Below, one piece after another: positions 1 through 64,000 of a stretch of 64,000 nt of DNA. Source of the DNA: Patescibacteria group bacterium (GTDB lineage Bacteria > Patescibacteriota > Microgenomatia > CAYGWK01); contig JBMORX010000005.1 of assembly GCA_049322615.1 (NCBI GenBank), forward strand, positions 395 through 64,394, read 5' to 3'. The position numbers and the translations under genes are program-made. The stretch's first letter is position 1. The number at the start of each line of letters is the position of its first letter. The notes beneath the pieces were generated by a model. That model had not been told where the DNA came from and did no database searches. It was given only the letters and a program-made list of their open reading frames with translations.

Positions 1-60
1 GGCGTATTTGAGGCAAAGAGCCTTAAAGACTTGATGCATCAGCTTAAAAATGCTTCTTAA
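1..60 (+). CDS. 3' end of upstream ORF (partial); possible antitoxin partner of the following RelE-like toxin
   Basis: Open frame runs off the window start and stops at 58-60; overlaps start of the RelE-like ORF by 11 nt as in TA operons. Confidence 0.25.
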   Translation, partial: GVFEAKSLKDLMHQLKNAS

Positions 61-313
61 ATACACTAAGATTTTTTTGAAGAATTATACAAAGCGTATT
101 TCCCCAAACGCAAGTCTCGTCAAGCGATTTGAAGAAAGACTGCATCTTTTTATTAAGAATCCCACAGACCCCGTTCTTAAAAATCACAAACTTTTGGGAG
201 CAAAGCACAATCTTCGGTCTTTTTCGGTAACGGGCGATATTAGAGTTGTCTATCTACGCAAAGATAAAACTGTTTACCTTATTGATATAGGAACCCACGC
301 TCAGGTTTATTAA
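50..313 (+). CDS. RelE/ParE-superfamily type II toxin (mRNA interferase)
   Basis: 87 aa; C-terminal 'GDIRVVYLRKDKTVYLIDIGTHAQVY' matches RelE/ParE '..YRIIY..D....V.VL.IGHR..VY' pattern. Confidence 0.6.
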   Translation: MLLKYTKIFLKNYTKRISPNASLVKRFEERLHLFIKNPTDPVLKNHKLLGAKHNLRSFSVTGDIRVVYLRKDKTVYLIDIGTHAQVY

Positions 314-467
314 AGGTAGCCGGCGCGTTATATTTTATTTTGGGGCTGGCCAATAATACTTTTCAGATAACTAGTTAACTAGTGCACTAGTGTACTAGAA
401 ATGTTATACTATCTTCGATGAAAAGGAGTAAAATAGTTTTCTATTGGAGCCGAATAGGAGGCTGATA

Positions 468-580
468 TCACTGAGAGCACAGAAATTTCAGCGCCTTCAA
501 TTAAATTCAGTGCCTTCTGTGATTCGGGGGTGCATTCAGGAACAGAATCTCTTAGTCCAGAAGGCACAGAGAGGGGGTGA
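468..580 (+). promoter_or_regulatory. A-family leader element copy 1 (about 113 nt, ends in SD-like 'agagggggtga' 10 nt before ATG 594)
   Basis: About 85% identical to 35746-35860; both copies sit immediately 5' of membrane-protein ORFs and supply the Shine-Dalgarno sequence. Confidence 0.5.
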
Positions 581-593
581 CAAAAAATTTAAA

Positions 594-1202
594 ATGAAAA
601 ACGTGGTTTTAATTTTGGCAAGTTTGGTTTTTGCTTTTGGGATTTTATCTGCCTCGGTTTGGAAGACCCAGGCTCAAACCTCAAGCAAAAATTTTAATGT
701 TCAACTGCTTCCTGAAGCTTTAGGGGCAAAATTGACTCCGACCCCAACGCCTGCGCCCACGGTTGATTATTATCTTCCATACCCTGGGATTTTGCCTGAC
801 CACCTGCTTTATCCAATAAAAATGATCAGGGACCGGGTTTTGTTGTTTTTGACTTTTGACCCAGTTAAAAAAGCCGAACGTTTACTTTTATATGCTGACA
901 AAAGAATCGGCGCCGCCAAGGCTCTAATCGAAGGAGGGAAGGTGGAACTGGGAATTTCGACCATGACCAAGGGAGAAAAATATTTAGAGCAGGCAATTGC
1001 CCAGGCAGAGAAAGCCCAAAAGGCAGGTAAAGACACCAGCGCTTTATACGAAAAACTTGCCAAAGCAACCTTAAAACATCAAGAGGTTTTGACTGGAGTT
1101 TTAGTTAAAGTTCCAGATGAGGCAAAAGGAGCAATTCAGGACGCTCTTCGCTATTCTCGCCAGGGGTATGAAACGGTAAGTAGGGTGATTGAAGAAAAGT
1201 AA
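594..1202 (+). CDS. hypothetical exported/membrane-anchored protein (N-terminal hydrophobic segment)
   Basis: ORF-track ORF 444-1202 starts at a TTG and reads through the leader repeat; ATG 594 has a strong SD (agagggggtga) and begins MKNVVLILASLVFAFGIL. Confidence 0.5.
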   Translation: MKNVVLILASLVFAFGILSASVWKTQAQTSSKNFNVQLLPEALGAKLTPTPTPAPTVDYYLPYPGILPDHLLYPIKMIRDRVLLFLTFDPVKKAERLLLYADKRIGAAKALIEGGKVELGISTMTKGEKYLEQAIAQAEKAQKAGKDTSALYEKLAKATLKHQEVLTGVLVKVPDEAKGAIQDALRYSRQGYETVSRVIEEK

Positions 1203-1207
1203 GAGGC

Positions 1208-1400
1208 TTTGCGGCTCGGGTAGGAATTTGTTAATTAGATGGTTCGGAGACGAACATTTTGCTTGAGTTTAGAGATGACGTCCGCCTTTGGCGGACACGG
1301 CCTGCTTAGAGAAGATTCCGAAAGTCTGGTGGCACTGTTTTCGGTTGGCGCAGGCCTGTCACATTAAACTCGGCGCAAAAGTTGTCTCCTCACCATCTGG
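1208..1400. repeat. F-family element copy 1 (about 190 nt, terminal inverted repeats, internal compensatory hairpin gtccgcctttggcggac)
   Basis: Shares conserved blocks (gctcggg..gaattt..ttgcttg..tttagagatg ... ggcgcaaaa(a/g)ttgt..cctc(g/a)cc) with 2017-2172 and 53415-53620. Confidence 0.5.
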
Positions 1401-1496
1401 TTTGGCACAAAAATTACTCAAAATCTTCTTCTGGTTTTTCTTTAAAAATAGCCAAAATTTTCTTATTTTGATATACTTTGATAGGTTATTTGCTAG

Positions 1497-1526
1497 TTGA
1501 CAAACTGGATGTAGTGGTTATATATT
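1497..1526 (+). promoter_or_regulatory. candidate sigma70-type promoter (TTGACA-18-TATATT) upstream of nrdR
   Basis: Hexamers seen at 1497-1502 and 1521-1526. Confidence 0.25.
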
Positions 1527-1532
1527 AATAAT

Positions 1533-1548
1533 TGCGCTATAAATAGCG
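1533..1548. promoter_or_regulatory. perfect palindrome gcgctataaatagcgc between promoter candidate and nrdR start; NrdR-box-like
   Basis: 7-bp arms; central ctATAaATag resembles the AT-rich palindromic NrdR-box core; followed by a T-run, so could alternatively be a small hairpin. Confidence 0.3.
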
Positions 1549-1562
1549 CTTTTATTTTCACC

Positions 1563-2006
1563 ATGCGGTGTCCATTTTGCGGTCACGACAATACTTGCGT
1601 TTTAGAATCCCGAATTTCTGAAGACGGAAATTCTTTTAGGCGAAGACGTGAATGTTCTAAATGTAAAAAGCGTTTTACGACTTATGAGCGGGTTGAAAGA
1701 ACTTTATTAGTTATCAAAAAAGATGGCAGACGAGAACCGTTTGATCGGGAGAAAATTAAAAAGGGGATACTTTTAGCCTGTCATAAAAGACCAGTCTCGC
1801 TAGAGGCGATTGATAATATCGTTGATGAAGCTGAGCAGGAGTTGTTACGAAAGGATTCGGCCGAGATTCCCTCAAAAATTATTGGAAATGCGGTTTTAAA
1901 AAGACTTAAAAAAGCTGATAAAGTCGCCTGGTTGAGGTTTGCCAGCGTTTATTTAGAATTTTCTGATTTATCAGATTTTGAAAAAGCGATTGAAAAGATA
2001 GGATAA
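1563..2006 (+). CDS. nrdR: transcriptional repressor NrdR
   Basis: N-terminal zinc ribbon MRCPFCGHDNTCVLESR...CSKCKKRFTTYERVE plus ATP-cone; adjacent to nrdDG. Confidence 0.9.
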   Translation: MRCPFCGHDNTCVLESRISEDGNSFRRRRECSKCKKRFTTYERVERTLLVIKKDGRREPFDREKIKKGILLACHKRPVSLEAIDNIVDEAEQELLRKDSAEIPSKIIGNAVLKRLKKADKVAWLRFASVYLEFSDLSDFEKAIEKIG

Positions 2007-2016
2007 AATTTTGGCT

Positions 2017-2172
2017 CGGGAACGAATTTATTGCTTGGATTTAGAGATGGCTCCCGCCAATTCGGCGGGACCAGCTCGCGACTGGGTAATTTGAAACTCA
2101 AGTTGTGTTCCGAAGGGGTCGCGGCTTGCCACATAAATCCGGCGCAAAAATTGTTCCCTCGCCACATTTACC
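2017..2172. repeat. F-family element copy 2 (hairpin tcccgccaattcggcggga)
   Basis: See 1208-1400; terminal inverted repeats gctcgggaacgaatttattgc / gcgcaaaaattgttccctcgcc. Confidence 0.5.
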
Positions 2173-2176
2173 TTAG

Positions 2177-4300
2177 ATGGAAAAGATGCAAAAATTAACT
2201 ATCAAAAAAATAAAGAAAAGGGATGGTAGAATCGTTCCTTTTGATCAAAGAAAAATTACTAATGCCATTTGGAAAGCGGCCGAATCAGTTGGGGGAAAAG
2301 ATAAAAAGAGAGCCAAATTTCTTTCTGATGAGGTAGTCAAAATTTTAGAAAAACGCTTCAATGGTCACACCCTTGCTACGGTTGAGCAAATTCAAGATAT
2401 TGTCGAGACTGTTTTAATGCGATCTGGACATTACACCACCGCCAAGGCTTATATTCTTTATCGCGACCTTCACAATAAAATCCGCGATGTTAAATCTTTA
2501 ATCGATTCAGATGAGTTAATGGGTAATTACTTAAATGGGACTGACTGGCGTATCCGCGAAAATAGCAACATGGCTTATTCTCTCCAGGGGTTAAATAATC
2601 ATGTGGCTTCAGCCATTTCTTCTCATTATTGGCTTAATAAACTTTATCCAAAAGAAGTGCGCGAGGCTCACCAAAGTGGCGATTTTCACCTCCACGACCT
2701 TCAACTTTTGGCTCCTTATTGCGTTGGTTGGGATTTTCAGGACCTTTTGCTTAAAGGTTTTACCGGCGTTTCGGGAAAAGTCTCCTCAAAGCCCGCCAAG
2801 CATTTCCGAACTGCCTTGGGGCAACTGGCTAATTTTCTTTATACGGTGCAAGGCGAATCAGCCGGCGCCAACGCTGTCTCAAACTTTGATACCCTGCTTG
2901 CCCCTTTTGTTTGGCAAGATAAACTTTCTTATAAAGAGGTTAAGCAAGTAATGCAGGAGTTTGTTTTTAATATGAATGTTCCCACTCGGGTTGGGTTTCA
3001 GGCACCCTTCACCAATCTTACCCTAGACCTGACTGTCCCAACGACTTTTGCCAATGAGGCAGCGATAGTTGGTGGCAAACCGCTTAACAGGAAACAATAT
3101 AAGGATTTTCAAAAAGAAATGGATTTGATAAATCAGGCATTTGCCGAAGTGATGCTTGAGGGAGATGCCCAGGGAAGAGTTTTTACCTGGCCAATTCCTA
3201 CTTATAATATCACTCGTGATTTCCAGTGGGGTAATGGTCTCCTAAAACCAATTTGGGAAATGACCGCCAAGTACGGAATTCCCTATTTTTCAAATTTTAT
3301 TAATTCTGATATGAAACCAGAAGATGCACGCTCAATGTGCTGCCGTCTTCGTTTAGATAAACGAGAGTTGAGAAAGCGAGGGGGGAGTTTTTTTGGCTCA
3401 AATCCCTTAACCGGTTCAATTGGGGTGGTAACCATTGATATGGGGCGAATTGGATTTTTGGCAAAAGATGAAAGAGATTATTTTAAAAGACTCAAAGCCC
3501 TGATGGACATTGCCCGAGATTCTTTGTTGACAAAGCGACAGGCTTTGGAACGATTGACAGAACAGAGGCTTTATCCTTATTCTAAATTTTATCTTTCAGG
3601 AATCAAAAAGCGCTTTGGCGGATACTGGCGCAATCATTTCAACACTATTGGTTTAAATGGAATGAATGAAAGTCTTTTGAATTTTTTGGGCGTTGACATT
3701 GGAACTCCAAAAGGAAGAAGGTTTGCTTTAAAGGTTTTGGATTTTATGAGGCTGAAATTAGGCGAATATCAAGAAGAGTCAAATGAACTTTTTAATCTTG
3801 AGGCAACTCCGGCTGAAGGGACAACCTACCGTTTTGCCAAACTTGACAAAAAACTCTATCCGGAGATTATCGTTGCCAATGAAAAAAATTACCAAGAAAA
3901 AGGGGCCGAGCCCTACTATACTAACTCTACCCATCTGCCGGTTGGCTACACTGACGACATTTTTGAGGCTTTAGAACTTCAGGATGAACTTCAGACAAAA
4001 TATACTGGGGGGACGGTTCTTCATGGTTTTCTTGGGGAGGCGGTCAAGGATGGTGAAGCGACTAAATTTTTGGTTAAAAAAATTGCCGAAAATTACCGTC
4101 TTCCTTACTATACCCTGACTCCGACTTTCAGTATCTGCTCAAGCCACGGATATCTTGAAGGCGAACATGAGGTTTGTCCCGAATGTGGAGAAACAACAGA
4201 AATTTTCTCCCGGGTTGTTGGTTATCTTAGGCCGGTTCAACAATGGAATGACGGCAAACAAGCCGAGTTTTCCGATAGGAAAGAATATCTGGTTGCATGA
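2177..4300 (+). CDS. nrdD: anaerobic ribonucleoside-triphosphate reductase (class III RNR)
   Basis: 707 aa; N-terminal ATP-cone; C-terminal CPECGE zinc site and glycyl-radical motif RVVGYLRPV. Confidence 0.9.
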   Translation: MEKMQKLTIKKIKKRDGRIVPFDQRKITNAIWKAAESVGGKDKKRAKFLSDEVVKILEKRFNGHTLATVEQIQDIVETVLMRSGHYTTAKAYILYRDLHNKIRDVKSLIDSDELMGNYLNGTDWRIRENSNMAYSLQGLNNHVASAISSHYWLNKLYPKEVREAHQSGDFHLHDLQLLAPYCVGWDFQDLLLKGFTGVSGKVSSKPAKHFRTALGQLANFLYTVQGESAGANAVSNFDTLLAPFVWQDKLSYKEVKQVMQEFVFNMNVPTRVGFQAPFTNLTLDLTVPTTFANEAAIVGGKPLNRKQYKDFQKEMDLINQAFAEVMLEGDAQGRVFTWPIPTYNITRDFQWGNGLLKPIWEMTAKYGIPYFSNFINSDMKPEDARSMCCRLRLDKRELRKRGGSFFGSNPLTGSIGVVTIDMGRIGFLAKDERDYFKRLKALMDIARDSLLTKRQALERLTEQRLYPYSKFYLSGIKKRFGGYWRNHFNTIGLNGMNESLLNFLGVDIGTPKGRRFALKVLDFMRLKLGEYQEESNELFNLEATPAEGTTYRFAKLDKKLYPEIIVANEKNYQEKGAEPYYTNSTHLPVGYTDDIFEALELQDELQTKYTGGTVLHGFLGEAVKDGEATKFLVKKIAENYRLPYYTLTPTFSICSSHGYLEGEHEVCPECGETTEIFSRVVGYLRPVQQWNDGKQAEFSDRKEYLVA

Positions 4301-5010
4301 AAATTGGCGGATTTCAAAAAGTTTCCCTTCTTGATTTTCCTGCTCACCTTTCTGCCATTGTTTTTGTCAAAGGCTGTAATTTCCGTTGCCCCTTTTGTTT
4401 TAATCGAGATTTGGTTTTAGGGAATTTGCCGACAATCTTCGAAGGCAAGATTTTTAGTTTTCTTAAAAAAAGAAAAAAGGTTTTGGATGGGGTGGTTATC
4501 ACTGGCGGAGAACCAACTCTTCAGCCGGATTTGGAAAAATTTATTAAAAAAGTTAAAAAAATTGGATACGAAGTTAAACTTGATACCAATGGTGCTCTTC
4601 CAGAAATTTTGAAAAACTTGATAAAAAAGAAAATAATTGATTATCTGGCTTTGGATTTTAAGGCGCCGCTTAACTTTTCTTATTCCCAAATTACAAATTA
4701 CAAATTACAAATTACAAATATCAAGAAATCCATTAAACTGATTTTGCAGTCTGGAATCCCTTTTGAGTTGCGGACAACCGTCGTGCCGGGGATTCATAAC
4801 AAAAAAACCCTGGTTTTGATGGCAAAACAACTTCGCCAAATTACAAATTACAAATTACAAATTACAAATTTGAAGTGGTTTTTGCAGGAATTTCAGCCAA
4901 AAACCTGCCTTGACCCTGAATTTGAAAAGATAAGGCCATACAGTAAAATAGAGATGGAAAAATTTTTAAAAGCAGTTAAAAAAATCATTCCGGCCGTTGA
5001 ACTTCGCTAG
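4297..5010 (+). CDS. nrdG: anaerobic RNR activating protein (radical SAM)
   Basis: CNFRCPFCFN (CxxxCxxC) motif; start overlaps nrdD stop (ATGA); two in-frame T-family repeat insertions. Confidence 0.85.
   Translation: MKIGGFQKVSLLDFPAHLSAIVFVKGCNFRCPFCFNRDLVLGNLPTIFEGKIFSFLKKRKKVLDGVVITGGEPTLQPDLEKFIKKVKKIGYEVKLDTNGALPEILKNLIKKKIIDYLALDFKAPLNFSYSQITNYKLQITNIKKSIKLILQSGIPFELRTTVVPGIHNKKTLVLMAKQLRQITNYKLQITNLKWFLQEFQPKTCLDPEFEKIRPYSKIEMEKFLKAVKKIIPAVELR
4688..4720. repeat. T-family repeat (aaattacaaattacaaattacaaat) inserted in frame in nrdG (encodes QITNYKLQITN)
   Basis: Second near-identical copy at 4848-4871 in the same frame. Confidence 0.6.
4848..4871. repeat. T-family repeat, second in-frame copy in nrdG
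   Basis: ccaaattacaaattacaaattacaaat, identical to copy at 4688. Confidence 0.6.
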
Positions 5011-5055
5011 AAAGCTCCTGTAAAAAGTCCGTCAGGTTTGATATAATTACCTTAT

Positions 5056-5379
5056 ATGCCGGAACTGCCCGAAAGAGAAAAAGAGAGAGGTTTTGTCGTT
5101 GAAGCGGGGAGAATTTATGAAACTCCTGCAGAAAAAGAAGGGTTATTAAAAAGAGTCGAAGAGCCAGAACTTGAAAAACCAGTTACTTACAAACGCCAGG
5201 TTTTAGTGACTTCGGCCCAGGCGCAAAAGCCAAGAATTATTCTGCCTTTAACCCAGCAAACTTATTTAAATCCCGCCAACTGGCATAAACCAATTGTCTA
5301 TGCCATTCGTTGGCTTTTAGCCTGGGCGCAGAGAATTATTAAAATGCGACCAGGGAAAGTAATGTTTGAGAAATCCTAA
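5056..5379 (+). CDS. hypothetical protein
   Basis: 107-aa ORF; no recognisable motif. Confidence 0.3.
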   Translation: MPELPEREKERGFVVEAGRIYETPAEKEGLLKRVEEPELEKPVTYKRQVLVTSAQAQKPRIILPLTQQTYLNPANWHKPIVYAIRWLLAWAQRIIKMRPGKVMFEKS

Positions 5380-5476
5380 ATTCTAAATTCGAAATTACAA
5401 ATTCAAAACGGTTTGGAATTTAAAAAATTGGAATTTAAATATTGTTTAGGATTTAGAATTTGGTGCTTAGAATTTT

Positions 5477-7822
5477 TTGAAAAATTTGGAATTTATGAAT
5501 ATTGATCTTTTTTCTCTCATTTGGACATTTTCTGCTTTTTTGCTAGCAACACTGATTTTAGTCTCTGTTTTTCTTCTTTTGGCTTATGCTCTTTTAACCT
5601 GGTGGCGATATAAAGACAGAGAGAAGAGGTCTTTGGAATATGTTTTGCTTCAGGTGGCGGTTCCCCATGATAATGAAATAAAAATAGATGCGGCTGAACA
5701 GATGTTTTCCTCTTTGTATTCAATTAAAAAGGGAGGCTTTCTTTCTTTTTTACGACCGCAGGAACATCTCACTTTGGAGATTGTCGCTTTGCCTGAAGAT
5801 ATTCGTTTTTATGTTTCCGTTCCTAAGAAACTTGAGGATTTACTCGAAAAACAAATCCACGGGGCTTATCCTGACGCGGAAATAAAAGAGGTTCCTGAAT
5901 ATAATATTTTTTCCGAGGAGGGAAGGGTCGCCTATGCTTCTTTAGGATTTCGTAGTCATCCATTTTATCCAATTAAAATCTACAAGGACCTGCCAACTGA
6001 CCCTCTTTCCTCAATCACCTCGGCTTTGGTTAAGATGCAAAAAGGAGAGGGAGCGGCAATTCAGATTTTAATTTCTCCTGCTTCGGGAAAATGGCGTTCT
6101 TCTGGCAAAAAGTTTGTTTCTAAAGTTAAAAGCCAAGAGGCTGACCCAGAGAAAGCCAAATTTGCCGTTGATGCCAAAACTTTAGAAGCAATTGAGAACA
6201 AGTGTTCAAAACCAGGATTTGAAACCCAAATTCGCCTGGTTGTTTGTTCAACCTCTGAAGAGCAAGCAAAAGCCCACCTTTCAAATTTAAAATCTGCTTT
6301 CGAGCAGTTTTCTTCTGATTTAAATGGGTTTAAATCAAAAAGAATTTTTATCAAAAGCGCTTTTATGACTGATTTTATTTATCGCTACCAACCAATGGTC
6401 CGTTTTGGTTTGCAAACAATTTTAAACTCCGAAGAATTAGCGACCATTTTTCATTTTCCCAACAAGCAAGTTGAAACTCCTCACATTTTCTGGATTTATG
6501 CCAAACGGGCGCCGGCACCTGAAAAAGTGCCAACCTCCGGGCTTTATCTTGGAAAATCAGTTTATCGGGGAATGGCAAGACCGGTTTATATCACTGATAA
6601 AGATAGGAGACAACACATTTATATTATTGGCAAAACCGGAACGGGCAAGTCCTATCTTTTAAAAGACATGATTTTGCAGGATATCCGCGCTGGCAAAGGG
6701 GTTTGTTTTATTGATCCTCATGACACCATTGATTTAATTTTGCCTTTAATTCCTCCGGAGCGAGCCGAAGATGTTGTCTATTTTGACCCCTGCGATTATG
6801 ACCGACCAATGGGCTTAAATATGCTTGAGGCTTACACTGAAGAACAACAACATTTTATTGCCACCTCAATCATTGGTTTAATGTACAAACTTTATGATCC
6901 CTATAAAACCGGCATTATTGGTCCGCGATTTGAGCATGCCATAAGAAACGCCATGTTAACAGTCATGTCAGAGCCCGGCAATACTTTTGTTGAGGTTGTC
7001 AGATGCCTAACTGATTCTTCTTTTGTTCAAGAACTTTTGCCCAAAGTCAAAGACCCAATTGTCCGGAGGTATTGGACAGACCAGATTGCCCAAACCGCCG
7101 ATTTTCATAAATCCGAAGTTCTAGATTATATTGTCTCTAAGTTTGGTCGTTTTGTCACCAACAAAATGATGAGAAATATTATCGGTCAGTCAAAGAGCGC
7201 TTTTAATTTCCGAGAAATTATGGATCAGGGAAAAATTTTGTTTATCAATTTAGCCAAAGGGAAAATCGGGGAGGAGAACTCAAATTTCCTAGGGCTGGTT
7301 TTAGTCCCAAAAATTTTGGTGGCAGCCATGAGTCGTCAGGACCAACCGATAGAACAAAGGCGAGATTTTTATCTTTATGTTGATGAGTTTCAAAATTTTG
7401 CCACCCCTGATTTTGCTACTATGTTATCTGAGGCGCGAAAATTTAGACTAAATATTGCCGTTGCTAACCAATTTATTGGTCAGGTTGAAGAAGAAGTTAA
7501 AAACGCCATCTTTGGCAATATTGGCAGCTTAATTGCCTTCCGAGTTGGGGTTCAAGATGCTTCTTACCTCCAGCATGAATTTCAACCAACCTTTTCTGAA
7601 TCAGACCTGATTAATATTGACCGCTTTAATGTTTATATGAAGACAATTGTTGACAATGAGCCAGTCCCCCCATTTTCCGCTGATTTAACCAAAGATTTGT
7701 CAGAAGAGAATAAACTCAAAAATCCTAAGGTGGCGGAAATTATTAAGGAAATATCCAGGCTTAAGTTTGGACGGGATAAAGAAGAGGTGGAGGAGGAGAT
7801 AGAGAGAAGGGCGCGGCTGTAG
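5477..7822 (+). CDS. membrane-anchored P-loop NTPase, type IV coupling protein-like (VirD4/TraD/TraG-like)
   Basis: N-terminal TM segments; Walker A IIGKTGTGKSYLL; Walker B/recognition block YLYVDEFQNF...ARKFRLNIAVANQ typical of T4CP/FtsK-HerA class. Confidence 0.4.
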   Translation: MKNLEFMNIDLFSLIWTFSAFLLATLILVSVFLLLAYALLTWWRYKDREKRSLEYVLLQVAVPHDNEIKIDAAEQMFSSLYSIKKGGFLSFLRPQEHLTLEIVALPEDIRFYVSVPKKLEDLLEKQIHGAYPDAEIKEVPEYNIFSEEGRVAYASLGFRSHPFYPIKIYKDLPTDPLSSITSALVKMQKGEGAAIQILISPASGKWRSSGKKFVSKVKSQEADPEKAKFAVDAKTLEAIENKCSKPGFETQIRLVVCSTSEEQAKAHLSNLKSAFEQFSSDLNGFKSKRIFIKSAFMTDFIYRYQPMVRFGLQTILNSEELATIFHFPNKQVETPHIFWIYAKRAPAPEKVPTSGLYLGKSVYRGMARPVYITDKDRRQHIYIIGKTGTGKSYLLKDMILQDIRAGKGVCFIDPHDTIDLILPLIPPERAEDVVYFDPCDYDRPMGLNMLEAYTEEQQHFIATSIIGLMYKLYDPYKTGIIGPRFEHAIRNAMLTVMSEPGNTFVEVVRCLTDSSFVQELLPKVKDPIVRRYWTDQIAQTADFHKSEVLDYIVSKFGRFVTNKMMRNIIGQSKSAFNFREIMDQGKILFINLAKGKIGEENSNFLGLVLVPKILVAAMSRQDQPIEQRRDFYLYVDEFQNFATPDFATMLSEARKFRLNIAVANQFIGQVEEEVKNAIFGNIGSLIAFRVGVQDASYLQHEFQPTFSESDLINIDRFNVYMKTIVDNEPVPPFSADLTKDLSEENKLKNPKVAEIIKEISRLKFGRDKEEVEEEIERRARL

Positions 7823-7825
7823 CGA

Positions 7826-7915
7826 AGATATTAAGATACTAGGAGACTAAGATATTAAGAGAAAAAAGGAAAATTATTGCACTTAGTATCCTAATATCTT
7901 AATCTTTTAATATCT
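7826..7915. repeat. G-family (gatattaag) palindromic element
   Basis: gatattaagatactaggagactaagatattaagag ... cttagtatcctaatatcttaatcttttaatatctt; related copies at 8326, 17531, 47363, 49836. Confidence 0.55.
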
Positions 7916-7925
7916 TTTTAAAAAG

Positions 7926-8297
7926 ATGAAAATCAATCGATTTATCGATCTTGAGGCATGGAAAGAAGCCCACAAATTGGTTCTTTTAGTCTATGAGGTT
8001 ACTGCTAAGTTCCCGAAGTCAGAACTTTACGGCTTGGTTTCTCAACTCCGTAGAGCGGCAGTTTCTATAGAATCATGTATCGCTGAAGGATTTTGTCGTT
8101 ATCACTATAAAGATCGTTTAAATTTCTATTACGATGCCAGAGGTTCGGTAGGAGAAATTCAGAGTGAGATTATTGATGCTAGGGATCTAAAGTTTATCAA
8201 CGAGGAAGATTTCAAGAAGGTTTTTGATCAAGCAGAAAAAGTGGGAGTAATTTTAGGTGGACTTATTCGAACTACTCAACGCTTGTCTTCTGGCTAA
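7926..8297 (+). CDS. four-helix-bundle protein (23S rRNA intervening-sequence protein family)
   Basis: LEAWKEAHKLVLLVYEVTAKFPK..LVSQLRRAAVSIESCIAEG..; flanked on both sides by G-family repeats. Confidence 0.8.
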   Translation: MKINRFIDLEAWKEAHKLVLLVYEVTAKFPKSELYGLVSQLRRAAVSIESCIAEGFCRYHYKDRLNFYYDARGSVGEIQSEIIDARDLKFINEEDFKKVFDQAEKVGVILGGLIRTTQRLSSG

Positions 8298-8325
8298 ATT
8301 TTTGTTATTATTCTTCCTGGAATCG

Positions 8326-8355
8326 CTTAATATCCTAATATCTTAGTCTCTTAAT
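8326..8355. repeat. G-family repeat half-copy abutting tRNA 5' end
   Basis: cttaatatcctaatatcttagtctcttaatatctt. Confidence 0.45.
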
Positions 8356-8545
8356 ATCTTTTTGGGCACGTAGCTCAATGGCAGAGCACTACTCTTATAG
8401 CAGTAAAATGGGTCGGTAACTCAGCGGTCAGAGTGCCACTCTTATAAAGTGGAAGTCGATGGTTCGAATCCATCCCGACCCACCATTTTACTGATATATC
8501 GCGCCTTGCGCGCTATAAAGCAGGGGTTCTTGGTTCGAATCCAAG
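8356..8545 (+). tRNA. interrupted tRNA-like gene: intact acceptor/D arm (8356-8380) and T arm/acceptor (8521-8545) separated by about 118 nt that contains a complete tRNA
   Basis: GGGCACG...CGTGCCC 7-bp acceptor pairing; D arm GCTC-AATGGCA-GAGC; T arm CTTGG-TTCGAAT-CCAAG; anticodon-arm candidates CTACT/CTTATA..AGCAG with one mismatch; 11-bp inverted repeat CAGTAAAATGG/CCATTTTACTG brackets the inner tRNA. Confidence 0.4.
8402..8477 (+). tRNA. tRNA-Ile (anticodon UAU), CCA encoded
   Basis: Cloverleaf: GGGTCGG/CCGACCC acceptor, ACTC/GAGT D stem, CCACT-CTTATAA-AGTGG anticodon arm (TAT at 34-36), GATGG-TTCGAAT-CCATC T arm, A73, CCA. Confidence 0.8.
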
Positions 8546-8571
8546 CGTGCCCACCTAAAGTTCCTCGAGCT

Positions 8572-8621
8572 TAACCTTCTCTTCTCCGGTTTTTTCTTTG
8601 ACGAAGGCAAGATATTTCTCG
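8572..8621. repeat. 50-bp direct repeat copy 1 (duplicate of the integrase gene 3' end)
   Basis: tcttctccggttttttctttgacgaaggcaagatatttctcggtggttga, identical to 9923-9972. Confidence 0.7.
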
Positions 8622-8663
8622 GTGGTTGAAACGGATTTTAATTTCTGCTAAAATGGCATTATT

Positions 8664-8975
8664 ATGTCAATTACTTTACCGTTAACTGTTAAGATCATCT
8701 ACGAAAAAGAGGCAAAAAGTGCTCCTTTTGTGGCTTATTGTCCTGAGCTGGATATTTCTTCTTGCGGGCCGACCGAGGAAAAAGCACGGAAAAATTTAGA
8801 GGAGGCAATCGAGATTCTTCTTGAGGGGGCAGCTAAGGATGGAACCTTAAAAGATTTGCTTCTGGAAGCGGGATTTGAGATCCAAAAGCGCGAGGTTAAG
8901 CCTCCCAAAACCATCATTTTCCCCTTCCATTTTATTTTACCGGCAGGCCTTGAGAAAAAATTATGGCTCGCCTAA
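8664..8975 (+). CDS. hicB: HicB-family antitoxin
   Basis: UPF0150/HicB pattern YCPELDISSCGPTEEKARKNLEEAIEILLEG; overlaps hicA start. Confidence 0.75.
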   Translation: MSITLPLTVKIIYEKEAKSAPFVAYCPELDISSCGPTEEKARKNLEEAIEILLEGAAKDGTLKDLLLEAGFEIQKREVKPPKTIIFPFHFILPAGLEKKLWLA

Positions 8976-9193
8976 CTCCGGTTCACTTTCGGAAGCTAAC
9001 CAAGGTTTTTGAAAAAGAAGGTTGGATTTTAGTAGGGCAGACAGGAGATCACCTAGAATACAAAAAAGAAGGATTCAAAAGAAGGGTAGTTATTCCCAGA
9101 TATAAAGACGTTCCGGTTTTTGTTATCGAAAATAATCTTCGAACAGCCGGAATTTCTAGAAAGGATTATTTAAAACTTTTAAAAAGAGTTTGA
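8963..9193 (+). CDS. hicA: HicA-family toxin (mRNA interferase)
   Basis: 76 aa; GDHLEYKKEGFKRRVVIPRYKD (HicA G-H...P.H core). Confidence 0.75.
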   Translation: MARLTPVHFRKLTKVFEKEGWILVGQTGDHLEYKKEGFKRRVVIPRYKDVPVFVIENNLRTAGISRKDYLKLLKRV

Positions 9194-9236
9194 AGAACTT
9201 GACAAATTTCCGTTTTTGTTATAGGATAGGCGAAAT

Positions 9237-9680
9237 ATGAGCTGGTTAAAAGAGGCAATTGAGAGAAGCTTAGAGATGCAGAGAGATGCCGAAAGATTTG
9301 CCAAGAAGATGAACGCGGTAAGATCTAGGGCTGGGCAAATTATAACTGGACCAGATGAATACGTAGAGATGGAGGAGGAGTTAAGACAAAGACATCAAGA
9401 AATTTTACGCCCTTTTGGTTTTGAAGCCCTATTGAATGAAGTCCAAAAAGAGATATGGAGAAAAGGGAAAGTGATGTATGATCCCTACACGCTTGACTGG
9501 TTTGCATATGACCAGCGTGGTGAATGGGATGTGGCAACGATTGGTTTAGTATATGAATATAAATGTGCTTATTATCCTGGTTCTGGCGGTGGTGAACCGA
9601 GCGGGTTTTGGCATTTAGTTGAGGCCAAAGAAATTCTTTCAATATCATTAGTATCATTATTAAAATATGGAGAAATTTGA
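9237..9680 (+). CDS. hypothetical protein (cargo of repeat-bounded segment)
   Basis: 147-aa ORF; TTGACA-16-TATAGG promoter-like hexamers at 9197-9225. Confidence 0.35.
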   Translation: MSWLKEAIERSLEMQRDAERFAKKMNAVRSRAGQIITGPDEYVEMEEELRQRHQEILRPFGFEALLNEVQKEIWRKGKVMYDPYTLDWFAYDQRGEWDVATIGLVYEYKCAYYPGSGGGEPSGFWHLVEAKEILSISLVSLLKYGEI

Positions 9681-9879
9681 TCCTCAAGCAAAGGATAGGT
9701 ATTTCCATTTAAGGGGTTGTATACCCCCCGAAAGGGTGTCTATTATAGATGAGAGGGCGACGGGGGCGACAGACTTGATAAAGGATTTTTTAATAAGGGA
9801 CTCTCTTGAACGGATTCGCACTCGTTGCTTACCAAAGGATCTAAAAGATGGGAGATTTGGGTTGAGACCCAGACAGTAG
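9667..9879 (+). CDS. hypothetical protein
   Basis: 70-aa ORF overlapping previous stop. Confidence 0.25.
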   Translation: MEKFDPQAKDRYFHLRGCIPPERVSIIDERATGATDLIKDFLIRDSLERIRTRCLPKDLKDGRFGLRPRQ

Positions 9880-9897
9880 AAAAGACTCTACTAGTAT

Positions 9898-10818
9898 TTA
9901 GAGTTCTTCTAATTTTACTTTTTCTTCTCCGGTTTTTTCTTTGACGAAGGCAAGATATTTCTCGGTGGTTGAGAGTCTTTTGTGACCGGCTATTTTTGAA
10001 AGGAAAACGACCGAGGCTCCCGAGGCTAAATGATGAACCAGCCAAGTATTCCGCAGGTCATTGACTTTGGCATTTTCGATTCCGGCAATCCGAAAATAGC
10101 GATCAACGGTGGTTCTGATGTTTCGAACCAAAAGCGGTCTGCCGGTTTTGGTGACAAAAATGCTCTTTGTTTTAGTCTTTGGTCGTTCCTTCAAATATCG
10201 GTCTAAAGCAACCCTTGCGGCTTTATTTAAGGGAATAGTTCTTTCTGGTTGAGACTGGTAGGTTTTAATAAAAATTTCATTTTCTTTTAAATCCGGAAGT
10301 TCAAGCCTTGACAGTTCGCCGATTCTTATTCCAGTCTGAAGCATAATCTCAATTATGGCTGCCATTCGGACATCTTCCCGGCAAGCGTCTCGAAGAGCCC
10401 GATATTCCATTTTTGAAAGAATTCTTGGGGGTTTAATCTCGTATTTTGGATGAGAAACACCAACGGCTGGGTCTTCTTCAATCAATCCTTGAGATTTTAA
10501 AAACCTAAAAAAAGTTTTAACAGAATTAAGCTTTCGAGAAATTGACTTTAAGGTATAGCCCTTTTTGGAAAAATCTTCTTTAAATTCCTCAAGGTGCTCA
10601 CTCGTAATTGAGGTTACCTGAGTTATTTTTTTGCCACTTAAAAAAGAAACCAGCTGCTCAATGTCTTTGCCGTATGCTAAAATGGTAGAGATTGAGCGTT
10701 TTTGGCTTTTTAAATATTCTAAAAACTTTTCTTGAGCAGAAGAAAGTAGGGTTTGTTCGCCTGCCATGACAGGGGTTATAATATCACTTGGGAGGATATC
10801 TGTCAAGATGAAAGACAA
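9898..10818 (-). CDS. tyrosine recombinase (XerC/XerD/phage-integrase family)
   Basis: Catalytic residues in order: R (TGIRIGEL), HxxR (HHLASGASVVFLSKIAGHKRL), Y (TTEKYL); N-terminal core-binding domain. Confidence 0.8.
   Translation of the reverse strand: MSFILTDILPSDIITPVMAGEQTLLSSAQEKFLEYLKSQKRSISTILAYGKDIEQLVSFLSGKKITQVTSITSEHLEEFKEDFSKKGYTLKSISRKLNSVKTFFRFLKSQGLIEEDPAVGVSHPKYEIKPPRILSKMEYRALRDACREDVRMAAIIEIMLQTGIRIGELSRLELPDLKENEIFIKTYQSQPERTIPLNKAARVALDRYLKERPKTKTKSIFVTKTGRPLLVRNIRTTVDRYFRIAGIENAKVNDLRNTWLVHHLASGASVVFLSKIAGHKRLSTTEKYLAFVKEKTGEEKVKLEEL
9923..9972. repeat. 50-bp direct repeat copy 2 (inside C-terminal codons of the recombinase gene)
   Basis: Identical to 8572-8621. Confidence 0.7.
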
Positions 10819-11158
10819 ACTTATACCTGGAATCCTTTTAATCTTTGGTCTTTACCTCATAGTTTCCTTTTCTCGGGATATTTTAAGTCTCTTGGAGAAA
10901 AGTAAAGAGCAAGAAAAAGAACAGTTAAAACTTGAAAAACTTGAGATTAAAAACGAGGAATTGAAAAAACAACTTGAATATGTTAAAAGCCAAGAGTTTG
11001 TTGAAAAACAGGCAAGGGAAAAATTAGGTCTTGCTCGGGAAGGAGAGGTAGTTGTCATTCTGCCGGAAAATGTTGGGGAGTTGGTTAAACCCAAAGAAGA
11101 AAAAAAGGAAGAAGAATTACCAAACTGGAAGCGCTGGTTAAAACTTTTCTTCGATTGA
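10808..11158 (+). CDS. septum formation initiator (FtsB/DivIC-like)
   Basis: Single N-terminal TM, coiled coil, then SQEFVEKQAREKLGLAREGEVVVIL matching FtsB C-terminal block. Confidence 0.55.
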   Translation: MKDKLIPGILLIFGLYLIVSFSRDILSLLEKSKEQEKEQLKLEKLEIKNEELKKQLEYVKSQEFVEKQAREKLGLAREGEVVVILPENVGELVKPKEEKKEEELPNWKRWLKLFFD

Positions 11159-11194
11159 CTTTATTACTGTGCCGTAATTAAGAAAATTAATAAG

Positions 11195-11264
11195 AGTGGC
11201 AGCGATAGGACTCGAACCTGTAACCATCGCCTTATAGTGAAGCATAGTTTCAATATATCAAAAA
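11195..11264 (-). pseudogene. tRNA-like 3' fragment (T arm ACAGG-TTCGAGT-CCTAT plus acceptor 3' strand CGCTGCCA; no matching 5' half)
   Basis: Reverse complement reads ...GGTTCGAGTCCTATCGCTGCCA; no GGCAGCG 5' strand nearby. Confidence 0.3.
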
Positions 11265-11270
11265 CTTTAG

Positions 11271-11342
11271 TGGCAGGGGTGGGAATCGAACCCACCAAAG
11301 GGCGCTTATGAAACGCCCTGGGACACCAGTCCACTCCCTGCC
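11271..11342 (-). tRNA. tRNA with CAU anticodon (elongator Met or lysidine-type Ile2)
   Basis: Minus strand GGCAGGG...GGCGT-TTCATAA-GCGCC...GTGGG-TTCGATT-CCCAC-CCCTGCC-A; 1-72 paired. Confidence 0.7.
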
Positions 11343-12010
11343 TCGAATAATCCTTCAATTAAACCCAATATTTTATAATAAAACCTCGCTGGTTTTACCA
11401 CATTAACCGCCAATGTTCCGTAATGTTCGTTAAAATTGGCGTAAATTTTTTTGTTTTTAACCTTTTTAAAGCTTGTTTTTCTAAATTGCTCCAATGGAAT
11501 TCCTGTTACATCTGACCAATATTTCTTAACAATTTCCTCTCTGGGTCTGTGAATTTCGTTAATTCCTACATAACATTTCAAGTCCCCAGTTTTCAGCCCG
11601 AAGTTTCTTTTTAACCAACCAATCATAAATTTTATCAGCTTTGGATCAGAATTGCAAAATTCTACGTCGCGCGTCTTTTTCGTTCCTTCTGCCCAATAAA
11701 GGGCAATACCAGCTATAAGAAATTCACGTTCGGTCAAATTTCTCATCTTTTTAATACCTATTCTTTTTGACTCTTCTATTAATCTCAATCTTTTCTCTTT
11801 TTGCTTTAAAGAACTCCGCAATCGACCTAATTCTCCTCCTTTAAGCCTTCGCTTTCTTAATCTTTCCAACTGTTCAACAGAAAGGATGATATCGCGAACC
11901 CATAAGCTTGCACTACTTTTTGAGACATTTAATTTACGAGCAATCTTCTTGACACTTTCTCCTTTAGCTCGCATTTTTCTTGCTTTAATTCTAAGTAAAG
12001 ATTTTGCCAT
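11306..12010 (-). CDS. HTH-domain protein (resolvase/transposase-type N-terminal HTH), possible homing-endonuclease-like; function unknown
   Basis: N-terminus SVKKIARKLNVSKSSASLWVRD (HTH); central LIAGIALYWAEGTK; sits between two CAU tRNAs; 3' end overlaps tRNA by about 35 nt. Confidence 0.4.
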   Translation of the reverse strand: MAKSLLRIKARKMRAKGESVKKIARKLNVSKSSASLWVRDIILSVEQLERLRKRRLKGGELGRLRSSLKQKEKRLRLIEESKRIGIKKMRNLTEREFLIAGIALYWAEGTKKTRDVEFCNSDPKLIKFMIGWLKRNFGLKTGDLKCYVGINEIHRPREEIVKKYWSDVTGIPLEQFRKTSFKKVKNKKIYANFNEHYGTLAVNVVKPARFYYKILGLIEGLFEAGSGLVSQGVS

Positions 12011-12111
12011 GTATTAGAACCAGCGACTTAATAAGTATATAAATTATATCGTTGGTTCGTAATGTCTGTCAAATATATAAAAAGCTCCGGATTTCTCCGG
12101 AGCTGATTGTG

Positions 12112-12181
12112 TTGCGGGGCTGGGAATCGCACCCAGGCTGGAAGATTATGAGCCTTCCGTGCAACGTTACACTACCCCGCG
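12112..12181 (-). tRNA. initiator-type tRNA-fMet (CAU) with C1:A72 mismatch; CCA not encoded
   Basis: Minus strand CGCGGGG-TA-GTGT..GCAC-G-GAAGG-CTCATAA-TCTTC-CAGC-CTGGG-TGCGATT-CCCAG-CCCCGCA-A; unpaired 1-72 is the bacterial initiator hallmark. Confidence 0.65.
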
Positions 12182-12224
12182 TGAATAGATTGAGTTTCTA
12201 AATTTTCAACCTAGTTTTTATTGT

Positions 12225-12426
12225 ATTTATAGATTCTAAAACTGCTCGGCCCGCTATTCTGCAAAGCAGAATTTGTGGGCCACTACCCCGCGTGTCGTAA
12301 AATTAACTTCGTTAATCACGCCACCGCTTGAGTTAGATTTAGATTCCTTAGCAGTTGTAGTAGTCCCGTGTTCCGATGGCAATCGGAATTTACGGGACAC
12401 TACCCCCCGTGTCGTAAAATTAACAA
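12225..12426. repeat. tRNA-derived fragments and about 25-nt direct repeat (ctacccc(c)gtgtcgtaaaattaac x2, plus third copy of ctaccccgcgtg at the tRNA-fMet 5' end)
   Basis: Reverse complements begin CGCGGGGTAGTG.. / CGGGGGGTAGTG.. like the fMet tRNA 5' end but lack complete cloverleaf. Confidence 0.35.
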
Positions 12427-12443
12427 AGTTATTATAACATTGC

Positions 12444-13460
12444 TTGTTCCTAAATTCAACCTGTGGTAAAATCCAAACTATGGAAAAAAAGCGAGTTTTT
12501 TCGGGAATTAGATCCAGTGGAAGGCTCCATATTGGTAACTATCTAGGCGCAGTTAAAGGTATGCTTGAGCTTCAAGAAACCCATGACTGTATCTTTGGCG
12601 TGGTTGATTATCATGGGATTACTACCCCTTTTGATCCTAAATCAATTCAAAAAGAGATTCATGAAGTAGTCTTGGATTATCTGGCGGCTGGTCTTGATCC
12701 TCAAAAATGTCATTTAATGATTCAATCCCAGGTTCCCGAACATGTTGAGCTCTCTTACATTTTTGCCACCATCTTTCCTGTTTCTCGACTTGAGCAGCTA
12801 CCTACTTATAAAGAAAAGAAATTGGAAAACCCTCATTATATTAATTTAGGTCTTTTGTATTATCCGATTTTAATGGCTGCGGACATTTTGATTTATAAAA
12901 CTGACACCGTTCCTGTCGGAAAAGACCAACTGCCCCATATTGAATTAACAAGGGAAGTGGCAAAGAGGTTTAACCAAATGTTTGGCAAGATATTCCCAGA
13001 ACCCCAAGCTTATTTAACCAAAGGGGCGGTGGTGCCTTCCTTAATTGGTCAGGGGAAAATGAGCAAAAGTATTTCTGGAAGTTATATTTTGCTGACTGAT
13101 GATTTAGAAATGATTAAAAAACGCCTGGCCGCTGCTCCAACTGATATTGGTAAGGGAGAAAAAGTTCCCAAGGAAGGAGGAGTGGCAAACCTTTTGAAAC
13201 TAGTGGAGTTATTTGAGGGCGAAGGGCGAAGGACGAAGTACGAAGAAGAGTATAGAGAATCGGGTATAAAGTATAAAGTATTAAAGGAAGAATTAGCCGA
13301 GGCGATTTATCAGGAACTTAAGCCGATTCAGGAGAAAAGAAAATATTTTGAGGAAAACCCTGAGCTTGTCGAAGGAATTTTAGAGGAGGGAAGAGAGTAT
13401 TGCTCAAAAATCGCCAAAGAAACTTTGACTGAAGCCAAGAAAGCCATGGGGCTTCTTTAA
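12444..13460 (+). CDS. trpS: tryptophan--tRNA ligase
   Basis: Class I HIGH-like (GRLHIGN) and KMSKS motifs; in-frame GC-rich repeat (EGEGRRTKYEEEY) near C-terminus. Confidence 0.9.
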   Translation: MFLNSTCGKIQTMEKKRVFSGIRSSGRLHIGNYLGAVKGMLELQETHDCIFGVVDYHGITTPFDPKSIQKEIHEVVLDYLAAGLDPQKCHLMIQSQVPEHVELSYIFATIFPVSRLEQLPTYKEKKLENPHYINLGLLYYPILMAADILIYKTDTVPVGKDQLPHIELTREVAKRFNQMFGKIFPEPQAYLTKGAVVPSLIGQGKMSKSISGSYILLTDDLEMIKKRLAAAPTDIGKGEKVPKEGGVANLLKLVELFEGEGRRTKYEEEYRESGIKYKVLKEELAEAIYQELKPIQEKRKYFEENPELVEGILEEGREYCSKIAKETLTEAKKAMGLL

Positions 13461-13496
13461 AAATTCCTCAAAATCTGGTATAATTTAAGCCATCTT

Positions 13497-16400
13497 ATGG
13501 CAAATAATAATCACAAAAAAGTCGTTCGCCGGTTTGAATTCCGACTCAACCTTAACCCAAAAAATATTATTATCTGGACTCTGGTTTTTATTCTTGGTCT
13601 TTCTTTTTTCCTCTCGTTTTTAACAAGTAGCCCAAGAGGAGAAGAGGAGATTTCTCTTTCCCAAGCCCTAACTGATATTAAAGAGGGGAAGATAAAAGAA
13701 GTCTTAGTTGAGGGAGACCGAATTGTTTTAACTTATAAAGAAAAAGATAAACTTGCCTTCACCCATAAGGAGACTGGAGACAAGATAAGTGATGTTCTAA
13801 AGTCTTCGAGTATTGACCCAACGGAGATTAATCTTAAAATTAGAGATCAGTCACTTTCTCGGGTCTGGGTTGATATGTTGGGGACAGTTTTGCCTCTGGC
13901 TTTAATGGCAATTTTCTTCTTCTTTATTATTCGTCAGGCGCGAGGCGCCCAAGACACAATTTTTTCTTTTGGTCAATCCAAGGCTCGGCTTTTTGCCAAA
14001 GGCAGACAAAACATCACTTTCCACGATGTGGCCGGAGTTGACGAGGCAAAAAAAGAACTCTCTGAAGTCGTTGATTTCTTAAAACACCCGGGAAAATATC
14101 GGTCTTTAGGTGCCAGAACTCCCAAAGGAGTGCTTTTGGTAGGGCCTTCAGGAACAGGAAAGACCTTGTTGGCAAAGGCTGTTGCCGGCGAGGCCGGCGT
14201 CCCATTTTTCTCAATGGCGGGTTCGGAGTTTATGGAGATGTTAGTCGGAGTTGGCGCCGCCAGGGTAAGGGATTTGTTCAATAATGCTAAAAGAGCAGCC
14301 CCATCAATAATTTTTATTGACGAAATTGACGCCATCGGTCGAATGAGAGGATTTGGAATTGCCGGCGGACATGATGAAAGAGAACAAACCCTAAATCAGA
14401 TTTTGGTGGAGATGGATGGTTTTACTCCAAATGATAACGTCATCGTGGTGGCGGCAAGCGTGACTGGGGAGACCCCGGTTCTTATTAAAGAGAATGGAGA
14501 AGTACGCTTTCTCCCTCTTGGTGAGTTTGTGGATCAATTTTACTCCAGGGGAAAAGAGGGGGAAGTGGAGCTGTCTGGAGTAGAATGCTTGGGGTTTGAA
14601 AGAAAGGTTTCTACTGGTAACCTGACTCGTCATAATCTTTATTTTGGTCGAAGTAGCTTCAAGCCGATAAGAGCGGTCTTCCGCCACAAGGTAAAAGAAA
14701 TTTACGAGATTGAATATTTGGGGGGCAAAATTCGGGCGACCGGAAATCACTCAGTGTTTATCCGGACACCTCAAGGTCTTAAAACAAAGGCGGTGGTTGA
14801 ACTTAAAAAAGGAGACATTTTAGTTGACTTGCCTTTTAAAGTTAACAGAACCAATAAGTCCTTGATGGAAGTGAGAACCCATCGGTTTGATTCTTCATGG
14901 TCTTTTAGTCTTCCCTTTTTTGACCAAGAACAAGAAGAAGAATGGCAAGGAAAATATCTTTTTGCTCTCCAAAATGAGGGAGATTTATCCCAAGCTAGGG
15001 TAGCGGAAATGATCGGGGTTTCTCAAGGGACGGTTTCTAATTGGCAGCGAGGAATAGGTTATCCACGGCCAATTTCAAAAGATTATTTTAAATATCGATT
15101 TCCTTCCGAGATTAAAGTTACCCCTGAGCTTTGTCGGTTACTAGGCTATTATGTCGCCGAGGGATATGCCCGCTGGGAAATTGATTTTTGTTTTTCCGTA
15201 AAAGAGAGCGAAAAGATTAAAGATTTAGTTTCTCTGATAGAAGAAAATTTTGGATTAAAACCTGATTATATAAAACATCAAACTCCCGGAGCGGTGAATA
15301 TAATTTATCAAGCTACACCGCTGGCCAGATTTTTGGTTCGTTACTGTGGTAAGGGAGCAGCCCAAAAACATGTTCCCGAGTTTCTGTTCGAAGCACCACT
15401 TGAGTATTTTAGAGAATTTCTAAGGGGAATTTGGGCAGGGGATGGTTATGAAGATAAACGGGGCAGGGGGGAGATTACTTCGGTTAGTAAAAGATTAATT
15501 TTAGAGCTTAATTGGCTTTGCCGAATGCATGGAATAAAAACTTATATTCATAATTTTACTGCCAAAGAGGGAAGAAGAATCGCCGGTGGTAAACCGCTTA
15601 AAGAGATTTTGGCTTATCGTTTGGGTTGGGGAAAGGCAAATAATCCCTTTAATAAACAACTTCTCCTTAAAACTTATCCTGTAAAGAGAGCCATCGTAAA
15701 ACAAGTAAAAAAGGTTCCTTTTGATGGTTTTGTTTATGATCTTTGTGGGGTAGAAAATGAGGCTTTTTTTGGGGGAGAAAGCCCGATTCTTCTACACAAT
15801 ACTAATCGCGGAGACCTTCTTGACCCCGCCCTTCTTCGGCCTGGTCGGTTTGACCGAAGAATAGTTTTGGACATGCCAGATATGGAGGCAAGAAAAGCAA
15901 TTTTAAAGATTCACGCCCGAGGAAAACCTTTTAGTCCAGATGTTTCCTGGGATAAGATTGCCAAAAGAACGGTTGGCTTTTCCGGAGCCGATATTGAAAA
16001 TATGCTGAATGAGGCAGCAATTTTGGCGGCGAGGGAAGGGAAGAAAGCCATTGGCATGGTTGAGATTGATGAAGCGTCGCTTAAGGTTAAGCTTGGTCCA
16101 GCTAAAAAAAGACTTCAGACTGAAGAAGATAAAAAAATGACTGCCTATCATGAGGCAGGACATGCTATCGTTACCTCAAATCTTCCTCATATGGATCCAG
16201 TTTCCCGCATTTCCATTGTTGCCCGGGGCGTTTCTTTAGGTCACACTTTAATTCCCCCAACCCAAGACCGAACCCATGAGACAAAATCGCATTTAATTGA
16301 ACAAATAATCGCCATTTTAGGTGGTCGGGCGGCCGAGGATATTGTTTTTTCCGAGATGACCACTGGGGCGGCCAATGATATTGAACAGGCAACCAGGATC

Positions 16401-16703
16401 GCCAGGGGGATGGTGATTGATTTTGGGATGAGTGATTTAGGACCAGTGAATTTAGGTCCTCAAGTTGAATATTCAGATATGGGAAGAGCGCTTTGGATGG
16501 AACCATCCCAACTTTCTCCAGAAATGGCAGCCAAAGTAGATAGGGAAGTGAAAAAAATAATTGATTCTTCTTACAAGCAGGCTTTGGAAATCTTGCGGAA
16601 ATCAAGAAAGAAACTCGATTTAATTGCCGAAAATCTAATTAAAAAAGAAACCCTAGAACAAGAGGAATTCGCTGCCCTAATGGGCAGAAAGATTAGCGCG
16701 TGA
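13497..16703 (+). CDS. ftsH: ATP-dependent zinc metalloprotease FtsH, interrupted by an intein
   Basis: TM N-terminus; AAA Walker A GPSGTGKT; second-region-of-homology; HEAGH zinc motif; host sequence VIVVAA|...|TNRGDLLDPALLRPGRFDR resumes after 448-aa insert. Confidence 0.9.
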   Translation: MANNNHKKVVRRFEFRLNLNPKNIIIWTLVFILGLSFFLSFLTSSPRGEEEISLSQALTDIKEGKIKEVLVEGDRIVLTYKEKDKLAFTHKETGDKISDVLKSSSIDPTEINLKIRDQSLSRVWVDMLGTVLPLALMAIFFFFIIRQARGAQDTIFSFGQSKARLFAKGRQNITFHDVAGVDEAKKELSEVVDFLKHPGKYRSLGARTPKGVLLVGPSGTGKTLLAKAVAGEAGVPFFSMAGSEFMEMLVGVGAARVRDLFNNAKRAAPSIIFIDEIDAIGRMRGFGIAGGHDEREQTLNQILVEMDGFTPNDNVIVVAASVTGETPVLIKENGEVRFLPLGEFVDQFYSRGKEGEVELSGVECLGFERKVSTGNLTRHNLYFGRSSFKPIRAVFRHKVKEIYEIEYLGGKIRATGNHSVFIRTPQGLKTKAVVELKKGDILVDLPFKVNRTNKSLMEVRTHRFDSSWSFSLPFFDQEQEEEWQGKYLFALQNEGDLSQARVAEMIGVSQGTVSNWQRGIGYPRPISKDYFKYRFPSEIKVTPELCRLLGYYVAEGYARWEIDFCFSVKESEKIKDLVSLIEENFGLKPDYIKHQTPGAVNIIYQATPLARFLVRYCGKGAAQKHVPEFLFEAPLEYFREFLRGIWAGDGYEDKRGRGEITSVSKRLILELNWLCRMHGIKTYIHNFTAKEGRRIAGGKPLKEILAYRLGWGKANNPFNKQLLLKTYPVKRAIVKQVKKVPFDGFVYDLCGVENEAFFGGESPILLHNTNRGDLLDPALLRPGRFDRRIVLDMPDMEARKAILKIHARGKPFSPDVSWDKIAKRTVGFSGADIENMLNEAAILAAREGKKAIGMVEIDEASLKVKLGPAKKRLQTEEDKKMTAYHEAGHAIVTSNLPHMDPVSRISIVARGVSLGHTLIPPTQDRTHETKSHLIEQIIAILGGRAAEDIVFSEMTTGAANDIEQATRIARGMVIDFGMSDLGPVNLGPQVEYSDMGRALWMEPSQLSPEMAAKVDREVKKIIDSSYKQALEILRKSRKKLDLIAENLIKKETLEQEEFAALMGRKISA
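14457..15800 (+). other. intein (448 aa) with LAGLIDADG homing-endonuclease domain inside ftsH AAA domain
   Basis: Begins with Ser (SVTGETPVLI), block B TGNH, two LAGLIDADG-like motifs (LLGYYVAEGYA; FLRGIWAGDGYED), ends ..ILLHN followed by Thr +1. Confidence 0.8.
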
Positions 16704-16739
16704 TTATCGCATGAGTAAAACATGATGGGCACATGACAT

Positions 16740-17132
16740 ATGCCGCGGCCAATCAAAAGACCAATCCTTTATGAGGATTTAACCTATAAACTGATTGGTT
16801 TTGCGATGGGAATTCACAATGAACTTGGTTCCATTCATAAAGAAGCAGTTTATCAAAATGCTTTTGCTCAGGAGCTAAAAACAGCGGGAATTCCTTTTAA
16901 AAGAGAAGAGGTCTTACCGGTTAATTTTAAGGGAAAGGAAATTGGCAGTTATAAGCCAGATTTCGTGGTTGATGAGAAAGTAGTGGTAGAAATTAAGGCA
17001 GTTGAGTTCCTACCCCAGAAGGCAGAGGTTCAGTTGAGTTATTATCTCAAAGGGACGAAATACAGAGTGGGTTTGCTATTAAATTTTGGTTCACCTAAGC
17101 TTCAAATTAAAAGAAGAATTTATGGGTGGTAA
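16740..17132 (+). CDS. GxxExxY-family protein
   Basis: Conserved KPDFVVDEKVVVEIKAV...GLLLNFG pattern shared with 19554-19925. Confidence 0.7.
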   Translation: MPRPIKRPILYEDLTYKLIGFAMGIHNELGSIHKEAVYQNAFAQELKTAGIPFKREEVLPVNFKGKEIGSYKPDFVVDEKVVVEIKAVEFLPQKAEVQLSYYLKGTKYRVGLLLNFGSPKLQIKRRIYGW

Positions 17133-18192
17133 AATCAAGTGCTCATCAGGTATTAAATCAGGTGCCCATCGTCTTGTTTTAATCGATGGCAATGCCATTT
17201 TGCACCGCGCCTATCATGCCCTTCCGCCCTTAACTATCCGTTCTGGAGAATTGGTTAATGCTGTTTACGGATTTACGACCATGCTTCTTAAGGTAATTTC
17301 CGATCTAAAGCCAAAATATTTGGCGGTGGCTTTTGATACCCCAAAACCTACTTTTAGGCAGATAGAATATGTTGGTTATCAAGCCCAAAGACCGGAGATG
17401 GAGGCAGAACTTTCTTCGCAAATTAGTCGAGTTTATGAGATTCTTAAGAGTATGGGAATTCCCATTTTTGAGAAAGAGGGATTTGAGGCAGATGATGTTA
17501 TTGGGACAATCGCTCGCCAAGCGAGCGAAGAGACTAAGATATTAAGAGATAAAGATATTAAGAGAAGAAAAAGAAAAGCACCTAGTATCTTAGTATCTAA
17601 ATATCCTAATATCGAAGTCATTATCGTTACTGGTGACCGGGATATGATGCAATTGGTGGGACCAAAAATTATGGTTTATGCCCCAATTAGAGGACTATCC
17701 GAAGCCCAGTTTTTTGACGAAGAAAAAGTAGAAGAAAAAATTGGAGTTAAACCTTGGCAGATTTCAGATTTTAAAGGGTTAACTGGCGATGCCTCGGATA
17801 ATTATCCAGGAGTGCCGGGAATTGGGCCAAAAACCGCGGTTTTGCTTTTAAAAAGATTTGGGACTTTGGAGAAACTTTATAAAAATCTTTCGGAGGTTGG
17901 AAGATATTTTAATCCAAGTGTCGTTGGCAAACTTTCTCAAGGAGAAGAACTGGCGAGAATTTCTAAAAAATTGGCAACGATAGTCACCGATGTTCCTTTA
18001 AAGGTTGATTTAGAAAAATGTAAGTTTGAATTTAGTGATGAAGAAAGGCAACAAACAATTAAAAAATTAGAAGAGTTAAGATTTAAAAGCCTGGTGGAGA
18101 GGTTAAAGAAGCCGGCAACACCCGCCTTCGCCAAGGCTACGGCGGGCAGGCAGAGGGCACAGAGGGGCGGGGGACAGTTAAAGCTGGTCTAG
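17122..18192 (+). CDS. 5'-3' exonuclease (Pol I N-terminal FEN-like domain)
   Basis: LVLIDGNAILHRAYHA..., GFEADDVIGT, H3TH region GIGPKTA; contains in-frame G-family insert (17531-17612) and C-family insert at C-terminus (18111-18170). Confidence 0.75.
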   Translation: MGGKIKCSSGIKSGAHRLVLIDGNAILHRAYHALPPLTIRSGELVNAVYGFTTMLLKVISDLKPKYLAVAFDTPKPTFRQIEYVGYQAQRPEMEAELSSQISRVYEILKSMGIPIFEKEGFEADDVIGTIARQASEETKILRDKDIKRRKRKAPSILVSKYPNIEVIIVTGDRDMMQLVGPKIMVYAPIRGLSEAQFFDEEKVEEKIGVKPWQISDFKGLTGDASDNYPGVPGIGPKTAVLLLKRFGTLEKLYKNLSEVGRYFNPSVVGKLSQGEELARISKKLATIVTDVPLKVDLEKCKFEFSDEERQQTIKKLEELRFKSLVERLKKPATPAFAKATAGRQRAQRGGGQLKLV

Positions 18193-18203
18193 CCATAAAA
18201 AGT

Positions 18204-18278
18204 GGGCCCCCTTGCGGGGGCCCATGGTGGTCTCGCCTTTCGGCGAGACCTTAAATGCTTGAGTCTTTCGACTCAAGC
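18204..18278 (+). terminator. three tandem GC-rich stem-loops after exonuclease gene
   Basis: gggccccc-ttgc-gggggccc; ggtctcgcc-tttc-ggcgagacc; gcttgagtc-tttc-gactcaagc. Confidence 0.5.
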
Positions 18279-18307
18279 AAAGGAAAGTATAGCATATAAA
18301 AAAGTGT

Positions 18308-19429
18308 TTGTCAAGCCCCAGACGCAAAAACGCAAAAATGAAAGTTGCTTTAGTCCATGATTATCTTAAAGAATACGGTGGAGCCGAGCGGGTGTTGGAG
18401 GCTCTGACGGAAATTTATCCCGAGGCACCGATTTATACTGCTTTTATGGTCAAAAATTCTGCCGCAGGTAAAGCCTTTGCTGGAAAAAAAATCATCACTT
18501 CTTGGGCAAACTGGTTTTTGCCTTTCAAAAATCTTTATAGTCCTTTAAGGTTTTTAATCCCTTTAATTTGGGAAAGTTTTGATTTTCGAGAATTTGATAT
18601 CGTTATCTCTTCTGCCTCGTGGTATATTACTAAAAGTATTCTCACTTCTCCAGAGACCCTGCATATTTGTTATTGCCATACTCCGCCTCGCTGGCTTTAT
18701 GGATACCAGACCGCAGTTGAGTGGAAAAGATTTTTGCCAATTCGAGTTTATGGTGAGATTTTGGCTTTTTTCTTGCGGAAATATGATTTTCTGGCGGCCC
18801 AGCGGGTTGATGAATTTATTGCAAATTCAAAAAATACCAGGCAGAGAATTAAAAAGTTTTATCGTCGAGACTCAACGGTGATTTATCCGCCGGTTTCTTT
18901 CGGAGGTTCGACCTCTTTGGAGGTCGAACCTCTTAAGGAGCGTTATTTTCTCTGTGTTTCTCGCCTTTCAGGTGCCAAAAATATTGATTTAGCAATTTCT
19001 GCCTGCAGCAAACTTGGGGAGAATTTGTGGATTGTGGGCTCTGGGCAAGAAGAGCAGAAATTGCGTTCTCTTGCTGGACCGACGATTAGGTTTTTAGGGC
19101 AAGTAAGTGATAGTAAGTTGTGGGATATTTATAGAGGTTGCCAGGCTTTAATTGCGACGGCTCAGGATGAAGATTTTGGTATCACCCCGGTTGAAGCGAT
19201 GGCTTCGGGCAGACCGGTGATTGCTTTTCGGGGTGGAGGATATTTAGAATCAGTCATAGAGGGAAAAACCGGAGTTTTCTTTAATGAGCCGACGGTTGAG
19301 TCGTTGACTGAAGCGATCAAGCAATTAAGCAATTTAGCTATTAAGCCCGAAGACTGCCGAAACCAAGCAAAAAAGTTTTCTAAAGAAAGATTTAAGCGCG
19401 AGATTCGGGAGTTTGTAGAAAACAAATGA
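18308..19429 (+). CDS. glycosyltransferase family 4 (GT-B fold)
   Basis: C-terminal EDFGITPVEAMASGRPVIA sugar-donor binding motif. Confidence 0.8.
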   Translation: MSSPRRKNAKMKVALVHDYLKEYGGAERVLEALTEIYPEAPIYTAFMVKNSAAGKAFAGKKIITSWANWFLPFKNLYSPLRFLIPLIWESFDFREFDIVISSASWYITKSILTSPETLHICYCHTPPRWLYGYQTAVEWKRFLPIRVYGEILAFFLRKYDFLAAQRVDEFIANSKNTRQRIKKFYRRDSTVIYPPVSFGGSTSLEVEPLKERYFLCVSRLSGAKNIDLAISACSKLGENLWIVGSGQEEQKLRSLAGPTIRFLGQVSDSKLWDIYRGCQALIATAQDEDFGITPVEAMASGRPVIAFRGGGYLESVIEGKTGVFFNEPTVESLTEAIKQLSNLAIKPEDCRNQAKKFSKERFKREIREFVENK

Positions 19430-19453
19430 CATGAATATAAAACGAATGGGAGA

Positions 19454-19542
19454 CCTGCAACACAGAGAGCACAGAAACTAAGATAAAAGCACAGAATCTC
19501 TGCGCCTTCTACTGTCGCTCTGTGCATTTAGTGTTGCAGGGG
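19454..19542. repeat. B-family element (cctgcaacacagagagcacagaaa ... gtgttgcagggg; 10-bp terminal inverted repeats)
   Basis: Related copy in frame inside mutM at 20344-20412; shares cacagagagcacagaaa core with A family. Confidence 0.55.
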
Positions 19543-19553
19543 AAATATTCGAA

Positions 19554-19925
19554 ATGCAGGATAACCTAGATAACAAATTAAGTGGGCAAATTATTGGGTC
19601 GGCTATAAAGGTACATAAGGCATTAGGCTCGGGAATGGTCGAGAAAATCTACCAGCGAGCCCTATATCTTGAACTAAAAAAGAGCGGCCTAAAATTTGAG
19701 CGAGAAAAGAGAATCGCGATTAAATATAATAATGTAATAGTTGGTTATCAAATAGTAGATTTTGTAGTTGAGGGAAAGGTTTTAATTGAGGTAAAAGCGG
19801 TTAGCGGTTTAGATGAGGTTCAAATTGGCCAGGTAGTCACATATTTGCATGCTACCAAAATACCGTTGGGTTTAATCTTAAATTTCGGCAAAAGCAAGTT
19901 GGAGATTAAAAGGGTCAAGATATAA
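19554..19925 (+). CDS. GxxExxY-family protein
   Basis: YQIVDFVVEGKVLIEVKAV...GLILNFG. Confidence 0.7.
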   Translation: MQDNLDNKLSGQIIGSAIKVHKALGSGMVEKIYQRALYLELKKSGLKFEREKRIAIKYNNVIVGYQIVDFVVEGKVLIEVKAVSGLDEVQIGQVVTYLHATKIPLGLILNFGKSKLEIKRVKI

Positions 19926-20142
19926 TCAGAAAGAGGCACATAAATGAATGAAGAAAGGAAAAATGGTATTTATTGTGGAGGGACAATGGGGGGTAGGCTT
20001 CCACCTCTGAAGAATGGAACTCCTTGGTATGGAGATGAAAGTAGTGGTGTGTGGGGCGAGAAGCCAGACTCTGAAGTAACCGACCTGCCAGCCGAGGATT
20101 CAATACCAATGGGGGAAGATCTGAGTAAGAAAAAGGAGAAAA

Positions 20143-21120
20143 ATGCCAGAGTTGCCTGAAGTAGAAACAATTAAGCGCAGTTTGCAAAAATCGATTGTTG
20201 GGAAGAAAATTACCGGGGTTCAGGTTTTGTTGGTTAAACAGTTTCAGGGCAAAAAAGAGGAGGTGATTGGTAGAGAAATTTTAGGGATAGAGAGAAGGGG
20301 CAAGGTGTTAATTGTTGCGTTGGGAAAGAAACCGGATAAGGAGCCTGCAACACAGAGAGCACAGAAAACCTCCGTGCCTTCTACTAAATTCAGTGCCTTC
20401 GGTGTTGCAGGGAAAATATTCGGGACCGAGGTGGTGGCCGTTCCAGAGGGCACAGAGAAAGTATTGCTTATTCACTTCAAACTCACCGGCCAGTTAGTCT
20501 GGGTGCCGAAAGCAGGGGAGAGAGTAACCCTGGGACATCCAATTCCTTTTGCTGGCACCGAGTTACCAGCCAAAACCACTCATGTGATTTTTGGAATCGA
20601 TGGCGGACGGTTATTCTTTAATGATTTGCGCCAATTTGGCTGGATAAAAGTTATAAGTGACTTAAGTAACTTAAGTGACTTAAGGAGATTGGGACCAGAG
20701 CCTTTTGACAAGGAATTCACGGAAGACTATCTGAAACAAATCTTTTCCAAGTCCGCAAAACCGATAAAACTGGTTTTAATGGACCAGGAAAAAATTGCCG
20801 GAATAGGGAATATTTACGCTAATGATAGTCTGTGGGAGGCAGGAATAAGGCCGGATAAGCCGGCCAAGCAATTGAGCGATTTAGCCATTGAGCAATTAAG
20901 AAAAGCGATAATTAGGGTTTTAGAGGATGGGTTAAAATACGGAGGGTCTTCGGCGGCAGACGAAGCATATATTCGACCGGATGCCACTCCAGGTTTATAC
21001 CAAGAACACTTCCGAGTCTATCAGCGGGATGATCAACCCTGCCTTCGGTGTGGAACTAGAATACAGAGAGTAGAGCTAGGTGGAAGAGGCACATTTTATT
21101 GCCCCAAGTGTCAAAGGTAA
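20143..21120 (+). CDS. mutM: formamidopyrimidine-DNA glycosylase (Fpg/MutM)
   Basis: N-terminal MPELPEVETI (catalytic Pro2/Glu3), C-terminal zinc finger CLRCG...CPKCQ; lengthened by in-frame B-family insert. Confidence 0.85.
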   Translation: MPELPEVETIKRSLQKSIVGKKITGVQVLLVKQFQGKKEEVIGREILGIERRGKVLIVALGKKPDKEPATQRAQKTSVPSTKFSAFGVAGKIFGTEVVAVPEGTEKVLLIHFKLTGQLVWVPKAGERVTLGHPIPFAGTELPAKTTHVIFGIDGGRLFFNDLRQFGWIKVISDLSNLSDLRRLGPEPFDKEFTEDYLKQIFSKSAKPIKLVLMDQEKIAGIGNIYANDSLWEAGIRPDKPAKQLSDLAIEQLRKAIIRVLEDGLKYGGSSAADEAYIRPDATPGLYQEHFRVYQRDDQPCLRCGTRIQRVELGGRGTFYCPKCQR

Positions 21121-21228
21121 GAGTAAAAATCAAAAATGAAAAATCAAATATTCATAGCAAAATTTAAATATTTTTATTTTTAATTTGTATTTTTGATATT
21201 TGCTTTTTGATATTTAATATTAAGACTG

Positions 21229-22293
21229 ATGCTTCTTAAGCAACTGAGACTTTCTGATTTTCGAAACTATTCTCAAAAAGAATTTAGTTTTTCGGAGGGG
21301 ACAACTTTAATCGTTGGTCCCAACACTTCGGGGAAGACCAATCTTTTAGAAGGAATTTATTTACTAGCCACTGGTAAATCTTTTCGGGCCGGACTGGAAA
21401 GTGAAATGATTGCCTATGACCAAGATTTATCAAGAGTTAAAGGTAGGATTTTAAACAAAGGAAGGACTGATTTGGAAATAATTTTAACCAGAGGCGAGGT
21501 TTTGGGCGAGAAGGTGGCTAAGAAAAAATACCAGGTTAATGGGATTTCCAAGCGAGCGGTGGATTTTGTGGGAAAATTGCGAGCCGTCTATTTTGGGCCA
21601 GAAGATTTGGATTTGGTCACTAACTCGCCATCGCTTCGCCGAAAATATCTGGATTCGGTTTTATCCCAGGTGGACAGAGAATATAGTCGCTCGGCTCTTT
21701 CTTATGAGAAAGGATTACGCCAGAGAAACAGGCTTCTGGAGCGGATAAGAGATGAAGGTGCTTCTCGCTCTCAACTTTTATTTTGGAACCAACTTTTGAT
21801 TAAAAACGGAGAATATATTACCAGGAAAAGGGAGGAGTTTATTGAGTTTATCAACAGCGTTCAGTATTCAGTGTTCAGCTTTAAGCTGGAATATGACAAA
21901 AGCATCATATCTCCGGCTCGACTTGAGGATTATGCTGAAGAAGAGGTGGCGGCGGGGGTAACTTTAGTCGGTCCTCATCGGGACGATTTTACCTTCACAC
22001 ACCCGGTGTGTGATAGGTTGACACATCGGGATCTTTCAGCCTATGGCTCAAGGGGAGAACAGAGACTTTCAATTTTATGGTTAAAACTAGCTGAACTTGA
22101 ATTCATAAGCGAAAAAGTTGGTGAGCGACCAATTCTTCTTTTAGATGATATTTTTTCCGAACTTGACAAAAAACACCGCAAACTGGTTTTAGAGATCATT
22201 CCCTCCCAACAAACAATAATTACGACCACCGATTTAGATTTGGTGGAAAAAGAATACCAAAAACAAAAAGAGGTGGTAAAATTAGGTCAATGA
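21229..22293 (+). CDS. recF: DNA replication and repair protein RecF
   Basis: Walker A GPNTSGKTNLLE; contains in-frame copy of the 17-bp palindrome (THPVCDRLTHRD). Confidence 0.85.
   Translation: MLLKQLRLSDFRNYSQKEFSFSEGTTLIVGPNTSGKTNLLEGIYLLATGKSFRAGLESEMIAYDQDLSRVKGRILNKGRTDLEIILTRGEVLGEKVAKKKYQVNGISKRAVDFVGKLRAVYFGPEDLDLVTNSPSLRRKYLDSVLSQVDREYSRSALSYEKGLRQRNRLLERIRDEGASRSQLLFWNQLLIKNGEYITRKREEFIEFINSVQYSVFSFKLEYDKSIISPARLEDYAEEEVAAGVTLVGPHRDDFTFTHPVCDRLTHRDLSAYGSRGEQRLSILWLKLAELEFISEKVGERPILLLDDIFSELDKKHRKLVLEIIPSQQTIITTTDLDLVEKEYQKQKEVVKLGQ
21996..22012. repeat. J-family 17-bp palindrome cacacacccggtgtgtg (in frame inside recF)
   Basis: 8+1+8 perfect palindrome; near-copies at 23678, 23759, 48303. 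Confidence 0.6.
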
Positions 22294-23126
22294 GAGAATT
22301 TAAAGAAGAAGAAGTTAAAAAACTTTCCAAGCCCCATGAGAATTCTTCTAAAGAGGATAACGGTCAGGTGACAATCATTGGCGGCTCAAGCCTTTTTCAT
22401 GGAGCGCCGATTTTGGCTTTAAAAACTGCTTCAAGAGTGGTGGATATGGTTTTTTTCGCCTCACCTGAAGCATCGGTTGGCAAGGTGGCAGAAAGAATAA
22501 AAAGCAAACTTTCTTCTTTTATTTGGGTTCCTTGGGATCACCTTGCGGAATACTTAGAGAAATCAGATGCCATCCTTATTGGTCCAGGCTTTATGCGTTA
22601 CCACAAAGACACAAACAATCGCTGTGATCTAGCTTGTCGGGAGACACGATCCATCACCGAAAAATTTTTAAAAGTCTGGCCCAAGAAGCAATGGGTGATT
22701 GATGCGGGTTCTTTGCAAACGATAGATCCTCTCCGGATTCCCCAAAATGCCATTTTAACTCCTAATCGTAAAGAATTTGCCCGTCTTTTTGGTTTGAGAA
22801 TGAATCAGGAAAACTTAAGAGTTATGGCCCAAAAATATCATTGTCTTATTGTGGGAAAGGGCGTGGAAACAATTGTTGCTTCCTCCCGCGAGTCAGTTTT
22901 GGTGAAAGGGGGAAATGCTGGGTTGACCAAAGGGGGGACGGGTGATGTTTTGGCCGGGTTAACGGTGGCTTTGGCTGCCAAAAATCCGCCATTTTTGGCT
23001 GCTTGTGCTTCTTCCTGGATTGTTAAAAAAGCGGCTGATGAATTATATAATAAGGTAGGTTTTGCCTATAATGCCGACGATTTAGCCGAAAAAGTACCCG
23101 AAGTTTTGAAGAAATATTTTTGTTAG
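22290..23126 (+). CDS. NAD(P)H-hydrate dehydratase (YjeF C-terminal/Nnr2 family)
   Basis: GGSSLFHGAPILALKTASRVVDMV...GKGVETIVAS...GGNAGLTKGGTGDVLAG. Confidence 0.75.
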   Translation: MREFKEEEVKKLSKPHENSSKEDNGQVTIIGGSSLFHGAPILALKTASRVVDMVFFASPEASVGKVAERIKSKLSSFIWVPWDHLAEYLEKSDAILIGPGFMRYHKDTNNRCDLACRETRSITEKFLKVWPKKQWVIDAGSLQTIDPLRIPQNAILTPNRKEFARLFGLRMNQENLRVMAQKYHCLIVGKGVETIVASSRESVLVKGGNAGLTKGGTGDVLAGLTVALAAKNPPFLAACASSWIVKKAADELYNKVGFAYNADDLAEKVPEVLKKYFC

Positions 23127-23173
23127 TTCCCCAGGTGTGAGTAGGAAAACACCCCTGGGGTGTAAACCTAAAC

Positions 23174-23665
23174 ATGGGTGATTTAACCGAGCAAAAACTT
23201 GAACAGGGTGCAATCTTGCAAGATGAGCACGACAAGCCGGATATTTTTGCAAGACTCCCGAAAATAAAATTCAATTTTGATGAGGAAGGCAGATTTACGG
23301 GTTACGACACCCCGGGTAAAAATCCTCAAAGGGGACTTACATCTTCAAATTTAGGACCAGTTTTGTGGAATAGTGAGCCCCACAGGAAAGCCTTTCAAGC
23401 ATACGATGCCGTTATGAGGTGCCCGAAAGTCTACGCTGCTACTCATGGGTTTGGGTACTGGAGTGATAAAGATGCTCCAAATGAGTTTGCTCCAATCCAA
23501 GAACGAGCCAGGGCGACAGTAGGAGGGGAGATCACCAAAGAGTGCGAGAGGTTTGTTCAAGATATAATTGACTGGACAAACTCTCACCCTAAGCTTTTTG
23601 AAGATTATTTACGAGAAGTGGAAGAAGAGGGTGAATTTGTAATTGTAAAGGTCAAGAAGATTTGA
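23174..23665 (+). CDS. hypothetical protein
   Basis: 163-aa ORF. Confidence 0.3.
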   Translation: MGDLTEQKLEQGAILQDEHDKPDIFARLPKIKFNFDEEGRFTGYDTPGKNPQRGLTSSNLGPVLWNSEPHRKAFQAYDAVMRCPKVYAATHGFGYWSDKDAPNEFAPIQERARATVGGEITKECERFVQDIIDWTNSHPKLFEDYLREVEEEGEFVIVKVKKI

Positions 23666-23677
23666 GTATCGAGATAT

Positions 23678-23775
23678 CACGCACCCGGTGTGTGAATGTA
23701 TATACATAGGAGAATATTTAAGATGAAGTTTGCTGAAATACCCGAGGTGTCAAGCCATCACACACCTGGTGTGTG
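23678..23775. promoter_or_regulatory. two copies of the 17-bp palindrome (cacgcacccggtgtgtg; cacacacctggtgtgtg) 65 bp apart, upstream of the flavoprotein gene
   Basis: Operator-like dyad symmetry; positions 23678-23694 and 23759-23775. Confidence 0.4.
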
Positions 23776-23816
23776 CAAAGTGCGCAAACTAGTGTACAAT
23801 CTAGTATGAAGATTAC

Positions 23817-24368
23817 ATGAAGATTGTTGGAATTTGTGGTAGCCCGAGAAAAAATAGCAACTCCACCAGAATGGTGGAAGAGGTTCTTAGAGGCGCAAAA
23901 GACACGGGGGCTCAAATAGAGATTATTAAGCTTGGAGATTTAAAAATTGAATTTTGTGATGGATGTTTGAGTTGTGATCAGACTGGGAAGTGCCATTTTA
24001 ATGATGGGATGAATGAGATTTGCGAGAGAATGGCGAGAGCGGACGGATTTGTCTTCGGCTCACCGACGAGATTCGATAATGTCTCGGGAATGATGAAAAA
24101 CTTTATGGACAGAACCAATCCACTCTGCAAAGACGCTCGCCTAAAAGGGAAAACAACGGGATTGGTAACAGTGGGGTATTGGGAAGAAAATGTTTCTAGA
24201 GAAAGAGCAATTAACTGCTTTAAAAATTTCTGTGAAGCCCATGAGATGGAAGTTATTGGAGATTTGGAGGCGTATGAGAAGAGTGGTAGGCCAGGAGAAA
24301 TTGCCAAAAAGAAAGACGTCCTAGAAGAATGCTATAAACTAGGACAGAGGTTGGCAGGAGTTGTTTGA
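23817..24368 (+). CDS. NADPH-dependent FMN reductase-fold flavoprotein (iron-sulfur flavoprotein-like)
   Basis: MKIVGICGSPRKNSNS N-terminus, CDGCLSCDQTGKC cysteine cluster. Confidence 0.7.
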   Translation: MKIVGICGSPRKNSNSTRMVEEVLRGAKDTGAQIEIIKLGDLKIEFCDGCLSCDQTGKCHFNDGMNEICERMARADGFVFGSPTRFDNVSGMMKNFMDRTNPLCKDARLKGKTTGLVTVGYWEENVSRERAINCFKNFCEAHEMEVIGDLEAYEKSGRPGEIAKKKDVLEECYKLGQRLAGVV

Positions 24369-24475
24369 GTTCACTTCATTACTACACCGTAATGAAGTTT
24401 TGGTACCATTTATGCTGGAGCATTATTTGTACCATTTATTTTTTCCGTAGATGCAGAAGCAGAATTGGTAAGTTT

Positions 24476-24898
24476 TTAACTCTTTCTGTTTTTCCAATCG
24501 ATGCCAAAACTCCATTTATATCGCTCAAAGGTAATTTTTGCTTTATCAAAAAATATGTCTTGACCAAGAATGCAAGGGTATTCTTGAGTTAAAGATCCGC
24601 CGAAATAAACAGGAAGGATTAAATCTCGACCAGCAATTTCTATGGTGATTTCTTTAGGAAAACAATCCATTTTGCTTTGATTAAATCCCGTAATGGAAAC
24701 AGGTTTAATCTTCTTAAAATTAATTCCCAGATAAAGCGCTATTTTAAATGTAGCAAAAGAATAGTCGGCGCCTGAATCAATTAGAGTCAGAATTGGATAT
24801 GTCTCTTTAGATTTGTATTTATACCGCACTGGAACTAACGGACGTGGAGTAGCGGAAGGGTCTCCGGGCAAAACAAAATAGGGAAACTCCATTTTCAA
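24476..24898 (-). CDS. retropepsin-like aspartic protease
   Basis: LIDSGAD active-site motif; homologous to 63302-63712. Confidence 0.6.
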   Translation of the reverse strand: MKMEFPYFVLPGDPSATPRPLVPVRYKYKSKETYPILTLIDSGADYSFATFKIALYLGINFKKIKPVSITGFNQSKMDCFPKEITIEIAGRDLILPVYFGGSLTQEYPCILGQDIFFDKAKITFERYKWSFGIDWKNRKS

Positions 24899-25107
24899 GT
24901 AATAAAACCGCGATAATTTTGTGCAGCAGAAATAAGAACTATTTCCGGGCTACCTAGTCTTTTTAATTTTAGATCAATTTCTTTTAAAGACTTTCCCCAG
25001 GTTACCACTCTCTTGTAATCTACAGAGAGAGCCACCCACCCAGAGGAATAATCTTTTAATAGCTTAACAAGAGAAACTGGTTTTTCCATCTGGAGAGATT
25101 TTAGCAT
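24895..25107 (-). CDS. small protein partner of retropepsin-like protease
   Basis: 70 aa; stop overlaps protease start (ATGA); similar to 63700-63942 (KR.V..GK.L.(D/E)I..L..K). Confidence 0.4.
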   Translation of the reverse strand: MLKSLQMEKPVSLVKLLKDYSSGWVALSVDYKRVVTWGKSLKEIDLKLKRLGSPEIVLISAAQNYRGFIT

Positions 25108-25262
25108 ATTAAAAGGGGCAGTGCAATTCCTAATTTTCTTCTTCTTGTTATTTTCCGCAGAATTTGCGATAATTAAATAAGTAATTAGTAAATAGTAATT
25201 TGTAATTTGGACTAGACGTTTTTCTCCTAATTACTAATTACCAATTACGAATTACTAGATTA

Positions 25263-25409
25263 ATGTACGTTCCTGAATTTACAATCACTAACGAAATCTT
25301 GAAAAACATTGGCATTATTGAAGCCTGTCGGCCCAGCCAAATTTTACCTCTCGCCTTAGTAGATTTCTACTGCGGCTCGAGGAGCAATTTTAGGCGGGTT
25401 TGGCAGTAA
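25263..25409 (+). CDS. upstream ORF: N-terminal mimic of Fic (MYVPEFTITNEILKNIGIIEA) running through an E-family palindromic element; stops 4 nt before fic start
   Basis: See findings; first 21 codons encode near-identical peptide to fic N-terminus with mostly synonymous differences. Confidence 0.5.
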   Translation: MYVPEFTITNEILKNIGIIEACRPSQILPLALVDFYCGSRSNFRRVWQ

Positions 25410-25413
25410 AATC

Positions 25414-26547
25414 GTGTATCAACCAAAATTTACAATTACCAACGATATTCTTAAGAATATAGGCATCGTGGAAGCTGCCAAAGAAGTGATTGATAACGCT
25501 CCTTTGGTCCCGGCTTGGGAGAAGAAGTTTCGCGAAGAGGCGATGGTGCGGACGGTTCACTACGGCACTCATCTTGAGGGAAATGAGCTTTCTTTTTCTG
25601 AAGCAGAAAAAGTTTTGGAAGGACAAAAAATTGTTGCCAAAGACAGAGATATTCAAGAAGTTATAAATTATCGTAAGGTGATTAAGTATCTAGATGAATT
25701 GGTTCCGAATGAAGAACCTGCAACACCCGCCTCCGCCAAGGCTACGGCGGGCAGGCAGAAAGCACAGAAGGAAGCAGAGAGCATAGAGAAACCATATACT
25801 GAAGCGATGCTTAAAAAAATCCACTTTTTAACTTGTTATCGGATTATTCCCAAAGACCAGGCAGGTAAATTCCGCCAAACCCAGGTGGTTTTAAGAAATT
25901 CTCAAACTGGAGAAGTTGCTTTCAAACCACCACCTTCCGCTCAAGTTCCTGCTCTTGTTTCCGATTTCCTAGGCTGGTTGAATTCGGAAAGTGGAAAAAG
26001 CATTCATCCAGTGATGCGGGCGGGGATTACTCATTACGCTTTGGCGGCAATTCATCCTTTTGTTGAGGGAAATGGTCGGACCGCCCGGGCTTTTGCCACC
26101 TTGATTTTGTTCTCCGAAGGCTACGACATTAAAAAATTTTTCTCTTTAGAGGAATATTTTGACAAAGATGCTCCTTCTTATTATTCTGCCCTGATGCAAG
26201 TTTCAAACCAGAGCGAAAATCTTTCTCAAAGAGACCTAACGCCCTGGATTGAATATTTCGCCAAAGCCCTTGCCTTAGAGTTGACAAGAATAAAAGAGAG
26301 AGTGAGAAAACTTTCTTTAGACTTAAAAATTAAGGGAAGGCTGGGGCGGCAGATTGCTTTATCAGAACGACAAATGAAACTAGTTGAATACCTGGAGGAA
26401 TATAAAGAAATTACCGTTCCCCAGGCTCGCCAGATTCTTCAAATGGTTTCCGATGATACCATCCTTCGCGACTTGAAAGACCTGGTTAAAAAGAAGATAA
26501 TCAAAAAAGAGGGGAAAACTAAGGCAGCAAAATACGTTATGAAATAG
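25414..26547 (+). CDS. Fic family protein (AMPylation-type)
   Basis: HPFVEGNGRTARAF Fic motif; C-terminal winged helix; in-frame C-family insert at 25727-25790. Confidence 0.8.
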   Translation: MYQPKFTITNDILKNIGIVEAAKEVIDNAPLVPAWEKKFREEAMVRTVHYGTHLEGNELSFSEAEKVLEGQKIVAKDRDIQEVINYRKVIKYLDELVPNEEPATPASAKATAGRQKAQKEAESIEKPYTEAMLKKIHFLTCYRIIPKDQAGKFRQTQVVLRNSQTGEVAFKPPPSAQVPALVSDFLGWLNSESGKSIHPVMRAGITHYALAAIHPFVEGNGRTARAFATLILFSEGYDIKKFFSLEEYFDKDAPSYYSALMQVSNQSENLSQRDLTPWIEYFAKALALELTRIKERVRKLSLDLKIKGRLGRQIALSERQMKLVEYLEEYKEITVPQARQILQMVSDDTILRDLKDLVKKKIIKKEGKTKAAKYVMK

Positions 26548-26586
26548 TAAATATTAAATAGCAAATAGCAAAAATACATAGCAAAA

Positions 26587-26967
26587 ATGCAAAAAGGCCA
26601 AGAAGAGATTAAGAAAAAATTTAAAGCAAGACTTTATGCGTTTATTCTGAAACTAATCGAGTTTATCGATGATTTACCAAAAAAAGACAGAGTTTGTCTT
26701 ATTCTTGGGGATCAACTTTTAAGAAGCGGGACAAGCATTCTTGGTAATTGGATTGAAGGACAAGCTTCGAGTTCAAAAAAAGATTTTTTGGTTTTCCTAG
26801 AGCGATGTCTTAAATCTACTAATGAGAGTAAAATCTGGTTGGCTATCTTGCGAGATTCTGGAAGAGCGGAAAGAAAAAGAGCAGGCTGGTTTTTGAAAGA
26901 ATTAGAGGAATTCGCTAACATCTTTGCTTCGAGCATCTTAACAATCAAGGGTAAAAAATCTATTTGA
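26587..26967 (+). CDS. four-helix-bundle protein (rRNA IVS protein family)
   Basis: QLLRSGTSILGNWIEGQA... Confidence 0.65.
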   Translation: MQKGQEEIKKKFKARLYAFILKLIEFIDDLPKKDRVCLILGDQLLRSGTSILGNWIEGQASSSKKDFLVFLERCLKSTNESKIWLAILRDSGRAERKRAGWFLKELEEFANIFASSILTIKGKKSI

Positions 26968-26997
26968 AATTTACTATGTATATTTACTATTTACATT

Positions 26998-27216
26998 TTG
27001 ATATTTAAAATTCCCAAGATGAGTCCAACTGACCCACAGTTTTTATACATGATTTTGGTTCTGCCTACTCTTTTTGGGTTAACCTTGATAGGGGAGGGAT
27101 TAAATAAGATTTTGAAGAATGAAACCCAAGGTTGGCTTTCAATTGTTTTTGGAGCTTTATTTATCGGGGTGGTGATTTTCGCTTTCTTTTTCTTTTCTTC
27201 TGCCCTAAAGCCATAA
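26998..27216 (+). CDS. small membrane protein
   Basis: Two predicted TM segments. Confidence 0.3.
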   Translation: MIFKIPKMSPTDPQFLYMILVLPTLFGLTLIGEGLNKILKNETQGWLSIVFGALFIGVVIFAFFFFSSALKP

Positions 27217-27222
27217 AAATAT

Positions 27223-29040
27223 ATGAAATTTTCCGAACTTTCAAAGTTTCTTCAGGAACTTGAAGAGACATCCTCAAGAAATAGGATGATTGAGATTCTC
27301 GCCGAACTCTTCAAGGTTTCGAGTAAAGAGGAGATTGATAAAATCTGCTATCTAACTTTGGGGCAACTGGCGCCTTTATATGCTCAAGTTGAATTTAATT
27401 TGGCGGAAAAAATGATTGTGCGAGCTCTATCTTTGGGATACAATGTTAATCCAGAAAGTGTTGTTAAACAATATAAGAAGGTTGGTGATTTGGGAGACGT
27501 TGCCGAAGAGCTCGCAAAATCAAAAATCGCGCCGCCGGCAAAGCCTTCTCGCCGTCGCGAAGCCTCGCTATGGCGGAGCACGGTGGCGACGCACGGCAAA
27601 ACTCAAAAATCAAAATTGAGCGTTGTGGACGTCTACGAAAGATTAATGGATATTGCCACGGAAACAGGAGAGGGTAGCCAAGAAAGAAAACTTGGCGGAA
27701 TGGCAAAATTACTTTCAGAACTTGAGCCGCTTTCTGCCAAATATGTCGTCCGAATCCCCTTGGGAAGATTAAGACTTGGTTTTTCTGATTTAACAATTTT
27801 GGATGCCCTATCTTGGATGATCGCTGGCGATAAATCAAAAAGAGGGGAGATTGAGGAGGCTTTTAATGTTAGAGCCGATATTGGTCAAATTGCTAAATTG
27901 ATAAAAGAAAAGGGCCTGAAGGCCTTGGTGGGGATTAAGGTTTCTTTGGGAACGCCCATTATGCCGGCTTTATGCCAGAGGCTGCCAACGGCCGAGGAGA
28001 TGATTAAAAAAATGGTCCTTCGACAAGCTCAGGATAAAGTGGCGGTTGAGCCAAAATATGATGGCACTCGCCTTGGGGTTCATTTTTCCAGGCTACACCC
28101 CAGGGGTGTAAACGTCAATATTTTTACCAGAAATTTAGAAAATGTAGCTCAAATGTTTCCTGATATTACCGAAGCACTCCCCAAGGAGGTAAAAGCCAGA
28201 GAGGCAATTTTGGATGGAGAGGCAATAGGTTTTGATCCAAAAACCGGCAAGTTTTTGCCTTTCCAGGAAACAATTAAGAGAAAAAGGAAATATGAAGTCA
28301 AAGAGAAAGCCAAAGAAATTCCCTTAAAATATTTTGCCTTTGATATTTTATTTAAAGACGGAAAGGACTTGTTGGCTGTGCCTTTTGATCAAAGGCGACA
28401 GATTTTAGAAAAGACTCTTTCTCCGGCTAATCAAACCATTGTTCTTTCGCCGCAAATCGTGACTGATAATGCCGAAACTCTCCGCCGGTTCCATGATGAA
28501 CAAGTTAAAAACGGGCTTGAGGGAGCGGTGGTTAAAAAATGGCAAGCGCCCTATGATCCGGGCAGAAGAGGCTATACTTGGGTGAAATTTAAAGAAGAGG
28601 AGACAAAAAAGGGTGGAGGGTTGGCTGATACTTTGGATTGCGTGGTTATGGGATATTATAAAGGTAGGGGAAAAAGAGCCGGATTTGGAATTGGGGCTTT
28701 CTTGGTAGGAGTAAGGAGGGGAGAGGAATTTTTAACCATCTCAAAAATTGGCACGGGCCTAACAGATGAGCAATGGCGAGAGATGAGGGTGAGAAGTGAG
28801 AAGTGGGAAGTGGGAAGTCAGCCAAAGCAATACTTGGTTGATAAGAATCTGGTGCCTGATGTTTGGTGCCAGCCAGCGATTGTGGTTGAGATTCAGGCGG
28901 ATAATATTACTAAGTCGCCAATTCATACCGCCAAATATGCCCTGCGTTTTCCCCGGCTAGTCCGTTTTCGCGAGGACAAATCTCCACAAGAAGCAACCAC
29001 TCTTGCCGAAGCAGAAAAACTCTACCGGCTTCAAAAATAA
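27223..29040 (+). CDS. ATP-dependent DNA ligase
   Basis: Adenylation motif EPKYDGTRLGVHF (KxDG), OB-fold C-terminus; in-frame K-family/GC-palindrome insert 27520-27610. Confidence 0.8.
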   Translation: MKFSELSKFLQELEETSSRNRMIEILAELFKVSSKEEIDKICYLTLGQLAPLYAQVEFNLAEKMIVRALSLGYNVNPESVVKQYKKVGDLGDVAEELAKSKIAPPAKPSRRREASLWRSTVATHGKTQKSKLSVVDVYERLMDIATETGEGSQERKLGGMAKLLSELEPLSAKYVVRIPLGRLRLGFSDLTILDALSWMIAGDKSKRGEIEEAFNVRADIGQIAKLIKEKGLKALVGIKVSLGTPIMPALCQRLPTAEEMIKKMVLRQAQDKVAVEPKYDGTRLGVHFSRLHPRGVNVNIFTRNLENVAQMFPDITEALPKEVKAREAILDGEAIGFDPKTGKFLPFQETIKRKRKYEVKEKAKEIPLKYFAFDILFKDGKDLLAVPFDQRRQILEKTLSPANQTIVLSPQIVTDNAETLRRFHDEQVKNGLEGAVVKKWQAPYDPGRRGYTWVKFKEEETKKGGGLADTLDCVVMGYYKGRGKRAGFGIGAFLVGVRRGEEFLTISKIGTGLTDEQWREMRVRSEKWEVGSQPKQYLVDKNLVPDVWCQPAIVVEIQADNITKSPIHTAKYALRFPRLVRFREDKSPQEATTLAEAEKLYRLQK

Positions 29041-29332
29041 TTTTGCCGATTTCGTGTTAAAATGGGTTTAAAATATGGGAAAAGAAGGACAGATAATAGG
29101 AGAAGAATTTGGAGCTGGTTTTGTGGCTAGAAAAGCTAATGAGACAGCGATGCGTATTATACCAGTCGTCTATGAATTACAGACGGCATATCTTCATAGG
29201 GGAGGGTTAAAAGCAGTCGGGATATTGGTAGGGCTTTTGGTATGGTGGGAGATGCAAAAAAGGTTGGGTTTGCCTATTTCGCCAGGATTGTTTAAGAAAT
29301 AGGCAAACCCTAGAATGTGCTAAAATGAATTT

Positions 29333-31801
29333 GTGGACACTGGTTTGACTTCAGATGAAGCGCGAGCGCGCTTGGAGAAATTTGGTTTAAATACTTTACC
29401 CGAGAAGCCTCCGCCTTCTTCTTTTTTGATTCTTTTTGACCAGTTTAAATCACCCTTGGTTTATATTCTTCTTTTGGCTGCCTTAGTTACTCTTTTTTTA
29501 AGGGATTTTCCCGATACCGGAATTATTTTATTTGCCGTTTTCTTAAATACCATTTTGGGCTTTTATCAAGAGAGAAAAGCCAAAAGAGCGCTATATGCTT
29601 TAGCCAAAGTTTTAACCCCTCAAGCAAAAGTTATTCGCGATGGGGAAAGAAAAATAATTGATGCCAGGCATTTAGTTCCTGGGGACTTGGTGGTTTTGGA
29701 GATTGGGGACAAAATTCCTGCTGATGGAGTTTTAGTTGAGGCGGTTGATTTGAGTGTGAATGAAGCCGTCCTCACAGGCGAATCGGTACCTGTAAGGAAA
29801 GTGGCGATTGAGAATGTATTTATGGGAACTATTGTTGCTTCGGGAAGAGGTCTAATGCAGGTAAGACAAACTGGGACATTGACGAAAATGGGCGAGATTG
29901 CCAAAACTCTTAAAGAAAAAGAAGAAGAAACGCCGCTTGAGAGGCGGTTGGCTGATCTAGCCAAGACTTTGGCAATTTTAGTGATTGGGGCGGCTCTTTT
30001 TATTTTTTTAAGTGGAATAATTTTGGGTAAAAGCGTGACAGAGATGTTTACCACGAGCGTGGCTTTAGCGGTAGCGGCTATTCCCGAAGGTTTAGTCGTT
30101 TCCCTGACGGTCATTTTAGCCATTGGAGTGCAAAGAATTTTTAAAAGAAAGGCTTTAGTGAAAAATCTTGCCTCGGCCGAGACCTTGGGGAGTGTAACGA
30201 CAATCTGCGCCGATAAAACCGGAACTTTAACTGAAGGAAAGATGCGGGTAGTGAAAGCCGTTACCGAGGTGTCAAGGGCAGTTCACCTTAGAGGTGGTCC
30301 AGGTAGGACACCTCAGAAGGAATTACTGGTGATGGCGGCTGTTCTTTGCAATAATCTCCACGATCCTTTGGAGGTGGCGATGCTTGAGTGGGGGGAAAAA
30401 AATTTAATCCGCCAACAGGGCGGAGAAAATTTAAAATTGGAGTATCCGCGACTGGATGAAATACCGTTTTCGTCGCAGACAAAAATTATTGCCACCCTTC
30501 ATCCCGGAATACTTTTTGTTTCTGGGGCGCCGGAAGTGGTAATAAGCAAATGTCAAATGTCAAATATCAAATGGCAAATCTGGAAGAAAAAGTTTGAAGA
30601 ATATGGGAGGGAAGGATACCGACTGGTAGGATTTGCCTATAAAGAAATCGAAAATCAAAAATCAAAACTTAAAAATGAAGATTTAAAAGACCTTGAGTGG
30701 TTGGGACTTTTGCTTTATGAGGACCCGGTTCGGCCTGAGGTTAGCGGGGTATTAAGAGAGTGTCAGCAGGCAGGAATTAAGGTCAAAATTATCACCGGAG
30801 ACTATCCGGCGACTTCTTTGGCAGTTTTGGAAAAATTGGGAATAAGAGTCGCCCAAGACGAGGTGATGGAGGGAGAGGAGCTTGAGGAAATTTCTCAAGA
30901 GGAACTCAAGAAAAGAATTGACAAAATTATTCTTTTTGCCCGCACCGATCCCTTTCAAAAATTAAAAATTGTTGAGGTTCTTAAACAGAGAGGTGAGGTG
31001 GTGGCGATGACCGGCGATGGGGTGAACGATGCTCCTGCCTTACAAAAAGCCGATATTGGAATCGTGGTGAGGGAGTCGTCGGAGGTTGCTAAGGAAACGG
31101 CTGATATGGTTCTCCTTGATTCGAATTTCAAAACAATCGTGGCGGCGATTGAGGAGGGAAGGGGAATTTTTGATAATCTTCGAAAAATTGTCCTTTATCT
31201 TTTGGCTGATGCTTTCGGAGAGCTGATAGCAATTTTTGGGGCTTTATTGATGGGTTTTCCTCTACCTCTTTTGGTTGGCCAAATTCTTTGGATAAATCTT
31301 GTTTCTGATGGCTTTCCTGGCCTTGCCTTAACCGTTGATTCTAAAAGAGAAGGAATTATGAGGGAACTGCCGCTTAATCCAAAAGAAAGCCTCTTAAATT
31401 TAGAAATCAAGGTCTTGATTTTCTTAATCAGTCTTTTTGCCGGCCTTTCGACCTTATTTATTTTCTCTCTTTTTCTTCAACAGACAGGTGACCTTAGCCT
31501 TTCTCGCTCTTTGGCTTTTGCTCTTTTGGGGACTAATTCTTTGTTTTATGTTTTTTCCTGCCGCTTTCTCCGGAAGCCTTTCTGGCAAACGAATATTTTT
31601 TCAAACCATTGGTTGATTTTAGGGATTGGGGCGGGTTTTCTACTTTTGGTTTCTGCTTTTTATTTTCCTCCCTTGGTTTTTCTTTTACGAACCTCGTCTT
31701 TGGGTATTTTTGAGTGGGGGATGGTGATGGCAATGGGTCTTTTTGTCGTTATTTTGATTGAGGGAACAAAATTTGTTTTTGTGTTAAAATCGAAAAGATG
31801 A
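29333..31801 (+). CDS. P-type cation-transporting ATPase (type II, Ca2+/Mg2+-like)
   Basis: CADKTGTLTEG phosphorylation site, MTGDGVNDAPAL; in-frame K-family repeats at 30540-30585 and 30650-30685. Confidence 0.85.
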   Translation: MDTGLTSDEARARLEKFGLNTLPEKPPPSSFLILFDQFKSPLVYILLLAALVTLFLRDFPDTGIILFAVFLNTILGFYQERKAKRALYALAKVLTPQAKVIRDGERKIIDARHLVPGDLVVLEIGDKIPADGVLVEAVDLSVNEAVLTGESVPVRKVAIENVFMGTIVASGRGLMQVRQTGTLTKMGEIAKTLKEKEEETPLERRLADLAKTLAILVIGAALFIFLSGIILGKSVTEMFTTSVALAVAAIPEGLVVSLTVILAIGVQRIFKRKALVKNLASAETLGSVTTICADKTGTLTEGKMRVVKAVTEVSRAVHLRGGPGRTPQKELLVMAAVLCNNLHDPLEVAMLEWGEKNLIRQQGGENLKLEYPRLDEIPFSSQTKIIATLHPGILFVSGAPEVVISKCQMSNIKWQIWKKKFEEYGREGYRLVGFAYKEIENQKSKLKNEDLKDLEWLGLLLYEDPVRPEVSGVLRECQQAGIKVKIITGDYPATSLAVLEKLGIRVAQDEVMEGEELEEISQEELKKRIDKIILFARTDPFQKLKIVEVLKQRGEVVAMTGDGVNDAPALQKADIGIVVRESSEVAKETADMVLLDSNFKTIVAAIEEGRGIFDNLRKIVLYLLADAFGELIAIFGALLMGFPLPLLVGQILWINLVSDGFPGLALTVDSKREGIMRELPLNPKESLLNLEIKVLIFLISLFAGLSTLFIFSLFLQQTGDLSLSRSLAFALLGTNSLFYVFSCRFLRKPFWQTNIFSNHWLILGIGAGFLLLVSAFYFPPLVFLLRTSSLGIFEWGMVMAMGLFVVILIEGTKFVFVLKSKR

Positions 31802-32736
31802 TAATTGCCCTTTTTTCCTTTTTTATAAGTCTTGCGGTTGTTATTTTTGGAGCAAAGCTTCTTCTGGCGGCTTCAATCTCTTTATCCCGCTTTTTACGTC
31901 TTCCGGAAATGGTTGTTGGGGCAACCCTGGTTTCCTTAATTACGACGATGCCGGAAAATCTTGTTTCTATCTTTGCCTCTGTTAGTGCTCACCGCGGGCT
32001 GGCTTTGGGTGATGTTGTTGGGAGCGGCTTAGTCAATTTAGGGCTTATTTTTGGGATAGTTCTTTTGGCTGGTCATGGCCAAGGCGAGAAAGAAGGAAGA
32101 GGGAGGAGAAGAAGTCTTATTCTTTTTTGTTTAGTCCTTTTGATTTCACTTTGGCTTTTAATTTTTGGCAAAATTGGTTCTTATGGGGGAGCTGCCCTAA
32201 TTTTGGCTGCCTTTGTTTTTCTTGGTTATACCTTTTGGTACACTTTAAAGGAATCAGGCGAAAGTTTAAAAATTATTGAAATTAAACTTGAAACCCACCC
32301 AAAAGTAATTTTTAAGTTTTTCTTAGGAGCTCTGCTTTTAATCTTGGGGGCAAGATTTTTGGTTTCTTCAGGCGTTAGTCTTGCCCAAATTTTAGGCTTG
32401 CCAGAGATTTTAATTGGAATTACCTTGGTGGCGGTTGGAACTTCGCTTCCCGAACTTGCGACTGCCTTAACTGCTTTATTTTCTGGTCACGAAAAACTTT
32501 CTTTGGGCAACCTAACCGGAGCAACAGTTCTGACTTTTACTTTAGCCCTAGGGTTGGTGGCGGTAATTTCTGGGGTTGAAGCGGGAGAAGAGAAGTTAAA
32601 AATTGATTTCTTGGCGCTTTTGCTATTTAGCGGTTTAACTTTGGTTTTTGCTCATTTTCCAAAACTTCCCCAAAGAATCCTGGGCGGAATTCTGGTTATT
32701 AGTTATTTTTGCTATCTTGGTTATTTATTTTTGTAA
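31798..32736 (+). CDS. Ca2+/Na+ antiporter (CaCA family, YrbG-like)
   Basis: Two alpha-repeat regions GDVVGSGLVNL / GTSLPELATAL. Confidence 0.8.
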   Translation: MIIALFSFFISLAVVIFGAKLLLAASISLSRFLRLPEMVVGATLVSLITTMPENLVSIFASVSAHRGLALGDVVGSGLVNLGLIFGIVLLAGHGQGEKEGRGRRRSLILFCLVLLISLWLLIFGKIGSYGGAALILAAFVFLGYTFWYTLKESGESLKIIEIKLETHPKVIFKFFLGALLLILGARFLVSSGVSLAQILGLPEILIGITLVAVGTSLPELATALTALFSGHEKLSLGNLTGATVLTFTLALGLVAVISGVEAGEEKLKIDFLALLLFSGLTLVFAHFPKLPQRILGGILVISYFCYLGYLFL

Positions 32737-32876
32737 TGAAGATAATCGCTGATCTACATTTTCATAGTAAGTACTCACGCGCCCCGTCTAATCTTAGCAC
32801 TCGGCTTTTCAGTACTATTCGTACACGCCTCGTGCTGCGATTTTTACGGGGCAGCTTTTTAATGGTGTTAAAATAG
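32736..32876 (+). CDS. upstream ORF: N-terminal mimic of the PHP protein (MKIIADLHFHSKYSRA) running through E-family element; stops 4 nt before main ATG
   Basis: Start overlaps CaCA stop (TAATG); element-encoded tail SNLSTRLFSTIRTRLVLRFL resembles the pth uORF tail. Confidence 0.5.
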   Translation: MKIIADLHFHSKYSRAPSNLSTRLFSTIRTRLVLRFLRGSFLMVLK

Positions 32877-32880
32877 TCCT

Positions 32881-34299
32881 ATGCAGATCACTGCTGACTT
32901 GCACTTCCATAGTAAGTACTCACGCGCGGTTTCCCAACAAATGGTTTTGCCGGAAATCGCCAAATGGGCCAACTTTAAGGGAATTGATTTAGTCACCACC
33001 GCTGATTTCACTCACCCCTTATGGCTTAGGGAGATTAAGGCAAATCTTGAGGAGAAAAGGGAGGGAATTTATAGAGTTAAAGGTCAAGAAAAACCCTTAT
33101 TTTTATTGACAACGGAAATCTCAAGCATTTATACCCAAAATGGAAAACTTAGGCGAATTCACAATCTGGTCTTTGCCCCAAATTTAGAAGAAGCGGAAAA
33201 AATTGAGACAGAGTTGGCCAGGAGAGGGAATGTCATGTCTGATGGTCGGCCGATTTTTGGGCTTTCCGCTCGGGATATTGCGGATTTGATTTTAAACCTT
33301 TCCCCGGAAGCGTTGATTGTCCCAGCGCATTGCTGGACTCCCCATTTCGCTTTGTATGGTTCAGAATCTGGATTTGATTCTATCGAAGAATGTTTCGGTG
33401 ACATGGCGAAAAATATTTATGCAGTGGAGACCGGTTTGTCAAGTAGCCCTGAAATGAACTGGAGAGTAGGGGAACTAGATAGACGGTCAATTATTTCCTG
33501 CTCCGATGCCCATTCGGGGGCAAAATTGGGAAGAGAAGCAACAGTGTTTGAGATAGAAGATATCAAGAAATTAAGATATGAAGATATTAGGGAAGCGATA
33601 AGAAGTGGGGGTGGGAAGTGGGAAATGGGTCGGGAAGTGGGGGTGGGAAGTGAGGAGAAAAGAGGAAAACCCCACATCTCATACACAATTGAATTCTATC
33701 CCGAGGAGGGGAAATACCATTATACTGGGCATCGAAATTGTAATGTTCGCCAATCGCCCGAAGAAACCCGCCGGCTGGGCGAGGTGTGCCCTGTATGTGG
33801 TAAACATTTGACCGTTGGAGTGATGCATCGCGTAGAAGAGCTGGCAACGCGCGAAATTTCCGCCTTCGCTAAAGCTTCGGCGGACAAGAAAAATGAAAAA
33901 CCTGCCTCGCCGACAGGCGGGTTAAAAATTAAAAATGACGAAAAAGAGGTGAAGTGGATTGGATACGAGAATAGACCTCCTTATGTGATGTTAGTCCCGC
34001 TTTTGGAGATTTTAGCCGAGTCACTAAATACCATTATTAGTAGTCAAAAGGTAATTTCCGAGTACAGAAAGTTAACAGAGAATTTTAGGGGAGAATTTGG
34101 GGTTTTACTAAACACTGATATTTCTGAAATTGCCAAAATTTCCGGTCTAAGGATAGCCGAGGGAATAAAAAAAGTCCGCTCTGGTGATATTGTCGTTGAC
34201 CCGGGTTACGACGGCGTCTTTGGCACCGTCAAAATCTGGCCCGAGGGAAAAGATGTTGCCAAAGAGGAAGAAGAAAAAGAACAACTAGCATTATTCTAA
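32881..34299 (+). CDS. PHP-domain phosphoesterase with C-terminal zinc ribbon, endonuclease Q-like
   Basis: ADLHFHSKYSRA PHP metal site; CPVCGKHLTVGVMHRVEEL; in-frame gtgggaag repeat (KWEMGREVGVGSEE). Confidence 0.55.
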   Translation: MQITADLHFHSKYSRAVSQQMVLPEIAKWANFKGIDLVTTADFTHPLWLREIKANLEEKREGIYRVKGQEKPLFLLTTEISSIYTQNGKLRRIHNLVFAPNLEEAEKIETELARRGNVMSDGRPIFGLSARDIADLILNLSPEALIVPAHCWTPHFALYGSESGFDSIEECFGDMAKNIYAVETGLSSSPEMNWRVGELDRRSIISCSDAHSGAKLGREATVFEIEDIKKLRYEDIREAIRSGGGKWEMGREVGVGSEEKRGKPHISYTIEFYPEEGKYHYTGHRNCNVRQSPEETRRLGEVCPVCGKHLTVGVMHRVEELATREISAFAKASADKKNEKPASPTGGLKIKNDEKEVKWIGYENRPPYVMLVPLLEILAESLNTIISSQKVISEYRKLTENFRGEFGVLLNTDISEIAKISGLRIAEGIKKVRSGDIVVDPGYDGVFGTVKIWPEGKDVAKEEEEKEQLALF

Positions 34300-34308
34300 C
34301 TAATTGCT

Positions 34309-34329
34309 TGACAGGGTCCGTCCCTGTCA
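34309..34329. repeat. H-family hairpin tgacagggtccgtccctgtca
   Basis: 8-bp stem, 5-nt loop; copies at 40799 (in frame in mpg), 50780, 51841. Confidence 0.6.
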
Positions 34330-34389
34330 GGGAACGCGACCAGGAAACGAGGCCTGGGTGGATTTCCTACTTCTGTTCTAGGCTAAGGT

Positions 34390-35370
34390 ATGGAACCAAT
34401 AAAACTTAAGACAAAAACAGAATTAGAAGTAATTCCCACTTCTCCTTTTCATTTTGATTCGACTTTTTATAAGCCGGCGCATTTTCCAACCAAAGATATG
34501 AGATACGAGCCGGGAAAAAGATGGCAGACCATGCTTTGGAACGAAGAAAAACTTGGCCTGATTTTCGAGAATTCTGGGACCAGGGAGAATCCGCGAGTTA
34601 CTGTTTATATCTTTTCCAAAGAAAAACTTTCTCCTGAATTTCTGAAATCATTGAAAAAAGAAATTATTTGGCGATTTAATCTGGATTTGGATTTGTCTGG
34701 ATTTTACCAAGATGTTAGCCAAGATCCGCTTCTTAAGCCGATTATCAAAAGATTTTATGGGTTGCGACCCATGCATGCCGGTTCTTTATATGAATATTTA
34801 ATTATTGATATTGTTTTGCAAAATGCTCAAGTTAAAAGAAGTGTTTATATGATGCAAACACTTTTTGAGAATTATGGGAGTTTACTTGAATTTGATAATC
34901 AGAAATTCTGGGCTTTCTGGGAACCAAGGGTTTTAGTTCAAACAAGCGAGCAAAAACTGCGCGATTTGAAAATGGGTTATCGAGCTAAATCTTTGATTAA
35001 AGTTTCTGAACCGTTCTCAAGCGGAGAAATTGACGAATTAAAGTTAAGAAATGCTTCCCAAGAAGAGCAGGAGAAAACCCTTCTTTCCCTTTACGGAATC
35101 GGTCCAGCCTCAGTTGGCTATATTATGTTTGATGTTTTCCATCGCTTTGATTTTCTAAAACACATCTCTCCCTGGGAGCAGAAAATTTATAACAAAATAT
35201 TTTTTAATAAAGACTGGGAGAAAGAACTGGTGCCGGTTAGAGAAATGCTAAGATATTTTCAGAAATGGGGAAAATGGAAAAATCTGGCGGTTCATTATGT
35301 TTGGGAAGATATTTGGTGGCGCCGAAGGAAAAAGCATCTTCCCTGGCTTGAAAGACTGATTCGGCTTTAA
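34390..35370 (+). CDS. HhH-GPD base-excision DNA glycosylase (AlkA-like, with AlkA N-terminal domain)
   Basis: LLSLYGIGPASVGYIMFDVF helix-hairpin-helix + Gly/Pro loop + catalytic Asp. Confidence 0.6.
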   Translation: MEPIKLKTKTELEVIPTSPFHFDSTFYKPAHFPTKDMRYEPGKRWQTMLWNEEKLGLIFENSGTRENPRVTVYIFSKEKLSPEFLKSLKKEIIWRFNLDLDLSGFYQDVSQDPLLKPIIKRFYGLRPMHAGSLYEYLIIDIVLQNAQVKRSVYMMQTLFENYGSLLEFDNQKFWAFWEPRVLVQTSEQKLRDLKMGYRAKSLIKVSEPFSSGEIDELKLRNASQEEQEKTLLSLYGIGPASVGYIMFDVFHRFDFLKHISPWEQKIYNKIFFNKDWEKELVPVREMLRYFQKWGKWKNLAVHYVWEDIWWRRRKKHLPWLERLIRL

Positions 35371-35589
35371 ATGGGACACAGCCAGAAGCGGTCGCGTGTA
35401 GCTGTGTCCCAAAAGAGGTTGGGGAAAATGAAGATTTTAGAGAAAGTTAATAATTTTTCTAAAGCAAAACTGATTTTTTTGATTGTGGCGGTGGGTTTCC
35501 TTGTTTATTTCAACTCTCTTTTTAATGGTTTTGTTTGGGATGATGAGGAACAGATTGTCAAAAATCCCCTGATCCAAGCAAAAGATTGA
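35371..35589 (+). CDS. small membrane protein
   Basis: 72 aa, one TM. Confidence 0.3.
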   Translation: MGHSQKRSRVAVSQKRLGKMKILEKVNNFSKAKLIFLIVAVGFLVYFNSLFNGFVWDDEEQIVKNPLIQAKD

Positions 35590-35745
35590 TTTTTGAATTT
35601 ACACCCCTTGACCCCGTATGGTCTTACTTCTCACCTTTTCACCCCGATTTAATCGGGGACGGTTCGTGCTGCAATTTTAACGGGGCTTGACAATGGTTAA
35701 GTATTTATGAAAGGATATATTTAGTAATTGAATGTGAGACGAAAT

Positions 35746-35860
35746 CACTGAAAGCACAGAAATTTCAGTGCTTTCTGTTAAATTCAGTGCTCTTTCGGTG
35801 ATTAGGGGGTGCATTCGGAAACAGAACTTCCTACTCCTGAAGGCACAGAGAAAGGGGGTG
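35746..35860 (+). promoter_or_regulatory. A-family leader element copy 2 (ends gaaagggggtg 10 nt before ATG 35871)
   Basis: See 468-580. Confidence 0.5.
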
Positions 35861-35870
35861 AAAAATAAAA

Positions 35871-36197
35871 ATGGCAGAAGGAAAAACCGGAACTGGGCTT
35901 CCGACAAACACGGCCGCCGCTTTGTCCTATGTCTTAGGCTGGCTAACCGGCATCGTTTTTCTCTTAATTGAGAAAGACCCATTTGTTCGCTTCCACGCCA
36001 TGCAGTCAATCATTACTTTCGGGCTTTTGACAGTTTTGTCCTTTGTTCCGATAGTTGGCTGGATGCTGTCTCCATTTTTAATGATAATTGGGTTTATTCT
36101 CTGGTTAGTTTTAATCTTCAAGGCTTATCAGGGAGAAAAGTTTAAGGTGCCGGTGATTGGCGATTTTGCCGAAAAGCAGGTAGAAAAAGTAAAATAA
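35871..36197 (+). CDS. small multi-pass membrane protein (DUF4870-like)
   Basis: Three predicted TM helices, conserved FHAMQS block. Confidence 0.5.
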   Translation: MAEGKTGTGLPTNTAAALSYVLGWLTGIVFLLIEKDPFVRFHAMQSIITFGLLTVLSFVPIVGWMLSPFLMIIGFILWLVLIFKAYQGEKFKVPVIGDFAEKQVEKVK

Positions 36198-36324
36198 ATT
36201 GACCTAATTAACCTAATTTCTAATTGACCTAAAATTTTGGTCATTTGGAAATTGGGATTTGATTAGAATAATTAGAAATTAGTAATTAGAAATTTTTTTT
36301 GGCTCCTGTTATACTTCTTGTTAG

Positions 36325-36951
36325 ATGATCTTCAAAAATCGCCAAGAGGCAGGAAAGAAACTAGCGACTAAGCTACAAAGCCACAAAGCAACCAAGAATT
36401 TACTGGTGTTAGCGATTCCGAGGGGGGGAGTGGTGGTGGGGAAAATTCTTGCCCAAGCGCTGAATTGTCCTTTGGATGTTTTGATTACCAGAAAGGTTGG
36501 CGCTCCGGGAAATCCGGAATTGGCAATTGGCGCGGTTGGACCAGGGGGAATAAGAATAATAGACTGGGATTTGGTAGAAAGAGTGGGAGCAGACAATAAT
36601 TATATTAAAAAGCAAATATCAAATATCAAAAAGGAAATCGAAGAGAAAGAAAAAAAATTTAGGATAGGTAAGAAACCGCTTGAGGTTAAAGATAAAATTG
36701 TTATCTTAACCGATGACGGGATTGCCACTGGAGCAACAACTGAAGCCGCCATTGCCTGGTTAAGAACAAAAAAAGCAAAAAAGATAATTTTGGCCGTTCC
36801 GGTGGCGCCGCCAGAGGTGGTTGAGAAATTAAAGCCCTTAGTTGATGAACTAATGGTTCTTGATCAGCCAGAATTTTTCGCCGCTGTTGGTCAATTTTAT
36901 CAAGAATTTGAACAAGTAACGGACGACAAAGTCGTCGAGTTACTTAAGTAA
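36325..36951 (+). CDS. phosphoribosyltransferase family protein
   Basis: PRPP-binding motif VILTDDGIATGATT; in-frame K-family insert (KKQISNIKKEIEE). Confidence 0.7.
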   Translation: MIFKNRQEAGKKLATKLQSHKATKNLLVLAIPRGGVVVGKILAQALNCPLDVLITRKVGAPGNPELAIGAVGPGGIRIIDWDLVERVGADNNYIKKQISNIKKEIEEKEKKFRIGKKPLEVKDKIVILTDDGIATGATTEAAIAWLRTKKAKKIILAVPVAPPEVVEKLKPLVDELMVLDQPEFFAAVGQFYQEFEQVTDDKVVELLK

Positions 36952-36959
36952 TTAAATCC

Positions 36960-37628
36960 ATGTTAGACCGGACTGAAAGGTCGAGACAGGAAAATCTTTT
37001 AGAAGAAGCCATCCAAGAGTATAAAACCCAGCCCCATACTCCAGAATTAGTTACCAAAACCTGGGAAAGACTGTGGCAAGTTTGGGGAGGAGGAGTAAAT
37101 CTTAATTTTATTGTTCCGGCTTGTAATCGTCCCCAAGAAAAGTTAGTCGAGCTTGAAAATTTGCCAGAACCCAGGATGATGATATATTGTCCGGATAAGA
37201 TAGCCACCCCTGAAGGTCTTTTTCTCCTTGGTGAAATATTCCCCCATATGGAAAGCTGGAGTCTTGAAAAAGGAGCCCGAGTGATAAATGAGGTTAACGT
37301 TGGTGGTTGGTATGATATTGAGGCAAGGATTGAGGCGCCCTATACCGGAACAACCGAAGATGGGTTGAGAAAATTATTTGCCTCCCAAGGAAGAACTGGT
37401 CAAAGGCTGGCTACCTATATTATTGGTGCTCAATTTAGTTTTTTAATTACCGGTCATTATTTTGATGATAGCCGTTCAAGGCAGTCTCGTCTGCTCGGGT
37501 CTCGCTGCTGGGACCGTGTTCTCTATGCCCGTTTTCATTGGAGTGGTCGCCTGATCGTTTTTGCGGACCTTCTTCCCCAGTTTCACGATTCGCTAACTGG
37601 TGGTCGCTCTGAGGTTTTGGTTGGGTGA
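36960..37628 (+). CDS. hypothetical protein
   Basis: 222-aa ORF. Confidence 0.3.
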   Translation: MLDRTERSRQENLLEEAIQEYKTQPHTPELVTKTWERLWQVWGGGVNLNFIVPACNRPQEKLVELENLPEPRMMIYCPDKIATPEGLFLLGEIFPHMESWSLEKGARVINEVNVGGWYDIEARIEAPYTGTTEDGLRKLFASQGRTGQRLATYIIGAQFSFLITGHYFDDSRSRQSRLLGSRCWDRVLYARFHWSGRLIVFADLLPQFHDSLTGGRSEVLVG

Positions 37629-37643
37629 TGGTATAATGAAAGA

Positions 37644-37754
37644 GTGAAATTAATCGTCGGACTGGGTCCACCTAATCTTACTTCAAGTCTTTTCAGTTCT
37701 ATTCGAACACGACTTGAAGAGCGATTTTTGGCGGACCGAGTATTATTTATATGA
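37644..37754 (+). CDS. upstream ORF (GTG start): N-terminal mimic of Pth (VKLIVGLGPP) running through E-family element; TGA overlaps pth ATG (ATGA)
   Basis: 36 codons, no internal stop; TATAAT at 37632-37637 just upstream; element-encoded tail NLTSSLFSSIRTRLEERFL. Confidence 0.5.
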   Translation: MKLIVGLGPPNLTSSLFSSIRTRLEERFLADRVLFI

Positions 37755-38389
37755 AATTAATAGTGGGACTCGGTAATCCTGGGAAAAAATACGAAAAAAG
37801 CCGGCATAATATTGGTTTTATGGTCGTGGATGAACTCGCGCAGAAGTGGGAAGTGGGAAGGGTGAAGTGGGAAGAAGACAAGAAATCGAATACATTAATC
37901 ATCAATCATCAGCCATTGGCCATCCTGGTTAAGCCACAAACAATGATGAACGCTTCGGGTTTTGCCGTCAAATCCCTAATTACTAATTACAAATTACCAA
38001 TTACTAATCTCTGGGTAATCCATGATGATTTGGATTTACCTTTAGGGAAAATAAAAATTGTCAAAGGTCGGGGTTCAGCCGGACATTATGGGGTTGGGTC
38101 AATAATTCGGGAACTTGGGACAGCTGATTTTGTTAGGTTTAGGCTTGGAATAGGTCGTCCGGCGGGGAAGCCCCCCTTCGCCGAGGCTTCGGGGGGTAAA
38201 TGGGAAGTGGGAGGGGGGAGGTTAGTGGATGAAAATGTGATGCATCGGGAGGTTGAAAGATATGTTTTGGAAGGATTTGGAGGCAAGGAGGCAGTTGAGG
38301 CAAAAAAAACCATCAAAAAAACGGTCGAAGCAATCGAATTGGCCTTGGAAAAGGGAGTAGAGGAGGCAATGAATCGTTATAATAAATAA
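37751..38389 (+). CDS. pth: peptidyl-tRNA hydrolase
   Basis: MKLIVGLGNPGKKYEKSRHNIGF...; lengthened by in-frame T-family (ITNYKLPITN) and gtgggaag-type inserts. Confidence 0.85.
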   Translation: MKLIVGLGNPGKKYEKSRHNIGFMVVDELAQKWEVGRVKWEEDKKSNTLIINHQPLAILVKPQTMMNASGFAVKSLITNYKLPITNLWVIHDDLDLPLGKIKIVKGRGSAGHYGVGSIIRELGTADFVRFRLGIGRPAGKPPFAEASGGKWEVGGGRLVDENVMHREVERYVLEGFGGKEAVEAKKTIKKTVEAIELALEKGVEEAMNRYNK

Positions 38390-38420
38390 GCAAATAAGCA
38401 AATAAGCAAATGTCAAATAA

Positions 38421-38828
38421 ATGACAAATAAGCAAATAAGCAAAGCTTGCTGCTTCGCAGTAAACAAATTAAAAAATAGAGATATTCACGAGAGAATTTA
38501 CAATTTTGTAATTGCGGTTCTAAGACTTCTTGCGGATCTGCCCAAAAATAATTTCAACCTAATTATTATTGATCAGTGCGGAAGGGCGGTAACTTCCGTT
38601 GGTGCTAATGATCAAGAAGCCGATGCCTGTGAAAGCAGGAGAGATTTTATCGCTAAATATTCTTTGGTGAAGAAAGAAATTAAAGAGGTCAATTATTGGC
38701 TGAGGTTAATTTTTGATTTAAATAAGGATTTCCAAACAAGGGTGGCTGTAATTCAGCAAGAAGGAAAAGAGATTCTTCTAATTGTCAGTTCGATCATCAA
38801 GAATACTAAGAAGTCTAAAAAAATTTGA
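38421..38828 (+). CDS. four-helix-bundle protein (rRNA IVS protein family)
   Basis: About 60% identical to 41271-41651 copy (IHERI..F.I.V..L...LPKN..NL.II.Q...VTS.GANDQEAD). Confidence 0.75.
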   Translation: MTNKQISKACCFAVNKLKNRDIHERIYNFVIAVLRLLADLPKNNFNLIIIDQCGRAVTSVGANDQEADACESRRDFIAKYSLVKKEIKEVNYWLRLIFDLNKDFQTRVAVIQQEGKEILLIVSSIIKNTKKSKKI

Positions 38829-39001
38829 CATTTGATTATTTGGAATTTGTTATTGATTTGTAATATTTGAAATTTGTAGTATTTGCTTATTTGATTATTG
38901 AATGAATGGAAAAATTTTGGGAATTTCATTTTCGGAAAGAATGGTTGTTACACCTCGGTGATTACACCTCGGAGGTGTAAGGAGGAAGGTGTAAGGCTAG
39001 A

Positions 39002-39364
39002 ATGAATAGCACAAAAAAAACAAAAGGACTTGAACCCTTAGGAAATATTCTCGCCCAATTTAATTCCCTAAAAGATAAATATATCTCCCGGGAATTTCAA
39101 AAATACGGTTATGATTTGGCAGTTGAGTTAGGGGATGTAGAACATAAGGCTTTATATATCAAGCTTGCTAAAGAACTTCCTCGAGAAATCCTGGAGCAGG
39201 CGAGAAATTTTGTCAAAGACGCGGGCAGAGTTAAAAGCAAAGCCAGACTTTTTATGTGGCGTGTAAAGTTTCTCAAAGAGAAACAACGCGCCAACCCCGT
39301 GTCCGCCAAAGGCGGATTTACGGGGTGGAAGCTGGAACAACTGCGAAAAGGGAGTCAAAAATGA
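39002..39364 (+). CDS. hypothetical protein
   Basis: 120-aa ORF, stop overlaps next start. Confidence 0.3.
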   Translation: MNSTKKTKGLEPLGNILAQFNSLKDKYISREFQKYGYDLAVELGDVEHKALYIKLAKELPREILEQARNFVKDAGRVKSKARLFMWRVKFLKEKQRANPVSAKGGFTGWKLEQLRKGSQK

Positions 39365-40329
39365 GTCTTCAGGGAAACTGGATTGATCTTTTAATCCTAA
39401 TCGTTCTTTTATTTTTTGTTCTTGAAGGTTTAGAGCAAGGGTTTTGGAGGCTTGCGGCTGAATTCTTTTCCTTTTTAGGCTCGCTTCTTTTGGCGATTCG
39501 CTTTTATTCTCTGGTGGCAAAATTTCTCGTTTTGAATTTTTCTTTATCTTACGGATTTGCCAATGCCTTAGGGTTTTTATTCACCGCAATCTTTGCGGAG
39601 ACGGCTTTAGCCGCCTTGGCTTTTTGGTTCTTTGGCAAGATTCCCCAAAAATGGCTTTCGGTTTGGTGGAACAAAATTTTAGGGGTAGTTCCGGCGATTT
39701 TAAATGGTCTGGTTTTAATTGCCTTCTTTTTAACTTTAATTATCGCTTTACCCATTACTCCCTTTTTAAAAAAAGACATCACTTCCTCAAGAATTGGGGG
39801 ATATTTAGTTGGCAAGACTTTCGGGATTGAACACAAATTTAATGAGATCTTCGGGGGCGCAGTTGAAGAAGCCTTGACCTTCTTGACGGTTAAGCCTGAA
39901 AGTCGCGAGCGAATTGACCTTCGTTTCACCACCAAAGAATTTTCCGTTGATCAGCTCTCTGAGACAAAAATGTTTGCCTTGGTAAATGAGGAAAGAGAGA
40001 GAAGAGGGATTAAAAAGTTGGAATGGGATCCAAGACTGGTGGTGGTCGCCCGGGAGCATGCAAAAGACATGTTTTTAAGGGGCTATTTTTCTCATTATTC
40101 CCCTGAAGGAGAAAATGTGAGTGATCGGCTTAAGGATAACCATATAGATTTTGCGGTTGTTGGGGAAAATTTAGCTCTGGCGCCAACGGTTTTTATTGCC
40201 CATCAGGGATTGATGGCTTCTTCGGGTCACCGAGCAAATATTCTTTCCCCTGAATTTTCCAAAGTGGGAATCGGGGTGATCGACGGCGGAATCTACGGAA
40301 AAATGTTTACCCAAGTTTTTACAGACTGA
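39361..40329 (+). CDS. CvpA-family membrane protein fused to CAP/SCP (PR-1-like) domain
   Basis: N-terminal CvpA TM region; C-terminal CAP signature HYSPEGENV...GHRANIL. Confidence 0.65.
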   Translation: MSLQGNWIDLLILIVLLFFVLEGLEQGFWRLAAEFFSFLGSLLLAIRFYSLVAKFLVLNFSLSYGFANALGFLFTAIFAETALAALAFWFFGKIPQKWLSVWWNKILGVVPAILNGLVLIAFFLTLIIALPITPFLKKDITSSRIGGYLVGKTFGIEHKFNEIFGGAVEEALTFLTVKPESRERIDLRFTTKEFSVDQLSETKMFALVNEERERRGIKKLEWDPRLVVVAREHAKDMFLRGYFSHYSPEGENVSDRLKDNHIDFAVVGENLALAPTVFIAHQGLMASSGHRANILSPEFSKVGIGVIDGGIYGKMFTQVFTD

Positions 40330-40331
40330 AA

Positions 40332-40928
40332 ATGAGATTAAAAAGGGATTTTTTTGCAAAAGAGACAATTTGGGTAGCCAAGAATTTACTGGGAAAATAT
40401 CTAGTAAGAAGGTTAAGGGGAAAGAAACAATTGGTTGGGAAAATTGTCGAGACCGAGGCTTATATTGGACCTGATGATAAAGCCTCCCACGCCGCTTTTA
40501 GAAAAACAAAAAGATGCGCCCCAATGTATGATAAGCCAGGGACGGCCTATGTTTATTTTATTTACGGGATGTATTGGATGCTCAATATTGTTACCGAAGA
40601 GAAGGGAAAACCGTGCGCGGTCCTGGTTCGGGCAATCGAACCAATAGAAAATGAAAAAATAAAAATGAAAAATGACATATTAAAATTTAAAAAGTTAGGA
40701 AGCGGGCCTGGGCTGTTGTGTAAGTGGCTGGCGATAGACGGTTCTTTTAATGGCGAGGATTTGGTTAAAAGCCAAAGACTTTGGCTAGAGGAGAAGGGTG
40801 ACAGGGTCCGACCCTGTCAGATTGTGGCGACTAAAAGAATTGGAGTAGAATACGCTGGTCCTTGGAAAGATAAGCCCTGGAGATTTTATCTAAAGAAAAA
40901 TCCATATGTCTCAAGGAAAGGTGTTTGA
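40332..40928 (+). CDS. DNA-3-methyladenine glycosylase (Mpg/AAG family)
   Basis: GKIVETEAYIGPDDKASHA...; in-frame K-family and H-family inserts. Confidence 0.75.
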   Translation: MRLKRDFFAKETIWVAKNLLGKYLVRRLRGKKQLVGKIVETEAYIGPDDKASHAAFRKTKRCAPMYDKPGTAYVYFIYGMYWMLNIVTEEKGKPCAVLVRAIEPIENEKIKMKNDILKFKKLGSGPGLLCKWLAIDGSFNGEDLVKSQRLWLEEKGDRVRPCQIVATKRIGVEYAGPWKDKPWRFYLKKNPYVSRKGV

Positions 40929-41247
40929 AAAAATTTATGAGGCAGTTAAAGGAATTCCTAAAGGGAAAGTGGCGACCTATGGGCAGATTGTAAATCAAAT
41001 TAAAAATGAAAAATTAAAAATGAAAAATGACAAAGAAAAATTTAAAATTACTCCGCGAGTAGTAGGATGGGTACTCCATCAAAACCCTGATTCTGAAAAT
41101 ATTCCTTGCCATCGGGTGGTGGATAGAAGTGGAAGATTGGCGTCTGGGTTTGCTTTCGGCGGAGCAAAAGAGCAGAAGAGAAAACTCCTGAAAGAAGGAG
41201 TAAAATTTAAAGATAGCATACATGTAGACCTTAATAAATACCAATAA
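40906..41247 (+). CDS. methylated-DNA--protein-cysteine methyltransferase DNA-binding/active-site domain (MGMT family)
   Basis: Active-site IPCHRVV; in-frame K-family insert NEKLKMKNDKEKFKIT nearly identical to that in mpg. Confidence 0.65.
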   Translation: MSQGKVFEKIYEAVKGIPKGKVATYGQIVNQIKNEKLKMKNDKEKFKITPRVVGWVLHQNPDSENIPCHRVVDRSGRLASGFAFGGAKEQKRKLLKEGVKFKDSIHVDLNKYQ

Positions 41248-41270
41248 ATACCAATAAATACCAATGACCA

Positions 41271-41651
41271 ATGATCAATAAGAATAAGAAAAAATACGAT
41301 ATTCATGAGAGAATTTTTAGATTTATAATCCGAGTAATAAACCTCACAAAGCAGTTACCGAAAAACCAGCAAAACTTAGTTATAATCAGTCAAATCCTGG
41401 ATTCGGTAACCTCTATGGGAGCAAATGATCAGGAAGCGGATGGAGCCTTAACTCGTAGAGACTTCATTCATTGTTATACTGTTGTTAGAAAAGAGGGAAA
41501 AGAAACTAACTTTTGGCTAAGATTAATTCAAGCAATAAATCCCGGATTTGCATCAAGAATGGTGGATTTGATTAAAGAAGGCGAAGAAATTGTCGCCATT
41601 GTGAGCCAGATTATCGCTAACGCAAGAAAAAAGTCTCTAAAGAAAAAATAA
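41271..41651 (+). CDS. four-helix-bundle protein (rRNA IVS protein family)
   Basis: See 38421. Confidence 0.75.
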   Translation: MINKNKKKYDIHERIFRFIIRVINLTKQLPKNQQNLVIISQILDSVTSMGANDQEADGALTRRDFIHCYTVVRKEGKETNFWLRLIQAINPGFASRMVDLIKEGEEIVAIVSQIIANARKKSLKKK

Positions 41652-41694
41652 TTGAGAATTGGTACTTATTTGAAATTTGTAGTATTGGTAATTA

Positions 41695-42462
41695 TTGATC
41701 ATGTCTAAAGCCTATATTGGCACTTCTGGCTTTTCTTACCCTCACTGGGGCGATGGGATTTTTTATCCCAAAGGTTTACCTCAAAGAAAATGGTTTGAAT
41801 ATTATTGCCAGCATTTCTCAACGGTTGAGCTTAATGTTTCTTTTTATCGCCTGCCCAAAAAAGAGGCTTTTTCTTCCTGGCGAAAGCGGGCGGGGAAGGA
41901 TTTTGTTTTTTCGATTAAGGGTAGCCGATTTGTTACTCATGTTAAAAAATTAAAAGATTGTGAGGAGGCGGTCAAAACTTTTTTTGACGCCGCTAGCCCC
42001 TTAAGAGGTTCAACCTCACAGGAGATTGAACCTCCCCAGGAAAAGAACGTTGTTCTTTGGCAGTTACCTCCAGGATTGGCCTTCGACGAGCTCAGGCTAA
42101 AAAAGTTTTTGGCTATTCTTCCTCGGACGTGGCGGCATGCTTTTGAGTTCAGAAACGAGACCTGGCTTTGCTCCGAGGTATTTTCTTTATTACGGCACAG
42201 TAATAAAGTCGCGGTGTTCCAGGACTATCCTGACTGGCCGATGACGCGCGAAGCGACGGCGGATTTTGTCTATATTAGATTCCATGGCAACCGCGTGCTT
42301 TACTCTTCTGAATACACAGAAGAAGAACTAGAAACTTGGGCTTTGGATATTAAGAAATGGTTAAAACAAGGAAAAGATGTGTACGCTTATTTTAATAATG
42401 ATGCTCTAGGTTATGCGATTGAGAATGCGAAAACATTAAAGAAATTAGTAATTGGTAATTAG
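41695..42462 (+). CDS. DUF72 (UPF0759) family protein
   Basis: N-terminal YIGTSGFSYPHW...FYP signature. Confidence 0.7.
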   Translation: MIMSKAYIGTSGFSYPHWGDGIFYPKGLPQRKWFEYYCQHFSTVELNVSFYRLPKKEAFSSWRKRAGKDFVFSIKGSRFVTHVKKLKDCEEAVKTFFDAASPLRGSTSQEIEPPQEKNVVLWQLPPGLAFDELRLKKFLAILPRTWRHAFEFRNETWLCSEVFSLLRHSNKVAVFQDYPDWPMTREATADFVYIRFHGNRVLYSSEYTEEELETWALDIKKWLKQGKDVYAYFNNDALGYAIENAKTLKKLVIGN

Positions 42463-42480
42463 TAATTTGGGGAGAGCGGT

Positions 42481-43035
42481 TTGTGGTATTATGGAATTAT
42501 GAGAAAAGAGATTTTAAGCCACTTGGTGCCGACTTTAGTCTTTTTGGTTTTTTTAACTCTTCTCCATTGGCAACTTAAGTTTTCTTTAATCTTTTTCTGG
42601 TTGGGCGCTTCCTTGGGCGCTGTTGTTTTAGATCTGGACCACCTTCTCTATACTTTTATCCAGGCTCCTCATGAATTTACTTCCCAGCGGGCAAAAAGAT
42701 TTTTTGAACAAAGAAAGTTTTGGGAAGGGATTATTCTTTTGTTTGAAACCCAAGAAGAACGGGGGAGAATGATTTTTCACTCGGTTTTGTTTCAGGTAAT
42801 TTTAGTGATTTTAACTTTTTTTGTTTTAACTTCCTCGGCCAGTCTTTTTGGGAAAGGATTGGTCCTGGGAATGCTCCTTCATAGCTTGACTGACCAGGGG
42901 TTTGAATTTGTCAAAAACGGAGAGATTGAAAACTGGTTCTGGCAATTTAGGCAAAAACCAGCCGTAAATCTTCAGGCTCTTTATTTAGCGGTAATTTTTC
43001 TTCTTTTTCTGATTTTGTCCCTTCTTTTGATTTAA
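42481..43035 (+). CDS. hypothetical membrane protein
   Basis: Multiple hydrophobic segments. Confidence 0.35.
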   Translation: MWYYGIMRKEILSHLVPTLVFLVFLTLLHWQLKFSLIFFWLGASLGAVVLDLDHLLYTFIQAPHEFTSQRAKRFFEQRKFWEGIILLFETQEERGRMIFHSVLFQVILVILTFFVLTSSASLFGKGLVLGMLLHSLTDQGFEFVKNGEIENWFWQFRQKPAVNLQALYLAVIFLLFLILSLLLI

Positions 43036-43155
43036 TCACCCCTTGACCCCAGTAGAACGCTTACCTGCTCTCGTGGTCTACGTCCACGCATCGCAGGAGC
43101 GCGTCTACGGGGTCGGCGGGGCGTTTAATCCGCCCAGGGCGGATTATTTCGCCCC

Positions 43156-43185
43156 TTGACAGACCCTCCCCCCCCAGGGTACAAT
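43156..43185 (+). promoter_or_regulatory. promoter candidate TTGACA-18-TACAAT formed at the 3' end of an E-family element, upstream of csoR
   Basis: -35 at 43156-43161 lies within the element terminal repeat ccccttgac. Confidence 0.35.
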
Positions 43186-43208
43186 AACAAAATAAGCAAA
43201 TACTACAA

Positions 43209-43517
43209 ATGTCAAATACTACCAATACACAAAAAAACAAAAAAACAAAAAAACAAAATCCCTCGGTGAATGACCGCATGAATTATCTGATTGGACACCT
43301 CAGGGCGAATTTGAAGATGGTTGAGGAGGGAAGATATTGTATTGATATTATTAGGCAAAACCAGGCCGTAATTTCCGCTTTAAAAAAAGTGAATGAATTA
43401 ATTTTGCGAAATCATCTTGATACCTGTCTTACTAGGGCCGTTAGGGGAAAAAGCGAAAAACAAAGAAAAAAAGTTTTAGAGGAAATTGTTGAAATTTTTA
43501 AAGAGGGAGAAGAGTGA
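43209..43517 (+). CDS. CsoR/RcnR-family metal-sensing transcriptional repressor
   Basis: DUF156 pattern LRANLKMVEEGRYCIDIIRQNQAVISALKKV...LRNHLDTCL; precedes copper genes. Confidence 0.7.
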   Translation: MSNTTNTQKNKKTKKQNPSVNDRMNYLIGHLRANLKMVEEGRYCIDIIRQNQAVISALKKVNELILRNHLDTCLTRAVRGKSEKQRKKVLEEIVEIFKEGEE

Positions 43518-44989
43518 AAATGATTAAGGAAAAAACTTTCAAAGTCGAAGGAATGCATTGTGCTTCTTGCGAGCTGGTGATTGAGAAAAAATTACTAACT
43601 CTTCCAGGGGTCCAGTCAGTCGAAGCCTCAGTCGGTAAAAGTCAGGTTGTGGTTGAATATGAAGGGAAACCGCCACCAAACGAAGACCTCAATAAAATGT
43701 TCCTTCAGGAAAAGTATACCTTTTTTGACCAAGAAAAAGAGGTAAACCTTGAAACTGATAATTCGTTGACAGTGACGGTTATTGTGGTTTTGCTGGTGAT
43801 TATGGTTTTTATCATTGTCCAAGGTTTTGGTTTGCCAGGGCTTATTAACGTTAACAAGAATTCATCTTTGCTGGCATTTTTCGTTTTAGGGCTAGCTGCC
43901 GGAGTCTCAAGCTGCGCTGCCTTGGTGGGAGGTTTGGTGCTTTCGCTGTCCAAACAGTGGTTTGAGCTTTATTCTAATAGGAATTCGACCATCGAGAAAC
44001 TCCAGCCGCATTTTTTATTTAATACCGGCAGGATTCTCTCCTATGCTCTTTTCGGCGCGGCTCTTGGTTTAGTTGGCAATCGCCTAGAGATTTCCTTTGT
44101 CTTTACTTCCTTTTTAGTTATTGCCGTCTCTGTCCTTATGTTTCTCCTGGGGCTTGAGATGTTGGGGATTAGATACTTTCAGAAATTCCAAATCACCATG
44201 CCCAAAGCGATTACTAGATATGTGGCTGATGGAAGAAATTTTAAAGGCAGGTATATGCCTTTTCTGGTGGGAGCAATGACTTTTTTCTTGCCTTGCGGGT
44301 TTACCCTTACCGCTTATGGATTTGCTCTTCTTTCCGGAAGCATGGCGCAAGGAGCCTTAATTATGTTGGCTTTCGTTTTGGGGACCCTGTCAGGTCTTTT
44401 AGCGATCGGTCTATCGGGCATCAAATTGGCGGAAAGTCATCGTTTCTCAACCTTCTTTCCTAAGGCTGCCGGCGCCCTGGTTTTGTTTTTTGCTCTTTAT
44501 AATCTTAACAATCAGTTTAATGTTTTGGGGATTTCCAGTTTAAGTGATTTTAAGCTTAAGACCGCTGGTTTAACTCAAATAAATGGCAATGACTTGGCTC
44601 CGATAGTCGCAGGAAAACAGATCATCAAAATGGACGCCTCAGGCTACGGTTACCAACCAAACTATTTTAAAGTTCAGACTGGGATACCTATTCGTTGGGA
44701 GATAACGGATAAAGGAACGAGCGGTTGCACCAACGCGGTTATCTCCCGAGGGTTATTTGACGGACAAATTAGTCTGACGCCTGGCCAGGTGAGTGTTAAA
44801 GAATTCGTTGCCCCAAAACCGGGTCGGTATAAATTCAGTTGTTGGATGGGGATGATTTCAGGAACTATCGAAGTCGTGGATAAAAACGGCTCGGTAAAAT
44901 CTTCAGGGAATGTCGAAGTCCCCTCCGGCGCAAGGGGGTGCGGCTGTGGTGGGAGCGGGGGCTCCAGTAGCTGCCAGACGCTGAGATGA
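43514..44989 (+). CDS. heavy-metal-associated (HMA) domain membrane protein with DsbD/CcdA-like TM core and C-terminal cupredoxin-like domain
   Basis: N-terminal MHCASCE HMA motif; TM Cys residues; Cys-rich C-terminal tail. Confidence 0.45.
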
Positions 44990-47365
44990 AAAAAGAAACC
45001 TTCTTACTTAAAGGAATGCATTGTGTTTCCTGCGCGGTGACAATTGAGAATGCTTTAAAAAAAGTACCAGGCGTTTTCTCGGCCGTGGTTAATTTTGCTG
45101 CAGAGAAGGCGACAGTAGAATTCAGCGATCAAGCTATTGAGCAATTAAGATATCAAGAATTATTAGAGAAGATTAAAAAGGCGGTAAAAAACGCAGGCTA
45201 TGAATTGATAACGGATGAGAAGGATGATCACAGAAGGCACAGAAAAAAAGATGAGGGCACAGAAAAAGAAATGGAACATCACGACCACGCGGCAATGATG
45301 AGGGAAGAAGAATTAATAGACTTGAAAAGAAAAATTGCTGTTGGCGCGGTGATCTCCGCTTTAATTCTAGCTATTACCCATCGTTGGTTACTTTTCTTAT
45401 CCACACTTTCAGACCAAACAACCTTTTTCCTTTTGTTTTTCTTAGCTACTCCGGTCCAAGTCTGGTTAGGAAAAAGTTTTTATCAAGGGACGTTTCGGGG
45501 TTTAAAAAATCTTCGGGCTAACATGGATACCCTCGTTGCTCTAGGAACAACCATCGCCTATCTTTATAGCGTTGGTCTAACTTTTATTCCTTCTTATTTT
45601 GCTATGGCAGGGGTCAAGCTTCATATTTATTATGATACCGCCGTTTTTCTTTTGACCATCATTACTTTTGGCCAGTTTTTAGAAAAAAGAGCCCGAGGCC
45701 AAGCAGGAGAAGCGATAAAGAAGTTGATGGGGTTGGCACCCAAAACCGCTCGCGTCCTTCGACAAGCTCAGGATAAATTAGTAGAGATAGATATTCCTAT
45801 CGATCAAGTTCTGGTGGGTGATATTTTAATCGTTCGTCCGGGAGAGAGAATTCCGGTTGATGGAATTGTCGTAGAGGGTGCTTCGGCGGTGGATGAATCA
45901 ATGGTTACGGGTGAAAGTATGCCAGTTGAGAAGAAAAAGGATGACCAGGTAATTGGGGCGACGATTAATAAATCTGGTTCTTTTAAGTTCAAAGCCACAA
46001 AAGTTGGTAAAGAGACGGTTTTAGCCCAAATTATCAAGCTTGTTGAGGAGGCTCAGGGTTCAAAAGCGCCAATCCAACGACTAGCGGATACAGTCTCTGC
46101 TTATTTTGTCCCCGCAGTGATTTTAATAGCGGCTTTAACCTTTTTGATTTGGTTTTTTGTCGGACCTACTCCTGCTTTAACCTTTGCCATTATTAATGCC
46201 ATTGCTGTTTTGATTATTGCTTGCCCTTGTGCCTTGGGTTTGGCGACGCCAACGGCGATTATGGTGGGGACGGGTAAAGGAGCAGAAAAAGGGATTTTGA
46301 TTAAAGATGCCACCAGCCTTGAGATTGCTCATAAGATAAAAACGATTGTTTTGGATAAAACAGGGACGTTGACCAAGGGGGAACCTGGGGTAACGGACAT
46401 AATAATATCAAATATCAAAGATCAAATATCAAAAATACAAATTAAAAATCAAAAAGATTTACTAAGAATTGCCGCCTCGGCCGAGTTGCGGAGTGAGCAT
46501 CCTTTGGGGCAGGCGGTGGTTAAGAAAGCCAGGGAGCAAGGACTGAAATTGGTTGAACCAACAAACTTCCAGGCAATTACCGGGAAAGGGGTAAAGGCGA
46601 AATTAGTAATTAGGAATTTTAAAGGGAAATCGTGTTTTGATGAAAGAATTTAAGGTGGAGATACCAAAAGCAGTGGAAGAAAGAATGAAGAGATTAGAAA
46701 ATGAAGGCAAAACAGTTATGCTCTTAGCCGTAACCCAATTACCAATTACTAATTACCAATTACTAGGCATTATTGCCGTCGCTGATACTCTTAAGGGAAA
46801 TTCGAAGGAAGCAGTCCAAGCCTTGCAAAAGATGGGGCTTGAGGTTTGGATGATAACTGGGGACAATCCCCGAACGGCTCGGGCGATCGGAAAAATGGTA
46901 GGAATTGATAAAGACCACATTATGGCGGAAGTGGCCCCTCAAGAAAAGGAGAGGAAAGTGAGAGAGCTTAAAACCCAAGGTGCCGTATCTGGTGAACCTC
47001 TAAGGTTGGTGAGTATGGTGGGTGATGGGATAAATGACGCCCCGGCTTTGGCGGCTTCAGATGTTGGGATTGCCATGGGAGCGGGGACGGATGTGGCGAT
47101 GGAGTCAGCCGGGATAACATTGATGAAATCAGATTTGCTGGATTTGGTGGCGGCGATTAGACTTTCCAAAGCAACCCTTGCGATTATCAAGCAAAATCTT
47201 TTCTGGGCTTTCTTTTATAACACGGTTTTAATTCCGGTTGCGGCTGGGGTTCTTTATCCATTTTTTGGGATTCTCTTAAATCCTATTTTTGCTTCCGGAG
47301 CAATGGCGTTTTCTTCAGTTTCCGTGGTTTTAAATTCCTTGAGACTGAGAAGAATAAGAATTTGA
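44986..47365 (+). pseudogene. copA: copper-translocating P-type ATPase CopA, split into two ORFs by a +1 frameshift in a T4 run near 46624-46637
   Basis: HMA MHCVSCA, CPC, DKTGTLT in 44986-46653; GDGINDAPAL and last TMs in 46637-47365 (TTG-started ORF); deleting one T in gtgttttgatg restores a continuous frame. Confidence 0.7.
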
Positions 47366-47408
47366 TATTAAGATATTAAGATATTAAGATATTAAGATAT
47401 TAAGAGAA
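47363..47408. repeat. G-family tandem (gatattaag x5)
   Basis: atattaagatattaagatattaagatattaagatattaagag. Confidence 0.6.
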
Positions 47409-47423
47409 GGGAGGTGAACTATT

Positions 47424-48182
47424 ATGTTTGATTTAACCGGTAAAAAGGCTTTGGTGACTGGAGCCTCGAGGGGAATTGGTCGGGGAATTGCCCTGGCTTT
47501 AGCCAGGCAGGGAGCGGATGTGGTTGTCAATTTCCGTTCAAATGGCGAGGAGGCGGAAAAGGTTGTTTCCGAAATAAAAGCCTTGGGTCGAGATAGTTTT
47601 GCGGTTCAGGCTGATATCTCCAATAAAGAGTCAGTTGGAAAAATGTTTGGGGAAGTAAAAACGAAATGGGGGAAATTGGATATTTTAGTTAACAACGCTG
47701 GGATTGTTCAGTTTGCTCCTTTTGAGGAGTTGACTGAAGAACAATGGGATGCGGTTTTAGACACGAATTTAAAAGGTCAGTTTTTATGCTCCCAGGAGGC
47801 AGTTAAATTAATGTCTCCTGGTTCAAGAATTATTAATATTGCCTCAATCGCCTCTGGCGGAGTTGGAGTTGGTTTCTCGCGAATTTCCCATTATACCGCC
47901 TCCAAAGGCGGAGTGGTCGCCTTAACCGAAAATATGGCCTTGGATTTAGCCGCAAAAGGAATCAATGTTTGCGCCATCGCTCCGGGAATAATTGAGACAG
48001 ATATGACCCGCGATATGCTTTCGGATGAGAAAGCCAAGGCCGGACTTTTAGCCAGAATTCCTAAAGGAAGAGTAGGCAAACCAGAAGACATTGGGGCGGC
48101 GGCCGCTTTTTTGGCATCCGATGAGGCAGATTATATTACGGGAACAGTAATTTACGTTGATGGAGGCTGGCTAGCCGCGTAA
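47424..48182 (+). CDS. SDR-family oxidoreductase (FabG-like)
   Basis: TGASRGIGRGIA cofactor motif; YTASKGG catalytic motif. Confidence 0.8.
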   Translation: MFDLTGKKALVTGASRGIGRGIALALARQGADVVVNFRSNGEEAEKVVSEIKALGRDSFAVQADISNKESVGKMFGEVKTKWGKLDILVNNAGIVQFAPFEELTEEQWDAVLDTNLKGQFLCSQEAVKLMSPGSRIINIASIASGGVGVGFSRISHYTASKGGVVALTENMALDLAAKGINVCAIAPGIIETDMTRDMLSDEKAKAGLLARIPKGRVGKPEDIGAAAAFLASDEADYITGTVIYVDGGWLAA

Positions 48183-48302
48183 GAACGTAACATTTGCTTT
48201 GCAAAGTGTACGTTCAACGCGGCTTATCACGTTAATCGCCAAAGGCGATTTTACGTGATGGCAGGCTAGAAGTTTTAGAAGATTCCTTAGGTGTCTACCT
48301 AG

Positions 48303-48318
48303 CACACACCGGGTGTGT
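48303..48318. promoter_or_regulatory. J-family palindrome cacacaccgggtgtgt at the 5' end of the hemerythrin-like gene
   Basis: Fourth copy of the dyad. Confidence 0.4.
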
Positions 48319-48884
48319 ACAAATGCAAAAATATGAAAGCGACCAAAATGCTTCAAGATGAACATCGGGTAATTGAAAGATTTCTGCATGTGTTGGCAAA
48401 ACTGGCAGATAGAGCAGAAAAAGGCAGGATTGAAGAAGAAAAATTTAGCCAAGTTTTGGATTTTATTCAGACTTTTGCCGACCGCTGTCATCATGGTAAA
48501 GAAGAAGATGTTTTGTATCCCCTCCTTGAAAAAAAGGGAATTCCAAAAGTTGGTGGGCCAATCGGGATGATGTTATTTGAACACGAAGAGGGAAGAGGTT
48601 ATGTGGCTGGTTTGACCAAGGCAATCGAGGGATACAGGAGCGGCAAGAACACAAAAGAAGAGATTATTGAAAATGCCCGCGGTTATATTGGAATTTTGGA
48701 AAATCATATTCCCAAAGAAGACAATATTTTGTACCCCATGGGAGAGCAGGTTTTAAGCCCTCAAGACGACAGCAATCTGATTTCGGAGTTTGAAAAAATT
48801 GAAAAAGAGAGGATTGTGCCAGGGAAGCACGAAGAATATCATCGATTAATTGAGCGATTAGAGAAGGAGATTAAAAATGATTGA
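48315..48884 (+). CDS. hemerythrin-like domain protein (true start may be a downstream ATG)
   Basis: H...HHGKEE...H..E.. cation-binding pattern. Confidence 0.5.
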
Positions 48885-49203
48885 GCTGACTGATAAAACT
48901 TTTGAGATTGAAGTTTTGAAATCAAATCTTCCGGTTTTGGTTGATTTTTGGGCGCAGTGGTGCGGCCCATGCTTGATGGCCGCTCCGGTCATCGAAGAAT
49001 TAGCCAAAGAATACGAGGGAAAGATTAAGGTGGGAAAATTAAATGTTGACGAAAATCCAAAAATAGCCGAGAAATATGGCATCTTAAGTATTCCGACGGT
49101 GGTGGTCTTCAGAAATGGAGAGGAAGTAAAAAGACAGGTCGGATTTCCTGGCAGGGAAGGTTACCTTAAATTGATCCAGGAAATTTTAAATTTAAAATTT
49201 TAA
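48877..49203 (+). CDS. trxA: thioredoxin
   Basis: WCGPC active site. Confidence 0.85.
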
Positions 49204-49240
49204 ATGTATATTTTCAATTTACTATTTACAATTTACTATA

Positions 49241-50218
49241 ATGTATGATCTGATCATTATCGGTTTAGGTCCGGCAGGCTTGACTTCCTCAATTTATGCT
49301 TCGCGTTTTCGGATAAAGCATTTGCTAATTGGAAGCTCGCTGGGAGGAGCAATGGCTTTGGCTTTTTCTGTGGAAAATTACCCAGGATTTGAGAAGATTT
49401 CCGGTTTGGAATTGGCTAAAAAAATGGAAAGCCAAGCCAAAAATCTAGGGGCGGAGATTTTGGTTGATGAGGTGGTTAAAATCAAGGGAGGTCCTTCTTT
49501 TACGGTAGAAACTGCTTCAGGGAGAAAATTTCAAGCCAAAAATCTAATTGTGGCGACTGGGACAAAGCGCCGGCAGTTAGGAATTCCTGGTGAGACAGAA
49601 TATCTTGGTCGAGGGGTCTCTTATTGTTCAACCTGCGATGCCCCCTTTTTTAAGGATAAGGTGGTGGCAGTCATTGGCGGGTCAAACGCGGCCGCCATGG
49701 GAGCGGTTCATCTTTCCTCTTTTGCCAAAAAGGTTTATTTGCTCTATCGGGGAAAGCCTTTGCGCGCCGAGCCTGCTTGGGTGGAGAAGGTAGAAAAGAC
49801 ACCCAGGATTACGGTGATTTACGAAACGAATATTAAAAAGATATTAGGATATAAAGATATTAAGATATTAAGCGAAGAAGAAAAAGCACCTAGTATCGAT
49901 CGAGTGGCGGCGGTGGAATTGGATAAACCATACAAGGGGAAAAGGCTTTTGCCTGTGGATGGGGTTTTTGTGGAAATTGGGGGTGTTCCTGGAGCAGAGT
50001 TAGTCAAGCCTTTGGGAGTGGAACTTAATGAGAAGGGATTTATCAAGGTAGGAGCGGATATGGCGACCAATATTGCCGGAATTTTTGCCGCTGGAGATGT
50101 GGCTAATGCCTCTGGTGAGCTTCAGCAGATAGTGACGGCTGTCTCCGAAGGAGCAATTGCCGCCGCCTCGGTTTACCAAAATCTGGGACTTGACAAAGAC
50201 ATTAAGTGTACGTTATAA
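49241..50218 (+). CDS. trxB: thioredoxin-disulfide reductase
   Basis: FAD GxGxxG, CSTCD redox centre; in-frame G-family insert 49836-49898 (KKILGYKDIKILSEEEKAPSID). Confidence 0.85.
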   Translation: MYDLIIIGLGPAGLTSSIYASRFRIKHLLIGSSLGGAMALAFSVENYPGFEKISGLELAKKMESQAKNLGAEILVDEVVKIKGGPSFTVETASGRKFQAKNLIVATGTKRRQLGIPGETEYLGRGVSYCSTCDAPFFKDKVVAVIGGSNAAAMGAVHLSSFAKKVYLLYRGKPLRAEPAWVEKVEKTPRITVIYETNIKKILGYKDIKILSEEEKAPSIDRVAAVELDKPYKGKRLLPVDGVFVEIGGVPGAELVKPLGVELNEKGFIKVGADMATNIAGIFAAGDVANASGELQQIVTAVSEGAIAAASVYQNLGLDKDIKCTL

Positions 50219-50508
50219 TGATCAACGGAGGTGAATTTATGGATATCATCGCCGCTACCCATGCTCGAAGTAAATTCCTTGAGCTGGTGGACGAAGTTGA
50301 TAAATTTTTAAAACGTTATATTATCACTAAAAAGGGTCGACCCAAGGCGGTCCTTTTATCGGCCGAAGAATTTGAGTCTTGGGAAGAAACTCTCTATACT
50401 CTTTCTCATCCTCAAACCATGAAGGCTATTCGAGAAGGGGAGAGAGACTGGAAAGCGGGGCGAAAAGAGAAATTTGTTGCTTTAGAAGAATTAAGGAAAA
50501 AAGATTAA
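50206..50508 (+). CDS. Phd/YefM-family antitoxin
   Basis: KGRPKAVLLSAEEFESWEETLY. Confidence 0.7.
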   Translation: MYVIMINGGEFMDIIAATHARSKFLELVDEVDKFLKRYIITKKGRPKAVLLSAEEFESWEETLYTLSHPQTMKAIREGERDWKAGRKEKFVALEELRKKD

Positions 50509-50514
50509 AGAATA

Positions 50515-50772
50515 ATGCCTGCTAGAGTTATTCTCCACCGCCAGGCAGAAAAGGATCTGCGGAGACTTCCTAAACTTATTTTTAAGGCAGTTTGGCGAGC
50601 CCTTGAGGATCTTGAAAAAAATCCCCTGGTTGGTTTGCCTTTGCGAGGCGAACTTGAAGGCAAAAGAAAATATCGAATAGGAGATTGGCGAATTATTTAT
50701 GAGTTTTTAGCCAAAGAAAAAATCGTTATCGTCTACAAAATCGAATCCCGCAGCCAAGTTTACAAAAGATAA
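50515..50772 (+). CDS. RelE/ParE-family toxin
   Basis: YRIGDWRIIYEF....IVIVYKIESRSQVY. Confidence 0.7.
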   Translation: MPARVILHRQAEKDLRRLPKLIFKAVWRALEDLEKNPLVGLPLRGELEGKRKYRIGDWRIIYEFLAKEKIVIVYKIESRSQVYKR

Positions 50773-50819
50773 AAATAAATGACAGGGTCCGTCCCTGTCA
50801 GGACTTGGGCAAAAAATCT

Positions 50820-50850
50820 TCACCAAACTTGACAAGCCAGAAATTTAATC
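50820..50850 (+). promoter_or_regulatory. promoter candidate TTGACA-16-TAAAAT
   Basis: Upstream of ORF 50912. Confidence 0.3.
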
Positions 50851-50911
50851 TAAAATGAAATTGCTGCCCAAATGGGCAGTTTTAAGTTTGAAGGAAAGGA
50901 GATGAAGAAAA

Positions 50912-51562
50912 ATGAGTCGATCGAAAACCCCAGAAGGGAAGGAATCATCAGAGTCAGAACCAATTTTTCCTAAAACAGGACTAGATCTGATAAAAAGGGC
51001 GGTTGGAGAAAATCCGATCCAATGGATTAAGATAACCATGGAGCGTCGCTATGGAGACCTAGAGCTAGTTATAGTAGGGAATAATGGTATTTGGGGAAAA
51101 TTTCAGAAAGATTACTTCCTTACTCCTACTGAGCCCAGTAAACAGTTTTTAGAAGAAGTCGGAGCGGTCAAAACGGAAGTGCATCTCGGAACTGACTGGT
51201 GGGACCTTCGTTATCCTACTAAATTGGCTCGGAAACTAAAAGAGTTACGAGGAGAAGAAGCTATCCTTTTGTTTTTAGATACAGGAACGTTTGATTTTGG
51301 AACCCTGGTATATGAAGTTCCAACCAAAAATATTGATGGCTTAATTGCCGAGGCGGATAAACAAGGGGGGAAGTACTCGCTTTCCGCTGAATTAGTGACT
51401 TTTGGATTCTCTGTGGAGGAAGGGAGATTTGCCCTTGAGCAGTATACGGTGCCTTGGGGAGCAATAAAGATTGGAGAAGCGGTGCCACGGATTGAGGTAG
51501 CCTTAGAAAATAGTAGAAGATTAGAAGCGTTTCTGGTTGCTAATCAAGGTGTTTTTAAATAA
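50912..51562 (+). CDS. hypothetical protein
   Basis: 216-aa ORF. Confidence 0.35.
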   Translation: MSRSKTPEGKESSESEPIFPKTGLDLIKRAVGENPIQWIKITMERRYGDLELVIVGNNGIWGKFQKDYFLTPTEPSKQFLEEVGAVKTEVHLGTDWWDLRYPTKLARKLKELRGEEAILLFLDTGTFDFGTLVYEVPTKNIDGLIAEADKQGGKYSLSAELVTFGFSVEEGRFALEQYTVPWGAIKIGEAVPRIEVALENSRRLEAFLVANQGVFK

Positions 51563-52442
51563 TAGTGATATTTCCGGTCATGATAGGGTTTAACGCCGTC
51601 AAGGCCTGTATTAAACACGAGAAAATCTTATTAAAACGGGGTTCGTTAAATCATTGAATCCTCTTGGACAAGATAAGCCTAAAGGCTTATGTTGTCCCAA
51701 TCCTAGATTCTATTACATTCCCTTTACTCATACATTTTTTATGCCGATCGGCATTAAAAAAGTATGCCCGGAGAACCGCTTAGACATTAAGTAATAAAGA
51801 GCTCACAAGGCTTTGGGCTTATTGACAATTCATGACAGGCTGACAGGGTCCGTCCCTGTCAGGGCTTCCCTCCTGGTTTTGCAGAAACTTAGGAGCGTCG
51901 CAGGGTGGAGAACAATAAATAAAAACCAATAAAGGCAACTATTAAAGAAATAATAGCAAAGATAATCCGACCGTCCATTCTACCTCACTTCCTAATAAAC
52001 AAATAAATAGCAATTAGAATGATGCCGCTTCCCAAACTTGCAAATGAAAAAAGCGTTAACCAATCATAATTCATGATTTGACTCCTTTTACGAAAAATAA
52101 CCCTGTTCGTAAAAATCCCAGCGAGAAAAAGGCGCCCCATAAAAACGAAATTGCTGCCTCAGACCAGTTTTTAGGCCAGGACGGAAAGACACTGATTACT
52201 CCCGCGACAAACCAGGCAACGCCAATATTAGAAAGAAATTCGGCAATTAGTCTTTGTTGCCCAACAGATAATTTCTTCATCCATTTTGATGATATCATTT
52301 CCTTAGGAAGGGTGTCAACGGGCATAATCCACCGATTGAGAGGGTTTGTCCCTGTCACCCTTCGTCGACCGGTCAACGACCATATTTTTCCAGTGCCGAT
52401 CGGCACTAAAAAAGTAAGGCGAATTCTGACCCTTGACTTTGA

Positions 52443-52655
52443 GTGGGGATTGATGGTAGGATACCGAAAGTTATGGCAAGACTGCCTCAAGTTGATAAAG
52501 ACGTGTGTATTGGGTGCGGGCTTTGTGTGACGATTGCCCCGAAGACTTTTAGACTTAGGAAAGATGGTAAAGCCGAGGTAATCAATCCACCAGGGGATGA
52601 GGAAGAGAAAATTAAAGAAGCAGTCGATTCCTGCCCGGTAGGAGCAATAAAGTAG
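52443..52655 (+). CDS. 4Fe-4S ferredoxin (single-cluster)
   Basis: CIGCGLC...CP. Confidence 0.65.
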   Translation: MGIDGRIPKVMARLPQVDKDVCIGCGLCVTIAPKTFRLRKDGKAEVINPPGDEEEKIKEAVDSCPVGAIK

Positions 52656-52685
52656 AGGTTATTAGTAATTAGTTATTAGCAATTT

Positions 52686-53396
52686 ATGGAAGAAAAGAAA
52701 ATCACTAATTTTACTGTTCCAATTCTGGTTGTTTTGCTGGCCGTGGCCGCTTTTTTGGCCGGCTCTTTTTTTACCCGGATTCAATATCTTGAGAAAAAGC
52801 CTGGAACAGCCCAAGTGAGTCCAACTCCCGAGGCAGCTGGTCAGCCTACCCCCGTAGTTTTAGGAGAGGAAGAGATAGCCAAACTGGTCGAGACCGGCCA
52901 GGTTAAAGGAGAGGAGACTGCCAAAGTAACCATGGTTGAATTTTCTGATTTCCAATGTCCATTTTGTGCTCGCTATGCCAAAGAAACTTTTCCCCAGATT
53001 GAAAAGGAATATATAAAAACTGGCAAAGTCCGCTATATTTTCCATCATTATCCTTTGTCTTTCCATCAATATGCCCAAAAGGCAGCCGAGGCAGCCGAAT
53101 GTGCGGGAGAGCAAGGAAAGTTTTGGGAAATGCATGATAAGATTTTTGCCAATCAAGAAAAAATAACCGTCGCCGACCTTAAAAAATATGCTCAAACCCT
53201 GGAGCTACCTTTGGCGGATTTCAACTCCTGCCTGGACTCGGATAAATATAAAAACAAGGTTCAGGGAGATGTGAGTCTTGGGGGAAGTGTGGGGGTGAGT
53301 GGGACTCCGGCTTTCTTTATCAATGGCAGACTGGTTTCTGGAGCTTTACCCTACGAAAACTTCAAAGTAATTATTGAAGAGGAGTTGGGAAAGTAA
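52686..53396 (+). CDS. DsbA-like thiol:disulfide oxidoreductase with N-terminal membrane anchor
   Basis: FSDFQCPFCARY thioredoxin-fold CxxC. Confidence 0.7.
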   Translation: MEEKKITNFTVPILVVLLAVAAFLAGSFFTRIQYLEKKPGTAQVSPTPEAAGQPTPVVLGEEEIAKLVETGQVKGEETAKVTMVEFSDFQCPFCARYAKETFPQIEKEYIKTGKVRYIFHHYPLSFHQYAQKAAEAAECAGEQGKFWEMHDKIFANQEKITVADLKKYAQTLELPLADFNSCLDSDKYKNKVQGDVSLGGSVGVSGTPAFFINGRLVSGALPYENFKVIIEEELGK

Positions 53397-53414
53397 AGAG
53401 AGAAGATCTCGCTT

Positions 53415-53620
53415 TAGGGCGGGATTTTTTGTTCTTGCGCTTTTGCTCGGGGATGAATTTGTTGTTCGCCTCAAGAGATGGCGTCCCGATTAAATCGGGA
53501 CACGGCTTGCTTGGATGAGAAATTCAAAACTCGAGTTGTGTTCCGAAGGACGCAAGCCTGGGACGTCAGACGTCCCCTGCCACATTGAGGCTTCACAAAA
53601 ATTATCCCCTCGCCGCGCTT
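53415..53620. repeat. F-family element copy 3 (hairpin gtcccgattaaatcgggac)
   Basis: See 1208-1400. Confidence 0.5.
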
Positions 53621-53680
53621 ATATGATTTAAAATTCTGATTCTCCGAGTTCTCCGAGTTTTCTGATAGAATATTCTTTGG

Positions 53681-53986
53681 ATGGCTCATACTATCTTCCA
53701 TCACCTTTTTATTGCTTTTAGAGCGGTTGTACGCGGTCTGGTGCTTTTAGCGGTCTGGATTGCGGTTTCCTTAACTGGAGTCTTTTTTTGGAGCCAGTTT
53801 TCCTCGCCAATAAATCTAGTTTTAGGGGCGCCACTTTTCTTAATCGGTTTGACCATGGGACTGTCCGCTCTTTATGAAGCGGTGGTTGGAGTCATCTCCT
53901 GGCGGTGGGGAAGAACCCATTGTCCGTTTTGTGAGCCACCAAAAGAAGTTAAAAAAATTCTTTCTCCTTATGATGGATTTAAATAA
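53681..53986 (+). CDS. hypothetical membrane protein
   Basis: Two TM segments. Confidence 0.3.
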   Translation: MAHTIFHHLFIAFRAVVRGLVLLAVWIAVSLTGVFFWSQFSSPINLVLGAPLFLIGLTMGLSALYEAVVGVISWRWGRTHCPFCEPPKEVKKILSPYDGFK

Positions 53987-54668
53987 AGAGTAATTAGTAA
54001 ATAGTAATTAGTAATTGGGTCCTTGACTTTTTTTATTTTTTAGCGTAAATTAACTCCACCTCTGTCCAAGCCTGCTCCAGTTTCTATCCTAATTACAAAT
54101 TACGAATTACTAATATCTAAAATATCTAAAATCTCCTGCCCAGCCCCATAGGGCCTTACCGTTCGCCTTCAGGTTCTATTCGAACACGGCTCACGGAGCG
54201 GCCTGACGGGGCAAGGGAGGTTTTTATGTTATATTGGGGCCTTTTTACTTTTGGCTACTGCCTCGGGGCGATTTTCGCCACTTTTATTTTCTCTGGACGC
54301 GCTGATTAACGCTGAAAATCAGGCTAAAAGAGGAGATAAATTACTCAAAGAAAACAACCGGTTTAGTCTTTTAACTAATAGCGTCGTCAAAAATAGGCTG
54401 ATTAACGCTGAATTTTTGAGGCTATAGTTTTGATAACCAGGCTATTCTACCAAACTATTTGTCTGATAACAAAATACTATATTTAATAAAACTTTGACAA
54501 TAATATAGACCTATAAAAAAACTTCCCCATCATTTTAGCCTCGGAAATAGTGATCTTCCGTGATTGTTGGTTTTTAGTTTTGTGCTTGACGGTCTAAAAC
54601 CCCTAAAATCATCTTAACTTATAGGGACTTGACAAGAGTACCCATGAAAGGTAACAATTAAAGGGTAA

Positions 54669-57600
54669 ATGACTGCCCAAGAAAAATTAAAAATTCTTCA
54701 AAAAGTTTTAAAAGAAGGCGCTTCGGTTTCTTCTGTCTGTCGAAAATTTAAAATTTCCCGAAAAACCTTTTATGCTTGGAAGAAAAGATATTTGGCAGTC
54801 GGACCGAGGGGAAAGATCACTTGCCTTGAAAAACGCCATTTAAGAGGCTTACAGCACCCCCGAGGCTTAAGACTTCGCTTTAAAAAAGACATTTTGAGAC
54901 TGGTAACCCTTCATCCGGAGTGGGGAAGCCATACCCTAAATAAAAAATTAAAAATAAAAAATAAAATATTGGGTAACCATGGTGTTTATTCCTTATTAAA
55001 AGAGCTGGGTCTTGAGACATATCTAAAAAGAAAAGAGTTTGCCGGCGATTATCGCAGCCCATTAAGGCTTTTGCCCGAAGCGAGAAAGCGGATGGTTGAA
55101 AGGGTGATTCTGGCTCAAGAAAAAGTAGGAGAGGTAGCTGGCGAATTCGTGGTCAGCCGGAAGACACTTTGGAAATGGGCAAAAAGATATAAAGAAGGAC
55201 AAGAAATGCAAGATCAAAATCCGACCGGCTCAAGCCATCCTCGGGGAACACCGGAGTGGCTGGAGAAGAAAATCCTGGAGGCTATCGTCAGAAATCCAGA
55301 GTATTCAACTCACAAGTTGGCGCAAATTATTCCAAAAATCGGTAATCATGGGATACAGAATGTATTATTGCGAAATGGTTTGAATACTTTTGATAGGAGA
55401 CTGGTTTATGCCCGAACCCATGCTCCTGTTTCTCTGGTTCAACCAATTACCGGTTGGCTCAACCGTCTCAAATCTGTCTGGCAAACTTTTGTTCCCACCA
55501 TTGCTCCAGCCCCCCCGCCAAAAATCTTTCAGATATTTAGGCGGGCAAGCCCTCCCTTCTTGCTTTCTTTCCTTACAAGTTCAATTCTTTCTTTTCTTTT
55601 TCTCCTCTGGCTTTCAATGATTTCTTCCTATCCCGCTTTCTTACGTCCTGGTCTTTTCTTTGCCTCGATTTCTTTATTAGTTGGTTCTTTTTTCTTCTTA
55701 TACTCAATGAAATATTACTTTACTTTGGCGCTTGTTTTGTCGTTCTCGACGCAAACAAGCGAGGTGGGGCCCGCCTCCGTTGACACTTCGGCGAGGCAAG
55801 GCTGGTTGGCGAGGATATTTGGAATCGGTAATGGTGCCTTAAGAGGTCTGACCTCTTTAAAGTCTTCGACCGAGGTCAGACCTCCCCTAGGAGGTGGTTT
55901 GCAACCAAACCTGGAGCATATTAAATTAGAAAGATATCCTTTTATCTCTGTCCACCTACCTTTTTATAATGAGAAGAAAGTGGCGGAGAGAATTTTGTCT
56001 GCCTGTACCTCTTTTGATTATCCCCATTACGAGGTGATTGTTTGCGATGATTCGACCGATGAGACAGTCGAAATCATTAACGAATGGAAAGACCATCCCC
56101 GCGTTAAGATTCTTCACCGACCGACAAGAGAAGGATTTAAAGGTGGGGCCCTTCGGGAAGCCTTAAAACACCTGGATCCGAAAACGGAGTTTGTCATCAT
56201 CTTTGATGCGGATTTTATTCCCTATCCTGATACCTTAGAAATGTTTGTCAAATACTTTAAGGCGACAGGAGGATGGAATGAGCAACAGAGCTATCAAGCT
56301 ACCAGGCTATCAAGTATGCCTTACGATACCTTTTCCAAAGTAGAGATTAGCACTTCGACAAGCTCAGTGCTAGAAAAACAGGTTGAAGAACTAAGGAAAA
56401 AGAATAACATTGCCTGTGTGGCGGGTTATCAATGGCATGTTTTAAATAAATCAGAAAACTGGATAACCAGGGGAGTGAGAACTGAATACGCGGGAAGCTA
56501 TGTGATTGAAAGACCAGGGCAAGAGATTCTTGGAGCCTTAAAGATTATCCATGGGTCTGTTTACTGTATCAGAGCCGATGTTTTGAAGCATTTTGGTTGG
56601 GGAACAAGTATTACTGAAGATTTTGAGTTAACCTTAAGAATCTACGAGAAAGGGTTTAAAGTAGTTTACACTCCCTATGTCCAGGCACCTTCAGAGTGTG
56701 TCTCGACCATTAAAAGATTAATTAGACAGAGAATGAGGTGGGCAGAGGGACACTCCTTTAATGTCCGAAAGATGTTTTTAAGACTTTTGTTTGGGAAGTG
56801 GGAGACGGTGAAGACAGAAGACAGAGGACGGACGACGGATACAGAGGACAGAGAACAGAAAACAGAGCATCAGCCTTCAGTCATCGGTTTTCAAAATCCG
56901 TCTTCCGCTTTCAGTCTTCCGTCTTCCAGGCGGTGGGTTCCTTCAAAACTCACCTTCGCCGAGAAACTGGAATTTCTCTACCTCAGCCCTTATTATCTTC
57001 AAGCTTTTTTCTTTTTAATCGGGACCTTCTCTTGGCTAATCAGTGAGACTGTTTTTCCTGCCAGACTCCCTTTCTGGACTTCTCTCTGGGGCTGGTCTTT
57101 GGTCTTAACCAACTTCTTTGCCCTACCTTTAGTCAATGCCGTGGGATTATTTTTAGAGGAGAGTGAGGAAAGAGATTACTTAGGGATTTTATCATTTGTG
57201 GCTTTGTCTTATTTGTTAGTTCCCTTCCAAGCCTATGCTGCAGTTAAAGGCTTTTTAGAGTCCCAAGAAGGCCCCTGGTTTAGAACCCCAAAAACAGGCA
57301 AGATTACCGATATTTTTACAAGAGGCAGATTCTATCGCTGGATTACCGGTATTTTACCAGGTCGGGCAAAGCCCTCCCTAGCGCCGATTGCCGCTGATAT
57401 CAGCGCTGATCAGCGCGGATTTTTCAATCAGCCATTATCAGCGTATGTCGCCTTAGCGACAGCCAATAATCACTTTAATCGCTTTCATATCAAGCCTAAG
57501 AAAATGAGATGGTTGGCAAAAACTTTTCTTGCTGTTCTCTTAATCCTAAGCCTTAATCTTTCCTGGCTGTCTTTCAAAGTTCCTTTGGCTCACGCCTCGC

Positions 57601-59396
57601 CCGGAACCCAGATTAAAACAATTGAGATGCCGATTTATCAATATGCGGCTAACGCCGATGATACGGATATCGCTGCTTCAAATGGAATCGATAATACTGC
57701 CTATACCAATAACGGTCCCCAATTTTCCTTAAACATTCCCGAGACAATGGTTGACTGTCGAACTGATTTAACTGGCACCAATCCTTGTTATGCCTATGTT
57801 GAGTGGCGAACGATTCTTAGCGTGGCAAATGTGACTTCTGGGGAAATGAAGTTTCGTATAGGTACAAGTGCTTTTAAAACTTTATCCTTAACTACCTTAA
57901 ATACCAACTCTGGCGAAAGCCAGTCTCTTATTATTCGTATGGATGTCACCAGTGAAGTGGCTCAAGGAAATAATACTTATAACTTTAATGCTAATGTGGA
58001 TGTGGCTAGAAATACCGATTCAGCCAAATTAATCGTGACTTATGAATATGATGATTCTGCCACAACCCAGGTAAAAACGGTCAGGTATGCCTTGCCGACT
58101 AAAGAAAGCCAATCAGCCGCAAACACAAATGATACATTAACTAGCACCCTAAACCCTAATCTCCAAGAAGCTAACATTTCCATCCAAAAAGCCTGGATTG
58201 AATTAACAGGTCAGGTTTCGGCGGGGACCGCGGACACGGGGACTAGAGCCATTATACAAGATAGCAATGTGTATCCAGTGGGTAGTGGTGCAACGAACTT
58301 AACGATGATGGATGGAGACAATAAAACCACTATGGATTTTGTGGCCATGTATGAACCTTCTAATGTAGTAGCTTCCGGAGCCGGTCCTATGGAATTGAAT
58401 TATAATGCAGCGAATACAATTGCTATGCGAAACGCTGGTCAGGTCATGAATCTAAAAGGTGGAGAACTTTTGATTACCTATAATTACAGCTATTACAATA
58501 CTTCCAGTACCACCCACCGCAACGCTGTCCGCTATTATGTGGGGCAGTTAGACGGAGCCCTACCCACATCTTATACTCAAATAGGGGCGCCGGTGGTTTA
58601 TCTACCGGAAAGCTCGCTGGCAAACTATAATGTTTATCTTAAGGTAGTGGGGACGAATGTTGACAATACTGGTACTAGGTATAGAGTGACCATTACTGGT
58701 GGTTCGGCAGTAGAATATCCCTCTGCCACAACTTATTATGCGGCGGCGATTTCCGAGCAGGCAGGTAGAGAAGTTATTTTTATTGATATTTCAAGCAATT
58801 TTTCCAGCAATTGGAGTAGCGGCGATACAGTGACGGTTGAGGCAATAGCAGAGGCGGCGTCTGATCATTATGCCATTGGAGCGGAACTTGTTATTTCCTA
58901 TAATTTTACTATCCCGGTGGGTAGTGGCACTTTTACCAATATTAAGACGGTTAATTGGTTTATTGGACAACAAACAGCCAAAGCAGCAGATAATTGGTCG
59001 CCCACTTTTAACACCTATATCCCCGAAACCTCAACCACTGTACGATCTTCGGGAGGGGAGGGAAATTACGTTATCTCTGATACAGGAAACTGGTACAAAG
59101 GTCTTCAGGTAGCCAGTGTTGGCAATGATTCAAGTTATACCACTACAGGCGAGAATGTTACGCTTTCAAACTTTTCTAGTACAGGCTTAACCGGTTCCTC
59201 GCAAACTAGCGTCTCTGCGATTATAAGGGTTTCCGATGGTAGTTCAGCATGGAAGGATTCCCTGAAAGGGGGTATCACTTTTACCACCTATGAGGTTTCT
59301 GCGCCCCAGGCGCCGGAAAAAGCGTTAATGCTTTTATTTGTTGCACCATTTTTACCTAAAATAGTAGAATGGTGGAGAAGGAAATATTTGCAATGA
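54669..59396 (+). CDS. multidomain membrane protein: tandem transposase-type HTH (N-term) + processive GT2 glycosyltransferase (cellulose/chitin-synthase-like) + long Thr/Ser/Asn-rich beta-type extracellular region + C-terminal sorting-signal-like tail
   Basis: HTH repeats (KFKISRKTFYAWKKRY; EFVVSRKTLWKWAKRY); GT2 motifs DDSTD, FDAD, QRMRW; 1575 codons without stop; C-terminus APEKALMLLFVAPFLPKIVEWWRRKYLQ. Confidence 0.65.
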   Translation: MTAQEKLKILQKVLKEGASVSSVCRKFKISRKTFYAWKKRYLAVGPRGKITCLEKRHLRGLQHPRGLRLRFKKDILRLVTLHPEWGSHTLNKKLKIKNKILGNHGVYSLLKELGLETYLKRKEFAGDYRSPLRLLPEARKRMVERVILAQEKVGEVAGEFVVSRKTLWKWAKRYKEGQEMQDQNPTGSSHPRGTPEWLEKKILEAIVRNPEYSTHKLAQIIPKIGNHGIQNVLLRNGLNTFDRRLVYARTHAPVSLVQPITGWLNRLKSVWQTFVPTIAPAPPPKIFQIFRRASPPFLLSFLTSSILSFLFLLWLSMISSYPAFLRPGLFFASISLLVGSFFFLYSMKYYFTLALVLSFSTQTSEVGPASVDTSARQGWLARIFGIGNGALRGLTSLKSSTEVRPPLGGGLQPNLEHIKLERYPFISVHLPFYNEKKVAERILSACTSFDYPHYEVIVCDDSTDETVEIINEWKDHPRVKILHRPTREGFKGGALREALKHLDPKTEFVIIFDADFIPYPDTLEMFVKYFKATGGWNEQQSYQATRLSSMPYDTFSKVEISTSTSSVLEKQVEELRKKNNIACVAGYQWHVLNKSENWITRGVRTEYAGSYVIERPGQEILGALKIIHGSVYCIRADVLKHFGWGTSITEDFELTLRIYEKGFKVVYTPYVQAPSECVSTIKRLIRQRMRWAEGHSFNVRKMFLRLLFGKWETVKTEDRGRTTDTEDREQKTEHQPSVIGFQNPSSAFSLPSSRRWVPSKLTFAEKLEFLYLSPYYLQAFFFLIGTFSWLISETVFPARLPFWTSLWGWSLVLTNFFALPLVNAVGLFLEESEERDYLGILSFVALSYLLVPFQAYAAVKGFLESQEGPWFRTPKTGKITDIFTRGRFYRWITGILPGRAKPSLAPIAADISADQRGFFNQPLSAYVALATANNHFNRFHIKPKKMRWLAKTFLAVLLILSLNLSWLSFKVPLAHASPGTQIKTIEMPIYQYAANADDTDIAASNGIDNTAYTNNGPQFSLNIPETMVDCRTDLTGTNPCYAYVEWRTILSVANVTSGEMKFRIGTSAFKTLSLTTLNTNSGESQSLIIRMDVTSEVAQGNNTYNFNANVDVARNTDSAKLIVTYEYDDSATTQVKTVRYALPTKESQSAANTNDTLTSTLNPNLQEANISIQKAWIELTGQVSAGTADTGTRAIIQDSNVYPVGSGATNLTMMDGDNKTTMDFVAMYEPSNVVASGAGPMELNYNAANTIAMRNAGQVMNLKGGELLITYNYSYYNTSSTTHRNAVRYYVGQLDGALPTSYTQIGAPVVYLPESSLANYNVYLKVVGTNVDNTGTRYRVTITGGSAVEYPSATTYYAAAISEQAGREVIFIDISSNFSSNWSSGDTVTVEAIAEAASDHYAIGAELVISYNFTIPVGSGTFTNIKTVNWFIGQQTAKAADNWSPTFNTYIPETSTTVRSSGGEGNYVISDTGNWYKGLQVASVGNDSSYTTTGENVTLSNFSSTGLTGSSQTSVSAIIRVSDGSSAWKDSLKGGITFTTYEVSAPQAPEKALMLLFVAPFLPKIVEWWRRKYLQ

Positions 59397-61954
59397 AAGA
59401 TTTAAGGCGACTTTTGTTTTTTCTTTTTTTTCTTTCTGGTTTCTCTGCTTTGGTTTATGAGGTAGTTTGGGCAAGAAAGCTTTCTTTAGTTTTTGGAACA
59501 ACAGTTTTTGCTGTGAGTTCGATTCTGGCGGTGTTTTTTGCGGGATTAGCGATTGGAAGCTGGGTTTTTGGTCACTTCGTGGATCATCCGAATAGAATGC
59601 GAATGAAAATAATCCGAATAAACGCGAATACGCCACTATTACTTTATGGTTTGTTAGAATTGGGGATCGGGTTGTATGCGGCGGGGACGCCGTGGATTTT
59701 TAAGCTGGTTGAGAACCTGCAGGTTTCTTTTTGGCAGAAATTTACACCCAATTTTTACGGGTTTAGCCTTTTTACCTTTTTTCTTTCCTTTCTGGGCTTG
59801 ATTATTCCGACTACTTTAATGGGTGGAACTTTACCTGTTTTATCTAAATTCTTGGTTAGAGAAGAGGAAGAGATTGGGAGTGGAGTAGGGGTTTTGTATT
59901 TTGTCAATACTTTAGGGGCGACAATGGGAGCACTTCTTGCAGGATTTTGGTTGATTGCTACCCTTGGGGTTAGTCAAACAATCTGGACAGCAACAGTAAT
60001 TAACATCCTCATTGGAATAACAGTGCTTTGGTTAACGCGAATAAATGCTGATATTAAGCTGACGCATGTTGATGTCAGCGCCGATAAGCGCCAATCAGAA
60101 TCGGTTCCAATCAGCACCAATCAGCGAATATTGTTAGCCGCTTTTGCCCTCATGGGCTTCAGTGCCCTGGCTCTGGAAGTGCTTTGGACTCGTGTCTTAA
60201 TTTTATTTTTTGGCGGTTCGGTTTATGCTTTTACGACTGTTTTAGTGACTTTTTTGCTAGGGATAGCGCTGGGGAGCGCGATGGTAAGTAAGTTATTAAG
60301 CTACTACGCTATCAAGAATCTTTTGCTGTGGTTTGGGGCTGGAGCAGTAATTCTGGGAATTTCAGTGATTGTGAGCACCCCCTTTTTTCAAGAAATGCCC
60401 TTTTGGCTTTTAGGGATTCTTAAGGAGGCTCGTGGTTCTTTTGGAACAGTCACCGTTTGGGAATTTATTCTTTCTTTTTTAATTATGTTTGTTCCCACTT
60501 TTTTGATGGGGGTACTATTTCCTCTAGGAGTAAAGATTTATACCCAGGAGTTGGCTGGTCTAGGCCAATCGGTGGGTAGACTTTATGGCGTTAACACCTT
60601 CGGAGGAATTCTCGGTTCTTTGGCAGCCGGATTTTTACTTGTTCCCCTAATTGGTGTTCAAAAAGGAATTTGGCTGGCGGCAATACTTTATTTTTTAGTG
60701 GGCGGGGCAATTTTAATAAAGGCTGGAATCAATAAAACAGTCAAATTATTGACATATTCCTTTATATTTTTAATTATTTCGATAGGGTATTTCTTGCCAT
60801 CTTGGAACAAACATTTTTTGGTTTCTGGACCTTTTGCTAATTGGCGATTTTTTGTTTGGGACAGTCGGGAACAGGCAGAAAAAAGAATGCAAGCCTCGGA
60901 GCTTCTTTATTATAAAGAGGGGTTGGAAGCGGTGGTGGCGGTGAAAAAGAGCGGGGAGCAGATTTTTTTGCGGATTAACGGTAAAACCGATGCAGCCACA
61001 GGCTTGGACATGGATACCCAGATTCTCTCGGGACAGTTGCCAATGCTTTTACACCCAAACCCCCAGGATGTTTTAGTGATTGGTTTGGGTTCAGGGATTA
61101 CTTTGGGATCGGTGGAAACCTATCTTCTTAAAATCGTTGAGGCAGTAGAAATTGAACCGGCGGTGGTCGAGGCGGCAAAGTATTTTTCCGAGGCAAACTG
61201 GAATGCCTTGGAGGATAAAAGATTAAAAATGATTGTCGGAGACGGCCGGCATTATCTTTTGGGGACTTCAAAGAAATACGATATCATTACTTCCGAGCCT
61301 TCAAATCCTTATCTTGCCGGGCCCTCCAAACTCTTTACCAAAGAGTATTTTAATCTGGTTAAAAGTCGTTTAAAGGAAGAGGGACTTGTGGCTCAGTGGA
61401 TTCAATTGTATACCTTAGATACCCAAGATCTGAAAATGGTCATTAAAACTTTTCAAAGCGTTTTTCCTTATGTGACTGTTTGGGATAACCTTTCTTCGTA
61501 TGATCTTCTACTGATAGGAAGCGAGGAACCTCAAGAACTTGACCTTTCTTTGCTGGGGAAAAAATTTAGGGAAGAAAAGATAAAAAAGGATTTAGCGAGA
61601 ATTTTTATTGAAAATCCCGAGCAGTTTTTAAGTTATTTAGCCTTAGACAGTCGGGGAGTGGAAGATTTTACCCAAGGAGCAAAGGAAAATACAGATAACC
61701 ACCCGATTTTGGAATTTTCCGCCCCCAAAACCCTTTATCAGGCAACGACAAGCAAAAACATAGAGAGCTTTAAGGATTTAAGACCCAAATTGGGTGGTAA
61801 ATACGCTGAATTTCGCCAGCATGTAGTTTTGGCAAAGATGTATTTTACTCGGGGAGAAAATGAGAAAGCGGTGGCAGAATATAAAGAAGCCCTAAGGATT
61901 GATCCGGAGAACGGTTGGGTAAAACTAACCCTTGAGGGGTTAAAAGGAAGATGA
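59369..61954 (+). CDS. fused multi-TM domain + spermidine-synthase-fold domain + TPR protein
   Basis: N-terminal approx 12 TM; C-terminal VLVIGLGSGITLG...DIITSEPSNPYLAG aminopropyltransferase fold; C-terminal TPR. Confidence 0.7.
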   Translation: MVEKEIFAMKDLRRLLFFLFFLSGFSALVYEVVWARKLSLVFGTTVFAVSSILAVFFAGLAIGSWVFGHFVDHPNRMRMKIIRINANTPLLLYGLLELGIGLYAAGTPWIFKLVENLQVSFWQKFTPNFYGFSLFTFFLSFLGLIIPTTLMGGTLPVLSKFLVREEEEIGSGVGVLYFVNTLGATMGALLAGFWLIATLGVSQTIWTATVINILIGITVLWLTRINADIKLTHVDVSADKRQSESVPISTNQRILLAAFALMGFSALALEVLWTRVLILFFGGSVYAFTTVLVTFLLGIALGSAMVSKLLSYYAIKNLLLWFGAGAVILGISVIVSTPFFQEMPFWLLGILKEARGSFGTVTVWEFILSFLIMFVPTFLMGVLFPLGVKIYTQELAGLGQSVGRLYGVNTFGGILGSLAAGFLLVPLIGVQKGIWLAAILYFLVGGAILIKAGINKTVKLLTYSFIFLIISIGYFLPSWNKHFLVSGPFANWRFFVWDSREQAEKRMQASELLYYKEGLEAVVAVKKSGEQIFLRINGKTDAATGLDMDTQILSGQLPMLLHPNPQDVLVIGLGSGITLGSVETYLLKIVEAVEIEPAVVEAAKYFSEANWNALEDKRLKMIVGDGRHYLLGTSKKYDIITSEPSNPYLAGPSKLFTKEYFNLVKSRLKEEGLVAQWIQLYTLDTQDLKMVIKTFQSVFPYVTVWDNLSSYDLLLIGSEEPQELDLSLLGKKFREEKIKKDLARIFIENPEQFLSYLALDSRGVEDFTQGAKENTDNHPILEFSAPKTLYQATTSKNIESFKDLRPKLGGKYAEFRQHVVLAKMYFTRGENEKAVAEYKEALRIDPENGWVKLTLEGLKGR

Positions 61955-62520
61955 GAGGTCCAAAAGCCACTTTTTCTACGATTTTCCTTATTTTGGTCAT
62001 CACCTTGATGATCCTGCCTTTTTTGACTACCTTTAATGAGTTTTTGACTGCCTTGATTTACAAAATTGGTTGGTATCGGGTGATACAAGATTTTCTTCTT
62101 CCTTTTGAAACACGGATGATTGTCGTGGTCGTGGAAATTTTAGGGCAGAAAGCAGTTGCGGGGATCTCCACGGTTAGTGTTTTGCGCGATGATGTCTGGC
62201 AAAAAATTGCTATTTCCTGGAACTGTATTGGTTGGCAATCGGCTTTAGTTTTATTCGTAACTCTCTTAACTGGTCTTCAAGGACCATATACTAAAGTCTC
62301 TAAGTTGGAGTGTCTGGCGATAGGGATTTTAGGGACGTTTCTGATTAATATTTTAAGAATCAGCTTGGTGGCGATTTTGATTGTTTATATCAATGCCATT
62401 CCCGCCACCGTTGCTCATGATTATTTTTCTGCCTTCATCTTAATTCTTTGGCTTTTTTTCTATTGGTGGTTCTCGTATAGTTTTGTATTAGAAGAGAAGA
62501 TAATAAGAGAAGACGGATGA
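61951..62520 (+). CDS. exosortase/archaeosortase-family-like small polytopic membrane protein
   Basis: 189 aa, about 6 TM; conserved Cys in SWNCIGWQS followed about 40 aa later by NILRI (N..R), the order of exosortase catalytic residues. Confidence 0.45.
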   Translation: MRGPKATFSTIFLILVITLMILPFLTTFNEFLTALIYKIGWYRVIQDFLLPFETRMIVVVVEILGQKAVAGISTVSVLRDDVWQKIAISWNCIGWQSALVLFVTLLTGLQGPYTKVSKLECLAIGILGTFLINILRISLVAILIVYINAIPATVAHDYFSAFILILWLFFYWWFSYSFVLEEKIIREDG

Positions 62521-62585
62521 CTGAGGACTGAAGACCGATGTTGAGGACGGAAGAGGGAAAGCAGATACCGGAGAAAGTTATTTTC

Positions 62586-62846
62586 TTAATTCCGAACTTT
62601 AACTCTTAGACTATTTTTTAAGCTTCTTGACAAAGTCGGCGGTTGAGATTTCCAGATCCCGAAGAATTCCTTTAAAGGTTCCCTTTTTGATTTTGTTCTG
62701 CCAGCGTGAATGGGAATGACCACTCTTCTTTTAGTTTCTGGATTTCTTAAAACTAGATGGCTGCCCTTCTGGTGATCTTTGACAAAGCCGAGTTTTTGGG
62801 CAACCTTGATGATTTCTTTATGGGTGACAACAGGCAGTTTAGTCAT
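62586..62846 (-). pseudogene. hicA: HicA-family toxin, frameshifted
   Basis: MTKLPVVTHKEIIKVAQKLGFVKDHQKGSHLVL...RRVVIPIHAGR, then canonical C-terminus IKKGTFKGILRDLEISTADFVKKLKK is in another frame (62590-62670). Confidence 0.55.
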
Positions 62847-63103
62847 GCCAGGGCAAGTCTGCCAGTTTTGGGAGAGGAAACACGGACAGTGGCAATCACT
62901 TGTTCGTCTACCTGTTCAACCGGGATTTCTTCTCCATGTTTGGCTAGGCTTTCCAGATAGGCCTCAATAGCCTCGGCAATATTTTTCTTTGCCTCATCCA
63001 AGGTCTCACCATAAGAATGACAACCTCGCAAAGTGGGACAATAAGCATGATAACCGCCGTCTTTTTCTGGCTCGAAGATAACACGAAAATTTTGAGTAAC
63101 CAT
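62843..63103 (-). CDS. hicB: HicB-family antitoxin
   Basis: YHAYCPTLRGCHSYGETLDEAKKNIAEAIEAYLE. Confidence 0.7.
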   Translation of the reverse strand: MVTQNFRVIFEPEKDGGYHAYCPTLRGCHSYGETLDEAKKNIAEAIEAYLESLAKHGEEIPVEQVDEQVIATVRVSSPKTGRLALA

Positions 63104-63301
63104 AGATAAATTTATGATAGCAAAAAAGAAAATTTAAGTCAATGAGTCAATAAAAATCACTCTGCCAGATTTTCTATCTCTTGATTATTCAGGTTTCCAA
63201 TTTGCAGACACCGGAGAAAGTGATTTTCTTGATTCCGGTGGTGATATTTCTACCCAAGTTGGTCGAGTGGGTGAGAAGGAGATTCGCGAAAGAAGGAGTA
63301 A

Positions 63302-63712
63302 CTAGGAGTTGAGGATTGTCTTGAAATCCCTCATGATGAGCTCAATTGCCTCAAGACATTCAAGTCTTCCCAAAACTGGAGGAAAATCGTCACGTTTTAA
63401 AAACCCCACCGGTATCTTTGTTGCCCAAGTGCCGATTTTTATCGACAAAGCCTTATACTGATAAACAGTTTCTGTGCCTCCGACACCAAAGGTGATCTCT
63501 GTCCGACAATCAGATGTCAAGTCAATTCCCAGTATTTGGGCATAGCGTTTTGGCAAAAGTGTATAGTCCGCCCCTGTGTCTACAAGCATTTCTACTGGTT
63601 GCCAGGCTTTCCTTGCTTTTGAGTAAAGCAAAAGATGAAGATAGGGACGAAAAATTTTTCCCAGAAAGGTCTTTCCCTTATAGGTGAAAGGTTCGAAAGT
63701 TATCTGGGGCAT
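63302..63712 (-). CDS. retropepsin-like aspartic protease
   Basis: LVDTGAD active site. Confidence 0.6.
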   Translation of the reverse strand: MPQITFEPFTYKGKTFLGKIFRPYLHLLLYSKARKAWQPVEMLVDTGADYTLLPKRYAQILGIDLTSDCRTEITFGVGGTETVYQYKALSIKIGTWATKIPVGFLKRDDFPPVLGRLECLEAIELIMRDFKTILNS

Positions 63713-63942
63713 AAAATTAAGATGTAAGAGATATCAGGGCGGGGGATAAAAACGATTGTTGGTGTTTCTTTGTATTTTTTTTCTAAACGCTTGATATCAG
63801 CTAAGCCAGCTTTGCCTCTTTTCAGGGGAATAATTTCTCGCTTTACTACTAAAACATGTTTTCCGGCAAATTTTGCCGCTTGAGGATGACGTCCTGAAAG
63901 AAGGGCAGTCAAAATCTGGCGGGTTGTTTTTGCTTTCTTCAT
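63700..63942 (-). CDS. small protein partner of retropepsin-like protease
   Basis: 80 aa; overlaps protease start; similar to 24895-25107. Confidence 0.4.
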   Translation of the reverse strand: MKKAKTTRQILTALLSGRHPQAAKFAGKHVLVVKREIIPLKRGKAGLADIKRLEKKYKETPTIVFIPRPDISYILILCPR

Positions 63943-64000
63943 ACCTTAAATGATAAGAAACTTTCCGTTTATTGTCAACTAGCTGTTCTGGTTACATACT

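Follow-up and report, generated by a model that had tools for sequence, protein, structure and literature searches.

How did short repeats come to lie inside the housekeeping genes of a Patescibacteria (CPR) MAG? The original prediction for this 64 kb stretch of DNA (the window hereafter) read them as insertions in the manner of Rickettsia palindromic elements (RPEs), which add peptide loops without breaking the frame. We compared the window with four related loci (L001-L004, ~20 kb compared per locus) and checked 30 intragenic copies against orthologues or solved structures. The in-frame repeats within housekeeping genes are real and are translated in open frames. The system is related to known kinds of repeats, and the pure RPE reading proved to be only half right. 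Our preferred reading, to which we assign a probability of about 0.55, is that these are selfish miniature repeats that would be spread and homogenised by short-patch conversion and filtered by translation.

Repeat families in and between genes

Miniature repeats with an element length of 17-100 nt have colonised the window; they belong to at least ten families and are built in two ways. In the first build, 4-5 units, each 7 or 8 nt long, follow one another in tandem and give arms of ~30-40 nt (unit types CNAATTA, AAATNNN types, GAAGTGG, AAGATATT, AGCAATTG, AAATAGC and AAATAAGC). The second build is a short hairpin rich in GC, represented by B, Q, H, J and C. Arms were seen as singles, as inverted pairs forming long hairpins, or as terminal inverted arms of 23S-IVP cassettes (Table 1). 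Intragenic copies are present in ~20 of roughly 45 genes examined. As predicted, the same families are also abundant between genes, where the arrays are ~5x denser (16 arrays in 7.1 kb, whereas the 57 kb of coding DNA hold 24; 6.25 per 10 kb in the whole window).

Table 1. Repeat elements and IVP cassettes of the window, with lengths given relative to the orthologue or structure named.
Element	Gene or context	Position	Strand	Remark
T array (CAAATTA x4.7), reads QITNYKLQITN	nrdG, site 1	4687..4719	+	TRF 100% matches
T array (CAAATTA x4.9)	nrdG, site 2	4837..4870	+	TRF 100% matches; +4 aa vs most orthologues
IVP cassette 1: G octamer array (AAGATATT)n, small hairpin, IVP gene 7926-8297, inverted G array	intergenic	7825..8360	+	arms 52 nt, 77% complementary
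Complete G hairpin (array/loop/inverted array)	5'-3' exonuclease	17528..17613	+	true insertion, ~27 aa
B element (CCGCCTTCGCCAAGGCTACGGCGGGCAGG core)	exonuclease C-terminal tail	18112..18166	+	reads PATPAFAKATAGRQ
C hairpin (CCTGCAACAC...GTGTTGCAGG)	intergenic	19439..19545	+	immediately upstream of PDDEXK_3 gene
C hairpin	MutM	20329..20412	+	83-aa region vs 25 aa in PDB 1l1t, hence a true insertion (~+58 aa)
9-mer array (TAAGTGACT)n	MutM, native position	20654..20684	+	2 aa shorter than 1l1t
Octamer array (AGCAATTG type), reads KQLSDLAIEQLR	MutM	20867..20901	+	gap-free vs 1l1t, therefore not an insertion
J palindrome CACACACCCGGTGTGTG	RecF	21996..22012	+	+6 aa vs L002
"Empty" hairpin of two inverted T arrays	intergenic	25176..25255	+	
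B element	Fic	25717..25771	+	within +27 aa insertion vs L002
IVP cassette 2: (AAATAGC)n array, IVP gene 26587-26967, inverted array	intergenic	26538..27012	+	arms 43 nt, 79%
GC-rich insertion PSRRREASLWRS	ligase N-domain	27520..27597	+	+24 aa
Q element GTCCTTCGACAAGCTCAGGATAAA (VLRQAQDK)	ligase	28015..28038	+	+1 aa vs L002
(GTGRGAA)n array, reads RSEKWEVGS	ligase	28789..28818	+	equal length vs L002 RGDKVAVKE
Two K-type heptamer arrays	Ca-ATPase	30547..30579, 30645..30688 (span 30547..30688)	+	length as in L003/L004, whose units at these sites differ
G-like octamer array, GAAGTGG array, B-like copy	PHP-like gene	33557..33904	+	G-like array ancestral, common to L001/L002; GAAGTGG array +17 aa; B-like copy +17-20 aa
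H hairpin	intergenic	34309..34331	+	identical copies at 50780-50802, 51841-51863 and one in L002
K array	PRTase	36602..36630	+	equal length in 3/3 relatives, carrying (AAATTGN)n there
(GAAGTGG)n array	Pth, native position	37843..37874	+	(AAATTTC)n in L002, plain sequence in L003
T array, reads LITNYKLPITN	Pth, second site	37976..38008	+	gap-free vs PDB 4qt4; octamer array in L002
PPFAEAS (+8 aa), then GKWEVGGG	Pth, insertion hot spot	38170..38235	+	disordered in model
IVP cassette 3: (AAATAAGC)n array, IVP gene 38421-38828, inverted arrays	intergenic	38384..38899	+	arms 20-31 nt, up to 95%
K array	MPG	40643..40693	+	length as L003 (-1 aa); shorter than matching human AAG loop
H hairpin	MPG, native position	40799..40825	+	near-palindrome GAAAGGGTTGCACCCTGTCAGAT there in L003
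K array	MGMT	40997..41048	+	true +14 aa insertion
IVP cassette 4: (AATAAATACC)n array, IVP gene 41271-41651, inverted array	intergenic	41233..41694	+	
Octamer array	CopA HMA domain	45119..45150	+	88% identical to MutM copy; +7 aa vs PDB 3j09
Q element	CopA	45754..45777	+	identical to ligase copy; +4 aa vs 3j09
K array	CopA	46404..46455	+	+10 aa vs 3j09
Reverse-oriented T copy AAATTAGTAATTAGG	CopA	46599..46630	+	+4 aa; frameshift directly after
T array, reads QLPITNYQLL	CopA	46735..46765	+	+6 aa vs 3j09
Perfect G array (GATATTAA x5.2)	intergenic	47364..47405	+	stops in all frames
G array + loop (half copy)	TrxB	49838..49892	+	+14 aa vs L002/L003

Most of the predicted locations were recovered. 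The T family (CNAATTA)n is present in nrdG (twice), pth and copA, and the K family was found as arrays in the genes for Ca-ATPase, PRTase, copA, MPG and MGMT. The G family was located as a full hairpin in the exonuclease and as a half copy in trxB, GAAGTGG arrays in ligase, the PHP-like gene and pth, the H hairpin in mpg and the J palindrome in recF. For the B/C family, the copies in the exonuclease tail and fic were confirmed, whereas the mutM copy is a related C hairpin that reads EPATQRAQKTSVPSTKFSAFGVAG and not PATPAFAKATAGRQ. The proposed ctgat..cagcg motif is weak, with two identical intergenic copies, one palindrome within the GT2 gene and one match with three mismatches. The Q family had been overlooked. 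The additional residues in the ligase N-domain are probably a diverged B-like copy in another frame.

The arrays in coding DNA exceed chance by far: 11 of period 7 and 3 of period 8 were observed in 57 kb, where 100 codon shuffles gave 0.01 and 0, and no arrays of periods 4-6 or 10-12 were found in coding DNA in the same comparison. Whatever the unit, the arrays have a nearly constant length (~30-36 nt, 4-5 units) and are almost always in frame. Folding in comparison with shuffled sequences was pronounced for the G hairpin of the exonuclease (z -4.84), the intergenic inverted T pair (z -3.8), J in recF (z -3.4) and C in mutM (z -2.69), and was not significant for single arrays and B, Q and H copies taken alone. 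Furthermore, unrelated genes share copies, with 24 nt at 100% in ligase and copA, 32 nt at 88% in mutM and copA, and 55 nt at 91% in exonuclease and fic. The near-identity claimed for MPG and MGMT was confirmed, the MGMT copy being 88% identical over 50 nt to the MPG copy ~350 nt upstream; the two nrdG sites share 40 nt at 95%.

The original prediction took the constant reading frame of each family as a sign of selection, an argument that fails for the 7- and 8-mers. As neither 7 nor 8 is a multiple of 3, every frame of such an array yields the same cyclic peptide, so that frame constancy is an arithmetic consequence and not evidence of selection. Three of the T arrays begin at codon phase 0 and one at phase 2. 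For the GC-rich B hairpin we observed a preference that is not exclusive, a bias and not a rule: in low-GC genomes, the FAKAT frame is used by 15 of the 26 copies that lie in long ORFs.

Insertion and equal-length replacement

Among the 30 copies checked, 16 are insertions specific to the lineage that do add peptide (+4 to ~+58 aa), as was claimed for all. They are located in the exonuclease, MutM, Fic, MGMT, TrxB, RecF, CopA (five sites), the PHP-like gene and the N-terminus of the ligase, and several are missing from syntenic orthologues or solved homologues, in agreement with an RPE-like insertion. The same TrxB site carries a different insert of 16 aa in L001. One further copy forms a C-terminal tail. 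The other 13, in contrast, stand at ancestral positions with protein length unchanged (Pth x2, PRTase, MPG x2, Ca-ATPase x2, ligase x2, MutM x2, nrdG site 1 and the PHP-like gene). Ancestral protein sequence at the repeat sites had been named beforehand as evidence against insertion, and this is what these copies show, because their segments are ancestral in position and keep the native length.

At nrdG site 1, where the orthologues have the consensus AKAIGKKEFDP, the T array takes its place with the length preserved (-1 aa); at site 2, distant orthologues carry a different array-type peptide, ITENCKLKIENC. In Pth, LITNYKLPITNL aligned without gaps to LLTYYNIDITDL of 4qt4, and likewise KQLSDLAIEQLRK of MutM to ASLSSKEIERLHE of 1l1t. 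The segments in PRTase, MPG, Ca-ATPase and ligase are equal in length to those of the relatives. The expectation that the inserts map to surface loops holds for Pth only in part: the single true insert is disordered in the model, whereas the equal-length segments lie in helix, loop and strand with a pLDDT of 89-97. Replacement of native codons at unchanged length points to a copy-over process and not to simple insertion.

Comparison of the relatives revealed that they differ in the unit sequence of the arrays and not in the unit number; at the PRTase site, all four genomes carry arrays. Over 15.5 kb, L003 and L004 share 98.6% of their sequence, with only four internal patches of <=70% identity, all in one gene. 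Two of these are equal-length array swaps and two are small hairpin indels within arrays; the patches are ~30% divergent in a background of 1.4%. In L003, the three arrays of this gene have the common unit AAATCCA. No donor copy for the swapped patches was seen within the ~20 kb of each relative. There are also islands of identity: across the T array of Pth, a run of 56 nt is identical in the window and L001, with 67% identity over the gene as a whole, and L001 and L002 share 55 nt over the PRTase array. These islands take in synonymous sites and unique flanks.

A copying model and its alternatives

We propose that the repeats are spread and homogenised by short-patch, non-reciprocal copying, which might proceed by ectopic gene conversion or by template switching between dispersed copies, with allelic patches imported from other lineages as a possible further source. 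Copying would begin where the target already resembles the repeat; the MPG H site of L003 is already a near-palindrome, the TrxB insert is preceded by native ...AAGATATTAGGA, and at the position of the L001 IVP cassette L002 and L003 have GTAAAATTATTAGAAAAATGA. With both junctions in register, native codons would be overwritten at equal length, and otherwise residues would be added. Translation would then act as a filter, with stop-free orientations, frame-keeping lengths and structurally tolerant sites as survivors, and recurrent hot spots and apparent frame constancy would be expected to result. We found no mobilising or copying enzyme in the window (no reverse transcriptase, RAYT or IS200-type transposase), and a non-rigorous look at the L001 cassette junctions in comparison with the empty L002/L003 sites revealed no evident target-site duplications. 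Due to its Pth-specific flanks, the 56-nt island fits allelic import or DNA-level selection better than ectopic conversion within one genome. As an alternative for the equal-length replacements, in-place concerted evolution of old arrays could be at work, and the PRTase arrays fit this.

The purely RPE- or MITE-like explanation regards every intragenic copy as a transpositional insertion that adds a loop, of which the in-frame, tolerated ones were kept. It accounts for the sixteen lineage-specific insertions, the hairpin folding of the G, C and J families, the presence or absence of inverted-arm IVP cassettes between relatives and the small hairpin indels between the 98.6%-identical genomes. 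Nevertheless, we consider it unlikely in view of the thirteen copies without length change against orthologues or solved homologues, the confidently folded equal-length Pth copies, the equal-length array swaps between near-identical genomes and the lack of a transposase in the window and of evident target-site duplications.

An evolution in place is similarly doubtful. Here, weakly constrained A-rich stretches of coding sequence would drift to a 7-/8-nt periodicity and be homogenised locally by slippage or templated misalignment, with no transfer between loci. That one protein site keeps an array across genomes while the units differ (PRTase, Ca-ATPase, Pth) is in agreement with such a drift, as are the greater similarity of units within one array than between arrays and the often conserved length. 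However, slippage should result in variable copy numbers instead of a near-constant 4-5 units, and it is difficult to reconcile with near-identical copies of 24-55 nt in unrelated genes, with a patch divergence of ~30% in a 1.4% background and with GC-rich hairpins that are not tandem.

A further, rather improbable explanation is that the repeats are functional DNA or RNA elements under selection (hairpins acting as terminators or RNase III sites, arrays that bind proteins such as the IVP, or uptake-signal-like elements that would bias transformation), with the intragenic copies as by-products. The B hairpin ("PAFAKATAG") was found in many bacterial phyla as well as in viral contigs, and its nucleotide sequence is conserved between phyla. 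Its closing base pair covaries (T..A 69, C..G 44, mixed 12; Fisher 1e-20), and all four variable positions are in predicted loops; this covariation could also reflect two inherited subfamilies instead of repeated compensation, and a search of Rfam returned no matching family. The arrays at many gene boundaries and around every IVP gene, together with the synonymous sites and unique flanks in the identity islands, are also in line with a function, but one genome holds ten or more unrelated families, which argues against a single recognition system, and the relatives have unrelated arrays, or none, at the same site.

An assembly or sequencing artefact, which the MAG source and the copA gene, split by a frameshift next to the reverse T copy (ORFs 44986-46653 and 46637-47365), might suggest, can be practically dismissed because independent JGI and NCBI assemblies show the same repeat features, down to one Pth site at which the array itself is identical, and all intragenic copies except the copA one stay in frame.

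Relation to known repeat systems

RPEs are small palindromic families of ~150 bp, found between genes and in frame in unrelated housekeeping genes (PMC10969869). The window resembles them in having several families of small repeats, some of them palindromic, intergenic and in frame, each with a recurrent peptide, and in true insertions within loops or disordered segments. Compared by description, RPEs are larger (~100-150 bp as opposed to 17-100 nt) and unique palindromes, whereas many elements here are tandem 7-/8-mers, about half overwrite native residues and the host belongs to the CPR.

Cyanobacteria reportedly carry heptameric STRR arrays together with small dispersed repeats (SDRs; Elhai et al. 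2008, Genome Res 18:1484), which are also referred to in PMC3116915 and PMC5861425. Here, too, tandem heptamers are dispersed in the genome with hairpins of ~20-30 nt embedded in arrays, matched by the L003/L004 indels, and mobility is apparent without a recognisable transposase. In other phyla, 9 of 125 copies of the B core are embedded in 7-8-mer arrays, compared with 1.6% of random positions. Again by description, the window elements differ in their occurrence in Patescibacteria, in a B core present in many phyla and in their frequency inside conserved genes. To our knowledge, neither equal-length replacement nor IVP cassettes have been described for SDRs. SDRs have been described as limited to the Nostocaceae (PMC5861425).

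With MITEs and REPINs the families have in common that they are non-autonomous, hairpin-forming and repeated, with some in-frame fusions to host genes, and the inverted arrays at IVP genes and in empty hairpins match the terminal inverted repeats of MITEs. In contrast, no parent IS or RAYT was seen within the 64 kb of the window and no target-site duplication was evident, and the arms of the elements are tandem micro-repeats. The DNA uptake sequences (USS/DUS) of Pasteurellaceae and Neisseriaceae consist of a single motif per species and are spread by recombination. Short motifs in genes at unchanged length, intergenic inverted pairs and occurrence in relatives are similar, and by analogy spread via recombination instead of transposition may be as well; the window differs in its many unrelated families and their tandem build. 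Phase-variation contingency loci were rejected, as the arrays have almost always 4-5 units in frame and relatives vary unit sequence and not number. A diversity-generating retroelement was likewise rejected, with no reverse transcriptase in the window and differences between swapped arrays that are not adenine-specific.

IVP ORFs occur in rRNA insertions of CPR bacteria (PMC11270868). Five out of five IVP genes, which encode a four-helix-bundle protein, lie between inverted arrays, and the cassettes are present or absent among syntenic relatives. Like the 23S rRNA IVS (PF05635 gene), they have inverted flanks that form a long stem, and the IVP gene occupies its loop. They differ from an IVS proper in that the stem-loops sit between protein-coding genes and not in rRNA, of which the window contains none, and that the stems are tandem 7-10-mers varying between cassettes. 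One IVP shows a weak similarity to bAvd.

Short-period arrays within and between genes

The window has a GC content of about 41% and carries nearly every gene on the plus strand. Using Pfam, we could name nrdD, nrdG, a TraG-like ATPase, TrpRS, an intein-bearing FtsH, a 5'-3' exonuclease, MutM, RecF, Fic, an ATP-dependent DNA ligase, a Ca-ATPase, a PHP-like protein, a PRTase, Pth, MPG, MGMT, a split CopA, TrxB, four 23S-IVP genes (PF05635; IVP) and two PDDEXK_3 genes. TRF and repeat finding detected dozens of very short arrays with a unit of 7 or 8 nt, together with several hairpin families, dispersed across unrelated genes. Applying a stricter threshold to the 57 kb of coding DNA, we counted 11 period-7 and 3 period-8 arrays, compared with means of 0.01 and 0 in 100 codon shuffles, and none with periods of 4-6 or 10-12. 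A slightly looser threshold yielded 40 arrays, 24 coding and 16 in the 7.1 kb of intergenic DNA. Array density is thus about fivefold higher in intergenic DNA, and the enrichment inside genes is still huge.

Translation confirmed for the most part that the repeats lie in open frames where the original prediction had placed them. The mutM copy is in fact a C hairpin, related to B but with a different peptide, and the proposed ctgat..cagcg family is marginal and too weak to count. An additional family, GTCCTTCGACAAGCTCAGGATAAA, which the original prediction had missed, encodes the peptide VLRQAQDK. Rfam scans returned only tRNAs and one match at chance level. The repeats recur in separate assemblies and are independent of any single one. 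Immediately following a reverse-oriented copy of the T family, (CNAATTA)n, a frameshift of about 1 nt divides copA into two ORFs; it may mark a genuine pseudogene, a slippage variant or an error in the MAG.

Coordinates of repeats and associated features (window positions unless a locus is named)
Feature	Position	Remarks
GTCCTTCGACAAGCTCAGGATAAA in ligase	28015-28038	identical to copA copy
GTCCTTCGACAAGCTCAGGATAAA in copA	45754-45777	identical to ligase copy
GTCCTTCGACAAGCTCAGGATAAA variant in DUF72	42081-42101	
Array in TrpRS	13216-13281	outside orthologue comparison
Array in GT1	19311-19346	outside orthologue comparison
Reverse T copy at gene stop codon	42443-42467	
copA frameshift and reverse T copy	46599-46653	
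B core copies	18122-18150; 25727-25755	elsewhere at loci L005-L124 and L125-L156
IVP cassettes	7825-8360; 26538-27012; 38384-38899; 41233-41694	
IVP cassette, L001	5067-5526	
GC hairpins in Ca-ATPase heptamer arrays	L003 3336-3356; L004 3509-3526	CCCGCCTGCCGGACGGGCAGG; TCCGCCAGCTGGCGGACA
Intein-bearing FtsH gene	13497-16703	intein aa 373-768
tRNA-Ile(TAT)	8410-8485	
Outer tRNA-like sequence	8364-8555	GGGCACGTAGCTCAATGG... at 8364; ...GGTTCGAATCCAAGCGTGCCCACC ending 8555
74-nt direct repeat	8556-8629; 9899-9972	89% identical
Tyrosine integrase gene	9898-10818 (-)	
(GAAGACN)n in-frame inverted pair, GT2	56810-56927	
(GAAGACN)n, further copy	62509-62566	3' end of the gene at 61951-62520
ACAAAAAA octamer array	43229-43258	perfect, 3.8 units

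Insertion, equal-length replacement and turnover

We compared the affected proteins with solved structures, with 29 orthologues each for Pth and NrdG, and with syntenic loci from three related genomes reached via Pth orthologues (L001, L002 and L003/L004). The idea that the repeats add peptide segments held for 16 copies, but not for another 13; one further copy forms the C-terminal tail of the exonuclease. Real insertions are the octamer-type G hairpin of the exonuclease (+27 aa), the C hairpin of MutM (within an 83-aa stretch matching 25 aa of the MutM structure 1l1t), and those in RecF (+6 aa), Fic (+27 aa), the ligase N-domain (+24 aa), the PHP-like protein (+17 and +17-20 aa), Pth (+8 aa), MGMT (+14 aa), CopA (+7, +4, +10, +4 and +6 aa), TrxB (+14 aa) and nrdG site 2 (+4 aa). 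In the second group, Pth LITNYKLPITNL aligns gap-free with LLTYYNIDITDL of the Pth structure 4qt4 and Pth QKWEVGRVKWEE occupies a native position, while MutM matches 1l1t without a gap over the octamer segment and is 2 aa shorter than it over the 9-mer segment. Relatives have the same length at one PRTase, two MPG, two Ca-ATPase and two C-proximal ligase sites; PHP-like EIEDIKKLRYEDIR is shared with L001 and L002, and nrdG site 1 stands in place of the orthologue consensus at -1 aa.

Mapping on structures, for which surface loops had been expected, gave a divided picture: the true Pth insert has a pLDDT below 50 in the AlphaFold model, but the equal-length Pth segments, which map to the end of a helix, to a loop and to a strand, are confidently folded (pLDDT 89-97). 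Both NrdG arrays span a helix end and loop in the predicted structure (pLDDT 64-81).

Codon alignments revealed that one and the same protein site can carry different arrays of equal length in different genomes. Pth site 1 is (GAAGTGG)n in the window, (AAATTTC)n in L002 and plain sequence in L003, and site 2 is (CNAATTA)n in the window and L001, an (AGCAATTK)n octamer array in L002 and a partial copy in L003. PRTase and Ca-ATPase show a similar pattern. The cleanest case of recent turnover is L003 versus L004, which are 98.6% identical across 15.5 kb: in 30-nt windows, identity drops to 70% or below at just four internal patches, all inside the Ca-ATPase gene. Two are equal-length array swaps and two are GC-hairpin indels (21 and 12 nt) within heptamer arrays. 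The stem of TCCGCCAGCTGGCGGACA is shared with the B core, and all three Ca-ATPase arrays of L003 have the unit AAATCCA.

The opposite extreme was also observed. The Pth T array lies on a 56-nt run of identical DNA between the window and L001, with about 1e-7 expected by chance and the rest of the gene 67% identical. In some 60 pairwise gene comparisons, the three longest runs were this one, a 57-nt run in Fic (window versus L002) that is non-array, and, third in length, a 55-nt run on the PRTase array (L001 versus L002). Arrays are thus far more divergent or far more alike than their host genes, which, read from these alignments, is the signature expected of cassette-like replacement.

Reading frames, the B hairpin and IVP cassettes

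Each family had been described as always read in the same frame. For the arrays this constancy is nothing special: three units of 7 or 8 nt cover all three codon phases, so that every frame yields the same cyclic peptide, and stop codons bar the opposite orientation. T arrays start in phases 0, 0, 0 and 2, and T copies in reverse orientation are confined to intergenic DNA, a gene stop codon and the copA frameshift. Where unit positions 2-4 are in frame (pth, copA), the variable base is C or A, never T; we rejected this as an independent test, as it follows necessarily from location in an ORF.

The B hairpin is informative because it is not tandem. Genomes with a GC content under 50% supplied 43 copies. 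Of these, 26 fall within ORFs of 150 codons or more and are read as FAKAT (15), as LRQGYGGQ (2) or from the other strand (9). One Pth orthologue has RLRPGYGGQAG at the Pth insertion hot spot, and a probable diverged B-like copy in the window ligase reads ...SLWRS. The frame of B is therefore a bias and not a rule.

At least 120 loci among species-representative genomes match TYCGCYAARGCTWCGGCGGRCARG, compared with about 0.3 expected by chance from arithmetic. The hosts among the matches listed include many Patescibacteria classes, Acidobacteriota, Verrucomicrobia, Bradyrhizobium, Planctomycetota, Elusimicrobia and Bacteroidota, and the motif is also present in 32 viral contigs. Flanks are unrelated between copies. 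The core consensus is (t/c)CCGCC-TTCGCyAArGCTwC-GGCGG(a/g), with the degenerate positions in predicted loops. The bases before CCGCC and after GGCGG covary (T..A 69, C..G 44, mixed 12; Fisher p 1e-20), also within GC strata, although two inherited subfamilies could produce the same pattern. B copies adjoin 7-8-mer arrays in 9/125 cases, compared with 1.6% of random positions. Several copies adjoin tRNA genes and some are tandem.

Inverted arrays flank every IVP gene in the window as well as that of L001. The arms measure 28-52 nt with 72-95% complementarity and a spacing of 370-475 nt, making the gene the loop of a long stem, and each cassette has its own 7-10-nt arm unit (AAGATATT, AAATAGC, AAATAAGC or AATAAATACC). 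Presence of the cassettes varies between syntenic relatives: that of L001 lies between the PRTase and Pth genes, which in L002 and L003 overlap each other at a sequence that is already array-like. The G hairpin in the exonuclease resembles one of these cassettes in empty form.

Possible mechanism and relation to known repeats

We put at roughly one in five the probability of a bolder reading, in which repeat cassettes of about 30-35 nt would overwrite resident DNA, including coding DNA, by templated short-patch replacement, and might be exchanged between lineages, perhaps with the Avd-like IVP taking part, in Patescibacteria and, via the B hairpin, in many other phyla. In our main reading, which we hold to be slightly more likely than not, repeats would spread by short-patch, non-reciprocal copying seeded where the target already resembles them, and the copies would then be filtered by purifying selection acting on the reading frame, on stop codons and on protein structure. 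Such pre-existing similarity is seen at the MPG site of the H hairpin, a near-palindrome in L003, and at the TrxB insertion point, with its native AAGATATTAGGA. Within the window, no enzyme for such copying was found. With so many unrelated families present, uptake sequences were retained only as a minor rival. A diversity-generating retroelement (DGR), suggested by the Avd-like IVP genes, was rejected for now (no RT in the window, no adenine-specific differences), and phase variation was rejected because the unit number is constant.

Part of the behaviour resembles Rickettsia palindromic elements (RPEs), to which the repeats had been likened, but their size lies outside that of RPEs. The architecture resembles cyanobacterial heptameric tandem arrays (STRR) and small dispersed repeats (SDR); SDR hairpins within heptamer arrays are echoed by the B copies next to 7-8-mer arrays. 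Membership of either family is not established. In the literature searched, nothing relevant came up on Patescibacteria repeats, whether heptanucleotide or in-frame, or on peptide motifs such as LRQAQDK and FAKATADK, and we found no description of equal-length overwriting of conserved codons, of IVP cassettes with tandem-repeat arms or of a cross-phylum 30-nt hairpin.

If repeat cassettes can overwrite codons of essential genes at unchanged length, part of the divergence and 'low-complexity' of CPR proteins would reflect DNA-level drive and not protein-level evolution. This would affect how orthologues are aligned, phylogenies built, structures predicted and genes called in a group that accounts for much of bacterial diversity. 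A natural map of change-tolerant sites in conserved enzymes is provided by the hot spots, and the IVP cassettes place the uncharacterised PF05635 family in a definite genomic setting that can be tested. The B hairpin may represent a very small element with a mobile or structural role. If the bolder reading is true, this 'SAFAKATADK' hairpin of about 30 nt with its covarying stem would rank among the smallest known elements, mobile or functional, and among the most widespread, being present in CPR bacteria, Bradyrhizobium, Acidobacteriota, Verrucomicrobia and viral contigs.

Some further features of the window were noted. The 1575-aa GT2 protein has a transposase-type HTH domain at its N-terminus and an inverted pair of the (GAAGACN)n heptamer family, which is found again where the gene at 61951-62520 ends. 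The ACAAAAAA array lies at the 5' end of a CsoR-like ORF, whose true start codon may lie downstream of it. The FtsH intein (Intein_splicing and LAGLIDADG_3 domains) sits within the AAA+ module. The tRNA-Ile(TAT) gene appears nested between the halves of a second tRNA-like sequence, for which ARAGORN and Rfam report the inner tRNA only. A 74-nt direct repeat occurs both just past this tRNA cluster and at the tyrosine integrase gene's 3' end, pointing to a small integrated element or to what is left of an integrase gene.

What the first reader, a model, noticed from the sequence alone, without database searches (positions are those of the whole stretch)
8356..8548. Complete tRNA-Ile(UAU) nested between the two halves of a second tRNA-like gene
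8356-8380 carries a canonical acceptor 5' strand (GGGCACG) and D arm. 8521-8545 carries a canonical T arm (CTTGG-TTCGAAT-CCAAG) and the exactly complementary acceptor 3' strand (CGTGCCC) plus discriminator A. About 118 nt lie between them, and this gap contains a full 76-nt tRNA with encoded CCA and anticodon UAU (8402-8477). The inner tRNA is bracketed by an 11-bp inverted repeat (CAGTAAAATGG / CCATTTTACTG) that extends its acceptor stem. The outer halves could make an anticodon arm CTACT-CTTATAA-AGCAG, also UAU, with one A:C mismatch, if the 118 nt are removed. The 5' exon end (CTTATA|GCAG) and the insert end (GCTATA|AAGCAG) echo each other. The insert is too short for a group I intron. It resembles an intron or insertion that is itself a tRNA, or a tRNA duplication by insertion into the anticodon loop of its own paralogue. 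A UAU isoleucine tRNA also suggests AUA decoding without lysidine.
Basis: seen in the sequence. Interest (0 to 1): 0.75.

Follow-up and report, generated by a model that had tools for sequence, protein, structure and literature searches.

The report
tRNA gene nested inside another tRNA
A complete isoleucine tRNA gene sits on a 118-base cassette inserted exactly into the anticodon loop of an older isoleucine tRNA gene, and relatives carry the same design up to four layers deep, which points to an undescribed kind of small mobile element that replaces the tRNA gene it breaks.

Summary
An outer tRNA-Ile(UAU) gene (8364-8399 and 8518-8553) is split between nt 37 and 38 by a 118-bp insert (8400-8517). 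The insert carries a canonical tRNA-Ile(UAU) with encoded CCA (8410-8485). The window is a Microgenomates-like Patescibacteria MAG.

The same design recurs at the same syntenic site in at least five other genomes, and in tRNA(CAU) genes. Every insert follows ..ATA|. Rejoining its two ends gives one conserved hairpin: helix, mismatch, TATA/TATA, mismatch, helix.

- Nesting order can be reversed. The window is A[B] and L048 is B[A], with 93% identical partners.
- Nesting can be serial. L040 has one complete tRNA followed by three displaced 3' halves, two of them without 5' partners.
- Outer halves decay, as in L079 and L008.

There is no bulge-helix-bulge motif and no group I core.

Best reading: a DNA-level, site-specific insertion of a promoterless tRNA cassette. 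The inner tRNA is the working gene and the outer halves are displaced relics, not exons.

The enzyme is unknown. Candidates are a neighbouring HTH-LAGLIDADG-fold protein family and a conserved Xer-like recombinase. I found no published description.

The parts
8283..8311 (+). Candidate promoter (TTGTCT-17-TATTAT) upstream of the outer 5' half. It would drive the whole nested unit.
   Evidence: Consensus scan only. The cassette itself has no promoter-like site between the outer 5' half and the inner tRNA.
8364..8399 (+). Outer (resident, 'A-type') tRNA-Ile(UAU) 5' half, nt 1-37, ending ..CTTATA.
   Evidence: 94% identical to the 5' part of the intact tRNA at the syntenic site in L079. Pairs 7/7 with 8546-8552.
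8400..8409 (+). Left arm of the cassette (GCAGTAAAAT), the 5' strand of the helix that brackets the inner tRNA.
   Evidence: Equivalent arms in relatives: GCGAAAAT (L135), GCAAATTT and GCAAAAAATTT (L040), ATGAATTT (L145)..
8410..8485 (+). Inner ('B-type') tRNA-Ile(UAU) with encoded CCA. This is the working gene.
   Evidence: ARAGORN. Rfam RF00005 73.6 bits, E 3e-14. 93% identical to the split outer tRNA of L048.
8485..8493 (+). Right-arm strand ATTTTACTG, which pairs with the left arm.
8494..8517 (+). Twin-TATA hairpin: A-TATA-T-CGCGC-CTT-GCGCG-C-TATA. Its last base is the right junction.
   Evidence: Folds. The same design is seen in L040 (four copies), L145, L135, L048 (inverted) and at window 11233-11257.
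8518..8555 (+). Outer tRNA-Ile(UAU) 3' half, nt 38-73, plus CC. The displaced relic.
   Evidence: Differs from the intact A-type body in L048 only by T41>C, which creates the A29.C41 mismatch.
11197..11270 (-). Second instance of the same design. It follows tRNA(CAU) 11271-11342. Right-arm module CTAAAGTTTTTGATATATTG..CACTATA (11270-11233), then an orphan tRNA 3' half AGGCGATGG..CGCTGCCA (11232-11197) with no 5' partner in the window.
11306..12010 (-). HTH plus LAGLIDADG-fold protein (234 aa). Its last 12 codons and stop codon lie in the 5' half and anticodon loop of tRNA(CAU). Candidate nuclease for the cassettes.
9898..10818 (-). Xer-like tyrosine recombinase, conserved next to this tRNA locus in all relatives. 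Alternative candidate enzyme, or simply the housekeeping Xer.
   Evidence: Pfam. NCBIfam XerD 154 bits, below the cut-off of 330. Synteny.

Best explanation
The locus is a resident tRNA-Ile(UAU) gene that was cut at the DNA level between nt 37 and 38 of its anticodon loop. A 118-bp promoterless cassette was inserted there.

The cassette has three parts:
- a short left arm;
- a complete tRNA-Ile(UAU) gene;
- a right arm that pairs with the left arm and ends in an imperfect hairpin carrying two TATA boxes (GA-TATA-TC and GC-TATA|GC).

Recombination joins the cassette's GC-TATA|GC box to the target's CT-TATA|AA(G) box. TATA therefore stands at both junctions.

The cassette belongs to a family found in Microgenomates-like Patescibacteria. 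Members insert into anticodon loops of tRNAs that have the cassette's own anticodon (UAU or CAU). Each new inner tRNA offers a fresh target, so cassettes stack like Russian dolls.

Inferred, not shown:
- The whole unit is transcribed from the resident promoter.
- RNase P and 3' trimming release the inner tRNA, which is the functional AUA decoder.
- The outer halves are leader and trailer, and they decay as pseudogene pieces.

The enzyme is not identified. My preferred candidate is the HTH-LAGLIDADG-fold protein family encoded next to these tRNAs, making 4-nt staggered cuts across TATA.
For: 1. Orthology of the outer gene. Synteny of the TraG-like gene, tRNA-Ile(UAU) and the Xer-like gene is conserved. 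The outer halves match the tRNA at that position in relatives.

2. The same design recurs in independent genomes and assemblies:
- L135/L136
- L048
- L040, both the Ile and the CAU loci
- L145-L154, ten contigs
- partial forms in L134, L008 and L142

3. One structural rule. In all six cassettes tested, joining the right arm to the left arm folds into helix, 1x1 mismatch, TATA/TATA, 1x1 mismatch, helix, with the junction immediately 3' of the TATA of the C-TATA-G box. The helices differ in sequence.

4. Reciprocal nesting. The window's outer tRNA is 93% identical to L048's inner tRNA, and the window's inner is 93% identical to L048's outer.

5. Serial nesting with orphans. L040 has one 5' half, one complete tRNA and three displaced 3' halves, each preceded by the module. 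Two of the three have no 5' partner.

6. Decay series of outer halves:
- window: one mismatch
- L135: T loop ATCGTCC
- L008: 5' half broken
- L079, the closest relative (88% TraG identity): outer B-type halves heavily mutated

7. The module occurs only beside tRNA halves in 974 kb of fetched loci.

8. L149 is 99.5% identical to L145 up to the end of the tRNA 3' half and only 83% identical beyond it. This places a recombination breakpoint at the tRNA.

9. An HTH-LAGLIDADG-fold gene is adjacent to the affected tRNAs.
Against: - No excised circle, empty-site polymorphism within one population, or enzyme activity has been seen. Mobility is inferred from comparative anatomy only.
- Four of the five fully split outer tRNAs keep 7/7 acceptor pairing, and three of them also 5/5 anticodon-stem pairing. 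This could also mean selection on the outer tRNA.
- At CAU targets the left junction keeps CATA and the right junction has TATA, so a simple 4-bp target duplication does not fit.
- The simple twin-TATA hairpin definition is not rarer than chance in the window: 2 found against about 2 expected in shuffles. Only its position beside tRNA halves is telling.
Confidence: 0.65

Rival explanations
1. The insert is a true intron, or an excisable RNA. The precursor releases the inner tRNA, and the two outer halves are joined into a second functional tRNA-Ile(UAU) by an unknown bacterial protein-dependent or RNA-guided splicing pathway.
For: - The insertion is at the canonical 37/38 intron position.
- Outer acceptor and anticodon stems are intact or nearly so in the window, L135, L048 and L040-X, with different sequences in each.
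- The motif GAUAUAUCG can pair either with the exon-1 UAUA or with the intron's 3' UAUA.
- DPANN archaea carry real 37/38 introns in tRNA-Ile(UAU) (L004, L006).
Against: - The genome is bacterial (FtsH, NrdD/G, DivIC).
- No bulge-helix-bulge motif is possible. Nt 32-35 (CUUA) cannot pair with intron nt -6..-3 (GCUA).
- No group I or other ribozyme hit appears at E<=10.
- RNase P and RNase Z ends would leave long extensions rather than ligatable ends.
- Orphan and decayed outer halves (L040 Y and Z, L079, L008, window 11197-11232) show the outer copy is dispensable.
Confidence: 0.08
2. The small inserts are not mobile units. They are what remains after larger integrative or homing elements, carrying a nuclease or integrase gene plus a tRNA, inserted into the tRNA gene and then lost their interior.
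For: - In L134 the left junction (CTTATA|GCTTGAAAAATTT) is followed by a tRNA-like 5' fragment, a promoter and an HTH-LAGLIDADG-like ORF.
- At window 11197-12010 the ORF, tRNA(CAU), module and orphan 3' half lie in that order.
- L149/L145 show that the block of ORF plus nested tRNA moves between backgrounds.
Against: - Six independent cassettes have almost no sequence beyond the tRNA and the hairpin (41-60 nt of arms).
- In L145 and L040-CAU the ORF lies outside, upstream of the outer 5' half, not inside the insert.
- Repeated clean deletion down to the same minimal structure is unlikely.
Confidence: 0.15
3. A reversible DNA switch. The cassette is excised precisely, restoring the outer tRNA gene, so the cell alternates between two tRNA-Ile alleles and both copies stay under selection.
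For: - Cutting both junctions at TATA and rejoining would restore CTTATAA exactly.
- Outer halves are near-intact in several genomes.
- Both nesting orders occur.
- Logan contigs of SRR32167786 break immediately after the structure (L001 ends at window position 8563 and L144 starts near 8600).
Against: - Decayed and orphaned outer halves.
- No population data.
- The window's outer copy already carries an A.C mismatch that intact homologues lack.
Confidence: 0.08
4. A one-off local duplication or rearrangement, or an assembly chimera, with no dedicated mechanism.
For: tRNA genes are common recombination and assembly breakpoints.
Against: - Identical sequence in two assemblies.
- The same junction position, arms and hairpin in at least six other genomes from ENA, JGI, Logan and NCBI.
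Confidence: 0.02

Closest known systems
Integrative elements (prophages, ICEs, genomic islands) that insert into tRNA genes using tyrosine integrases
   Same: Site-specific insertion inside a tRNA gene, often at the anticodon loop. tRNA function is preserved after insertion. Displaced tRNA 3' pieces accumulate downstream. A tyrosine recombinase gene is nearby.
   Different: Known elements are kilobases long and encode their own integrase. They restore the tRNA by carrying a copy of its 3' part, which leaves long direct repeats. Here the insert is 118 bp, carries a whole tRNA gene, shares only TATA with the target and leaves both halves of the old gene behind. (The properties of the known elements are from my own knowledge.)
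Integron gene cassettes with attC sites
   Same: Small promoterless cassettes expressed from an outside promoter. The recombination site is a hairpin whose shape and internal mismatches are conserved while its sequence varies. Serial accumulation.
   Different: The core here is TATA, not GTTRRRY. The cargo is a tRNA. The target is an anticodon loop, not attI. Cassettes nest rather than line up. The nearby recombinase scores 43 bits against a cut-off of 265 for integron integrase.
Group I introns in Patescibacteria tRNA genes (Nakagawa et al. 2026, PMC13011429)
   Same: Same phylum. Interruption of the anticodon loop. Missed by standard tRNA finders. A real group I intron sits in tRNA-fMet of relatives at the neighbouring locus.
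   Different: No ribozyme core. 76 of the 118 nt are a tRNA. The position is 37/38 rather than 35/36 or others. The last base is A. No Rfam hit.
Archaeal bulge-helix-bulge introns and split or permuted tRNA genes (Nanoarchaeum, Caldivirga, Cyanidioschyzon)
   Same: Canonical 37/38 position. Two halves whose flanking sequences can pair.
   Different: Bacterial host. The BHB motif was tested and is absent. The halves flank a complete tRNA. Outer halves decay in relatives.
Free-standing or intron-borne LAGLIDADG homing endonucleases, including those in CPR rRNA insertion sequences (Tsurumaki et al. 2024, PMC11270868, cited in PMC13011429), and T4 SegB in a tRNA gene cluster (SegB from memory)
   Same: A LAGLIDADG-fold protein is encoded beside the affected tRNA genes. 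The palindromic NN-TATA-NN boxes fit a homodimer that leaves 4-nt overhangs (inference). The L149/L145 block transfer looks like co-conversion.
   Different: The protein is at a fixed, conserved position, fused to an HTH domain and overlapping a tRNA. No activity is known. Classical homing copies an element between identical alleles and does not explain A[B] versus B[A].
IS200/IS605-derived miniature elements and REP/RAYT systems (from memory)
   Same: Hairpin-defined ends. Insertion immediately 3' of a short specific sequence without classical target duplication. Very small non-autonomous units.
   Different: No Y1/HUH transposase was seen in about 40 window ORFs. The cargo is a tRNA. The target is restricted to cognate anticodon loops.

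Membership tests
Canonical bacterial tRNA (inner gene) | Cloverleaf with conserved D/T loop residues, scoring above the Rfam RF00005 threshold | tested here: met
   73.6 bits against 29. ARAGORN tRNA-Ile(tat), 76 nt with CCA.
Canonical bacterial tRNA (outer gene, after removing 8400-8517) | Cloverleaf recognised by a tRNA finder | tested here: met
   ARAGORN calls tRNA-Ile(tat), 72-74 nt, on the joined construct. Not called in place even with intron options and not reported by Rfam.
Archaeal/eukaryal protein-spliced tRNA intron | Bulge-helix-bulge motif: two 3-nt bulges holding the splice sites, separated by a 4-bp helix | tested here: not met
   Read directly from the sequence. Nt 32-35 CUUA and intron nt -6..-3 GCUA cannot pair. 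The predicted folds place the junctions at helix ends instead.
Archaeal/eukaryal protein-spliced tRNA intron | A tRNA-splicing endonuclease (EndA) and an RtcB-type ligase in the genome | not testable with these tools
   Only 64 kb is available. Neither was seen among about 40 ORFs.
Group I intron | Conserved P3-P9 catalytic core, exon ending in U, intron ending in G | tested here: not met
   No Rfam intron hit at E<=10. Only 42 nt of the insert are not tRNA. The insert ends ..CTATA.
tRNA-targeting integrative element | Element-encoded integrase, and direct repeats made of the tRNA 3' segment | tested here: not met
   The insert is 118 bp with no ORF. The only repeat at the junctions is TATA.
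Integron cassette | attC with a GTTRRRY core, and an IntI integrase adjacent to attI | tested here: not met
   The core is TATA. The recombinase scores 43 bits against 265 for TIGR02249.
LAGLIDADG homing endonuclease (ORF 11306-12010) | alpha-beta-beta-alpha-beta-beta-alpha fold with a LAGLIDADG helix ending in a catalytic acidic residue | tested here: inconclusive
IS200/IS605-type miniature element | A Y1 HUH transposase in the genome, and subterminal hairpins with guide-sequence pairing | tested here: inconclusive
   A hairpin at the right end is present. No transposase was found in the window. The rest of the genome is not available.

The most novel reading that the evidence does not exclude
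These are a new class of mobile element, 'tRNA cassettes' of about 115-135 bp.

- Each consists only of a tRNA gene and a twin-TATA hairpin.
- Cassettes are cut out and pasted into the anticodon loop of the cognate tRNA gene by the neighbouring HTH-LAGLIDADG protein, through compatible 4-nt TATA overhangs.
- Each insertion kills the resident essential gene and replaces it, so the cassette cannot be lost.
- Precise excision would restore the older gene, allowing exchange of tRNA-Ile alleles within and between Patescibacteria populations.
Probability: 0.2. Interest if true: 0.9.

Novelty: categorically new. Interest (0 to 1): 0.82.

Why it matters
- If the reading holds, it adds a new and very small kind of mobile element. 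Its only cargo is a tRNA gene, and its target is the same tRNA gene.
- It shows a way for an element to make itself indispensable, by replacing an essential gene rather than adding to it.
- It explains why standard tRNA finders leave unexplained tRNA 'halves' in Patescibacteria genomes, and why assemblies often break at these loci.
- It gives a concrete, testable substrate (CTTATAAG, GCTATAGC, GATATATC) for a large uncharacterised HTH-LAGLIDADG-fold protein family, with over 600 and over 1600 homologues in its two branches.
- It warns that apparent tRNA introns at 37/38 in bacteria need not be introns.

Tried and rejected
- ARAGORN with intron models on 8300-8620 did not call the outer tRNA. 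At lowered thresholds it only produced a spurious minus-strand tRNA-Ala.
- Rfam at E<=10 on 8000-12600 gave no ribozyme, intron or half-tRNA hits. It gave only the inner tRNA, tRNA-fMet and weak tRNA-like hits for 11272-11342.
- A phage database search found only generic tRNA similarity.
- My metagenome scan used a T-arm pattern that was too degenerate.
- Contigs for the two closest TraG relatives (91-92% identity) end before the tRNA.
- Look-ups of the window's own flanking proteins returned only short contigs of the same sample.
- I rejected a sigma-70 promoter reading of the module (TTGATA..TATAAA), because the spacing varies from 12 to 21 nt between copies.
- I rejected a hammerhead reading of CUGAUAU.
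- I rejected a simple target-site duplication of TATAAAGCAG, because L048 has GCAG at its left end with a different 3' exon.
- I first took L079 for an 'empty site'. On inspection it is a nested locus with a decayed outer gene.
- Foldseek against PDB gave no significant fold match for the HTH protein.

Full report
**Observation**

The structure exists, but it lies 8 nt to the right of the stated coordinates.

| Part | Coordinates | Sequence or note |
|---|---|---|
| Outer 5' half, nt 1-37 | 8364-8399 | GGGCACGTAGCTCAATGGCAGAGCACTACTCTTATA |
| Insert (118 bp) | 8400-8517 | contains the four parts listed next |
| Left arm | 8400-8409 | GCAGTAAAAT |
| Inner tRNA-Ile(UAU) with CCA | 8410-8485 | ARAGORN; Rfam 73.6 bits against 29, |
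| Complement of the left arm | 8485-8493 | ATTTTACTG |
| Hairpin | 8494-8517 | A-TATA-T-CGCGC-CTT-GCGCG-C-TATA |
| Outer 3' half, nt 38-73 | 8518-8553 | followed by CC |

The outer halves pair 7/7 in the acceptor stem and 4/5 in the anticodon stem, with an A29.C41 mismatch. ARAGORN does not call the outer gene in place, even with intron options. It does call tRNA-Ile(tat) once the insert is removed. An independent Logan contig from SRR32167786 is identical across the whole structure.

**Context**

The window is part of a 64.5-kb contig of an NCBI 'Patescibacteria group bacterium' MAG. Its genes are bacterial:

- NrdD/NrdG and NrdR
- an FtsH that carries an intein
- TrpRS, DivIC and a Xer-like recombinase

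The closest homologues are from Gottesman-, Shapiro- and Woesebacteria. The gene order TraG-like protein, tRNA-Ile(UAU), Xer-like gene is conserved in every relative I could fetch. The tRNA locus is therefore orthologous across them.

AUA makes up 109 of 737 isoleucine codons in 18 ORFs. An AUA decoder is therefore needed.

**Comparative loci**

| Locus | Arrangement |
|---|---|
| L002, L138, L140, L141 | Uninterrupted tRNA-Ile(UAU) at the same site |
| L135/L136 (754-kb contig; two assemblies) | Outer GGGCTTG.. / ..CAAGCCC split at 37/38 by GCGAAAAT + inner tRNA + right arm |
| L048 | Outer GGGTCGG.. / ..CCGACCCACCA around a complete GCGCTCG.. tRNA |
| L145-L154 (ten contigs) | Outer GGACTCG.. 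/ ..CGAGTCC around GGACCAG.. |
| L040, Ile locus | One 5' half, one complete tRNA, then three displaced 3' halves, each preceded by the hairpin module. Only the middle one matches the 5' half. |
| L040, CAU locus | A tRNA(CAU) nested in a tRNA(CAU) |
| Window 11197-11342 (minus strand) | tRNA(CAU), then the module, then an orphan 3' half |
| L134, L008, L142 | Partial or broken versions |
| L079 (closest relative with data; TraG 88% identical) | A complete A-type tRNA flanked by a recognisable but heavily mutated B-type 5' half and 3' half |

**Rules of the insert**

- Every insert follows the A at position 37 (..TATA| in UAU tRNAs, ..CATA| in CAU tRNAs).
- Every insert ends in ..TATA|.
- Every insert has the same orientation as the host tRNA.
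- When I join the right arm to the left arm, as in an excised circle, all six cassettes fold into one design: a 7-12-bp helix, a 1x1 mismatch, a TATA/TATA helix, a 1x1 mismatch, a 2-6-bp helix and a loop. The junction lies immediately 3' of the TATA of the C-TATA-G box.
- The helices differ in sequence between cassettes. The boxes GA-TATA-TC and GC-TATA|GC are kept.
- In L048 the hairpin is inverted relative to the tRNA, yet the junction is still at C-TATA|G.
- The target CT-TATA|A(A/G) resembles a palindrome of the same type, and is exact (CTTATAAG) only where nt 39 is G, as in L040; in the window it reads CTTATAAA.
- The G+C-stemmed module was found only beside tRNA halves in 974 kb of fetched DNA.
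- A loose definition of the hairpin is no rarer than chance in the window. Its position carries the signal, not its count.

**Why this is DNA-level insertion and not splicing**

1. Reciprocal nesting. The window is A[B] and L048 is B[A]. A is 93% identical to A' and B is 93% identical to B'.
2. Orphan 3' halves look as intact as matched ones (L040 Y and Z; window 11197-11232). Intactness is therefore not evidence of function.
3. There is a decay series of outer halves: one mismatch in the window, an odd T loop (ATCGTCC) in L135, a broken 5' half in L008, and heavy mutation in L079.
4. No bulge-helix-bulge motif can form, no group I core is present, and Rfam finds nothing else.
5. L149 is 99.5% identical to L145 up to the end of the tRNA 3' half and 83% identical beyond it. 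This is a recombination breakpoint at the tRNA.

The different but internally complementary outer stems are best explained by each outer gene having been a working tRNA when it was split.

**How it most likely works**

*Shown:* the anatomy, its recurrence, reciprocal and serial nesting, and decay.

*Inferred:*

- The cassette is promoterless and is read from the resident promoter. A candidate lies at 8283-8311.
- RNase P and 3' trimming release the inner tRNA.
- The outer halves are leader and trailer.
- Insertion destroys an essential single-copy gene and supplies its replacement in one step. The insertion is therefore neutral to the host and hard to lose.
- Because the new tRNA carries the same anticodon loop, it is the next target. 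That produces the Russian dolls.

**Enzyme candidates**

*(a) The HTH-LAGLIDADG-fold protein family.*

- A 234-aa protein (11306-12010, minus strand) lies directly upstream of tRNA(CAU). Its C-terminus and stop codon are encoded by the tRNA's 5' half and anticodon loop.
- A 32%-identical paralogue lies directly upstream of tRNA-Ile(UAU) in L134, L141 and L145.
- Sequence searches see only the HTH domain.
- The motif ..YWxEG.. is invariant.
- From my own knowledge, homodimeric LAGLIDADG enzymes cut palindromic sites and leave 4-nt 3' overhangs. That would fit the TATA boxes.
- Against this candidate, the genes are syntenic and well conserved, more like host genes than selfish ones.

*(b) The Xer-like recombinase.* It is conserved next to the locus and might act on the folded hairpin, as integron integrases act on attC. 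This is an analogy only.

*(c) A hairpin-specific HUH enzyme encoded elsewhere in the genome.* This is not testable here.

**Comparison with known systems**

The locus shares single features with several known systems:

- tRNA-targeting integrative elements
- integron cassettes
- group I introns of Patescibacteria tRNAs (PMC13011429)
- archaeal introns and split tRNAs
- homing-endonuclease elements
- IS200/IS605 miniatures

It fails a defining feature of each system that could be tested; the IS200/IS605 test was inconclusive (see the membership table). Full-text searches for nested or interrupted tRNA-in-tRNA arrangements, and for tRNA insertions in CPR bacteria, found no description.

**Limits**

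- About seven species-level examples support the family, and all are from metagenomes.
- There are no expression data, no population data and no biochemistry.
The true spread is therefore unknown.

Noticed in passing
window 8556-8650 and 9895-9985: The 3' end of the Xer-like gene is duplicated. About 55 nt are identical and about 90 nt are alignable. The two copies flank a 1.25-kb segment (8650-9897) of small ORFs, including a HicA-toxin-like one. L079 and L040 lack this segment. It looks like a small element inserted at the end of the recombinase gene.
   Followed up: partly
window 12242-12292 (minus strand), next to tRNA-fMet 12112-12181: The first 12 nt of tRNA-fMet (CGCGGGGTAGTG) recur upstream of the intact intronless gene, followed by a GC-rich hairpin-like stretch. 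In L139, L140, L141, L142, L040, L038 and L065 the tRNA-fMet gene carries an insert of about 230 nt in the anticodon loop that looks like a group I intron. The window fragment may be the remnant of such a copy.
   Followed up: partly
window 11271-11342 and 11306-12010 (minus strand): The HTH-LAGLIDADG-fold ORF reads through the 5' half of tRNA(CAU) and stops at TAA in the anticodon loop (..TCA TAA). The peptide EAGSGLVSRGVS is conserved across homologues. This tRNA has an odd D arm and fails the Rfam tRNA threshold, with 35.6 bits on the Sec model.
   Followed up: partly
window 11197-12292 compared with L139 900-2100: The block tRNA-fMet, HTH ORF, tRNA(CAU) is inverted in the window relative to DivIC and TrpRS when compared with L139/L140. 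tRNA fragments lie at both ends of the block.
   Followed up: no
window 13497-16703: FtsH is interrupted by an intein carrying LAGLIDADG and HTH domains (Pfam Intein_splicing, LAGLIDADG_3).
   Followed up: no
window 7926-8297, 16740-17132, 19554-19925: One '23S rRNA intervening sequence' four-helix-bundle protein and two PD-(D/E)XK_3 small proteins are scattered between housekeeping genes. The first lies directly upstream of the nested tRNA, here and in L134 and L138.
   Followed up: no
L149 1-1074 compared with L145 2326-3399, then L149 1075-1944 compared with L145 4554-5423: Identity drops from 99.5% to 83% exactly at the end of the tRNA 3' half. L149 lacks two ORFs present in L145, and its displaced 3' half has a different acceptor strand (CTGGTCC).
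   Followed up: partly
L142 2441-2590 and L008 1680-1890 (minus strand): Partial tRNA copies in which the D-arm region is replaced by a CCCCGAT-containing hairpin or repeat (GTAGCTCAGCGG-CCCCGATTAAATCGGGG-CTCTTATAA.. in L142). This is a different kind of disruption from the 37/38 cassettes.
   Followed up: no
L004 3060-3300 and L006 1390-1500: DPANN archaeal tRNA-Ile(UAU) genes with introns at 37/38 (about 115 nt and about 25 nt) that ARAGORN did not call.
   Followed up: no
L056, L072, L086, L121, L122, L070, L108 (metagenome loci): tRNA-Pro(TGG)-like and other 3' halves preceded by non-tRNA or degenerate 5' sequence. These may be att-site remnants in unrelated bacteria.
   Followed up: no
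P0121-P0360: Most contigs carrying either HTH-LAGLIDADG-fold paralogue are barely longer than the gene (0.9-1.5 kb). Assemblies seem to break on both sides of it.
   Followed up: no

Follow-up and report, generated by a model that had tools for sequence, protein, structure and literature searches.

A palindrome in a Patescibacteria contig is very probably the core of a REP/REPIN-type hairpin repeat linked to RAYT-like transposases

The 17-bp palindrome CACACACCNGGTGTGTG very probably forms the core of a non-autonomous hairpin repeat of the REP/REPIN type that is dispersed by a RAYT, a transposase of the Y1/HUH class. An exact search of the 64-kb stretch of DNA analysed here (the window) located this sequence at 21996 and 23759, and a mismatch-tolerant search added 23678 (CACGCACC...) and 48303 (...GGTGTGTA), giving four sites against 0.05 expected from shuffled sequences. 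The preliminary description had listed four perfect copies; all four exist, but only two are perfect and each of the others carries one mismatch. Its assignment of the copies to recF, to the spacer upstream of an FMN reductase gene (FMN_red) and to the hemerythrin gene heading trxA-trxB was borne out, whereas the pair before FMN_red, given as 65 bp apart, is 81 bp apart from start to start, with a gap of 64 bp. Each of the four copies sits within a larger unit that has an orientation, CACACACC-N-GGTGTGTG-N7-GACAC(A/C)TCGGGAAT (Table 1), and no shuffled window sequence scored with a PWM of this unit. The density of four copies in 64 kb is modest, which we count against the REP/REPIN-RAYT reading. 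A search with Rfam at the gathering threshold returned nothing but tRNAs across the window.

Table 1 Repeat units and the surrounding variable island in the window
Feature	Coordinates	Strand	Description
REP-type unit in recF	21996..22031	+	core 21996-22012, 7-nt spacer, arm GACACATCGGGA; PWM 64 bits
Decayed REP-type unit	23666..23694	-	core 23678-23694 with 1 mismatch, degenerate arm GGTGCGTGATATCTCGATAC (arm pattern matched with 2 mismatches); FMN_red upstream spacer
REP-type unit	23740..23775	-	perfect core 23759-23775, arm leftward (GGTGTGTGATGGCTTGACACCTCGGG, - strand); PWM 60 bits
REP-type unit	48284..48319	-	core 48303-48319 with 1 mismatch, arm leftward (GGTGTGTGCTAGGTAGACACCTAAGGAAT, - strand); PWM 47 bits
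Variable gene island	23174..25107	.	between Carb_kinase and Fic; 2 copies inside; missing from relatives

A scan for the perfect 17-mer, covering 185,579 species genomes, yielded at least 120 loci, and at least 59 of the 120 matches listed were labelled Patescibacteria/CPR, often with several in one MAG; two MAGs of the ~1-Mb class each held at least 10 perfect copies. The palindrome was extragenic or at a gene edge in 88 of 117 copies (75%), compared with a non-coding share of 11% of the sequence (crude ORF calls cover 89%), so that, like REPs, it is over-represented and mainly extragenic. The identical core recurred across Microgenomates, Parcubacteria, Saccharibacteria, WWE3 and CPR2. High-GC matches, in Streptomyces and others, were pieces of unrelated long GC-rich hairpins and were treated as coincidental. 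About 21 motif loci carry the record label "uncultured Gammaproteobacteria/Pseudomonadales" (GC 37-50%), many of them with the armed element.

The full element forms a nested hairpin, ...CCCGATGTGTC-N7-CACACACC-N-GGTGTGTG-N7-GACACATCGGG..., of which the four copies in the window are single-armed or decayed versions. Among 109 low-GC copies, 77 extended the palindrome outwards through variable, complementary flanks, and 36 gained at least three extra pairs, compared with ~1.6% expected by our own estimate (p = 0.25 per pair). Folding as single-stranded DNA gave z scores of -2 to -4.2 for most copies: double-armed copies formed long nested hairpins (z -4.2), single-armed copies had modest hairpin energies (z -0.8 to -3.1), and the recF copy formed a hairpin of -9.5 kcal/mol (z -3.1). 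The unit of core, N7 spacer and arm is thus a short hairpin-forming imperfect palindrome in the 20-40 nt range of REPs. REPs also carry a conserved GTAG or CGTC tetranucleotide 5' of the hairpin foot (PMC6006769), but neither marked the foot here, where the commonest flank was AT..AT (40 of ~109 copies) and the outer flanks varied; the TAG-containing spacers ATAGGTT and GTAGGTA sit within the element, away from the foot. A reading of TTGACA in the arm as a -35 box was rejected, since the copies inspected had no suitably spaced -10-like hexamer and the arms face away from the FMN_red and hemerythrin genes.

At least nine CPR loci chosen by the 17-mer alone (L004, L008, L022, L053, L093, L095, L120, L042 and L029) contain a gene of 222-247 aa that is framed by the palindrome, at ~0-40 nt from either end; at L069 the contig begins at the gene and the palindrome is visible on the 3' side only. 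A RAYT gene flanked on both sides by an abundant repeat is the arrangement described for these systems (PMC5581495). The product matches Pfam Y1_Tnp, and its only NCBIfam match is NF047646, "REP-associated tyrosine transposase", at 26-60 bits, below the 80-bit cut-off for an equivalog. It aligns to the E. coli TnpArep structure 4er8 over the HUH motif and the Y-x-x-x-NP tyrosine motif, and H96, H98, Y156 and N160 are invariant among 12 homologues, so a Y1/HUH transposase is predicted in related genomes. RAYT proteins sharing the 17-mer core are 33-48% identical to the reference from L008. Homologues at L106 and L086 have palindromes of other sequences on both sides, a pattern that co-evolution of transposase and repeat would produce. 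In the window itself, tblastn with nine RAYT-like proteins gave chance matches only, indicating that no RAYT gene lies in these 64 kb; this weighs against the REP/REPIN-RAYT reading, as do the low NF047646 scores and the missing tetranucleotide.

The copies in the window lie at sites that are motif-free in relatives. Within recF (21229-22293) the 21996 copy is read in frame as F-T-H-P-V-C-D and adds 18 nt, or six residues, relative to the RecF of relatives (84-85% identity). By sequence comparison it is a lineage-specific in-frame insertion in a variable RecF loop, and the 6-21 kb of syntenic DNA around recF in four relatives (L122-L125) contained no copy with three or fewer mismatches. Two copies, at 23678 and 23759, share the 151-bp spacer upstream of FMN_red (23817-24368), the latter ending 41 nt before its ATG; besides FMN_red the island holds a 163-aa ORF without known identity and two small minus-strand ORFs. 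Relatives lack the FMN_red island: in L122 Fic comes immediately after Carb_kinase, and in L123 and L125 DUF5654 and CorA take that place. The sole other match of the FMN_red protein was on one 3.7-kb Logan contig. A small ORF (23696/23724-23809) overlapping the 23759 copy was unsupported. ATG 48333, 14 nt past the 48303 copy, is the most likely start of the hemerythrin-domain gene; trxA (48877-49203) and trxB (49241-50218) come next. The SDR-hemerythrin spacer is 150 bp long here and only 61 and 14 bp, motif-free, in the syntenic SDR-hemerythrin-trx clusters L126 and L128; a search allowing three mismatches found no copy in the three hemerythrin loci L126-L128. Two further near-palindromes in the SDR-hemerythrin spacer had no clear repeats elsewhere in the window.

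Taken with the bracketing of the transposase gene, these patterns lead us to infer that the repeat is mobile and that a RAYT is its mover. The RAYT would recognise the hairpin and spread it, probably as single-stranded DNA, and the genome to which the window belongs would itself encode such a protein. Copies would have landed where insertion is tolerated: in the variable island between Carb_kinase and Fic, in the lengthened SDR-hemerythrin spacer and in a RecF loop that permits it. The position of the repeats before redox genes is incidental.

The preliminary description had favoured an operator through which a dimeric repressor of the redox or oxidative-stress type (Rrf2/PerR/Rex-like) would control the FMN reductase gene and hemerythrin-trxA-trxB, with a REP-type element or mobile palindrome as its fallback. 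It is now very unlikely that the 17-mer is such an operator, the comparative data having already gone most of the way to refuting it. The dyad symmetry of the 17-mer is exact, three of the four copies precede redox-related genes by 14-122 nt, a 17-bp dyad-symmetric site near redox gene starts being what the motif shares with palindromic operators of Rex, PerR/Fur and the Rrf2 family, and the 23759 copy could, on our own reading, overlap the -35 position relative to TACAAT at 23795-23800, where a consensus scan called no promoter. Against this, the motif does not occur in the corresponding regions of related organisms (recF, SDR-hemerythrin-trxA-trxB and Carb_kinase/Fic, the last without the FMN_red island), and the spacers of the syntenic hemerythrin clusters are much shorter. 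Motif loci compared across genomes revealed no promoter bias over 94 low-GC loci (site contexts ++ 27, +- 19, -- 17 and -+ 14; background 143/67/124/71), with 19 sites between convergent and 14 between divergent genes. Nor was there enrichment upstream of redox genes: the 58 non-transposase downstream genes had no common function, no Pfam family among them had more than two members, and the sole recurrent neighbour was the Y1 transposase. Unlike known operators of these families, the motif combines no conservation in orthologous promoters and no regulon coherence with an asymmetric arm, copies inside genes and convergent spacers, one of them the in-frame recF insertion, and linkage to a transposase. 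No regulator candidate adjoins the sites, since the neighbouring ORFs lack a DNA-binding domain except for a weak DeoR HTH match in the Fic protein (25414-26547), and sigma-70 promoter and terminator scans round both intergenic sites found nothing relevant. The fallback, by contrast, gained support from the same palindrome bracketing a RAYT-like Y1 transposase in at least nine CPR loci and from the recF insertion.

Two further readings concern the origin and the use of the repeats. The copies might derive from an autonomous insertion sequence of the IS200/IS605 type, as its ends or as MITE/PATE-like miniatures, and not be REPs of a domesticated single-copy RAYT. The bracketed gene does belong to Pfam Y1_Tnp, which is IS200-like, public records name it "transposase", "IS200-like domain protein" or "hypothetical", the palindrome-gene-palindrome unit of ~715-750 bp recurs in several genomes, and in IS200/IS605 elements and their palindrome-associated derivatives a Y1 HUH transposase likewise acts on subterminal single-stranded hairpins. 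We nevertheless consider this origin unlikely: both ends carry the same palindrome, rather than the distinct left-end and right-end hairpins of an IS200-type TnpA present in several copies, no NCBIfam IS200/IS605 model matched at E <= 0.01 whereas the RAYT model did, and no tnpB was noticed beside the gene. RAYT genes typically occur once per genome; among the motif loci read (8 kb each), no MAG showed more than a single transposase locus, compared with 9-11 loci for the repeat (1 of 11 in JAHJSD01, 1 of 5 in DPYI01 and 0 of 9 in MEXE01), and solo repeats far outnumber the transposase gene. Local co-option, in which hairpins of REP-derived copies modulate expression of FMN reductase and hemerythrin-trx through translation, mRNA stability or transcription, would be compatible with RAYT-driven dispersal. 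The copies end close before the two start codons, and two reports on proteobacterial REPs mention proposed effects on mRNA stability and termination (PMC3733652, PMC3479197), but no T-run terminator follows any copy, the single-armed hairpins are modest and the orthologous sites show no conservation. Co-option is accordingly given little credence, no greater than that of an operator.

The closest known systems to a RAYT-dispersed hairpin repeat are the REP/REPIN-RAYT pairs, such as E. coli REP with TnpA-REP (PDB 4ER8) and Pseudomonas REPINs (Bertels & Rainey 2011, PMC3116915; Bertels et al. 2017, PMC5581495). Both have an over-represented, mostly extragenic palindromic repeat that folds into a hairpin, forms long hairpins as doublets and flanks a Y1/HUH gene with HUH and Y..NP motifs, and in both different RAYT homologues go with different palindromes. 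The elements described here differ in their Patescibacteria/CPR hosts, their longer proteins (222-247 aa) scoring under the NCBIfam RAYT cut-off, the lack of an evident GTAG/CGTC tag and a perfect 8-N-8 core shared by both inverted arms. They also have one core over very divergent lineages, instead of the species-specific sequences of proteobacterial REPs, and this constancy despite RAYT divergence counts against the REP reading.

Tiny CPR genomes are usually considered repeat-poor, and a full-text search of the paper collection used here found no description of REP-RAYT in CPR bacteria. The data indicate that selfish or domesticated hairpin repeats of the REP/RAYT type do occur in them, a fairly ordinary kind of element in an unusual host group, the ultra-small Patescibacteria/CPR. 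They also remove a false lead, as nothing here gives evidence of a redox-regulon operator. More tentatively, and with considerable doubt, the system may be native to Patescibacteria/CPR, its 17-bp core having stayed unchanged while the RAYTs diverged to 33-48% identity with that of L008. If so, long-term domestication and a role at the level of the host, such as one in gene expression or in how the genome is structured, would be implied. The deeply conserved core could serve as a simple sequence tag for finding such systems and would offer a tractable pair of protein and single-stranded DNA.

Palindromic insertions within genes recall the Rickettsia palindromic elements (RPE), which were reportedly found by Ogata et al. 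in 2000 as in-frame insertions that do not destroy the protein-coding genes they enter. RPEs are about 100-150 bp long and are not known to have a transposase partner. The present repeat shares the in-frame palindromic insertion, though its sequence is unrelated and most of its copies are extragenic. A second in-frame case was observed in the ATP-dependent DNA ligase gene of L101. If the REP/REPIN-type reading holds, the element would tolerate insertion in frame in core proteins (RecF and DNA ligase), much as RPEs do, and such elements could remodel essential proteins.

The palindrome CACACACCNGGTGTGTG was recovered by pattern search at four sites in the window, one on the plus and three on the minus strand, whereas 0.05 sites were expected from dinucleotide-preserving shuffles. 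The preliminary description had reported four copies of a perfect palindrome; the number holds, but two of the sites carry one mismatch each. Its gene contexts for all four copies (recF, FMN reductase and hemerythrin-trxA-trxB) agreed with Pfam.

Positions of palindrome copies and other features in the window and in loci (L) of other genomes
Feature	Position	Context	Basis
Palindrome, exact	21996	in frame within recF (21229-22293)	gene by Pfam
Palindrome, one mismatch; palindrome, exact	23678; 23759	151-bp spacer upstream of NADPH-dependent FMN reductase gene (23817-24368)	gene by Pfam
Palindrome, one mismatch	48303	ends 14 nt upstream of probable ATG (48333) of hemerythrin-domain gene, then trxA, trxB	Pfam
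Two near-palindromes	48183-48259	SDR-hemerythrin spacer	
Second repeat family	465-506, 20344-20411, 35747-35778		
fpg ORF	20143-21120		
Heavy-metal P-type ATPase	44986-47365	overlapping ORFs 44986-46653 and 46637-47365	
tRNA-Ile (TAT)	8410-8485		
1068-aa ORF	13497-16703		
FtsH homologue	L123 2173-5406		
Ligase copy	L101 7014-7045		
Palindrome pair around nuclease-like gene	L065 6639-7392		
RAYT homologues	L106 6800-7650; L086 7150-8000		

When the copies in the window were set beside those of other genomes, the palindrome proved to be part of a longer, oriented conserved unit, CACACACC-N-GGTGTGTG followed by a 7-nt spacer (ATAGGTT, GTAGGTA and similar) and the arm GACAC(A/C)TCGGGAAT. Against a weight matrix derived from 35 copies of other genomes, three sites in the window reached 47-64 bits and shuffled windows yielded no scoring site; the fourth copy, at 23678, retained a decayed arm. 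Some genomes carry both arms, and the whole element of ~60 nt then folds into a nested long hairpin (-17.2 kcal/mol, z -4.2, for the double-armed element of locus L095). Elsewhere the 17-mer is lengthened outward by variable, complementary bases, with at least one extra pair in 77 of 109 low-GC copies and at least three in 36 of 109, compared with ~1.6% by our estimate of chance (p = 0.25 per pair). Since this complementarity is maintained despite sequence change, it favours a hairpin over a duplex site read by a protein.

Every test of the proposed redox-regulon operator, covering orthologous sites, the island, spacers, context and downstream genes, gave a result contrary to a regulon. No copy with ≤3 mismatches was present in 6-21 kb of syntenic DNA from relatives with 84-85% identical RecF, and protein and DNA alignments identified the recF copy as an 18-nt, 6-aa in-frame insertion relative to these, in a length-variable loop immediately before the conserved GSRGEQR motif. 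Carb_kinase and Fic flank a ~2-kb island that holds the FMN_red gene; relatives lack the island or carry other genes there. Two other organisms share the SDR-hemerythrin-trxA-trxB arrangement (hemerythrin 65-68% identical), and the motif is absent from their SDR-hemerythrin spacers of 61 and 14 bp, compared with 150 bp in the window. Of the copies in 94 low-GC loci, 75% were extragenic or at a gene edge. Their contexts (44 tandem, 19 convergent, 14 divergent) were much like the all-spacer background (267/67/71), and no promoter bias emerged; the 19 copies in convergent spacers argue against an operator, which should avoid them. Nor were redox genes enriched downstream: the 58 non-transposase genes with a 5' end ≤250 bp from a copy showed no redox theme, their 99 Pfam families having no more than two members each. 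A local side-effect of copies on neighbouring gene expression is conceivable but has nothing to support it.

In several loci, paired palindromes ~715-750 bp apart adjoin both ends of a 222-247-aa gene, with Pfam Y1_Tnp in 9 of 10 pairs tested. Its sole NCBIfam match was NF047646, "REP-associated tyrosine transposase" (RAYT), at 26-60 bits, under the 80-bit cut-off. Alignment with E. coli TnpArep (PDB 4er8) matched the HUH motif (MPNHfHll versus lPeHmHci) and the tyrosine motif (RYIHLNP versus dYIyINP), and H96, H98, Y156 and N160 were invariant in 12 of 12 homologues. Public annotation calls the gene "transposase", "IS200-like domain protein" or "hypothetical". According to PMC5581495, the core feature of RAYT genes is a Y1 transposase that has the abundant palindromic 16-mers of its genome on either side. 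L106 and L086 hold two further homologues (39-47% identity to the L008 RAYT), bracketed by palindromes different from the 17-mer, GACACCTGAAAGGTGT and CCTACAAG(G/A)ACTCTCCTCGTAGG, the latter with a GTAG-type tag. The 64-kb window contains no RAYT-like gene. In L065 (MAG UBA10108), two perfect palindromes surround a staphylococcal-nuclease-like gene (240 aa) instead of a RAYT, which sits elsewhere in that genome (L069).

The repeat is associated with a RAYT-like gene and polymorphic in insertion. The bracketed Y1 gene and the copies missing at relatives' orthologous sites support the fallback reading of a REP-type element or mobile palindrome, and a REP/REPIN-type system is the best-supported model. 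The RAYT-like HUH enzyme would recognize the hairpin on single-stranded DNA and disseminate it, and solo and partial copies would then build up at insertion-tolerant places. This catalytic mechanism and substrate are extrapolated from the paradigm set by E. coli TnpA-REP and IS200/IS605 (PMC3479197, PMC6006769).

A scan of 185,579 species-representative genomes found the 17-mer in at least 120 loci; among the 120 listed, at least 59 are Patescibacteria/CPR by record title (Amesbacteria, Beckwithbacteria, Gottesmanbacteria, Curtissbacteria, Daviesbacteria, Microgenomates, Parcubacteria, Niyogibacteria, Azambacteria, Saccharibacteria, WWE3 and CPR2), and several MAGs contribute 5-11 of the listed matches each. 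The window itself belongs to a Patescibacteria MAG, and the nearest named relatives of its RecF are Microgenomates. Five loci (L002, L005, L024, L047, L068) and ~16 others carry the MAG label "uncultured Gammaproteobacteria/Pseudomonadales" at 37-50% GC, at least L005, L024, L047 and L068 with the same armed element; either this labelling is incorrect or the element is not confined to CPR.

Unlike classical REPs, the CPR repeat has no detected GTAG/CGTC tag, shares its central 8-N-8 palindrome between two inverted arms, and occurs in frame within genes (recF and, in L101, the domain of an ATP-dependent DNA ligase), a feature reminiscent of Rickettsia RPEs. The L101 copy, armed and within the adenylation domain of the 579-aa ligase, is the second in a DNA-repair or replication gene after recF. 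The CPR RAYT-like proteins are longer than classical RAYTs and score under the curated threshold. Proteobacterial REPs are species-specific, whereas the CPR core stays identical in genomes with RAYTs of no more than 33-48% identity to the L008 reference; this deep conservation might reflect domestication. A full-text literature search returned no paper tying RAYT/REP elements to Patescibacteria/CPR, one passing mention excepted, and none with the motif itself.

Other repeats were observed in the window. The near-palindromes GAACGTAACATTTGC...GCAAAGTGTACGTTC and ATCACGTTAATCGCC-AAA-GGCGATTTTACGTGAT are absent from the short spacers of the syntenic L126 and L128, and the window spacer looks like a BIME-like stack of hairpin insertions. 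A second palindromic family (GAGAGCACAGAAATTTCAG) has a related inverted repeat inside fpg, whose ORF (325 aa versus 282-296 aa in relatives) and stretched N-terminal Pfam domain suggest that it may hold another in-frame repeat insertion. The heavy-metal P-type ATPase, a single 841-aa gene in L126, is split by a frameshift, pseudogenization or assembly error. A tRNA-Ile with anticodon TAT, uncommon in bacteria, is encoded. The FtsH homologue of the relative L123 contains an intein (Intein_splicing, LAGLIDADG), and its positional counterpart in the window, a 1068-aa ORF of similar size, may contain one too.
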